Below are positions 1 through 64,000 of a DNA stretch of 64,000 bases, one piece after another. Numbering within the stretch: position 1 is the stretch's first letter; each line of letters opens with the position of its first letter. The translations under genes were made by a program, and so were the position numbers. The notes under the pieces are model-generated. The model did no database searches, had not been told where the DNA came from, and was given only the letters and a program-made list of their open reading frames with translations. The stretch spans positions 99,865-163,864 of the forward strand of contig CAXHJY010000212.1 in the NCBI GenBank assembly GCA_964016885.1, read 5' to 3'. Source of the stretch: Eledone cirrhosa (taxonomy: Eukaryota).

Positions 1-102
1 CTTTGTTGACAAACAAACGAACAAAGCGGCCGGCGTTATAATAAACGTCGGCTAAACTGATGCGTGCATATATGTATGTGTACCTGTATGCATATGTGTG
101 TA

Positions 103-151
<49 letters not shown>

Positions 152-307
152 GCATGCTACTGTACGTCTGTATACATATATGTATGTACGTATACATACA
201 TACTTACATTTAAGTAAGTGCCATACTAAGAGTGAGAAATGAAATTTCGTTTTCATTTTTTTCAATTTATCGTTTTCGGTATGCCTGACCGATTTAACTC
301 ACTCAAT

Positions 308-315
308 ATGCAAAT
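308..315 (+). promoter_or_regulatory. Octamer motif ATGCAAAT (one per monomer)
   Basis: Exact match to the POU/Oct binding site in each monomer; function not shown. Confidence 0.4.
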
Positions 316-364
316 TAGGCTGCTCAGCCGTTAATTTTCATAAGGAAAGTATATACTTTCGAAC

Positions 365-451
365 GTTCAACTATCTGGCAGATGGGTAAACGGTGCTGAT
401 GATAGCTAACAAGCTTGAAACTAGTACATCGTTCCTGTGTCAGTGTTGAAC
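365..451 (+). ncRNA. Type I hammerhead ribozyme (first copy; one per monomer)
   Basis: Helix I: AACGGTG 389-395 with CATCGTT 427-433, extended by TGGG 383-386/CCTG 434-437, CTGGCA 375-380/TGTCAG 438-443 and GTTCAAC 365-371/GTTGAAC 445-451. Core CTGATGA 396-402; helix II AGCT-aaca-AGCT 404-415; GAAA 417-420; palindromic CTAG 421-424; GTA triplet with predicted cleavage after 426. Confidence 0.9.
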
Positions 452-612
452 AAAAAGGTGACGTGGTTGCCTTAACACCGTATGGCATAAATTCAGGCTG
501 TTCGCTTTGTTGACAAACAAACGAACAAAGCGGCCGGCGTTATAATAAACGTCGGCTAAACTGATGCGTGCATATATGTATGTGTACCTGTATGCATATG
601 TGTGTATATATG

Positions 613-649
<37 letters not shown>

Positions 650-1104
650 GCATGCTACTGTACGTCTGTATACATATATGTATGTACGTATACATACATA
701 CTTACATTTAAGTAAGTGCCATACTAAGAGTGAGAAATGAAATTTCGTTTTCATTTTTTTCAATTTATCGTTTTCGGTATGCCTGACCGATTTAACTCAC
801 TCAATATGCAAATTAGGCTGCTCAGCCGTTAATTTTCATAAGGAAAGTATATACTTTCGAACGTTCAACTATCTGGCAGATGGGTAAACGGTGCTGATGA
901 TAGCTAACAAGCTTGAAACTAGTACATCGTTCCTGTGTCAGTGTTGAACAAAAAGGTGACGTGGTTGCCTTAACACCGTATGGCATAAATTCAGGCTGTT
1001 CGCTTTGTTGACAAACAAACGAACAAAGCGGCCGGCGTTATAATAAACGTCGGCTAAACTGATGCGTGCATATATGTATGTGTACCTGTATGCATATGTG
1101 TGTA

Positions 1105-1155
<51 letters not shown>

Positions 1156-1616
1156 GCATGCTACTGTACGTCTGTATACATATATGTATGTACGTATACA
1201 TACATACTTACATTTAAGTAAGTGCCATACTAAGAGTGAGAAATGAAATTTCGTTTTCATTTTTTTCAATTTATCGTTTTCGGTATGCCTGACCGATTTA
1301 ACTCACTCAATATGCAAATTAGGCTGCTCAGCCGTTAATTTTCATAAGGAAAGTATATACTTTCGAACGTTCAACTATCTGGCAGATGGGTAAACGGTGC
1401 TGATGATAGCTAACAAGCTTGAAACTAGTACATCGTTCCTGTGTCAGTGTTGAACAAAAAGGTGACGTGGTTGCCTTAACACCGTATGGCATAAATTCAG
1501 GCTGTTCGCTTTGTTGACAAACAAACGAACAAAGCGGCCGGCGTTATAATAAACGTCGGCTAAACTGATGCGTGCATATATGTATGTGTACCTGTATGCA
1601 TATGTGTGTATATATG

Positions 1617-1654
<38 letters not shown>

Positions 1655-2116
1655 TGCATGCTACTGTACGTCTGTATACATATATGTATGTACGTATACA
1701 TACATACTTACATTTAAGTAAGTGCCATACTAAGAGTGAGAAATGAAATTTCGTTTTCATTTTTTTCAATTTATCGTTTTCGGTATGCCTGACCGATTTA
1801 ACTCACTCAATATGCAAATTAGGCTGCTCAGCCGTTAATTTTCATAAGGAAAGTATATACTTTCGAACGTTCAACTATCTGGCAGATGGGTAAACGGTGC
1901 TGATGATAGCTAACAAGCTTGAAACTAGTACATCGTTCCTGTGTCAGTGTTGAACAAAAAGGTGACGTGGTTGCCTTAACACCGTATGGCATAAATTCAG
2001 GCTGTTCGCTTTGTTGACAAACAAACGAACAAAGCGGCCGGCGTTATAATAAACGTCGGCTAAACTGATGCGTGCATATATGTATGTGTACCTGTATGCA
2101 TATGTGTGTATATATG

Positions 2117-2154
<38 letters not shown>

Positions 2155-2616
2155 TGCATGCTACTGTACGTCTGTATACATATATGTATGTACGTATACA
2201 TACATACTTACATTTAAGTAAGTGCCATACTAAGAGTGAGAAATGAAATTTCGTTTTCATTTTTTTCAATTTATCGTTTTCGGTATGCCTGACCGATTTA
2301 ACTCACTCAATATGCAAATTAGGCTGCTCAGCCGTTAATTTTCATAAGGAAAGTATATACTTTCGAACGTTCAACTATCTGGCAGATGGGTAAACGGTGC
2401 TGATGATAGCTAACAAGCTTGAAACTAGTACATCGTTCCTGTGTCAGTGTTGAACAAAAAGGTGACGTGGTTGCCTTAACACCGTATGGCATAAATTCAG
2501 GCTGTTCGCTTTGTTGACAAACAAACGAACAAAGCGGCCGGCGTTATAATAAACGTCGGCTAAACTGATGCGTGCATATATGTATGTGTACCTGTATGCA
2601 TATGTGTGTATATATG

Positions 2617-2653
<37 letters not shown>

Positions 2654-3113
2654 GCATGCTACTGTACGTCTGTATACATATATGTATGTACGTATACATA
2701 CATACTTACATTTAAGTAAGTGCCATACTAAGAGTGAGAAATGAAATTTCGTTTTCATTTTTTTCAATTTATCGTTTTCGGTATGCCTGACCGATTTAAC
2801 TCACTCAATATGCAAATTAGGCTGCTCAGCCGTTAATTTTCATAAGGAAAGTATATACTTTCGAACGTTCAACTATCTGGCAGATGGGTAAACGGTGCTG
2901 ATGATAGCTAACAAGCTTGAAACTAGTACATCGTTCCTGTGTCAGTGTTGAACAAAAAGGTGACGTGGTTGCCTTAACACCGTATGGCATAAATTCAGGC
3001 TGTTCGCTTTGTTGACAAATAAACGACAAAGCGGCCGGCGTTATAATAAACGTCGGCTAAACTGATGCGTGCATATATGTATGTGTACCTGTATGCATAT
3101 GTGTGTATATATG

Positions 3114-3160
<47 letters not shown>

Positions 3161-3621
3161 GCATGCTACTGTACGTCTGTATACATATATGTATGTACGT
3201 ATACATACATACTTACATTTAAGTAAGTGCCATACTAAGAGTGAGAAATGAAATTTCGTTTTCATTTTTTTCAATTTATCGTTTTCGGTATGCCTGACCG
3301 ATTTAACTCACTCAATATGCAAATTAGGCTGCTCAGCCGTTAATTTTCATAAGGAAAGTATATACTTTCGAACGTTCAACTATCTGGCAGATGGGTAAAC
3401 GGTGCTGATGATAGCTAACAAGCTTGAAACTAGTACATCGTTCCTGTGTCAGTGTTGAACAAAAAGGTGACGTGGTTGCCTTAACACCGTATGGCATAAA
3501 TTCAGGCTGTTCGCTTTGTTGACAAACAAACGAACAAAGCGGCCGGCGTTATAATAAACGTCGGCTAAACTGATGCGTGCATATATGTATGTGTACCTGT
3601 ATGCATATGTGTGTATATATG

Positions 3622-3658
<37 letters not shown>

Positions 3659-4113
3659 GCATGCTACTGTACGTCTGTATACATATATGTATGTACGTAT
3701 ACATACATACTTACATTTAAGTAAGTGCCATACTAAGAGTGAGAAATGAAATTTCGTTTTCATTTTTTTCAATTTATCGTTTTCGGTATGCCTGACCGAT
3801 TTAACTCACTCAATATGCAAATTAGGCTGCTCAGCCGTTAATTTTCATAAGGAAAGTATATACTTTCGAACGTTCAACTATCTGGCAGATGGGTAAACGG
3901 TGCTGATGATAGCTAACAAGCTTGAAACTAGTACATCGTTCCTGTGTCAGTGTTGAACAAAAAGGTGACGTGGTTGCCTTAACACCGTATGGCATAAATT
4001 CAGGCTGTTCGCTTTGTTGACAAACAAACGAACAAAGCGGCCGGCGTTATAATAAACGTCGGCTAAACTGATGCGTGCATATATGTATGTGTACCTGTAT
4101 GCATATGTGTGTA

Positions 4114-4164
<51 letters not shown>

Positions 4165-4619
4165 GCATGCTACTGTACGTCTGTATACATATATGTATGT
4201 ACGTATACATACATACTTACATTTAAGTAAGTGCCATACTAAGAGTGAGAAATGAAATTTCGTTTTCATTTTTTTCAATTTATCGTTTTCGGTATGCCTG
4301 ACCGATTTAACTCACTCAATATGCAAATTAGGCTGCTCAGCCGTTAATTTTCATAAGGAAAGTATATACTTTCGAACGTTCAACTATCTGGCAGATGGGT
4401 AAACGGTGCTGATGATAGCTAACAAGCTTGAAACTAGTACATCGTTCCTGTGTCAGTGTTGAACAAAAAGGTGACGTGGTTGCCTTAACACCGTATGGCA
4501 TAAATTCAGGCTGTTCGCTTTGTTGACAAACAAACGAACAAAGCGGCCGGCGTTATAATAAACGTCGGCTAAACTGATGCGTGCATATATGTATGTGTAC
4601 CTGTATGCATATGTGTGTA

Positions 4620-4670
<51 letters not shown>

Positions 4671-5131
4671 GCATGCTACTGTACGTCTGTATACATATAT
4701 GTATGTACGTATACATACATACTTACATTTAAGTAAGTGCCATACTAAGAGTGAGAAATGAAATTTCGTTTTCATTTTTTTCAATTTATCGTTTTCGGTA
4801 TGCCTGACCGATTTAACTCACTCAATATGCAAATTAGGCTGCTCAGCCGTTAATTTTCATAAGGAAAGTATATACTTTCGAACGTTCAACTATCTGGCAG
4901 ATGGGTAAACGGTGCTGATGATAGCTAACAAGCTTGAAACTAGTACATCGTTCCTGTGTCAGTGTTGAACAAAAAGGTGACGTGGTTGCCTTAACACCGT
5001 ATGGCATAAATTCAGGCTGTTCGCTTTGTTGACAAACAAACGAACAAAGCGGCCGGCGTTATAATAAACGTCGGCTAAACTGATGCGTGCATATATGTAT
5101 GTGTACCTGTATGCATATGTGTGTATATATG

Positions 5132-5168
<37 letters not shown>

Positions 5169-5623
5169 GCATGCTACTGTACGTCTGTATACATATATGT
5201 ATGTACGTATACATACATACTTACATTTAAGTAAGTGCCATACTAAGAGTGAGAAATGAAATTTCGTTTTCATTTTTTTCAATTTATCGTTTTCGGTATG
5301 CCTGACCGATTTAACTCACTCAATATGCAAATTAGGCTGCTCAGCCGTTAATTTTCATAAGGAAAGTATATACTTTCGAACGTTCAACTATCTGGCAGAT
5401 GGGTAAACGGTGCTGATGATAGCTAACAAGCTTGAAACTAGTACATCGTTCCTGTGTCAGTGTTGAACAAAAAGGTGACGTGGTTGCCTTAACACCGTAT
5501 GGCATAAATTCAGGCTGTTCGCTTTGTTGACAAACAAACGAACAAAGCGGCCGGCGTTATAATAAACGTCGGCTAAACTGATGCGTGCATATATGTATGT
5601 GTACCTGTATGCATATGTGTGTA

Positions 5624-5672
<49 letters not shown>

Positions 5673-6127
5673 GCATGCTACTGTACGTCTGTATACATAT
5701 ATGTATGTACGTATACATACATACTTACATTTAAGTAAGTGCCATACTAAGAGTGAGAAATGAAATTTCGTTTTCATTTTTTTCAATTTATCGTTTTCGG
5801 TATGCCTGACCGATTTAACTCACTCAATATGCAAATTAGGCTGCTCAGCCGTTAATTTTCATAAGGAAAGTATATACTTTCGAACGTTCAACTATCTGGC
5901 AGATGGGTAAACGGTGCTGATGATAGCTAACAAGCTTGAAACTAGTACATCGTTCCTGTGTCAGTGTTGAACAAAAAGGTGACGTGGTTGCCTTAACACC
6001 GTATGGCATAAATTCAGGCTGTTCGCTTTGTTGACAAACAAACGAACAAAGCGGCCGGCGTTATAATAAACGTCGGCTAAACTGATGCGTGCATATATGT
6101 ATGTGTACCTGTATGCATATGTGTGTA

Positions 6128-6178
<51 letters not shown>

Positions 6179-6639
6179 GCATGCTACTGTACGTCTGTAT
6201 ACATATATGTATGTACGTATACATACATACTTACATTTAAGTAAGTGCCATACTAAGAGTGAGAAATGAAATTTCGTTTCCATTTTTTTCAATTTATCGT
6301 TTTCGGTATGCCTGACCGATTTAACTCACTCAATATGCAAATTAGGCTGCTCAGCCGTTAATTTTCATAAGGAAAGTATATACTTTCGAACGTTCAACTA
6401 TCTGGCAGATGGGTAAACGGTGCTGATGATAGCTAACAAGCTTGAAACTAGTACATCGTTCCTGTGTCAGTGTTGAACAAAAAGGTGACGTGGTTGCCTT
6501 AACACCGTATGGCATAAATTCAGGCTGTTCGCTTTGTTGACAAACAAACGAACAAAGCGGCCGGCGTTATAATAAACGTCGGCTAAACTGATGCGTGCAT
6601 ATATGTATGTGTACCTGTATGCATATGTGTGTATATATG

Positions 6640-6676
<37 letters not shown>

Positions 6677-7137
6677 GCATGCTACTGTACGTCTGTATAC
6701 ATATATGTATGTACGTATACATACATACTTACATTTAAGTAAGTGCCATACTAAGAGTGAGAAATGAAATTTCGTTTTCATTTTTTTCAATTTATCGTTT
6801 TCGGTATGCCTGACCGATTTAACTCACTCAATATGCAAATTAGGCTGCTCAGCCGTTAATTTTCATAAGGAAAGTATATACTTTCGAACGTTCAACTATC
6901 TGGCAGATGGGTAAACGGTGCTGATGATAGCTAACAAGCTTGAAACTAGTACATCGTTCCTGTGTCAGTGTTGAACAAAAAGGTGACGTGGTTGCCTTAA
7001 CACCGTATGGCATAAATTCAGGCTGTTCGCTTTGTTGACAAACAAACGAACAAAGCGGCCGGCGTTATAATAAACGTCGGCTAAACTGATGCGTGCATAT
7101 ATGTATGTGTACCTGTATGCATATGTGTGTATATATG

Positions 7138-7175
<38 letters not shown>

Positions 7176-7631
7176 TGCATGCTACTGTACGTCTGTATAC
7201 ATATATGTATGTACGTATACATACATACTTACATTTAAGTAAGTGCCATACTAAGAGTGAGAAATGAAATTTCGTTTTCATTTTTTTCAATTTATCGTTT
7301 TCGGTATGCCTGACCGATTTAACTCACTCAATATGCAAATTAGGCTGCTCAGCCGTTAATTTTCATAAGGAAAGTATATACTTTCGAACGTTCAACTATC
7401 TGGCAGATGGGTAAACGGTGCTGATGATAGCTAACAAGCTTGAAACTAGTACATCGTTCCTGTGTCAGTGTTGAACAAAAAGGTGACGTGGTTGCCTTAA
7501 CACCGTATGGCATAAATTCAGGCTGTTCGCTTTGTTGACAAACAAACGAACAAAGCGGCCGGCGTTATAATAAACGTCGGCTAAACTGATGCGTGCATAT
7601 ATGTATGTGTACCTGTATGCATATGTGTGTA

Positions 7632-7684
<53 letters not shown>

Positions 7685-8145
7685 GCATGCTACTGTACGT
7701 CTGTATACATATATGTATGTACGTATACATACATACTTACATTTAAGTAAGTGCCATACTAAGAGTGAGAAATGAAATTTCGTTTTCATTTTTTTCAATT
7801 TATCGTTTTCGGTATGCCTGACCGATTTAACTCACTCAATATGCAAATTAGGCTGCTCAGCCGTTAATTTTCATAAGGAAAGTATATACTTTCGAACGTT
7901 CAACTATCTGGCAGATGGGTAAACGGTGCTGATGATAGCTAACAAGCTTGAAACTAGTACATCGTTCCTGTGTCAGTGTTGAACAAAAAGGTGACGTGGT
8001 TGCCTTAACACCGTATGGCATAAATTCAGGCTGTTCGCTTTGTTGACAAACAAACGAACAAAGCGGCCGGCGTTATAATAAACGTCGGCTAAACTGATGC
8101 GTGCATATATGTATGTGTACCTGTATGCATATGTGTGTATATATG

Positions 8146-8182
<37 letters not shown>

Positions 8183-8637
8183 GCATGCTACTGTACGTCT
8201 GTATACATATATGTATGTACGTATACATACATACTTACATTTAAGTAAGTGCCATACTAAGAGTGAGAAATGAAATTTCGTTTTCATTTTTTTCAATTTA
8301 TCGTTTTCGGTATGCCTGACCGATTTAACTCACTCAATATGCAAATTAGGCTGCTCAGCCGTTAATTTTCATAAGGAAAGTATATACTTTCGAACGTTCA
8401 ACTATCTGGCAGATGGGTAAACGGTGCTGATGATAGCTAACAAGCTTGAAACTAGTACATCGTTCCTGTGTCAGTGTTGAACAAAAAGGTGACGTGGTTG
8501 CCTTAACACCGTATGGCATAAATTCAGGCTGTTCGCTTTGTTGACAAATAAACGAACAAAGCGGCCGGCGTTATAATAAACGTCGGCTAAACTGATGCGT
8601 GCATATATGTATGTGTACCTGTATGCATATGTGTGTA

Positions 8638-8692
<55 letters not shown>

Positions 8693-9161
8693 GCATGCTA
8701 CTGTACGTCTGTATACATATATGTATGTACGTATACATACATACTTACATTTAAGTAAGTGCCATACTAAGAGTGAGAAATGAAATTTCGTTTTCATTTT
8801 TTTCAATTTATCGTTTTCGGTATGCCTGACCGATTTAACTCACTCAATATGCAAATTAGGCTGCTCAGCCGTTAATTTTCATAAGGAAAGTATATACTTT
8901 CGAACGTTCAACTATCTGGCAGATGGGTAAACGGTGCTGATGATAGCTAACAAGCTTGAAACTAGTACATCGTTCCTGTGTCAGTGTTGAACAAAAAGGT
9001 GACGTGGTTGCCTTAACACCGTATGGCATAAATTCAGGCTGTTCGCTTTGTTGACAAACAAACGAACAAAGCGGCCGGCGTTATAATAAACGTCGGCTAA
9101 ACTGATGCGTGCATATATGTATGTGTACCTGTATGCATATGTGTGTATATATGTATTTTTT

Positions 9162-9200
<39 letters not shown>

Positions 9201-9661
9201 GCATGCTACTGTACGTCTGTATACATATATGTATGTACGTATACATACATACTTACATTTAAGTAAGTGCCATACTAAGAGTGAGAAATGAAATTTCGTT
9301 TTCATTTTTTTCAATTTATCGTTTTCGGTATGCCTGACCGATTTAACTCACTCAATATGCAAATTAGGCTGCTCAGCCGTTAATTTTCATAAGGAAAGTA
9401 TATACTTTCGAACGTTCAACTATCTGGCAGATGGGTAAACGGTGCTGATGATAGCTAACAAGCTTGAAACTAGTACATCGTTCCTGTGTCAGTGTTGAAC
9501 AAAAAGGTGACGTGGTTGCCTTAACACCGTATGGCATAAATTCAGGCTGTTCGCTTTGTTGACAAACAAACGAACAAAGCGGCCGGCGTTATAATAAACG
9601 TCGGCTAAACTGATGCGTGCATATATGTATGTGTACCTGTATGCATATGTGTGTATATATG

Positions 9662-9698
<37 letters not shown>

Positions 9699-10153
9699 GC
9701 ATGCTACTGTACGTCTGTATACATATATGTATGTACGTATACATACATACTTACATTTAAGTAAGTGCCATACTAAGAGTGAGAAATGAAATTTCGTTTT
9801 CATTTTTTTCAATTTATCGTTTTCGGTATGCCTGACCGATTTAACTCACTCAATATGCAAATTAGGCTGCTCAGCCGTTAATTTTCATAAGGAAAGTATA
9901 TACTTTCGAACGTTCAACTATCTGGCAGATGGGTAAACGGTGCTGATGATAGCTAACAAGCTTGAAACTAGTACATCGTTCCTGTGTCAGTGTTGAACAA
10001 AAAGGTGACGTGGTTGCCTTAACACCGTATGGCATAAATTCAGGCTGTTCGCTTTGTTGACAAACAAACGAACAAAGCGGCCGGCGTTATAATAAACGTC
10101 GGCTAAACTGATGCGTGCATATATGTATGTGTACCTGTATGCATATGTGTGTA

Positions 10154-10204
<51 letters not shown>

Positions 10205-10659
10205 GCATGCTACTGTACGTCTGTATACATATATGTATGTACGTATACATACATACTTACATTTAAGTAAGTGCCATACTAAGAGTGAGAAATGAAATTT
10301 CGTTTTCATTTTTTTCAATTTATCGTTTTCGGTATGCCTGACCGATTTAACTCACTCAATATGCAAATTAGGCTGCTCAGCCGTTAATTTTCATAAGGAA
10401 AGTATATACTTTCGAACGTTCAACTATCTGGCAGATGGGTAAACGGTGCTGGTGATAGCTAACAAGCTTGAAACTAGTACATCGTTCCTGTGTCAGTGTT
10501 GAACAAAAAGGTGACGTGGTTGCCTTAACACCGTATGGCATAAATTCAGGCTGTTCGCTTTGTTGACAAACAAACGAACAAAGCGGCCGGCGTTATAATA
10601 AACGTCGGCTAAACTGATGCGTGCATATATGTATGTGTACCTGTATGCATATGTGTGTA

Positions 10660-10712
<53 letters not shown>

Positions 10713-11167
10713 GCATGCTACTGTACGTCTGTATACATATATGTATGTACGTATACATACATACTTACATTTAAGTAAGTGCCATACTAAGAGTGAGAAA
10801 TGAAATTTCGTTTTCATTTTTTTCAATTTATCGTTTTCGGTATGCCTGACCGATTTAACTCACTCAATATGCAAATTAGGCTGCTCAGCCGTTAATTTTC
10901 ATAAGGAAAGTATATACTTTCGAACGTTCAACTATCTGGCAGATGGGTAAACGGTGCTGATGATAGCTAACAAGCTTGAAACTAGTACATCGTTCCTGTG
11001 TCAGTGTTGAACAAAAAGGTGACGTGGTTGCCTTAACACCGTATGGCATAAATTCAGGCTGTTCGCTTTGTTGACAAACAAACGAACAAAGCGGCCGGCG
11101 TTATAATAAACGTCGGCTAAACTGATGCGTGCATATATGTATGTGTACCTGTATGCATATGTGTGTA

Positions 11168-11218
<51 letters not shown>

Positions 11219-11673
11219 GCATGCTACTGTACGTCTGTATACATATATGTATGTACGTATACATACATACTTACATTTAAGTAAGTGCCATACTAAGAGT
11301 GAGAAATGAAATTTCGTTTTCATTTTTTTCAATTTATCGTTTTCGGTATGCCTGACCGATTTAACTCACTCAATATGCAAATTAGGCTGCTCAGCCGTTA
11401 ATTTTCATAAGGAAAGTATATACTTTCGAACGTTCAACTATCTGGCAGATGGGTAAACGGTGCTGATGATAGCTAACAAGCTTGAAACTAGTACATCGTT
11501 CCTGTGTCAGTGTTGAACAAAAAGGTGACGTGGTTGCCTTAACACCGTATGGCATAAATTCAGGCTGTTCGCTTTGTTGACAAACAAACGAACAAAGCGG
11601 CCGGCGTTATAATAAACGTCGGCTAAACTGATGCGTGCATATATGTATGTGTACCTGTATGCATATGTGTGTA

Positions 11674-11728
<55 letters not shown>

Positions 11729-12183
11729 GCATGCTACTGTACGTCTGTATACATATATGTATGTACGTATATATACATACTTACATTTAAGTAAGTGCCA
11801 TACTAAGAGTGAGAAATGAAATTTCGTTTTCATTTTTTTCAATTTATCGTTTTCGGTATGCCTGACCGATTTAACTCACTCAATATGCAAATTAGGCTGC
11901 TCAGCCGTTAATTTTCATAAGGAAAGTATATACTTTCGAACGTTCAACTATCTGGCAGATGGGTAAACGGTGCTGATGATAGCTAACAAGCTTGAAACTA
12001 GTACATCGTTCCTGTGTCAGTGTTGAACAAAAAGGTGACGTGGTTGCCTTAACACCGTATGGCATAAATTCAGGCTGTTCGGTTTGTTGACAAACAAACG
12101 AACAAAGCGGCCGGCGTTATAATAAACGTCGGCTAAACTGATGCGTGCATATATGTATGTGTACCTGTATGCATATGTGTGTA

Positions 12184-12232
<49 letters not shown>

Positions 12233-12693
12233 GCATGCTACTGTACGTCTGTATACATATATGTATGTACGTATACATACATACTTACATTTAAGTAAGT
12301 GCCATAATAAGAGTGAGAAATGAAATTTCGTTTTCATTTTTTTCAATTTATCGTTTTCGGTATGCCTGACCGATTTAACTCACTCAATATGCAAATTAGG
12401 CTGCTCAGCCGTTAATTTTCATAAGGAAAGTATATACTTTCGAACGTTCAACTATCTGGCAGATGGGTAAACGGTGCTGATGATAGCTAACAAGCTTGAA
12501 ACTAGTACATCGTTCCTGTGTCAGTGTTGAACAAAAAGGTGACGTGGTTGCCTTAACACCGTATGGCATAAATTCAGGCTGTTCGCTTTGTTGACAAACA
12601 AACGAACAAAGCGGCCGGCGTTATAATAAACGTCGGCTAAACTGATGCGTGCATATATGTATGTGTACCTGTATGCATATGTGTGTATATATG

Positions 12694-12734
<41 letters not shown>

Positions 12735-13195
12735 GCATGCTACTGTACGTCTGTATACATATATGTATGTACGTATACATACATACTTACATTTAAGTAA
12801 GTGCCATACTAAGAGTGAGAAATGAAATTTCGTTTTCATTTTTTTCAATTTATCGTTTTCGGTATGCCTGACCGATTTAACTCACTCAATATGCAAATTA
12901 GGCTGCTCAGCCGTTAATTTTCATAAGGAAAGTATATACTTTCGAACGTTCAACTATCTGGCAGATGGGTAAACGGTGCTGATGATAGCTAACAAGCTTG
13001 AAACTAGTACATCGTTCCTGTGTCAGTGTTGAACAAAAAGGTGACGTGGTTGCCTTAACACCGTATGGCATGAATTCAGGCTGTTCGCTTTGTTGACAAA
13101 CAAACGAACAAAGCGGCCGGCGTTATAATAAACGTCGGCTAAACTGATGCGTGCATATATGTATGTGTACCTGTATGCATATGTGTGTATATATG

Positions 13196-13236
<41 letters not shown>

Positions 13237-13697
13237 GCATGCTACTGTACGTCTGTATACATATATGTATGTACGTATACATACATACTTACATTTAAGT
13301 AAGTGCCATACTAAGAGTGAGAAATGAAATTTCGTTTTCATTTCTTTCAATTTATCGTTTTCGGTATGCCTGACCGATTTAACTCACTCAATATGCAAAT
13401 TAGGCTGCTCAGCCGTTAATTTTCATAAGGAAAGTATATACTTTCGAACGTTCAACTATCTGGCAGATGGGTAAACGGTGCTGATGATAGCTAACAAGCT
13501 TGAAACTAGTACATCGTTCCTGTGTCAGTGTTGAACAAAAAGGTGACGTGGTTGCCTTAACACCGTATGGCATAAATTCAGGCTGTTCGCTTTGTTGACA
13601 AACAAACGAACAAAGCGGCCGGCGTTATAATAAACGTCGGCTAAACTGATGCGTGCATATATGTATGTGTACCTGTATGCATATGTGTGTATATATG

Positions 13698-13736
<39 letters not shown>

Positions 13737-14197
13737 GCATGCTACTGTACGTCTGTATACATATATGTATGTACGTATACATACATACTTACATTTAAGT
13801 AAGTGCCATACTAAGAGTGAGAAATGAAATTTCGTTTTCATTTTTTTCAATTTATCGTTTTCGGTATGCCTGACCGATTTAACTCACTCAATATGCAAAT
13901 TAGGCTGCTCAGCCGTTAATTTTCATAAGGAAAGTATATACTTTCGAACGTTCAACTATCTGGCAGATGGGTAAACGGTGCTGATGATAGCTAACAAGCT
14001 TGAAACTAGTACATCGTTCCTGTGTCAGTGTTGAACAAAAAGGTGACGTGGTTGCCTTAACACCGTATGGCATAAATTCAGGCTGTTCGCGTTGTTGACA
14101 AACAAACGAACAAAGCGGCCGGCGTTATAATAAACGTCGGCTAAACTGATGCGTGCATATATGTATGTGTACCTGTATGCATATGTGTGTATATATG

Positions 14198-14258
<61 letters not shown>

Positions 14259-14713
14259 GCATGCTACTATACGTCTGTATACATATATGTATGTACGTAT
14301 ACATACATACTTACATTTAAGTAAGTGCCATACTAAGAGTGAGAAATGAAATTTCGTTTTCATTTTTTTCAATTTTTCGTTTTCGGTATGCCTGACCGAT
14401 TTAACTCACTCAATATGCAAATTAGGCTGCTCAGCCGTTAATTTTCATAAGGAAAGTATATACTTTCGAACGTTCAACTATCTGGCAGATGGGTAAACGG
14501 TGCTGATGATAGCTAACAAGCTTGAAACTAGTACATCGTTCCTGTGTCAGTGTTGAACAAAAAGGTGACGTGGTTGCCTTAACACCGTATGGCATAAATT
14601 CAGGCTGTTCGCTTTGTTGACAAACAAACGAACAAAGCGGCCGGCGTTATAATAAACGTCGGCTAAACTGATGCGTGCATATATGTATGTGTACCTGTAT
14701 GCATATGTGTGTA

Positions 14714-14762
<49 letters not shown>

Positions 14763-15217
14763 GCATGCTACTGTACGTCTGTATACATATATGTATGTAC
14801 GTATACATACATACTTACATTTAAGTAAGTGCCATACTAAGAGTGAGAAATGAAATTTCGTTTTCATTTTTTTCAATTTATCGTTTTCGGTATGGCTGAC
14901 CGATTTAACTCACTCAATATGCAAATTAGGCTGCTCAGCCGTTAATTTTCATAAGGAAAGTATATACTTTCGAACGTTCAACTATCTGGCAGATGGGTAA
15001 ACGGTGCTGATGATAGCTAACAAGCTTGAAACTAGTACATCGTTCCTGTGTCAGTGTTGAACAAAAAGGTGACGTGGTTGCCTTAACACCGTATGGCATA
15101 AATTCAGGCTGTTCGCTTTGTTGACAAACAAACGAACAAAGCGGTCGGCGTTATAATAAACGTCGGCTAAACTGATGCGTGCATATATGTATGTGTACCT
15201 GTATGCATATGTGTGTA

Positions 15218-15272
<55 letters not shown>

Positions 15273-15727
15273 GCATGCTACTGTACGTCTGTATACATAT
15301 ATGTATGTACGTATATATACATACTTACATTTAAGTAAGTGCCATACTAAGAGTGAGAAATGAAATTTCGTTTTCATTTTTTTCAATTTATCGTTTTCGG
15401 TATGCCTGACCGATTTAACTCACTCAATATGCAAATTAGGCTGCTCAGCCGTTAATTTTCATAAGGAAAGTATATACTTTCTAACGTTCAACTATCTGGC
15501 AGATGGGTAAACGGTGCTGATGATAGCTAACAAGCTTGAAACTAGTACATCGTTCCTGTGTCAGTGTTGAACAAAAAGGTGACGTGGTTGCCTTAACACC
15601 GTATGGCATAAATTCAGGCTGTTCGCTTTGTTGACAAACAAACGAACAAAGCGGCCGGCGTTATAATAAACGTCGGCTAAACTGATGCGTGCATATATGT
15701 ATGTGTACCTGTATGCATATGTGTGTA

Positions 15728-15809
<82 letters not shown>

Positions 15810-16265
15810 TGCATGCTACTGTACGTCTGTATACATATATGTATGTACGTATACATACATACTTACATTTAAGTAAGTGCCATACTAAGAGTGAGAAATG
15901 AAATTTCGTTTTCATTTTTTTCAATTTATCGTTTTCGGTATGCCTGACCGATTTAACTCACTCAATATGCAAATTAGGCTGCTCAGCCGTTAATTTTCAT
16001 AAGGAAAGTATATACTTTCGAACGTTCAACTATCTGGCAGATGGGTAAACGGTGCTGATGATAGCTAACAAGCTTGAAACTAGTACATCGTTCCTGTGTC
16101 AGTGTTGAACAAAAAGGTGACGTGGTTGCCTTAACACCGTATGGCATAAATTCAGGCTGTTCGCTTTGTTGACAAACAAACGAACAAAGCGGCCGGCGTT
16201 ATAATAAACGTCGGCTAAACTGATGCGTGCATATATGTATGTGTACCTGTATGCATATGTGTGTA

Positions 16266-16312
<47 letters not shown>

Positions 16313-16773
16313 GCATGCTACTGTACGTCTGTATACATATATGTATGTACGTATACATACATACTTACATTTAAGTAAGTGCCATACTAAGAGTGAGAAA
16401 TGAAATTTCGTTTTCATTTTTTTCAATTTATCGTTTTCGGTATGCCTGACCGATTTAACTCACTCAATATGCAAATTAGGCTGCTCAGCCGTTAATTTTC
16501 ATAAGGAAAGTATATACTTTCGAACGTTCAACTATCTGGCAGATGGGTAAACGGTGCTGATGATAGCTAACAAGCTTGAAACTAGTACATCGTTCCTGTG
16601 TCAGTGTTGAACAAAAAGGTGACGTGGTTGCCTTAACACCGTATGGCATAAATTCAGGCTGTTCGCTTTGTTGACAAACAAACGAACAAAGCGGCCGGCG
16701 TTATAATAAACGTCGGCTAAACTGATGCGTGCATATATCTATGTGTACCTGTATGCATATGTGTGTATATATG

Positions 16774-16815
<42 letters not shown>

Positions 16816-17281
16816 TATATGCATGCTACTGTACGTCTGTATACATATATGTATGTACGTATACATACATACTTACATTTAAGTAAGTGCCATACTAAGA
16901 GTGAGAAATGAAATTTCGTTTTCATTTTTTTCAATTTATCGTTTTCGGTATGCCTGACCGATTTAACTCACTCAATATGCAAATTAGGCTGCTCAGCCGT
17001 TAATTTTCATAAGGAAAGTATATACTTTCGAACGTTCAACTATCTGGCAGATGGGTAAACGGTGCTGATGATAGCTAACAAGCTTGAAACTAGTACATCG
17101 TTCCTGTGTCAGTGTTGAACAAAAAGGTGACGTGGTTGCCTTAACACCGTATGGCATAAATTCAGGCTGTTCGCTTTGTTGACAAACAAACGAACAAAGC
17201 GGCCGGCGTTATAATAAACGTCGGCTAAACTGATGCGTGCATATATGTATGTGTACCTGTATGCATATGTGTGTATATATG

Positions 17282-17339
<58 letters not shown>

Positions 17340-17801
17340 TGCATGCTACTGTACGTCTGTATACATATATGTATGTACGTATACATACATACTTACATTT
17401 AAGTAAGTGCCATACTAAGAGTGAGAAATGAAATTTCGTTTTCATTTTTTTCAATTTATCGTTTTCGGTATGCCTGACCGATTTAACTCACTCAATATGC
17501 AAATTAGGCTGCTCAGCCGTTAATTTTCATAAGGAAAGTATATACTTTCGAACGTTCAACTATCTGGCAGATGGGTAAACGGTGCTGATGATAGCTAACA
17601 AGCTTGAAACTAGTACATCGTTCCTGTGTCAGTGTTGAACAAAAAGGTGACGTGGTTGCCTTAACACCGTATGGCATAAATTCAGGCTGTTCGCTTTGTT
17701 GACAAACAAACGAACAAAGCGGCCGGCGTTATAATAAACGTCGGCTAAACTGATGCGTGCATATATGTATGTGTACCTGTATGCATATGTGTGTATATAT
17801 G

Positions 17802-17838
<37 letters not shown>

Positions 17839-18293
17839 GCATGCTACTGTACGTCTGTATACATATATGTATGTACGTATATATACATACTTACATTTAA
17901 GTAAGTGCCATACTAAGAGTGAGAAATGAAATTTCGTTTTCATTTTTTTCAATTTATCGTTTTCGGTATGCCTGACCGATTTAACTCACTCAATATGCAA
18001 ATTAGGCTGCTCAGCCGTTAATTTTCATAAGGAAAGTATATACTTTCGAACGTTCAACTATCTGGCAGATGGGTAAACGGTGCTGATGATAGCTAACAAG
18101 CTTGAAACTAGTACATCGTTCCTGTGTCAGTGTTGAACAAAAAGGTGACGTGGTTGCCTTAACACCGTATGGCATAAATTCAGGCTGTTCGCTTTGTTGA
18201 CAAACAAACGAACAAAGCGGCCGGCGTTATAATAAACGTCGGCTAAACTGATGCGTGCATATATGTATGTGTACCTGTATGCATATGTGTGTA

Positions 18294-18344
<51 letters not shown>

Positions 18345-18805
18345 GCATGCTACTGTACGTCTGTATACATATATGTATGTACGTATACATACATACTTAC
18401 ATTTAAGTAAGTGCCATACTAAGAGTGAGAAATGAAATTTCGTTTTCATTTTTTTCAATTTATCGTTTTCGGTATGCCTGACCGATTTAACTCACTCAAT
18501 ATGCAAATTAGGCTGCTCAGCCGTTAATTTTCATAAGGAAAGTATATACTTTCGAACGTTCAACTATCTGGCAGATGGGTAAACGGTGCTGATGATAGCT
18601 AACAAGCTTGAAACTAGTACATCGTTCCTGTGTCAGTGTTGAACAAAAAGGTGACGTGGTTGCCTTAACACCGTATGGCATAAATTCAGGCTGTTCGCTT
18701 TGTTGACAAACAAACGAACAAAGCGGCCGGCGTTATAATAAACGTCGGCTAAACTGATGCGTGCATATATGTATGTGTACCTGTATGCATATGTGTGTAT
18801 ATATG

Positions 18806-18846
<41 letters not shown>

Positions 18847-19307
18847 GCATGCTACTGTACGTCTGTATACATATATGTATGTACGTATACATACATACTT
18901 ACATTTAAGTAAGTGCCATACTAAGAGTGAGAAATGAAATTTCGTTTTCATTTTTTTCAATTTATCGTTTTCGGTATGCCTGACCGATTTAACTCACTCA
19001 ATATGCAAATTAGGCTGCTCAGCCGTTAATTTTCATAAGGAAAGTATATACTTTCGAACGTTCAACTATCTGGCAGATGGGTAAACGGTGCTGATGATAG
19101 CTAACAAGCTTGAAACTAGTACATCGTTCCTGTGTCAGTGTTGAACAAAAAGGTGACGTGGTTGCCTTAACACCGTATGGCATAAATTCAGGCTGTTCGC
19201 TTTGTTGACAAACAAACGAACAAAGCGGCCGGCGTTATAATAAACGTCGGCTAAACTGATGCGTGCATATATGTATGTGTACCTGTATGCATATGTGTGT
19301 ATATATG

Positions 19308-19347
<40 letters not shown>

Positions 19348-19803
19348 TGCATGCTACTGTACGTCTGTATACATATATGTATGTACGTATACATACATAC
19401 TTACATTTAAGTAAGTGCCATACTAAGAGTGAGAAATGAAATTTCGTTTTCATTTTTTTCAATTTATCGTTTTCGGTATGCCTGACCGATTTAACTCACT
19501 CAATATGCAAATTAGGCTGCTCAGCCGTTAATTTTCATAAGGAAAGTATATACTTTCGAACGTTCAACTATCTGGCAGATGGGTAAACGGTGCTGATGAT
19601 AGCTAACAAGCTTGAAACTAGTACATCGTTCCTGTGTCAGTGTTGAACAAAAAGGTGACGTGGTTGCCTTAACACCGTATGGCATAAATTCAGGCTGTTC
19701 GCTTTGTTGACAAACAAACGAACAAAGCGGCCGGCGTTATAATAAACGTCGGCTAAACTGATGCGTGCATATATGTATGTGTACCTGTATGCATATGTGT
19801 GTA

Positions 19804-19854
<51 letters not shown>

Positions 19855-20309
19855 GCATGCTACTGTACGTCTGTATACATATATGTATGTACGTATACAT
19901 ACATACTTACATTTAAGTAAGTGCCATACTAAGAGTGAGAAATGAAATTTCGTTTTCATTTTTTTCAATTTATCGTTTTCGGTATGCCTGACCGATTTAA
20001 CTCACTCAATATGCAAATTAGGCTGCTCAGCCGTTAATTTTCATAAGGAAAGTATATACTTTCGAACGTTCAACTATCTGGCAGATGGGTAAACGGTGCT
20101 GATGATAGCTAACAAGCTTGAAACTAGTACATCGTTCCTGTGTCAGTGTTGAACAAAAAGGTGACGTGGTTGCCTTAACACCGTATGGCATAAATTCAGG
20201 CTGTTCGCTTTGTTGACAAACAAACGAACAAAGCGGCCGGCGTTATAATAAACGTCGGCTAAACTGATGCGTGCATATATGTATGTGTACCTGTATGCAT
20301 ATGTGTGTA

Positions 20310-20362
<53 letters not shown>

Positions 20363-20823
20363 GCATGCTACTGTACGTCTGTATACATATATGTATGTAC
20401 GTATACATACATACTTACATTTAAGTAAGTGCCATACTAAGAGTGAGAAATGAAATTTCGTTTTCATTTTTTTCAATTTATCGTTTTCGGTATGCCTGAC
20501 AGATTTAACTCACTCAATATGCAAATTAGGCTGCTCAGCCGTTAATTTTCATAAGGAAAGTATATACTTTCGAACGTTCAACTATCTGGCAGATGGGTAA
20601 ACGGTGCTGATGATAGCTAACAAGCTTGAAACTAGTACATCGTTCCTGTGTCAGTGTTGAATAAAAAGGTGACGTGGTTGCCTTAACACCGTATGGCATA
20701 AATTCAGGCTGTTCGCTTTGTTGACAAACAAACGAACAAAGCGGCCGGCGTTATAATAAACGTCGGCTAAACTGATGCGTGCATATATGTATGTGTACCT
20801 GTATGCATATGTGTGTATATATG

Positions 20824-20860
<37 letters not shown>

Positions 20861-21321
20861 GCATGCTACTGTACGTCTGTATACATATATGTATGTACGT
20901 ATACATACATACTTACATTTAAGTAAGTGCCATACTAAGAGTGAGAAATGAAATTTCGTTTTCATTTTTTTCAATTTATCGTTTTCGGTATGCCTGACCG
21001 ATTTAACTCACTCAATATGCAAATTAGGCTGCTCAGCCGTTAATTTTCATAAGGAAAGTATATACTTTCGAACGTTCAACTATCTGGCAGATGGGTAAAC
21101 GGTGCTGATGATAGCTAACAAGCTTGAAACTAGTACATCGTTCCTGTGTCAGTGTTGAACAAAAAGGTGACGTGGTTGCCTTAACACCGTATGGCATAAA
21201 TTCAGGCTGTTCGCTTTGTTGACAAACAAACGAACAAAGCGGCCGGCGTTATAATAAACGTCGGCTAAACTGATGCGTGCATATATGTATGTGTACCTGT
21301 ATGCATATGTGTGTATATATG

Positions 21322-21358
<37 letters not shown>

Positions 21359-21813
21359 GCATGCTACTGTACGTCTGTATACATATATGTATGTACGTAT
21401 ACATACATACTTACATTTAAGTAAGTGCCATACTAAGAGTGAGAAATGAAATTTCGTTTTCATTTTTTTCAATTTATCGTTTTCGGTATGCCTGACCGAT
21501 TTAACTCACTCAATATGCAAATTAGGCTGCTCAGCTGTTAATTTTCATAAGGAAAGTATATACTTTCGAACGTTCAACTATCTGGCAGATGGGTAAACGG
21601 TGCTGATGATAGCTAACAAGCTTGAAACTAGTACATCGTTCCTGTGTCAGTGTTGAACAAAAAGGTGACGTGGTTGCCTTAACACCGTATGGCATAAATT
21701 CAGGCTGTTCGCTTTGTTGACAAACAAACGAACAAAGCGGCCGGCGTTATAATAAACGTCGGCTAAACTGATGCGTGCATATATGTATGTGTACCTGTAT
21801 GCATATGTGTGTA

Positions 21814-21864
<51 letters not shown>

Positions 21865-22325
21865 GCATGCTACTGTACGTCTGTATACATATATGTATGT
21901 ACGTATACATACATACTTACATTTAAGTAAGTGCCATACTAAGAGTGAGAAATGAAATTTCGTTTTCATTTTTTTCAATTTATCGTTTTCGGTATGCCTG
22001 ACCGATTTAACTCACTCAATATGCAAATTAGGCTGCTCAGCCGTTAATTTTCATAAGGAAAGTATATACTTTCGAACGTTCAACTATCTGGCAGATGGGT
22101 AAACGGTGCTGATGATAGCTAACAAGCTTGAAACTAGTACATCGTTCCTGTGTCAGTGTTGAACAAAAAGGTGACGTGGTTGCCTTAACACCGTATGGCA
22201 TAAATTCAGGCTGTTCGCTTTGTTGACAAACAAACGAACAAAGCGGCCGGCGTTATAATAAACGTCGGCTAAACTGATGCGTGCATATATGTATGTGTAC
22301 CTGTATGCATATGTGTGTATATATG

Positions 22326-22362
<37 letters not shown>

Positions 22363-22817
22363 GCATGCTACTGTACGTCTGTATACATATATGTATGTAC
22401 GTATACATACATACTTACATTTAAGTAAGTGCCATACTAAGAGTGAGAAATGAAATTTCGTTTTCATTTTTTTCAATTTATCGTTTTCGGTATGCCTGAC
22501 CGATTTAACTCACTCAATATGCAAATTAGGCTGCTCAGCCGTTAATTTTCATAAGGAAAGTATATACTTTCGAACGTTCAACTATCTGGCAGATGGGTAA
22601 ACGGTGCTGATGATAGCTAACAAGCTTGAAACTAGTACATCGTTCCTGTGTCAGTGTTGAACAAAAAGGTGACGTGGTTGCCTTAACACCGTATGGCATA
22701 AATTCAGGCTGTTCGCTTTGTTGACAAACAAACGAACAAAGCGGCCGGCGTTATAATAAACGTCGGCTAAACTGATGCGTGCATATATGTATGTGTACCT
22801 GTATGCATATGTGTGTA

Positions 22818-22870
<53 letters not shown>

Positions 22871-23325
22871 GCATGCTACTGTACGTCTGTATACATATAT
22901 GTATGTACGTATACATACATACTTACATTTAAGTAAGTGCCATACTAAGAGTGAGAAATGAAATTTCGTTTTCATTTTTTTCAATTTATCGTTTTCGGTA
23001 TGCCTGACCGATTTAACTCACTCAATATGCAAATTAGGCTGCTCAGCCGTTAATTTTCATAAGGAAAGTATATACTTTCGAACGTTCAACTATCTGGCAG
23101 TTGGGTAAACGGTGCTGATGATAGCTAACAAGCTTGAAACTAGTACATCGTTCCTGTGTCAGTGTTGAACAAAAAGGTGACGTGGTTGCCTTAACACCGT
23201 ATGGCATAAATTCAGGCTGTTCGCTTTGTTGACAAATAAACGAACAAAGCGGCCGGCGTTATAATAAACGTCGGCTAAACTGATGCGTGCATATATGTAT
23301 GTGTACCTGTATGCATATGTGTGTA

Positions 23326-23380
<55 letters not shown>

Positions 23381-23841
23381 GCATGCTACTGTACGTCTGT
23401 ATACATATATGTATGTACGTATACATACATACTTACATTTAAGTAAGTGCCATACTAAGAGTGAGAAATGAAATTTCGTTTTCATTTTTTTCAATTTATC
23501 GTTTTCGGTATGCCTGACCGATTTAACTCACTCAATATGCAAATTAGGCTGCTCAGCCGTTAATTTTCATAAGGAAAGTATATACTTTCGAACGTTCAAC
23601 TATCTGGCAGATGGGTAAACGGTGCTGATGATAGCTAACAAGCTTGAAACTAGTACATCGTTCCTGTGTCAGTGTTGAACAAAAAGGTGACGTGGTTGCC
23701 TTAACACCGTATGGCATAAATTCAGGCTGTTCGCTTTGTTGACAAACAAACGAACAAAGCGGCCGGCGTTATAATAAACGTCGGCTAAACTGATGCGTGC
23801 ATATATGTATGTGTACCTGTATGCATATGTGTGTATATATG

Positions 23842-23883
<42 letters not shown>

Positions 23884-24349
23884 TATATGCATGCTACTGT
23901 ACGTCTGTATACATATATGTATGTACGTATACATACATACTTACATTTAAGTAAGTGCCATACTAAGAGTGAGAAATGAAATTTCGTTTTCATTTTTTTC
24001 AATTTATCGTTTTCGGTATGCCTGACCGATTTAACTCACTCAATATGCAAATTAGGCTGCTCAGCCGTTAATTTTCATAAGGAAAGTATATACTTTCGAA
24101 CGTTCAACTATCTGGCAGATGGGTAAACGGTGCTGATGATAGCTAACAAGCTTGAAACTAGTACATCGTTCCTGTGTCAGTGTTGAACAAAAAGGTGACG
24201 TGGTTGCCTTAACACCGTATGGCATAAATTCAGGCTGTTCGCTTTGTTGACAAACAAACGAACAAAGCGGCCGGCGTTATAATAAACGTCGGCTAAACTG
24301 ATGCGTGCATATATGTATGTGTACCTGTATGCATATGTGTGTATATATG

Positions 24350-24386
<37 letters not shown>

Positions 24387-24847
24387 GCATGCTACTGTAC
24401 GTCTGTATACATATATGTATGTACGTATACATACATACTTACATTTAAGTAAGTGCCATACTAAGAGTGAGAAATGAAATTTCGTTTTCATTTTTTTCAA
24501 TTTATCGTTTTCGGTATGCCTGACCGATTTAACTCACTCAATATGCAAATTAGGCTGCTCAGCCGTTAATTTTCATAAGGAAAGTATATACTTTCGAACG
24601 TTCAACTATCTGGCAGATGGGTAAACGGTGCTGATGATAGCTAACAAGCTTGAAACTAGTACATCGTTCCTGTGTCAGTGTTGAACAAAAAGGTGACGTG
24701 GTTGCCTTAACACCGTATGGCATAAATTCAGGCTGTTCGCTTTGTTGACAAACAAACGAACAAAGCGGCCGGCGTTATAATAAACGTCGGCTAAACTGAT
24801 GCGTGCATATATCTATGTGTACCTGTATGCATATGTGTGTATATATG

Positions 24848-24889
<42 letters not shown>

Positions 24890-25355
24890 TATATGCATGC
24901 TACTGTACGTCTGTATACATATATGTATGTACGTATACATACATACTTACATTTAAGTAAGTGCCATACTAAGAGTGAGAAATGAAATTTCGTTTTCATT
25001 TTTTTCAATTTATCGTTTTCGGTATGCCTGACCGATTTAACTCACTCAATATGCAAATTAGGCTGCTCAGCCGTTAATTTTCATAAGGAAAGTATATACT
25101 TTCGAACGTTCAACTATCTGGCAGATGGGTAAACGGTGCTGATGATAGCTAACAAGCTTGAAACTAGTACATCGTTCCTGTGTCAGTGTTGAACAAAAAG
25201 GTGACGTGGTTGCCTTAACACCGTATGGCATAAATTCAGGCTGTTCGCTTTGTTGACAAACAAACGAACAAAGCGGCCGGCGTTATAATAAACGTCGGCT
25301 AAACTGATGCGTGCATATATGTATGTGTACCTGTATGCATATGTGTGTATATATG

Positions 25356-25413
<58 letters not shown>

Positions 25414-25875
25414 TGCATGCTACTGTACGTCTGTATACATATATGTATGTACGTATACATACATACTTACATTTAAGTAAGTGCCATACTAAGAGTGAGA
25501 AATGAAATTTCGTTTTCATTTTTTTCAATTTATCGTTTTCGGTATGCCTGACCGATTTAACTCACTCAATATGCAAATTAGGCTGCTCAGCCGTTAATTT
25601 TCATAAGGAAAGTATATACTTTCGAACGTTCAACTATCTGGCAGATGGGTAAACGGTGCTGATGATAGCTAACAAGCTTGAAACTAGTACATCGTTCCTG
25701 TGTCAGTGTTGAACAAAAAGGTGACGTGGTTGCCTTAACACCGTATGGCATAAATTCAGGCTGTTCGCTTTGTTGACAAACAAACGAACAAAGCGGCCGG
25801 CGTTATAATAAACGTCGGCTAAACTGATGCGTGCATATATGTATGTGTACCTGTATGCATATGTGTGTATATATG

Positions 25876-25912
<37 letters not shown>

Positions 25913-26367
25913 GCATGCTACTGTACGTCTGTATACATATATGTATGTACGTATATATACATACTTACATTTAAGTAAGTGCCATACTAAGAGTGAGAAA
26001 TGAAATTTCGTTTTCATTTTTTTCAATTTATCGTTTTCGGTATGCCTGACCGATTTAACTCACTCAATATGCAAATTAGGCTGCTCAGCCGTTAATTTTC
26101 ATAAGGAAAGTATATACTTTCGAACGTTCAACTATCTGGCAGATGGGTAAACGGTGCTGATGATAGCTAACAAGCTTGAAACTAGTACATCGTTCCTGTG
26201 TCAGTGTTGAACAAAAAGGTGACGTGGTTGCCTTAACACCGTATGGCATAAATTCAGGCTGTTCGCTTTGTTGACAAACAAACGAACAAAGCGGCCGGCG
26301 TTATAATAAACGTCGGCTAAACTGATGCGTGCATATATGTATGTGTACCTGTATGCATATGTGTGTA

Positions 26368-26418
<51 letters not shown>

Positions 26419-26879
26419 GCATGCTACTGTACGTCTGTATACATATATGTATGTACGTATACATACATACTTACATTTAAGTAAGTGCCATACTAAGAGT
26501 GAGAAATGAAATTTCGTTTTCATTTTTTTCAATTTATCGTTTTCGGTATGCCTGACCGATTTAACTCACTCAATATGCAAATTAGGCTGCTCAGCCGTTA
26601 ATTTTCATAAGGAAAGTATATACTTTCGAACGTTCAACTATCTGGCAGATGGGTAAACGGTGCTGATGATAGCTAACAAGCTTGAAACTAGTACATCGTT
26701 CCTGTGTCAGTGTTGAACAAAAAGGTGACGTGGTTGCCTTAACACCGTATGGCATAAATTCAGGCTGTTCGCTTTGTTGACAAACAAACGAACAAAGCGG
26801 CCGGCGTTATAATAATCGTCGGCTAAACTGATGCGTGCATATATGTATGTGTACCTGTATGCATATGTGTGTATATATG

Positions 26880-26921
<42 letters not shown>

Positions 26922-27387
26922 TATATGCATGCTACTGTACGTCTGTATACATATATGTATGTACGTATACATACATACTTACATTTAAGTAAGTGCCATA
27001 CTAAGAGTGAGAAATGAAATTTCGTTTTCATTTTTTTCAATTTATCGTTTTCGGTATGCCTGACCGATTTAACTCACTCAATATGCAAATTAGGCTGCTC
27101 AGCCGTTAATTTTCATAAGGAAAGTATATACTTTCGAACGTTCAACTATCTGGCAGATGGGTAAACGGTGCTGATGATAGCTAACAAGCTTGAAACTAGT
27201 ACATCGTTCCTGTGTCAGTGTTGAACAAAAAGGTGACGTGGTTGCCTTAACACCGTATGGCATAAATTCAGGCTGTTCGCTTTGTTGACAAACAAACGAA
27301 CAAAGCGGCCGGCGTTATAATAAACGTCGGCTAAACTGATGCGTGCATATATGTATGTGTACCTGTATGCATATGTGTGTATATATG

Positions 27388-27427
<40 letters not shown>

Positions 27428-27883
27428 TGCATGCTACTGTACGTCTGTATACATATATGTATGTACGTATACATACATACTTACATTTAAGTAAGTGCCA
27501 TACTAAGAGTGAGAAATGAAATTTCGTTTTCATTTTTTTCAATTTATCGTTTTCGGTATGCCTGACCGATTTAACTCACTCAATATGCAAATTAGGCTGC
27601 TCAGCCGTTAATTTTCATAAGGAAAGTATATACTTTCGAACGTTCAACTATCTGGCAGATGGGTAAACGGTGCTGATGATAGCTAACAAGCTTGAAACTA
27701 GTACATCGTTCCTGTGTCAGTGTTGAACAAAAAGGTGACGTGGTTGCCTTAACACCGTATGGCATAAATTCAGGCTGTTCGCTTTGTTGACAAACAAACG
27801 AACAAAGCGGCCGGCGTTATAATAAACGTCGGCTAAACTGATGCGTGCATATATGTATGTGTACCTGTATGCATATGTGTGTA

Positions 27884-27934
<51 letters not shown>

Positions 27935-28395
27935 GCATGCTACTGTACGTCTGTATACATATATGTATGTACGTATACATACATACTTACATTTAAGTAA
28001 GTGCCATACTAAGAGTGAGAAATGAAATTTCGTTTTCATTTTTTTCAATTTATCGTTTTCGGTATGCCTGACCGATTTAACTCACTCAATATGCAAATTA
28101 GGCTGCTCAGCCGTTAATTTTCATAAGGAAAGTATATACTTTCGAACGTTCAACTATCTGGCAGATGGGTAAACGGTGCTGATGATAGCTAACAAGCTTG
28201 AAACTAGTACATCGTTCCTGTGTCAGTGTTGAACAAAAAGGTGACGTGGTTGCCTTAACACCGTATGGCATAAATTCAGGCTGTTCGCTTTGTTGACAAA
28301 CAAACGAACAAAGCGGCCGGCGTTATAATAAACGTCGGCTAAACTGATGCGTGCATATATGTATGTGTACCTGTATGCATATGTGTGTATATATG

Positions 28396-28435
<40 letters not shown>

Positions 28436-28891
28436 TGCATGCTACTGTACGTCTGTATACATATATGTATGTACGTATACATACATACTTACATTTAAGT
28501 AAGTGCCATACTAAGAGTGAGAAATGAAATTTCGTTTTCATTTTTTTCAATTTATCGTTTTCGGTATGCCTGACCGATTTAACTCACTCAATATGCAAAT
28601 TAGGCTGCTCAGCCGTTAATTTTCATAAGGAAAGTATATACTTTCGAACGTTCAACTATCTGGCAGATGGGTAAACGGTGCTGATGATAGCTAACAAGCT
28701 TGAAACTAGTACATCGTTCCTGTGTCAGTGTTGAACAAAAAGGTGACGTGGTTGCCTTAACACCGTATGGCATAAATTCAGGCTGTTCGCTTTGTTGACA
28801 AACAAACGAACAAAGCGGCCGGCGTTATAATAAACGTCGGCTAAACTGATGCGTGCATATATGTATGTGTACCTGTATGCATATGTGTGTA

Positions 28892-28942
<51 letters not shown>

Positions 28943-29397
28943 GCATGCTACTGTACGTCTGTATACATATATGTATGTACGTATACATACATACTTACAT
29001 TTAAGTAAGTGCCATACTAAGAGTGAGAAATGAAATTTCGTTTTCATTTTTTTCAATTTATCGTTTTCGGTATGCCTGACCGATTTAACTCACTCAATAT
29101 GCAAATTAGGCTGCTCAGCCGTTAATTTTCATAAGGAAAGTATATACTTTCGAACGTTCAACTATCTGGCAGATGGGTAAACGGTGCTGATGATAGCTAA
29201 CAAGCTTGAAACTAGTACATCGTTCCTGTGTCAGTGTTGAACAAAAAGGTGACGTGGTTGCCTTAACACCGTATGGCATAAATTCAGGCTGTTCGCTTTG
29301 TTGACAAACAAACGAACAAAGCGGCCGGCGTTATAATAAACGTCGGCTAAACTGATGCGTGCATATATGTATGTGTACCTGTATGCATATGTGTGTA

Positions 29398-29450
<53 letters not shown>

Positions 29451-29911
29451 GCATGCTACTGTACGTCTGTATACATATATGTATGTACGTATACATACAT
29501 ACTTACATTTAAGTAAGTGCCATACTAAGAGTGAGAAATGAAATTTCGTTTTCATTTTTTTCAATTTATCGTTTTCGGTATGCCTGACCGATTTAACTCA
29601 CTCAATATGCAAATTAGGCTGCTCAGCCGTTAATTTTCATAAGGAAAGTATATACTTTCGAACGTTCAACTATCTGGCAGATGGGTAAACGGTGCTGATG
29701 ATAGCTAACAAGCTTGAAACTAGTACATCGTTCCTGTGTCAGTGTTGAACAAAAAGGTGACGTGGTTGCCTTAACACCGTATGGCATAAATTCAGGCTGT
29801 TCGCTTTGTTGACAAACAAACGAACAAAGCGGCCGGCGTTATAATAAACGTCGGCTAAACTGATGCGTGCATATATGTATGTGTACCTGTATGCATATGT
29901 GTGTATATATG

Positions 29912-29948
<37 letters not shown>

Positions 29949-30403
29949 GCATGCTACTGTACGTCTGTATACATATATGTATGTACGTATACATACATAC
30001 TTACATTTAAGTAAGTGCCATACTAAGAGTGAGAAATGAAATTTCGTTTTCATTTTTTTCAATTTATCGTTTTCGGTATGCCTGACCGATTTAACTCACT
30101 CAATATGCAAATTAGGCTGCTCAGCTGTTAATTTTCATAAGGAAAGTATATACTTTCGAACGTTCAACTATCTGGCAGATGGGTAAACGGTGCTGATGAT
30201 AGCTAACAAGCTTGAAACTAGTACATCGTTCCTGTGTCAGTGTTGAACAAAAAGGTGACGTGGTTGCCTTAACACCGTATGGCATAAATTCAGGCTGTTC
30301 GCTTTGTTGACAAACAAACGAACAAAGCGGCCGGCGTTATAATAAACGTCGGCTAAACTGATGCGTGCATATATGTATGTGTACCTGTATGCATATGTGT
30401 GTA

Positions 30404-30454
<51 letters not shown>

Positions 30455-30915
30455 GCATGCTACTGTACGTCTGTATACATATATGTATGTACGTATACAT
30501 ACATACTTACATTTAAGTAAGTGCCATACTAAGAGTGAGAAATGAAATTTCGTTTTCATTTTTTTCAATTTATCGTTTTCGGTATGCCTGACCGATTTAA
30601 CTCACTCAATATGCAAATTAGGCTGCTCAGCCGTTAATTTTCATAAGGAAAGTATATACTTTCGAACGTTCAACTATCTGGCAGATGGGTAAACGGTGCT
30701 GATGATAGCTAACAAGCTTGAAACTAGTACATCGTTCCTGTGTCAGTGTTGAACAAAAAGGTGACGTGGTTGCCTTAACACCGTATGGCATAAATTCAGG
30801 CTGTTCGCTTTGTTGACAAACAAACGAACAAAGCGGCCGGCGTTATAATAATCGTCGGCTAAACTGATGCGTGCATATATGTATGTGTACCTGTATGCAT
30901 ATGTGTGTATATATG

Positions 30916-30957
<42 letters not shown>

Positions 30958-31423
30958 TATATGCATGCTACTGTACGTCTGTATACATATATGTATGTAC
31001 GTATACATACATACTTACATTTAAGTAAGTGCCATACTAAGAGTGAGAAATGAAATTTCGTTTTCATTTTTTTCAATTTATCGTTTTCGGTATGCCTGAC
31101 CGATTTAACTCACTCAATATGCAAATTAGGCTGCTCAGCCGTTAATTTTCATAAGGAAAGTATATACTTTCGAACGTTCAACTATCTGGCAGATGGGTAA
31201 ACGGTGCTGATGATAGCTAACAAGCTTGAAACTAGTACATCGTTCCTGTGTCAGTGTTGAACAAAAAGGTGACGTGGTTGCCTTAACACCGTATGGCATA
31301 AATTCAGGCTGTTCGCTTTGTTGACAAACAAACGAACAAAGCGGCCGGCGTTATAATAAACGTCGGCTAAACTGATGCGTGCATATATGTATGTGTACCT
31401 GTATGCATATGTGTGTATATATG

Positions 31424-31463
<40 letters not shown>

Positions 31464-31919
31464 TGCATGCTACTGTACGTCTGTATACATATATGTATGT
31501 ACGTATACATACATACTTACATTTAAGTAAGTGCCATACTAAGAGTGAGAAATGAAATTTCGTTTTCATTTTTTTCAATTTATCGTTTTCGGTATGCCTG
31601 ACCGATTTAACTCACTCAATATGCAAATTAGGCTGCTCAGCCGTTAATTTTCATAAGGAAAGTATATACTTTCGAACGTTCAACTATCTGGCAGATGGGT
31701 AAACGGTGCTGATGATAGCTAACAAGCTTGAAACTAGTACATCGTTCCTGTGTCAGTGTTGAACAAAAAGGTGACGTGGTTGCCTTAACACCGTATGGCA
31801 TAAATTCAGGCTGTTCGCTTTGTTGACAAACAAACGAACAAAGCGGCCGGCGTTATAATAAACGTCGGCTAAACTGATGCGTGCATATATGTATGTGTAC
31901 CTGTATGCATATGTGTGTA

Positions 31920-31970
<51 letters not shown>

Positions 31971-32425
31971 GCATGCTACTGTACGTCTGTATACATATAT
32001 GTATGTACGTATACATACATACTTACATTTAAGTAAGTGCCATACTAAGAGTGAGAAATGAAATTTCGTTTTCATTTTTTTCAATTTATCGTTTTCGGTA
32101 TGCCTGACCGATTTAACTCACTCAATATGCAAATTAGGCTGCTCAGCCGTTAATTTTCATAAGGAAAGTATATACTTTCGAACGTTCAACTATCTGGCAG
32201 ATGGGTAAACGGTGCTGATGATAGCTAACAAGCTTGAAACTAGTACATCGTTCCTGTGTCAGTGTTGAACAAAAAGGTGACGTGGTTGCCTTAACACCGT
32301 ATGGCATAAATTCAGGCTGTTCGCTTTGTTGACAAACAAACGAACAAAGCGGCCGGCGTTATAATAAACGTCGGCTAAACTGATGCGTGCATATATGTAT
32401 GTGTACCTGTATGCATATGTGTGTA

Positions 32426-32478
<53 letters not shown>

Positions 32479-32939
32479 GCATGCTACTGTACGTCTGTAT
32501 ACATATATGTATGTACGTATACATACATACTTACATTTAAGTAAGTGCCATACTAAGAGTGAGAAATGAAATTTCGTTTTCATTTTTTTCAATTTATCGT
32601 TTTCGGTATGCCTGACCGATTTAACTCACTCAATATGCAAATTAGGCTGCTCAGCCGTTAATTTTCATAAGGAAAGTATATACTTTCGAACGTTCAACTA
32701 TCTGGCAGATGGGTAAACGGTGCTGATGATAGCTAACAAGCTTGAAACTAGTACATCGTTCCTGTGTCAGTGTTGAACAAAAAGGTGACGTGGTTGCCTT
32801 AACACCGTATGGCATAAATTCAGGCTGTTCGCTTTGTTGACAAACAAACGAACAAAGCGGCCGGCGTTATAATAAACGTCGGCTAAACTGATGCGTGCAT
32901 ATATGTATGTGTACCTGTATGCATATGTGTGTATATATG

Positions 32940-32976
<37 letters not shown>

Positions 32977-33431
32977 GCATGCTACTGTACGTCTGTATAC
33001 ATATATGTATGTACGTATACATACATACTTACATTTAAGTAAGTGCCATACTAAGAGTGAGAAATGAAATTTCGTTTTCATTTTTTTCAATTTATCGTTT
33101 TCGGTATGCCTGACCGATTTAACTCACTCAATATGCAAATTAGGCTGCTCAGCTGTTAATTTTCATAAGGAAAGTATATACTTTCGAACGTTCAACTATC
33201 TGGCAGATGGGTAAACGGTGCTGATGATAGCTAACAAGCTTGAAACTAGTACATCGTTCCTGTGTCAGTGTTGAACAAAAAGGTGACGTGGTTGCCTTAA
33301 CACCGTATGGCATAAATTCAGGCTGTTCGCTTTGTTGACAAACAAACGAACAAAGCGGCCGGCGTTATAATAAACGTCGGCTAAACTGATGCGTGCATAT
33401 ATGTATGTGTACCTGTATGCATATGTGTGTA

Positions 33432-33482
<51 letters not shown>

Positions 33483-33943
33483 GCATGCTACTGTACGTCT
33501 GTATACATATATGTATGTACGTATACATACATACTTACATTTAAGTAAGTGCCATACTAAGAGTGAGAAATGAAATTTCGTTTTCATTTTTTTCAATTTA
33601 TCGTTTTCGGTATGCCTGACCGATTTAACTCACTCAATATGCAAATTAGGCTGCTCAGCCGTTAATTTTCATAAGGAAAGTATATACTTTCGAACGTTCA
33701 ACTATCTGGCAGATGGGTAAACGGTGCTGATGATAGCTAACAAGCTTGAAACTAGTACATCGTTCCTGTGTCAGTGTTGAACAAAAAGGTGACGTGGTTG
33801 CCTTAACACCGTATGGCATAAATTCAGGCTGTTCGCTTTGTTGACAAACAAACGAACAAAGCGGCCGGCGTTATAATAAACGTCGGCTAAACTGATGCGT
33901 GCATATATGTATGTGTACCTGTATGCATATGTGTGTATATATG

Positions 33944-33980
<37 letters not shown>

Positions 33981-34435
33981 GCATGCTACTGTACGTCTGT
34001 ATACATATATGTATGTACGTATACATACATACTTACATTTAAGTAAGTGCCATACTAAGAGTGAGAAATGAAATTTCGTTTTCATTTTTTTCAATTTATC
34101 GTTTTCGGTATGCCTGACCGATTTAACTCACTCAATATGCAAATTAGGCTGCTCAGCCGTTAATTTTCATAAGGAAAGTATATACTTTCGAACGTTCAAC
34201 TATCTGGCAGATGGGTAAACGGTGCTGATGATAGCTAACAAGCTTGAAACTAGTACATCGTTCCTGTGTCAGTGTTGAACAAAAAGGTGACGTGGTTGCC
34301 TTAACACCGTATGGCATAAATTCAGGCTGTTCGCTTTGTTGACAAACAAACGAACAAAGCGGCCGGCGTTATAATAAACGTCGGCTAAACTGATGCGTGC
34401 ATATATGTATGTGTACCTGTATGCATATGTGTGTA

Positions 34436-34488
<53 letters not shown>

Positions 34489-34943
34489 GCATGCTACTGT
34501 ACGTCTGTATACATATATGTATGTACGTATACATACATACTTACATTTAAGTAAGTGCCATACTAAGAGTGAGAAATGAAATTTCGTTTTCATTTTTTTC
34601 AATTTATCGTTTTCGGTATGCCTGACCGATTTAACTCACTCAATATGCAAATTAGGCTGCTCAGCCGTTAATTTTCATAAGGAAAGTATATACTTTCGAA
34701 CGTTCAACTATCTGGCAGTTGGGTAAACGGTGCTGATGATAGCTAACAAGCTTGAAACTAGTACATCGTTCCTGTGTCAGTGTTGAACAAAAAGGTGACG
34801 TGGTTGCCTTAACACCGTATGGCATAAATTCAGGCTGTTCGCTTTGTTGACAAATAAACGAACAAAGCGGCCGGCGTTATAATAAACGTCGGCTAAACTG
34901 ATGCGTGCATATATGTATGTGTACCTGTATGCATATGTGTGTA

Positions 34944-34998
<55 letters not shown>

Positions 34999-35459
34999 GC
35001 ATGCTACTGTACGTCTGTATACATATATGTATGTACGTATACATACATACTTACATTTAAGTAAGTGCCATACTAAGAGTGAGAAATGAAATTTCGTTTT
35101 CATTTTTTTCAATTTATCGTTTTCGGTATGCCTGACCGATTTAACTCACTCAATATGCAAATTAGGCTGCTCAGCCGTTAATTTTCATAAGGAAAGTATA
35201 TACTTTCGAACGTTCAACTATCTGGCAGATGGGTAAACGGTGCTGATGATAGCTAACAAGCTTGAAACTAGTACATCGTTCCTGTGTCAGTGTTGAACAA
35301 AAAGGTGACGTGGTTGCCTTAACACCGTATGGCATAAATTCAGGCTGTTCGCTTTGTTGACAAACAAACGAACAAAGCGGCCGGCGTTATAATAAACGTC
35401 GGCTAAACTGATGCGTGCATATATGTATGTGTACCTGTATGCATATGTGTGTATATATG

Positions 35460-35501
<42 letters not shown>

Positions 35502-35967
35502 TATATGCATGCTACTGTACGTCTGTATACATATATGTATGTACGTATACATACATACTTACATTTAAGTAAGTGCCATACTAAGAGTGAGAAATGAAAT
35601 TTCGTTTTCATTTTTTTCAATTTATCGTTTTCGGTATGCCTGACCGATTTAACTCACTCAATATGCAAATTAGGCTGCTCAGCCGTTAATTTTCATAAGG
35701 AAAGTATATACTTTCGAACGTTCAACTATCTGGCAGATGGGTAAACGGTGCTGATGATAGCTAACAAGCTTGAAACTAGTACATCGTTCCTGTGTCAGTG
35801 TTGAACAAAAAGGTGACGTGGTTGCCTTAACACCGTATGGCATAAATTCAGGCTGTTCGCTTTGTTGACAAACAAACGAACAAAGCGGCCGGCGTTATAA
35901 TAAACGTCGGCTAAACTGATGCGTGCATATATGTATGTGTACCTGTATGCATATGTGTGTATATATG

Positions 35968-36004
<37 letters not shown>

Positions 36005-36459
36005 GCATGCTACTGTACGTCTGTATACATATATGTATGTACGTATACATACATACTTACATTTAAGTAAGTGCCATACTAAGAGTGAGAAATGAAATTT
36101 CGTTTTCATTTTTTTCAATTTATCGTTTTCGGTATGCCTGACCGATTTAACTCACTCAATATGCAAATTAGGCTGCTCAGCCGTTAATTTTCATAAGGAA
36201 AGTATATACTTTCGAACGTTCAACTATCTGGCAGATGGGTAAACGGTGCTGATGATAGCTAACAAGCTTGAAACTAGTACATCGTTCCTGTGTCAGTGTT
36301 GAACAAAAAGGTGACGTGGTTGCCTTAACACCGTATGGCATAAATTCAGGCTGTTCGCTTTGTTGACAAACAAACGAACAAAGCGGCCGGCGTTATAATA
36401 AACGTCGGCTAAACTGATGCGTGCATATATGTATGTGTACCTGTATGCATATGTGTGTA

Positions 36460-36510
<51 letters not shown>

Positions 36511-36971
36511 GCATGCTACTGTACGTCTGTATACATATATGTATGTACGTATACATACATACTTACATTTAAGTAAGTGCCATACTAAGAGTGAGAAATG
36601 AAATTTCGTTTTCATTTTTTTCAATTTATCGTTTTCGGTATGCCTGACCGATTTAACTCACTCAATATGCAAATTAGGCTGCTCAGCCGTTAATTTTCAT
36701 AAGGAAAGTATATACTTTCGAACGTTCAACTATCTGGCAGATGGGTAAACGGTGCTGATGATAGCTAACAAGCTTGAAACTAGTACATCGTTCCTGTGTC
36801 AGTGTTGAACAAAAAGGTGACGTGGTTGCCTTAACACCGTATGGCATAAATTCAGGCTGTTCGCTTTGTTGACAAACAAACGAACAAAGCGGCCGGCGTT
36901 ATAATAAACGTCGGCTAAACTGATGCGTGCATATATGTATGTGTACCTGTATGCATATGTGTGTATATATG

Positions 36972-37008
<37 letters not shown>

Positions 37009-37941
37009 GCATGCTACTGTACGTCTGTATACATATATGTATGTACGTATACATACATACTTACATTTAAGTAAGTGCCATACTAAGAGTGAGAAATGAA
37101 ATTTCGTTTTCATTTTTTTCAATTTATCGTTTTCGGTATGCCTGACCGATTTAACTCACTCAATATGCAAATTAGGCTGCTCAGCCGTTAATTTTCATAA
37201 GGAAAGTATATACTTTCGAACGTTCAACTATCTGGCAGATGGGTAAACGGTGCTGATGATAGCTAACAAGCTTGAAACTAGTACATCGTTCCTGTGTCAG
37301 TGTTGAACAAAAAGGTGACGTGGTTGCCTTAACACCGTATGGCATAAATTCAGGCTGTTCGCTTTGTTGACAAACAAACGAACAAAGCGGCCGGCGTTAT
37401 AATAAACGTCGGCTAAACTGATGCGTGCATATATGTATGTGTACCTGTATGCATATGTGTGTATATATGTATATATATATATATATGCATGCTACTGTAC
37501 GTCTGTATACATATATGTATGTACGTATACATACATACTTACATTTAAGTAAGTGCCATACTAAGAGTGAGAAATGAAATTTCGTTTTCATTTTTTTCAA
37601 TTTATCGTTTTCGGTATGCCTGACCGATTTAACTCACTCAATATGCAAATTAAGCTGCTCAGCCGTTAATTTTCATAAGGAAAGTATATACTTTCGAACG
37701 TTCAACTATCTGGCAGATGGGTAAACGGTGCTGATGATAGCTAACAAGCTTGAAACTAGTACATCGTTCCTGTGTCAGTGTTGAACAAAAAGGTGACGTG
37801 GTTGCCTTAACACCGTATGGCATAAATTCAGGCTGTTCGCTTTGTTGACAAACAAACGAACAAAGCGGCCGGCGTTATAATAAACGTCGGCTAAACTGAT
37901 GCGTGCATATATGTATGTGTACCTGTATGCATATGTGTGTA

Positions 37942-37990
<49 letters not shown>

Positions 37991-38445
37991 GCATGCTACT
38001 GTACGTCTGTATACATATATGTATGTACGTATATATACATACTTACATTTAAGTAAGTGCCATACTAAGAGTGAGAAATGAAATTTCGTTTTCATTTTTT
38101 TCAATTTATCGTTTTCGGTATGCCTGACCGATTTAACTCACTCAATATGCAAATTAGGCTGCTCAGCCGTTAATTTTCATAAGGAAAGTATATACTTTCG
38201 AACGTTCAACTATCTGGCAGATGGGTAAACGGTGCTGATGATAGCTAACAAGCTTGAAACTAGTACATCGTTCCTGTGTCAGTGTTGAACAAAAAGGTGA
38301 CGTGGTTGCCTTAACACCGTATGGCATAAATTCAGGCTGTTCGCTTTGTTGACAAACAAACGAACAAAGCGGCCGGCGTTATAATAAACGTCGGCTAAAC
38401 TGATGCGTGCATATATGTATGTGTACCTGTATGCATATGTGTGTA

Positions 38446-38497
<52 letters not shown>

Positions 38498-38953
38498 TGC
38501 ATGCTACTGTACGTCTGTATACATATATGTATGTACGTATACATACATACTTACATTTAAGTAAGTGCCATACTAAGAGTGAGAAATGAAATTTCGTTTT
38601 CATTTTTTTCAATTTATCGTTTTCGGTATGCCTGACCGATTTAACTCACTCAATATGCAAATTAGGCTGCTCAGCCGTTAATTTTCATAAGGAAAGTATA
38701 TACTTTCGAACGTTCAACTATCTGGCAGATGGGTAAACGGTGCTGATGATAGCTAACAAGCTTGAAACTAGTACATCGTTCCTGTGTCAGTGTTGAACAA
38801 AAAGGTGACGTGGTTGCCTTAACACCGTATGGCATAAATTCAGGCTGTTCGCTTTGTTGACAAACAAACGAACAAAGCGGCCGGCGTTATAATAAACGTC
38901 GGCTAAACTGATGCGTGCATATATGTATGTGTACCTGTATGCATATGTGTGTA

Positions 38954-39011
<58 letters not shown>

Positions 39012-39473
39012 TGCATGCTACTGTACGTCTGTATACATATATGTATGTACGTATACATACATACTTACATTTAAGTAAGTGCCATACTAAGAGTGAGAAA
39101 TGAAATTTCGTTTTCATTTTTTTCAATTTATCGTTTTCGGTATGCCTGACCGATTTAACTCACTCAATATGCAAATTAGGCTGCTCAGCCGTTAATTTTC
39201 ATAAGGAAAGTATATACTTTCGAACGTTCAACTATCTGGCAGATGGGTAAACGGTGCTGATGATAGCTAACAAGCTTGAAACTAGTACATCGTTCCTGTG
39301 TCAGTGTTGAACAAAAAGGTGACGTGGTTGCCTTAACACCGTATGGCATAAATTCAGGCTGTTCGCTTTGTTGACAAACAAACGAACAAAGCGGCCGGCG
39401 TTATAATAAACGTCGGCTAAACTGATGCGTGCATATATGTATGTGTACCTGTATGCATATGTGTGTATATATG

Positions 39474-39507
<34 letters not shown>

Positions 39508-39971
39508 TATGCATGCTACTGTACGTCTGTATACATATATGTATGTACGTATACATACATACTTACATTTAAGTAAGTGCCATACTAAGAGTGAGAAATG
39601 AAATTTCGTTTTCATTTTTTTCAATTTATCGTTTTCGGTATGCCTGACCGATTTAACTCACTCAATATGCAAATTAGGCTGCTCAGCCGTTAATTTTCAT
39701 AAGGAAAGTATATACTTTCGAACGTTCAACTATCTGGCAGATGGGTAAACGGTGCTGATGATAGCTAACAAGCTTGAAACTAGTACATCGTTCCTGTGTC
39801 AGTGTTGAACAAAAAGGTGACGTGGTTGCCTTAACACCGTATGGCATAAATTCAGGCTGTTCGCTTTGTTGACAAACAAACGAACAAAGCGGCCGGCGTT
39901 ATAATAATCGTCGGCTAAACTGATGCGTGCATATATGTATGTGTACCTGTATGCATATGTGTGTATATATG

Positions 39972-40013
<42 letters not shown>

Positions 40014-40479
40014 TATATGCATGCTACTGTACGTCTGTATACATATATGTATGTACGTATACATACATACTTACATTTAAGTAAGTGCCATACTAAGAGT
40101 GAGAAATGAAATTTCGTTTTCATTTTTTTCAATTTATCGTTTTCGGTATGCCTGACCGATTTAACTCACTCAATATGCAAATTAGGCTGCTCAGCCGTTA
40201 ATTTTCATAAGGAAAGTATATACTTTCGAACGTTCAACTATCTGGCAGATGGGTAAACGGTGCTGATGATAGCTAACAAGCTTGAAACTAGTACATCGTT
40301 CCTGTGTCAGTGTTGAACAAAAAGGTGACGTGGTTGCCTTAACACCGTATGGCATAAATTCAGGCTGTTCGCTTTGTTGACAAACAAACGAACAAAGCGG
40401 CCGGCGTTATAATAAACGTCGGCTAAACTGATGCGTGCATATATGTATGTGTACCTGTATGCATATGTGTGTATATATG

Positions 40480-40518
<39 letters not shown>

Positions 40519-40731
40519 GCATGCTACTGTACGTCTGTATACATATATGTATGTACGTATACATACATACTTACATTTAAGTAAGTGCCATACTAAGAGT
40601 GAGAAATGAAATTTCGTTTTCATTTTTCTCAATTTATCGTTTTCGGTATGCCTGACCGATTTAACTCACTCAATATGCAAATTAGGCTGCTCAGCCGTTA
40701 ATTTTCATAAGGAAAGTATATACTTTCGAAC

Positions 40732-40818
40732 GTTCAACTATCTGGCAGATGGGTAAACGGTGCTGATGATAGCTAACAAGCTTGAAACTAGTACATCGTT
40801 CCTGTGTCAGTGTTGAAC
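40732..40818 (+). ncRNA. Type I hammerhead ribozyme (last copy in the array)
   Basis: Identical to 365-451; CTGATGA starts at 40763. Confidence 0.9.
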
Positions 40819-40979
40819 AAAAAGGTGACGTGGTTGCCTTAACACCGTATGGCATAAATTCAGGCTGTTCGCTTTGTTGACAAACAAACGAACAAAGCGG
40901 CCGGCGTTATAATAAACGTCGGCTAAACTGATGCGTGCATATATGTATGTGTACCTGTATGCATATGTGTGTATATATG

Positions 40980-41020
<41 letters not shown>

Positions 41021-41633
41021 GCATGCTACTGTACGTCTGTATACATATATGTATGTACGTATACATACATACTTACATTTAAGTAAGTGCCATACTAAGA
41101 GTGAGAAATGAAATTTCGTTTTCATTTTTTTCAATTTATCGTTTTCGGTATGCCTGACCGATTTAACTCACTCAATATGCAAATTAGGCTGTTAGCAGCA
41201 GCAAGATATAAGCTGACCACTACAACAACAACAGTACCAAAATAATGGTCGAGGTCAAATGTACTGAACAATAGCAGGCATAAACACTACAGGGAGCCTC
41301 ACCCCAGAAAGAATTCTATAGACTTCTGACGGAGGAATGCTCTCAGAACTGAACAATGGGAAGTTTGACACATTTTTTGATATTTTGTTCCTTCAACACC
41401 TTGTCCCTTCTACCATTTTATCAATTTTTAAGCTAACTCCAACAATGACAACACTAATAACTGACCAATGAGAGGAGAAGGGGACCTGTGACACTAAAAT
41501 TCGTTTGTTTGAATTCATATGACTCCAGTTCCCCAGTGAATTAACAACCCAACAAGGAACTGGGCATATCAGAGTATTGACAATATCATACACCTAAACA
41601 ACATATGTACTTGTCTATACCATACTAATTCAA

Positions 41634-41688
41634 ACTGCCTGAAGAGGTCACAGCCAAAGATGGCTGTCACTGAAATATATATAGCAGT
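41634..41688 (+). ncRNA. Minimal type I hammerhead motif of Penelope-like pLTR type
   Basis: ACTGC-CTGAAGA-g-GTcACAGCCA aaga TGGCTGTcAC-t-GAAA-TATATATA-GCAGT, followed directly by AATAAA and then a (TA)n tract. Confidence 0.7.
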
Positions 41689-41737
41689 AATAAACGAAGC
41701 TAAATTTTAATCATTTGACTTTTATTTAACTTTATTT

Positions 41738-41857
<120 letters not shown>

Positions 41858-41882
41858 ATAGAGGTGTAACACACGAGTTATG

Positions 41883-42162
41883 ATATATTGGTAAAAGGAA
41901 AAGAAAATGGTGACAAATTGTTCCCAGTGAAAAATAGTTTAATTAGGAATAAGTAAAAATTAGTAATAGTATTGGTTAGTATTCAGTTTGGGTTTTAAGT
42001 TTTACCGGTTGCGCATTTCTAATGCTTTTCAAAAATAATTTTGAGATAGAGCGCCCGTGATGTTTGCTAACCATATTATTACTAATTTTTACTTATTCCT
42101 AATTAAATTATTTTTCACTGGGAACAATTTGTCAGCATTTTCTTTTCCTTTTACCAATATAT
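41883..42162. mobile_element. Foldback element with ~97-bp imperfect inverted arms; decayed hammerhead-like motif in the spacer (minus strand); probable Penelope-like fragment
   Basis: 41883-41980 is the reverse complement of 42066-42162. The minus-strand spacer reads TTGAAAA-GCATT aga AATGC-GCAA-CCGG-TA. Confidence 0.55.
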
Positions 42163-42172
42163 ATATATATAC

Positions 42173-42301
42173 GTAGGTCCCGGGTTGAGTCGGGGATAAC
42201 TACAGTAAGTAAGGTACTCAATACATGGCAAAGTAAACATTTTTTATTTTATAGAAGGAGCTTCTACAGGACTAGTACTGTTTCATTCAGATGAAATCTT
42301 C

Positions 42302-42302
<1 letters not shown>
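42173..42302 (-). mobile_element. Penelope-like terminal fragment, family A (homologous to 49651-49860)
   Basis: Reverse complement begins TGAAGA...GAATGAAACAG and shares ctagtcctgtaga and atgtattgagt(a/g)ccttacttactgt with 49740-49860; flanked by (TA)n. Confidence 0.55.
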
Positions 42303-43643
<1,341 letters not shown>

Positions 43644-43741
43644 TTATTATTGAGCACATATATATATAGCACAGTTATAAAATCTATTCGATTTAGAGAT
43701 ACTGTACAACCAAGGCAACGTCGGGTATTCTGTCAGTTTGT

Positions 43742-43743
<2 letters not shown>

Positions 43744-43813
<70 letters not shown>

Positions 43814-43891
43814 CTAAATATTAGAAGTCGTTTAGTCCAAAATTCTATCATTACTACCAAACCAAAGATCAAACCAAAAGAACGGTTTTTA

Positions 43892-43957
<66 letters not shown>
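43744..43957. repeat. Two (GT)n microsatellites
   Basis: Directly visible at 43744-43811 and 43898-43957. Confidence 0.95.
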
Positions 43958-43961
<4 letters not shown>

Positions 43962-44121
43962 CGTTGGATTTTAATAGGAACCGTCGTTCCCAGCCCCCAC
44001 GGGATGATAGGGTGGTGCGTAAGTGTCCTGATGTTTTGAAGGGGACGTGTCGTGAGGTGAGATCATACATCTCCACCCCAGTTACACAAATATACATAGA
44101 TACATATACCCCCCCCCCCCC

Positions 44122-44163
<42 letters not shown>

Positions 44164-44390
44164 TGGGGATGACGATGGTGATGGTGGTGCTGGGGGGGGG
44201 GGGGGTGACGATGGTGGTGCTGGGTTCGCAGCGGTAGTAGTGGCGGTAGTGGTGATGATGATGATAGTATTAATGATGGTGGCGGCGGTGGTGGTTCTCT
44301 ATTTTCTTCTGAAGATAATAAAATTGGAACATAGATGGGACCACGTGCTGTACATCTGGATGGCGTTCATTTGAAATCGATCCCGTAAAT

Positions 44391-44890
44391 ACCACACCCC
44401 ACCCGACCCACCACACCACACCCCACTACACTACACTACACTACACTCCACCCCACCACACCAGACCACACCACACTACACCCCACCCCACCCCACCCCA
44501 CCCCACCCCACCATACCACACCACACAACACCCCACCCCACAACACCACACCCCACCACACCCCACCACACCCCACCACACAACACCACACCACACAAAA
44601 CCGCACCATATCATACCACACAACACCAGGCCACCATCACCACCATCACCACTACCATCCCCATCATCACTACCATCACCATCACCATCACCACCACCAC
44701 CACCACCAACATCACTACCATCATCACCACCACCAACATCACTACTATCACCACCAACAACATCACTACCATCACAACCATCACCACTACCATCCCCATC
44801 ATCACTACCATCACCACCACCAACATCACCACCATCACCACCACCACCACTAGCATCACTACCACTACCACCACCACCAACATCACCACC
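44391..44890. repeat. C-rich low-complexity tract: (CCACA/CCCCA)n then (CACCAT/CACCAC)n
   Basis: Directly visible. Confidence 0.9.
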
Positions 44891-44893
44891 TTT

Positions 44894-45330
44894 CTATTTT
44901 ATACTAATATTTAGCCCAAACACAGTACATACATTGGAGAAGGTGTCCAATATCAACTGCATGTCCTCTACTGTGTTAGCCACAAAATCTGCACCATCAA
45001 CATAGAGAAACTCCCTAACAAGAGTACCCAAAGTTTGGGACTTGGTGTTAAACGGTCTTAGATTAAATACTTTGCCAGAGGTTCTAATTCGCAAGTATAC
45101 TCCGATTTCAAACTCTTGGAAGTCATATATCAGCAGCAGGGCAAAGTAGATGGAGAACAAAGTAGGTTCAGGTATGTCACCTTGTTTAACACCATTTTCA
45201 ATTGAAATTGGCTCTGAAAGTGTCCCATTGAAGTTCACTTTTGCTTTCATATTTTGATGGATTTATTTTTTTAATATTCCAACAAACTCATGAGAGCATC
45301 CACGTTTTCCCAATATACCCCACAATCTGG
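44894..45330 (-). pseudogene. Degenerate reverse transcriptase fragment of an RTE-clade LINE
   Basis: Translation ..NGVKQGDIPEPTLFSIYF..GVYLRIRTSGKVFNL..VREFLYVDGADFVA..DMQLILDTFSNVCTVFGLNISIK matches RT domains 4-6 of RTE/BovB-like elements. Catalytic YADD has decayed to YVDG. Confidence 0.85.
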
Positions 45331-45717
45331 GGCCTCGTTTGCCTTAACATGTGAGGGAGGACAAACCAACATTTGTTGATTCTTAAAAGAACATGTTAGT
45401 ATTGCTTATGATGTCTTTCCTGGACCCTATCACATAAGTAAGATTTTACGCTAATTAAATTTTATATATTCAAATGAAGTTCAGATATAAAAGAATAAGC
45501 TAAAAAGAATTTATTATATCAAATAAACAAAAAACAAAAGATGGTTTCTCCCCCGTTCCTGAAAATATGGGGGAACTTGTCCCCTGGTACCCCCCTGAAA
45601 CAAGGCTCTTGCCCACAATGCACTACGATTAACAGCGTCGAAGGCTTTGGAAAAGTCCATATGTATGTATGTATGTATGTATGTATGAATATATATGTGT
45701 GTGTGTCTGTATATATA

Positions 45718-45821
45718 TTAGGTTGAGTAGTAATTCATGAGCATGTTTTTGTCTAAGTGTTTTGGTCTGCGCATTTTTAAATAAAAAAAAAAAAACGCTC
45801 ATGAATTATTACTTAACCTAA
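45718..45821. mobile_element. Mariner-type MITE (~104 bp) with TA target-site duplication
   Basis: Terminal inverted repeats TTAGGTTGAGTAGTAATTCATGAGC / GCTCATGAATTATTACTTAACCTAA, flanked by TA on both sides. A TTAGGTTG start is typical of mariner TIRs. Confidence 0.8.
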
Positions 45822-46116
45822 TATATGAGTGATTAGCGGCCTTTAGACTCACCTGATCCATTAAACAATTGTTAATATTGTAAATAAAACCCATTTTGTA
45901 CAGCCGACCATGTTATTCTTCACTCTTTCACTACTATTACTCCAAGAATGACCTGCTTGGGAATTCTCGCAAACTCACCACCTAACTTCCTTATATGGGA
46001 AGATAGTAATTGTCAAGAGGATTGGTTAAAATCTGTTATAAAGACAAATAAATCTATCATGGCATTTGGTGGGAGGTAGGGGTGGCTGAACTTGATAAGT
46101 TTGGCTATTTATTTAC

Positions 46117-46195
46117 CAGGCTAAAAATTCTAATTTAGTCCAGAAATAGCCGTCGAAACGGCTTGAGCTCTGCCGTCGGGTTCATACTTTTTCAT
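46117..46195 (+). mobile_element. Partial copy of foldback family B
   Basis: agtccagaaatagccgtcgaaacggcttgagctctgccgtcggg matches the right arms at 52348, 55193 and 58440. Confidence 0.75.

Positions 46196-64000: not shown

What the first reader, a model, noticed from the sequence alone, without database searches (positions are those of the whole stretch)
1..41191. A >41-kb satellite whose every ~500-bp monomer encodes a type I hammerhead ribozyme (retrozyme-like array)
Seen: each monomer contains AACGGTG-CTGATGA-T-AGCT aaca AGCT-T-GAAA-CTAG-TA-CATCGTT, a full hammerhead core with helices I and II paired and a GUA triplet; 81 copies, same orientation, near-identical. Known: type I hammerheads in tandem repeats occur in newt satellite 2, Schistosoma Sm-alpha, Dolichopoda pDo500 and metazoan non-LTR retrozymes, where multimeric transcripts self-cleave to monomers that can circularise. 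Inference: this is such a system, possibly an undescribed family in a cephalopod-like genome, producing ~500-nt monomer or circular RNAs that begin at CATCGTT (position 427). It encodes no protein and would need an RT in trans to spread.
Basis: partly seen in the sequence, partly recalled or inferred. Interest (0 to 1): 0.92.

Follow-up and report, generated by a model that had tools for sequence, protein, structure and literature searches.

The report
Self-cutting RNA repeat riding Penelope retrotransposons
This 50-kb satellite is one large array of a self-cleaving RNA repeat family (a retrozyme) scattered through an octopus-like genome, and the ends of its scattered copies match those left by Penelope-like retrotransposons, which points to the enzyme that copies it and to where copying starts.

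Summary
In detail: the window has 81 head-to-tail ~500-bp units, each with a type I hammerhead (80 intact). The array extends left to 99 units (50 kb). It is not an isolated satellite: 10,391 exact ribozyme cores lie across the genome, mostly in short arrays beside (TA)n. These insertions almost never end at the cleavage site (3 forward-strand matches). They end at two fixed internal sites about 60 nt apart, A (1,503) and B (1,549). Head-to-head two-armed insertions pair one A end with one B end (27 of 27 clean cases; one B+B exception elsewhere). Young Hydra-clade Penelope-like elements (PLEs) in this genome leave the same A+B ends, one abuts this array, and two insertions are direct PLE–retrozyme chimeras. 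So this is a non-LTR retrozyme family, most likely copied in trans by a Hydra-clade PLE enzyme that starts internally; this array then grew by DNA duplication. Cleavage, expression and circular RNA were not shown. The class is known. I found no report of a cephalopod family or of end-signature evidence for the partner enzyme.

The parts
1..41191 (+). Tandem array of retrozyme units (81 hammerhead copies here; 99 in the whole 50-kb array, which starts about 8.8 kb left of the window with a short inverted arm ending at site A)
427..924 (+). One predicted monomer RNA, cut site to cut site (498 nt), branched fold closed by the extended helix I
   Evidence: (z -6.1 against shuffles with the microsatellite left out)
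365..451 (+). Type I hammerhead: helix I 389-395 with 427-433 (extended 365-451), core 396-402 and 417-420, helix II 404-415 with U.U at its base, palindromic helix III 420-425, predicted cut after 426
563..697 (+). Internal (TA)n microsatellite inside a long hairpin; source of nearly all unit-length variation
701..710 (+). Site A: fixed tail-less 3' end of dispersed insertions (inferred reverse-transcription start 1), in the loop of a small hairpin
708..768 (+). ~60-nt 'tail' between sites A and B, present on one arm only of two-armed insertions
761..768 (+). Site B: fixed tailed 3' end of dispersed insertions (inferred reverse-transcription start 2)
10442..10486 (+). The one unit with a mutated core (CUGGUGA), probably inactive
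41189..41191 (+). 3-nt microhomology (CTG) joining the array to the PLE1 fragment
41192..41740 (+). Tail-less 3' end of a young Hydra-clade PLE (PLE1), followed by (TA)n; full copies elsewhere encode an 892-aa RT plus GIY-YIG protein
41634..41688 (+). PLE1's own minimal-type hammerhead (read by eye; not detected by Rfam)

Best explanation
A non-autonomous non-LTR retrozyme mobilised by Hydra-clade PLE proteins. Steps: (1) tandem units are transcribed on the + strand [inferred]; (2) neighbouring hammerheads fold as dimers through the ACUAGU palindrome, cut after GUA and release ~420-540-nt monomers that host ligase can circularise [inferred from characterised retrozymes]; (3) a PLE RT/GIY-YIG protein nicks (TA)n and primes reverse transcription at two internal sites, A and B, using 2-4 nt of TA-like microhomology [the ends are shown; the enzyme is inferred]; (4) each primed strand copies from part of a unit to more than ten units, passing the cut site repeatedly, and the two 5'-truncated cDNAs join head to head, one ending at A and one at B [structure shown; circle versus uncut multimer unresolved]; (5) this locus was seeded by such an insertion, then grew to 99 units by DNA-level block duplication, and lost its own B end to a junction with a PLE1 fragment [blocks and junction shown; order inferred].
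For: 10,391 exact 36-nt cores, reversed-pattern control 0; 26,312 with sister subfamilies. Forward-strand ends followed by TA: A 1,503, B 1,549, cut site 3. 77 of 83 arms have a TA run within 30 nt of the 3' end, while 5' ends fall all round the unit. A+B in 27 of 27 clean two-armed loci out of 71 examined, and in 23 of 24 divergent pairs from the pattern lists (overlapping sample); the 24th proved to be two separate A+B insertions. The same rule holds for PLE1 in 14 of 14 clean two-armed loci and for PLE2 in 3 of 3. PLE1 has the Hydra motifs RWK, DKT and CxCX5C. Two chimeras join PLE2 coding sequence directly to retrozyme units, are bounded by TA runs and are A+B (L047/L199 and L044/L201). 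Units of one insertion differ by about 1.0-1.1%, against 4.4% between loci. Helix I keeps pairing through double changes between subfamilies. Repeated variant blocks lie along the array.
Against: No cleavage assay, transcript or circle is in hand. The U.U base of helix II and the 2-bp helix III predict weak monomer activity. Only 1 of 9 Xenopus retrozyme dimers cleaved in vitro. A Poseidon PLE used uncut RNA as its main template in vitro. No sequence homology was found between the monomer and PLE1 or the 2.6-kb piece of PLE2, so the exact partner family is unknown. Exceptions: L009 is B+B, five arms end at a third site near unit position 90-95, and this array itself is A+A if the PLE1 end is counted. 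The chimeras could be nested insertions followed by deletion. The double changes reflect few independent events: 193 of 500 shuffles reach 8 such pairs.
Confidence: 0.8

Rival explanations
1. Same PLE mobilisation, but the template is an uncut linear multimer read from existing arrays; the hammerhead is slow, protein-assisted or incidental, and circles are not the intermediate. This rival replaces steps 2 and 4 only.
For: Ends ignore the cut site; hammerhead mutants did not affect insertion by the anole PLE protein; long homogeneous arrays such as this one could supply multimers; only 4 locus-private variants fixed across all units were found, in 3 of 16 loci with three or more units.
Against: In L034 two variants private among 50 sampled loci are in all 7 units of both arms, as expected from repeated copying of one unit. 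The core changes only at the tolerated N7 and in loop 2 between subfamilies, which suggests selection on cleavage.
Confidence: 0.3
2. The unit is an ordinary satellite or a Helitron/MITE-like DNA element with an internal microsatellite, spread through DNA, and the hammerhead is a relic.
For: Hairpins and an internal (TA)n also occur in such elements (recalled); the big array clearly grew at DNA level; Rfam support is weak.
Against: 5' ends are variable and 3' ends fixed; the tail sits on one arm only, as in autonomous PLEs of this genome; direct fusions to PLE coding sequence exist; G.U pairs are kept across subfamilies, which fits RNA.
Confidence: 0.05
3. The family is real, but the 50-kb length of this one array is inflated by misassembly.
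For: It lies on a 164-kb unplaced contig; units are about 99.9% alike outside the microsatellite and blocks of units recur.
Against: Both junctions are distinct and sit in non-array sequence; many units carry their own variants; arrays of 11-15 or more units occur on chromosome-scale contigs.
Confidence: 0.12

Closest known systems
Metazoan non-LTR retrozymes of coral, mussel and axolotl (Cervera and de la Pena 2020, PMC7229834)
   Same: Tandem non-coding units with a canonical type I hammerhead, GC below 50%, thousands of copies, self-paired fold; axolotl HHR_Amex2 also has a U.U at the base of helix II and needs dimers.
   Different: The unit is longer (420-540 against 170-400 nt) and holds a (TA)n hairpin. 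Here the ends are mapped to two PLE-type sites; that paper only proposes PLEs as candidates and mentions TSDs. RNA and circles were shown there, not here.
Vertebrate retrozymes as PLE derivatives (Li, Clavereau and Pollet, bioRxiv 10.64898/2026.07.22.740005)
   Same: Argues for PLE dependence; reports arrays of up to 180-300 units, so 99 units is not exceptional.
   Different: Its evidence is co-occurrence and pLTR homology, with no mollusc sampled and no mention of tails or TPRT in the main text. Here no pLTR homology was found to the two PLEs tested, but ends and chimeras were.
Hydra-clade Penelope-like elements (Craig et al. 2021, PMC8557442)
   Same: (TA)n targeting, hammerheads, inverted 5'-truncated second arm, tail often at one end only.
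   Different: The retrozyme encodes nothing; tails here are ~60 nt (retrozyme) and ~97-100 nt (PLE1, PLE2) against 30-40 bp described; the one-A-one-B pairing is counted here.
Poseidon PLE of the green anole in vitro (Frangieh et al. 2024, PMC11167929)
   Same: Two internal RT start sites bracket the tail; both DNA strands are nicked and extended at AT-rich sites; a dimer is predicted.
   Different: Another clade, acting on its own RNA; no strand difference in start site was seen there, whereas the genomic arms here take different sites.
Newt satellite 2, Schistosoma Sm-alpha, Dolichopoda pDo500 (details recalled, not checked)
   Same: Satellite DNA encoding type I hammerheads.
   Different: No sequence comparison was possible; those sequences were not at hand.

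Membership tests
Type I hammerhead ribozyme (canonical metazoan form) | CUGANGA and GAAA core, NUH cut site, open helix I | tested here: met
   0 of 20,000 shuffles
Type I hammerhead ribozyme (canonical metazoan form) | Helix I about 6 bp, helix II 4 bp, helix III 1-2 bp with small palindromic loop (PMC4209133) | tested here: met
   6-7, 4 and 2 bp, palindrome ACUAGU
Type I hammerhead ribozyme (canonical metazoan form) | G10.1-C11.1 pair at the base of helix II | tested here: not met
   U.U instead; the same variant is described as active, mainly as a dimer, in axolotl HHR_Amex2
Rfam hammerhead families | Score above gathering threshold | tested here: not met
   HH9 18.5 bits against 52; Hammerhead_1 not listed
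Type I hammerhead ribozyme (canonical metazoan form) | Mg2+-dependent self-cleavage | not testable with these tools
   needs in vitro transcription
Non-LTR retrozyme | Tandem non-coding units each with a type I hammerhead, GC under 50% | tested here: met
   GC about 0.35; absence of coding judged from the sequence, ORFs not listed for the array
Non-LTR retrozyme | Dispersed multi-copy family, dimers to multimers | tested here: met
Non-LTR retrozyme | Highly self-paired monomer RNA | tested here: met
   z -6.1 without the microsatellite; 98.8% of cells paired over 30 units, few independent double changes
Non-LTR retrozyme | Expressed as linear and circular monomer RNA | not testable with these tools
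   no run on record as RNA was offered
Non-LTR retrozyme | Target-site duplication, when present | tested here: inconclusive
   flanks are (TA)n on both sides, so a TSD cannot be read
PLE-mobilised element | Fixed 3' end, variable 5' truncation, inverted second arm, tail on one end | tested here: met
PLE-mobilised element | Sequence homology to a PLE pseudo-LTR | tested here: inconclusive
   none to PLE1 or to the PLE2 piece; other PLE families were not screened
Hydra-clade PLE (for neighbour PLE1) | Single ORF with RT and C-terminal GIY-YIG; RWK, DKT and CxCX5C motifs; (TA)n target | tested here: met
   motifs read in the translation against the description; conserved in 108 relatives; Pfam itself gave no RT hit on P0001; no tree was built

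The most novel reading that the evidence does not exclude
Hydra-clade PLE protein works as an asymmetric pair that loads two RNA molecules, not necessarily of the same kind. On a doubly nicked (TA)n it primes one strand at site A and the other at site B, and rolls round the ribozyme-made circle many times. The strict A+B rule, the mixed-arm insertions and the PLE-retrozyme chimeras would then be a genomic record of a two-template, two-site integration step, and direct evidence of how animal retrozyme circles get back into DNA.
Probability: 0.35. Interest if true: 0.82.

Novelty: new member of a known kind. Interest (0 to 1): 0.64.

Why it matters
Which reverse transcriptase spreads animal retrozymes has been left open: a 2020 review says their repeats show no motif that would reveal it (PMC7761336), and a 2026 preprint argues from co-occurrence and pLTR similarity. 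Here the insertion ends give a direct signature, a candidate clade with intact genes in the same genome, the target (TA)n and two exact start sites, so the question can be tested in one in vitro reaction. The near-strict one-A-one-B rule also constrains how PLEs build their inverted, one-tailed insertions. The locus shows a retro-insertion turning into a 50-kb satellite.

Tried and rejected
Rfam: no match at gathering level; the many miRNA hits come from the (TA)n hairpin. Expression: no RNA holder listed; the four runs laid are contigs of unknown kind and say nothing on transcription. LINE/SINE-type priming at the 3' end of the cut monomer: rejected, 3 forward matches against about 1,500 each at A and B (reverse-strand counts are inflated by overlapping matches and were not used). 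The PLE fragment beside the array as an old relic: rejected, copies are 99-100% alike. Retrozyme derived from the PLE1 or PLE2 pLTR: no similarity found. My first guess of a Neptune-clade partner: replaced by Hydra on motifs. The short palindromic family X as a truncated hammerhead element: the one pattern tried found 0 matches. A single 50-kb rolling-circle product: disfavoured by repeated variant blocks. Solved-structure search with the PLE1 protein: nothing significant. A dimer prediction for the PLE1 protein was not available, so the dimer idea is untested. Look-ups in earlier findings of this scan returned nothing. Dfam and Repbase could not be searched.
Full report
Observation. The array spans 1-41191 with 81.6 units of about 498 bp. 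It holds 81 hammerhead copies on the + strand, 80 exact and one with a mutated core at 10442. The predicted cut follows GUA at 424-426. A descriptor I wrote finds the motif once in the real unit and in 0 of 20,000 shuffles. Rfam support is weak: HH9 at 18.5 bits, E 0.02, gathering score 52. The ribozyme has a 6-7-bp helix I that extends to about 23 pairs, a 4-bp helix II with U.U at its base, and a 2-bp helix III within a 6-nt palindrome. That matches the described canonical metazoan type I form, which cleaves as a dimer (PMC4209133, passages), and axolotl HHR_Amex2 has the same U.U (PMC7229834, passages).

RNA structure. The circular monomer folds far better than shuffles, z -6.1 with the microsatellite left out. 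Across 30 units from the window-like and sister subfamilies, 98.8% of cells pair over 109 pairs and 8 pairs show double changes, two of them in the extended helix I. These are few independent events, and 193 of 500 shuffles reach 8 pairs, so this supports a conserved fold without proving it.

The family. The window is the end of a 164-kb contig in a 3.0-Gb genome. The whole array has 99 copies over 50 kb. The 36-nt core occurs exactly 10,391 times, control 0, and a looser pattern gives 26,312, adding a sister subfamily with 420-430-bp units. I fetched all 51 clusters listed for the first 70 Mb of contig C1 and 20 loci that I picked from the looser list.

Ends. Arms have 5' ends all round the unit, but 77 of 83 have a TA run at the 3' end, at two main places: site A (window 701-710) and site B (761-768). 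Genome-wide forward-strand counts of ends followed by TA are A 1,503, B 1,549 and cut site 3. Many insertions have two arms joined head to head. Of the 71 loci, 27 have two adjacent arms with both ends clean, and all 27 are one A plus one B (counted by hand from its output). I left out L035 (convergent), L061 and L063 (arms not adjacent), and L047, L050, L056, L081 and L134 (one end unclear); L081 later proved A+B. An overlapping sample from the pattern lists gave 23 A+B of 24, and the odd pair was two separate A+B insertions. Against the rule: L009, from a best-hit list, is B+B, and five arms end at a third site beside the internal microsatellite.

The partner. The 549 bp after the array are the tail-less 3' end of a young element with copies 99-100% alike, joined to the array by a 3-nt microhomology. 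Full copies encode an 892-aa protein with RWK, DKT and CxCX5C motifs, which define the Hydra clade of PLEs, nearly all of which insert into (TA)n (PMC8557442, passages). This PLE1 shows A+B in 14 of 14 clean two-armed loci. A second Hydra-type family, PLE2, shows it in 3 of 3, and a short family X in 23 of 23, though that query forced one B arm. Two insertions fuse PLE2 coding sequence directly to retrozyme units, are bounded by TA runs and are A+B overall. Two more pair a family X A arm with a retrozyme B arm. Nested insertion plus deletion remains possible for these. The monomer has no detectable similarity to PLE1 or the PLE2 piece, so the exact partner family is not identified.

Mechanism. 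In vitro, an anole Poseidon PLE protein nicks both strands at AT-rich sites and starts reverse transcription at two internal sites that bracket the genomic tail (PMC11167929, parts 1-2 of 4). Sites A and B fit this. Arms cross the cut site up to 11-15 or more times, and units within an insertion differ by about 1% against 4.4% between loci. In L034 two private variants are in all 7 units of both arms, but only 3 of 16 multi-unit loci show such variants. A circular template is therefore favoured but not separated from an uncut multimer, which was the main substrate in that in vitro study.

This locus. Its left end is a short inverted arm ending at site A, so it began as an ordinary insertion. 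Variant blocks recur along it, for example copies 51-54 and 67-70, and 61-66 and 84-89, so it grew by DNA duplication. Its right end lacks the expected B site and meets a PLE1 A end, which I read as a later insertion or deletion.

What is known. Non-LTR retrozymes are an established class (PMC7229834, passages and sections 14 and 17), arrays of 180-300 units are reported, and PLE dependence is proposed from co-occurrence and pLTR similarity (bioRxiv 10.64898/2026.07.22.740005, parts 1-3 of 5 and a term search). A review states that no motif reveals the partner (PMC7761336, passages). A tail at one end only is known for PLEs. Nine searches showed no cephalopod retrozyme and no end mapping for any retrozyme; an octopus repeat annotation does not mention ribozymes in its main text (PMC13282606, passages). 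The library lacks most subscription journals, the supplement of PMC7229834 could not be read, the preprint's supplements were not seen, and Dfam and Repbase were not available; any of these could hold this family.

Verdict. A real retrozyme array, a new member of a known kind. Its value lies in the end signature and chimeras, which point to Hydra-clade PLEs as the mobiliser and give exact sites to test. Cleavage, expression, circles and the enzyme's action remain inferred.

Noticed in passing
window 52290-52481, 55121-55331, 58384-58576: Short two-armed palindromic insertions (family X) in (TA)n with an ~85-nt tail on one arm only; a MITE-like passenger of the same machinery. No parent element was found.
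   Followed up: partly
window 41852-42165: Another two-armed insertion (family Y) in (TA)n with a ~35-40-nt tail on one arm, right after the PLE1 end.
   Followed up: no
window 308-315 and every unit: An octamer ATGCAAAT about 80 nt upstream of the hammerhead, kept in most units of both subfamilies. Newt satellite 2 is recalled to use an snRNA-type promoter, but here the motif also lies in a predicted helix, so a promoter role is untested.
   Followed up: no
L042, L049, L053, L061, L068 (unit position ~90-95): A third, minor 3' end beside the internal microsatellite, paired with either A or B arms.
   Followed up: partly
G000:C239:91,038 (first unit of the array): The innermost partial unit carries an allele of another subfamily than the other units, as if the edge kept an older sequence.
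   Followed up: no
L117-L136: Sister subfamily with 420-430-bp units, about 72-84% alike, using the same A and B ends; looks more numerous than the window's own subfamily.
   Followed up: partly
G000:C239:52,421-55,785: A second, two-armed PLE1 insertion on the same contig.
   Followed up: no
window 49680-49860: Two-armed element with a minimal hammerhead-like motif on both arms, probably another PLE end.
   Followed up: no
window 42698-43399 (+) and 44894-45262 (-): ORF fragments that look like a LINE C-terminal region and an RTE-type RT piece (family names recalled, not tested).
   Followed up: no
window 63870-64000: tRNA-derived SINE-like sequence, also seen in flanks of other loci (label recalled, not tested).
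   Followed up: no
L101, L103, L171, L198 and others: Retrozyme and PLE insertions stack in the same TA runs; 13 of 99 retrozyme loci (some overlapping) had PLE protein matches within about 1.5 kb.
   Followed up: partly

Follow-up and report, generated by a model that had tools for sequence, protein, structure and literature searches.

Type I hammerhead ribozymes of metazoans usually have a helix III of 1-2 bp with a palindromic loop and are active as dimers (PMC4209133). Discussion of dimer-favored hammerheads in tandem animal repeats goes back to 1988, and such hammerheads were tested in axolotl. There, HHR_Amex1, with a 1-bp helix III and a palindromic tetraloop, was reported to be 6% cleaved in 1 h as a monomer, and HHR_Amex2, with a U·U at the base of helix II, 22% in 1 h; dimeric constructs of both were described as "much more efficient" (PMC7229834). 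Reviews uphold the dimer model. Most invertebrate motifs are reported to have a stable helix III and to cleave as monomers (PMC7761336), and newt and salamander type I motifs can cleave singly with an internally looped extension of helix I (PMC6155905). GUA cleavage sites occur among natural hammerheads. In Schistosoma-type hammerheads, the U at position 1.7 has been proposed to contact loop 2, and an engineered hammerhead in which this residue was paired away turned over at half the rate (46 vs 97 nM/min; PMC11875169). Animal retrozymes have been argued to be non-autonomous Penelope-like derivatives (bioRxiv 10.64898/2026.07.22.740005). The Penelope-like insertion pattern is described as a tandem, an inverted copy, and a tail (bioRxiv 10.1101/2021.04.23.441226), the tail marking two internal starts of reverse transcription (PMC11167929).

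We analyzed a 64,000-nt window of the Eledone cirrhosa assembly GCA_964016885.1 (contig CAXHJY010000212.1, positions 99,865 to 163,864, forward strand), in which a tandem array of ~500-bp retrozyme units occupies window positions 1-41,191 on the plus strand. The units measure 498-538 bp on a 498-bp base period, and their differences in length sit in an internal (TA)n block; outside this block, 48 variants were called in ~44,000 sites. The array extends a further ~8.9 kb to the left of the window and contains 99 cleavage sites in all, 81 of them within the window, with an intact core pattern at 98 of the 99. In unit 37 (window ~10,450), A6 of the core is replaced by G, and judging from its letters the hammerhead of this unit is likely inactive. 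The array as a single rolling-circle product was rejected because variants recur in blocks of units: units 50-53 equal 66-69, units 70-77 appear again in 78-83, and units 62-63 equal 85-86. Such multi-unit duplications indicate that the length of the array reflects growth at the DNA level; an assembly artefact may also be a source of the duplicated blocks. Upstream of the array, contig positions 59,865-62,792 hold a LINE-type element with a 976-amino acid frame containing endonuclease and RVT_1 domains. At window 42,698-43,396, a 233-codon open frame resembles, by eye, the C-terminal part of a non-LTR retrotransposon protein.

Searching the 3.0-Gb genome with a core and helix II pattern returned 29,151 matches, against none in a reversed control, and both the U·U and CUAGU are kept in 25,824 of them. 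As in non-LTR retrozymes, the repeat is short, tandem, non-coding, and low in GC (units of 420-540 bp, GC 0.35), with one type I hammerhead per unit and a high copy number. At this length, the unit exceeds the 150-450 bp stated in PMC7229834 and falls within the 51-972 bp of bioRxiv 10.64898/2026.07.22.740005. Among the papers listed by our literature searches on octopus hammerheads and cephalopod retrozymes, none treated this family; supplementary lists may include it. Family-level comparisons used an alignment of 53 copies, made up of the window copy and 52 of the 64 distinct motifs from the first 65 pattern loci; 11 truncated or gapped motifs and one identical to the window copy were left out. 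Because the search patterns fixed the letters of the core and helix II, their invariance in the alignment is no evidence of conservation.

The hammerhead at window 365-451 is of type I, with the letters CUGANGA...GAAA...UH in order and helix I open. The core from C3 to A9 (CUGAUGA) lies at 396-402, with U at N7 where other subfamilies have C. Helix II (403-416) begins with U403·U416 at positions 10.1/11.1, followed by 4 bp of AGCU with AGCU (404-407 with 412-415) and the loop AACA; the alignment to the Rfam model HH9 offers a 6-nt loop, UAACAA, as an alternative. The remaining letters are GAAA from G12 to A15.1 (417-420), loop III CUAG (421-424), U16.1 (425), and A17 (426), all on the plus strand. 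Cleavage is predicted between 426 and 427, at a GUA rather than a GUC site owing to A426. The preliminary description of this locus had put every letter of the motif in its place, including the U-U at the base of helix II, and had overlooked the GUA site. Shifted registers of helix II that would avoid the U·U were rejected, as their sequences do not pair. The preliminary description had also rightly recognized that A-CUAG-U (420-425) is self-complementary; the palindrome can close a helix III of 1 bp within one copy or join two copies in a 6-bp duplex (-4.8 kcal/mol). The usual G10.1-C11.1 pair is absent from the family, where U·U or C·A stands instead, an exception known in the case of U·U from Amex2 (PMC7229834). 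A stricter pattern with a non-U at 10.1 gave 1,246 matches genome-wide; among the 100 listed, judged by eye, ~78 had C·A, mostly with a GUU site, none had G-C, and 90 kept CUAG. The window gave no match in an Rfam gathering-score scan, and an E-value scan was dominated by false matches to (TA)n. The HH9 match reached 18.5 bits against a cutoff of 52 (E 0.02); in its alignment, helix I has 6 bp and positions 10.1/11.1 are U/U. The 365-451 hairpin has a z-score of -2.96, with 2 of 500 dinucleotide shuffles folding as low.

Two side observations concern the surroundings of this motif. Both strands of helix II (within 404-415) read as the palindrome AGCU, so two copies can pair through helix II as well, and such pairing appears in the minimum-energy fold of two copies; in the double hammerhead modeled below, it could nucleate or compete with assembly. 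In addition, each unit carries an octamer at 308-315, which precedes the cut site by ~110 nt. An snRNA-type promoter has been reported for newt satellite 2 (PMC2220036); we claim none here because the conservation of the octamer (0.945, scored one base off, at 307-314) was equaled in 13 of 117 control windows.

Helix I is long and interrupted. Its 5' strand (365-395, plus strand) consists of 7 bp (365-371), a loop, 6 bp (375-380), a 2-nt bulge, 4 bp (383-386), loop 1, and a proximal 6 bp (390-395); its 3' strand spans 427-451, with U433 as position 1.7. The ~24 bp previously proposed for 365-395 with 427-451 can indeed form, as 17 outer pairs, 6 proximal pairs, and A389-U433, with two interruptions (372-374/444 and 381-382) beyond the single bulge that had been noted. 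That bulge, a TA at 387-388 seven pairs from the core, stands for the subfamily of the window and not for the family. The 5' side of loop 1 (387-389) reads UAA here and UAU in most of the family, and an A389-U433 pair is possible in the window's subfamily only, with a predicted probability of 0.44-0.55. As A389 is limited to this subfamily, the arrangement of 7 bp plus TA bulge is subfamily-specific. U433 is invariant in all 53 aligned copies, and at least 90% of them carry U in column 389 (genome-wide, U occurs there in 14,232 motifs and A in 8,541), which gives the family a helix I of 6 bp with a 3x1 UAU/U loop, as the HH9 alignment likewise draws it. Across the family, helix I runs from its outer end to the core through 7 bp, a 3x1 loop, 6 bp, a 2-nt bulge, 4 bp, the UAU/U (3x1) loop, and 6 bp. 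The letters expected for a loop 1-loop 2 contact, U1.7 and the loop-2 A, are conserved (at least 90% for the loop-2 As), and A389 may pair with U1.7 in the window's subfamily.

Pairing in helix I is kept in 95.7% of 1,484 cells across the 53 copies and in 94% of the proximal part, which has one two-sided pair. We counted 23 two-sided changes, where shuffles gave 10.8 and none of 500 reached the observed number; the changes fall in just 2 of 28 pairs, no excess over shuffles by that count (469 of 500 had at least as many), and the aligned copies are related to one another. At pair 393/429, we observed GU 25 times, UG 19, AU 5, CG once, and GC once. Helix I thus flanks the core with its pairing kept, whereas the letters of helix II were fixed by the pattern and provide no independent check.

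These features place the motif close to Amex1 and Amex2 (PMC7229834), with which it shares the type I fold, residence in high-copy tandem repeats, the 1-bp helix III with a palindromic tetraloop (Amex1), and the U·U (Amex2). It differs in joining both peculiarities in one motif, in its GUA (or GUU) site, in a unit of 420-540 rather than 330-350 bp, and in a helix I that extends to ~24 bp. With canonical metazoan type I motifs (PMC4209133, PMC11875169), it has in common a 6-bp helix I, a 4-bp helix II, a short helix III, a palindromic loop III, U1.7, and a loop 2 ending in A, but it lacks G10.1-C11.1, with U·U in the main subfamilies and C·A in ~78 of 100 listed others. Against the invertebrate pattern reported in PMC7761336, the motif looks amphibian-like. 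Newt satellite 2 and the cave-cricket repeat pDo500 (~500 bp) are likewise tandem satellites with an extended helix I and single and double modes (PMC6155905, PMC2837043); as described, however, pDo500 in its double form exchanges helices I and II while each copy retains its own helix III, whereas the model considered here shares helix III. The coexistence of a 1-bp helix III and a U·U was not found in the main texts of PMC7229834, PMC4209133, PMC3088659, and PMC2837043 or in reviews, the supplements of which may list it. Since its odd features match those of salamander motifs, the hammerhead is likely an unexceptional representative of an already known kind. The architecture had been called unusual, a description we do not find supported: metazoan type I motifs usually carry a palindromic loop on a helix III of 1-2 bp (PMC4209133), and the U·U has a precedent in Amex2. 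As first stated, that claim matters little. Both the architecture and the dimer inference are already in print, and what is new is the high-copy family, the combination of features, and the evidence from insertion ends.

Folding energies bear on whether one copy or two would be the active unit. For one copy alone, the predicted ground state is not a hammerhead: positions 393-398 pair with 422-427 (C396-G424, p 0.98), and the single active fold lies 8.5 kcal/mol above the free ensemble (ViennaRNA, window copy) because CUAG pairs with CUG of the core. Comparable core-blocking pairing has been described in viroid hammerheads (PMC1636495). Across 11 copies, the single active fold lies 7.7-12.9 kcal/mol above the free ensemble, with the core-blocking helix in 8 of the 11. 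When the second copy at 863-949 (plus strand) is included, two single heads lie at +19.2 kcal/mol and the double hammerhead at +3.2, a difference of ~16 in favor of the double form, which is a nested fold with swapped helix I and a 6-bp helix III. All 11 natural tandem pairs scored favor the double form, although in three of them even this form is >11 kcal/mol above the free ensemble. Nearest-neighbor energies omit the loop 1-loop 2 contact (which stabilizes the single head), other tertiary contacts, and kinetics. The locus therefore combines a palindromic loop III, a second copy in cis, and an accessible double fold as gauged by secondary-structure energies only. The motif is probably a functional, dimer-favored hammerhead in a non-LTR retrozyme.

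It is unlikely that a single extended hammerhead instead cuts adequately, its weak helix III being offset by contact between loops 1 and 2 and by the length of helix I, with the palindrome inherited rather than needed. The invariant U1.7 and the conserved loop-2 As would fit such a monomer, as would the newt and salamander motifs that cleave singly with a looped helix I extension and the 6-22% cleavage still seen for axolotl monomers. Helix I (-20.6 kcal/mol) would form ~500 nt ahead of its partner during transcription, which puts a kinetic barrier in the way of strand swapping. We saw no covariation in the loop III palindrome, with 6 palindromes among 19 double mutants where ~6.3 are expected, and no amplified alternative palindrome. 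Against a self-sufficient monomer stand the cost of the single active fold and its core-blocking helix, the conjunction of a 1-bp helix III, a U·U, and A17 in one motif, and the retention of CUAG in 90 of the 100 listed motifs with a non-U at 10.1.

The preliminary description had gone further, proposing that cleavage may need two adjacent copies and that the tandem arrangement is functionally required. Dimer-favored cutting is plausible from the axolotl precedent and the energies. The requirement for tandem arrangement was overstated in view of newt monomer cleavage, the 6 of 19 palindromic doubles, the DNA-level growth of the array, and the 55 of 100 first-listed motifs (on one contig, C1) that have no same-strand neighbor within 900 bp. 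Because lone copies may be dead insertions, these 55 do not refute a need for dimers in the source copies. A dimer would in any case need two copies, not 99.

A further reading, which we regard as unlikely, is that the hammerhead of this invertebrate retrozyme is detuned wherever it can be adjusted, through its 1-bp helix III, U·U or C·A in place of G-C, A or U at the cut site, lock between CUAG and the core, and, in the A389 subfamily, paired U1.7, and acts as a slow, dimer-only ribozyme whose cutting speed sets the number of units per insertion. A tandem neighbor was found for 73 of 100 listed A389 motifs vs 25 of 100 listed U389 motifs, and tandem runs among the first 100 listed of each amounted to 19 of 46 vs 9 of 84 (Fisher p = 1e-4). 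Age and the loss of exact matches confound this excess, so it serves as a hypothesis only.

Evidence on how the family spreads comes from the ends of its insertions. Mapped insertions end at unit position ~282 or ~341 (window 708 and 767), ~280 or ~340 nt downstream of the cut site and never at the cut site itself. Between these two fixed 3' ends lies a ~60-nt tail (window 708-767, plus strand), and the insertion ends nearly always join (TA)n. Among 20 wide regions, the 10 inverted insertions that could be scored each paired a short end with a long one, almost always within (TA)n, and an eleventh was unresolved. Opposite-strand neighbors are arranged 5'-to-5' in 8 of 8 adjacent pairs, and in 22 of 23 when two overlapping lists are taken. 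At the left end of the array, a short inverted piece lies ~210-280 bases upstream of the first core (contig position 91,178) and stops at the short 3' end within TA-rich sequence; on the right, the array breaks off at window 41,191 without a canonical end. Two fixed 3' ends, an inverted 5'-truncated copy, and an AT-rich or microsatellite target are the marks of Penelope-like insertion, and the tail likely represents two internal reverse-transcription start sites of Penelope type. Like Penelope-like elements and their derivatives, the family shows partial tandems, an inverted 5'-truncated copy, a tail at one end, and microsatellite or AT-rich targets; unlike the elements described so far in the sources cited, its tail is ~60 rather than 30-40 nt, it has no open reading frame, and its hammerhead is canonical rather than minimal. 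The insertion ends indicate that copying begins within the unit rather than at the site of ribozyme cleavage.

The same genome contains a young reverse transcriptase element with the same two ends, 56-64 nt apart (of 20 examined, 12 were long, 7 short, and 1 unscored). Its genomic copies are 96-98% identical with open frames of up to 1,261 amino acids, and it has a weak RVT_1 match and motifs, read by eye, that we take to be GIY-YIG-like. As for a partner element, no homology to the unit was detected at 40 loci of two reverse transcriptase families, other than nested copies and one 40-nt fragment. Several other pieces lie within the window. Inverted terminal pieces of the young RT/GIY-YIG-type element occupy 61,280-61,630, with their own type I hammerhead at 61,482 on the minus strand, one end being short and the other carrying a ~60-nt tail. 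At 49,680-49,760, two minimal hammerhead-like motifs stand back to back on opposite strands, an arrangement typical of inverted Penelope-like terminal repeats, and a related piece is found near 42,270-42,300. A short repeat family sits in (TA)n, often as inverted pairs, at 46,120-46,190, 52,290-52,480, 55,120-55,330, and 58,380-58,570.

The position of the ends also fits an account in which the hammerhead is barely active or dispensable, the repeat is propagated as uncut RNA by Penelope-like machinery and afterwards as satellite DNA, and the fold persists because the reverse transcriptase recognizes it or because the copies share a recent descent. Precedents come from the anole element PAc, for which hammerhead cleavage was dispensable for insertion in vitro and uncut RNA was the main substrate (PMC11167929), and from Xenopus, where one of nine retrozyme dimers was reported to cleave in vitro and eight did not (bioRxiv 10.64898/2026.07.22.740005). 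The multi-unit duplications inside the array point the same way, as does the capacity of the window's subfamily to pair away U1.7, given the halved turnover of the engineered hammerhead. RNA of the family was not seen in the runs examined: 18 of the 24 were RNA or presumed RNA, each with at most 6% of the words, and the four assembled gave nothing in three cases and a 31-nt piece in one. The other six, of unknown kind, did contain the words, and the four of these assembled yielded contigs, from which ends and strand cannot be read; by themselves, these runs have no bearing on expression either way. The pattern of variation speaks against this account. Subfamilies vary at tolerant sites (N7, loop II, N17, and helix I with its pairing kept) and spare loop III and U1.7, and an independent sequencing run showed variation of at least 5% inside the motif only at 372, 383, 389, 393, 400, and 410. 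We regard a barely active or dispensable hammerhead as quite unlikely. A chance fold in AT-rich satellite DNA, for which the missing Rfam gathering-score match and the low HH9 score might be cited, is highly improbable given the core letters all in order between helices I and II, the pairing kept across subfamilies, the low z-score of the hairpin, and the fitting retrozyme context.

Taken on the modeled energies and the insertion ends, the preferred reading, which we hold to be probable, is a type I hammerhead in a high-copy non-coding repeat of the non-LTR retrozyme kind that cuts poorly alone and better as two neighboring copies, with Penelope-like copying. A multimeric transcript would be made, in which a lone copy would stay mostly in an inactive fold with CUAG paired to CUG of the core. 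Two copies could then exchange helix I strands and form the 6-bp helix III, and cleavage after GUA would release monomers of ~500 nt. The predicted processed monomer runs from cut to cut over window 427-924 (498 nt, plus strand, folding prediction only); after two cuts, 427-451 is predicted to pair with 863-893 of the next unit, closing the monomer ends. The long outer helix I would thereby hold both ends for ligation into a circle, whose single hammerhead would remain mostly silent. A Penelope-like reverse transcriptase may copy the multimeric or circular RNA from the two internal start sites into (TA)n, and the window's array would later have been enlarged by DNA duplication.

For an invertebrate, the insertion ends lend direct structural support to the Penelope-like mobilization that has been proposed for retrozymes. 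Natural variants within the family, with U·U or C·A, GUA or GUU, and a paired or free U1.7, also make it possible to ask how weak a retrozyme hammerhead can be. If the detuned-hammerhead hypothesis is true, A389 and U389 would form a natural allelic series tying ribozyme rate to the birth of satellites via Penelope-type reverse transcription.
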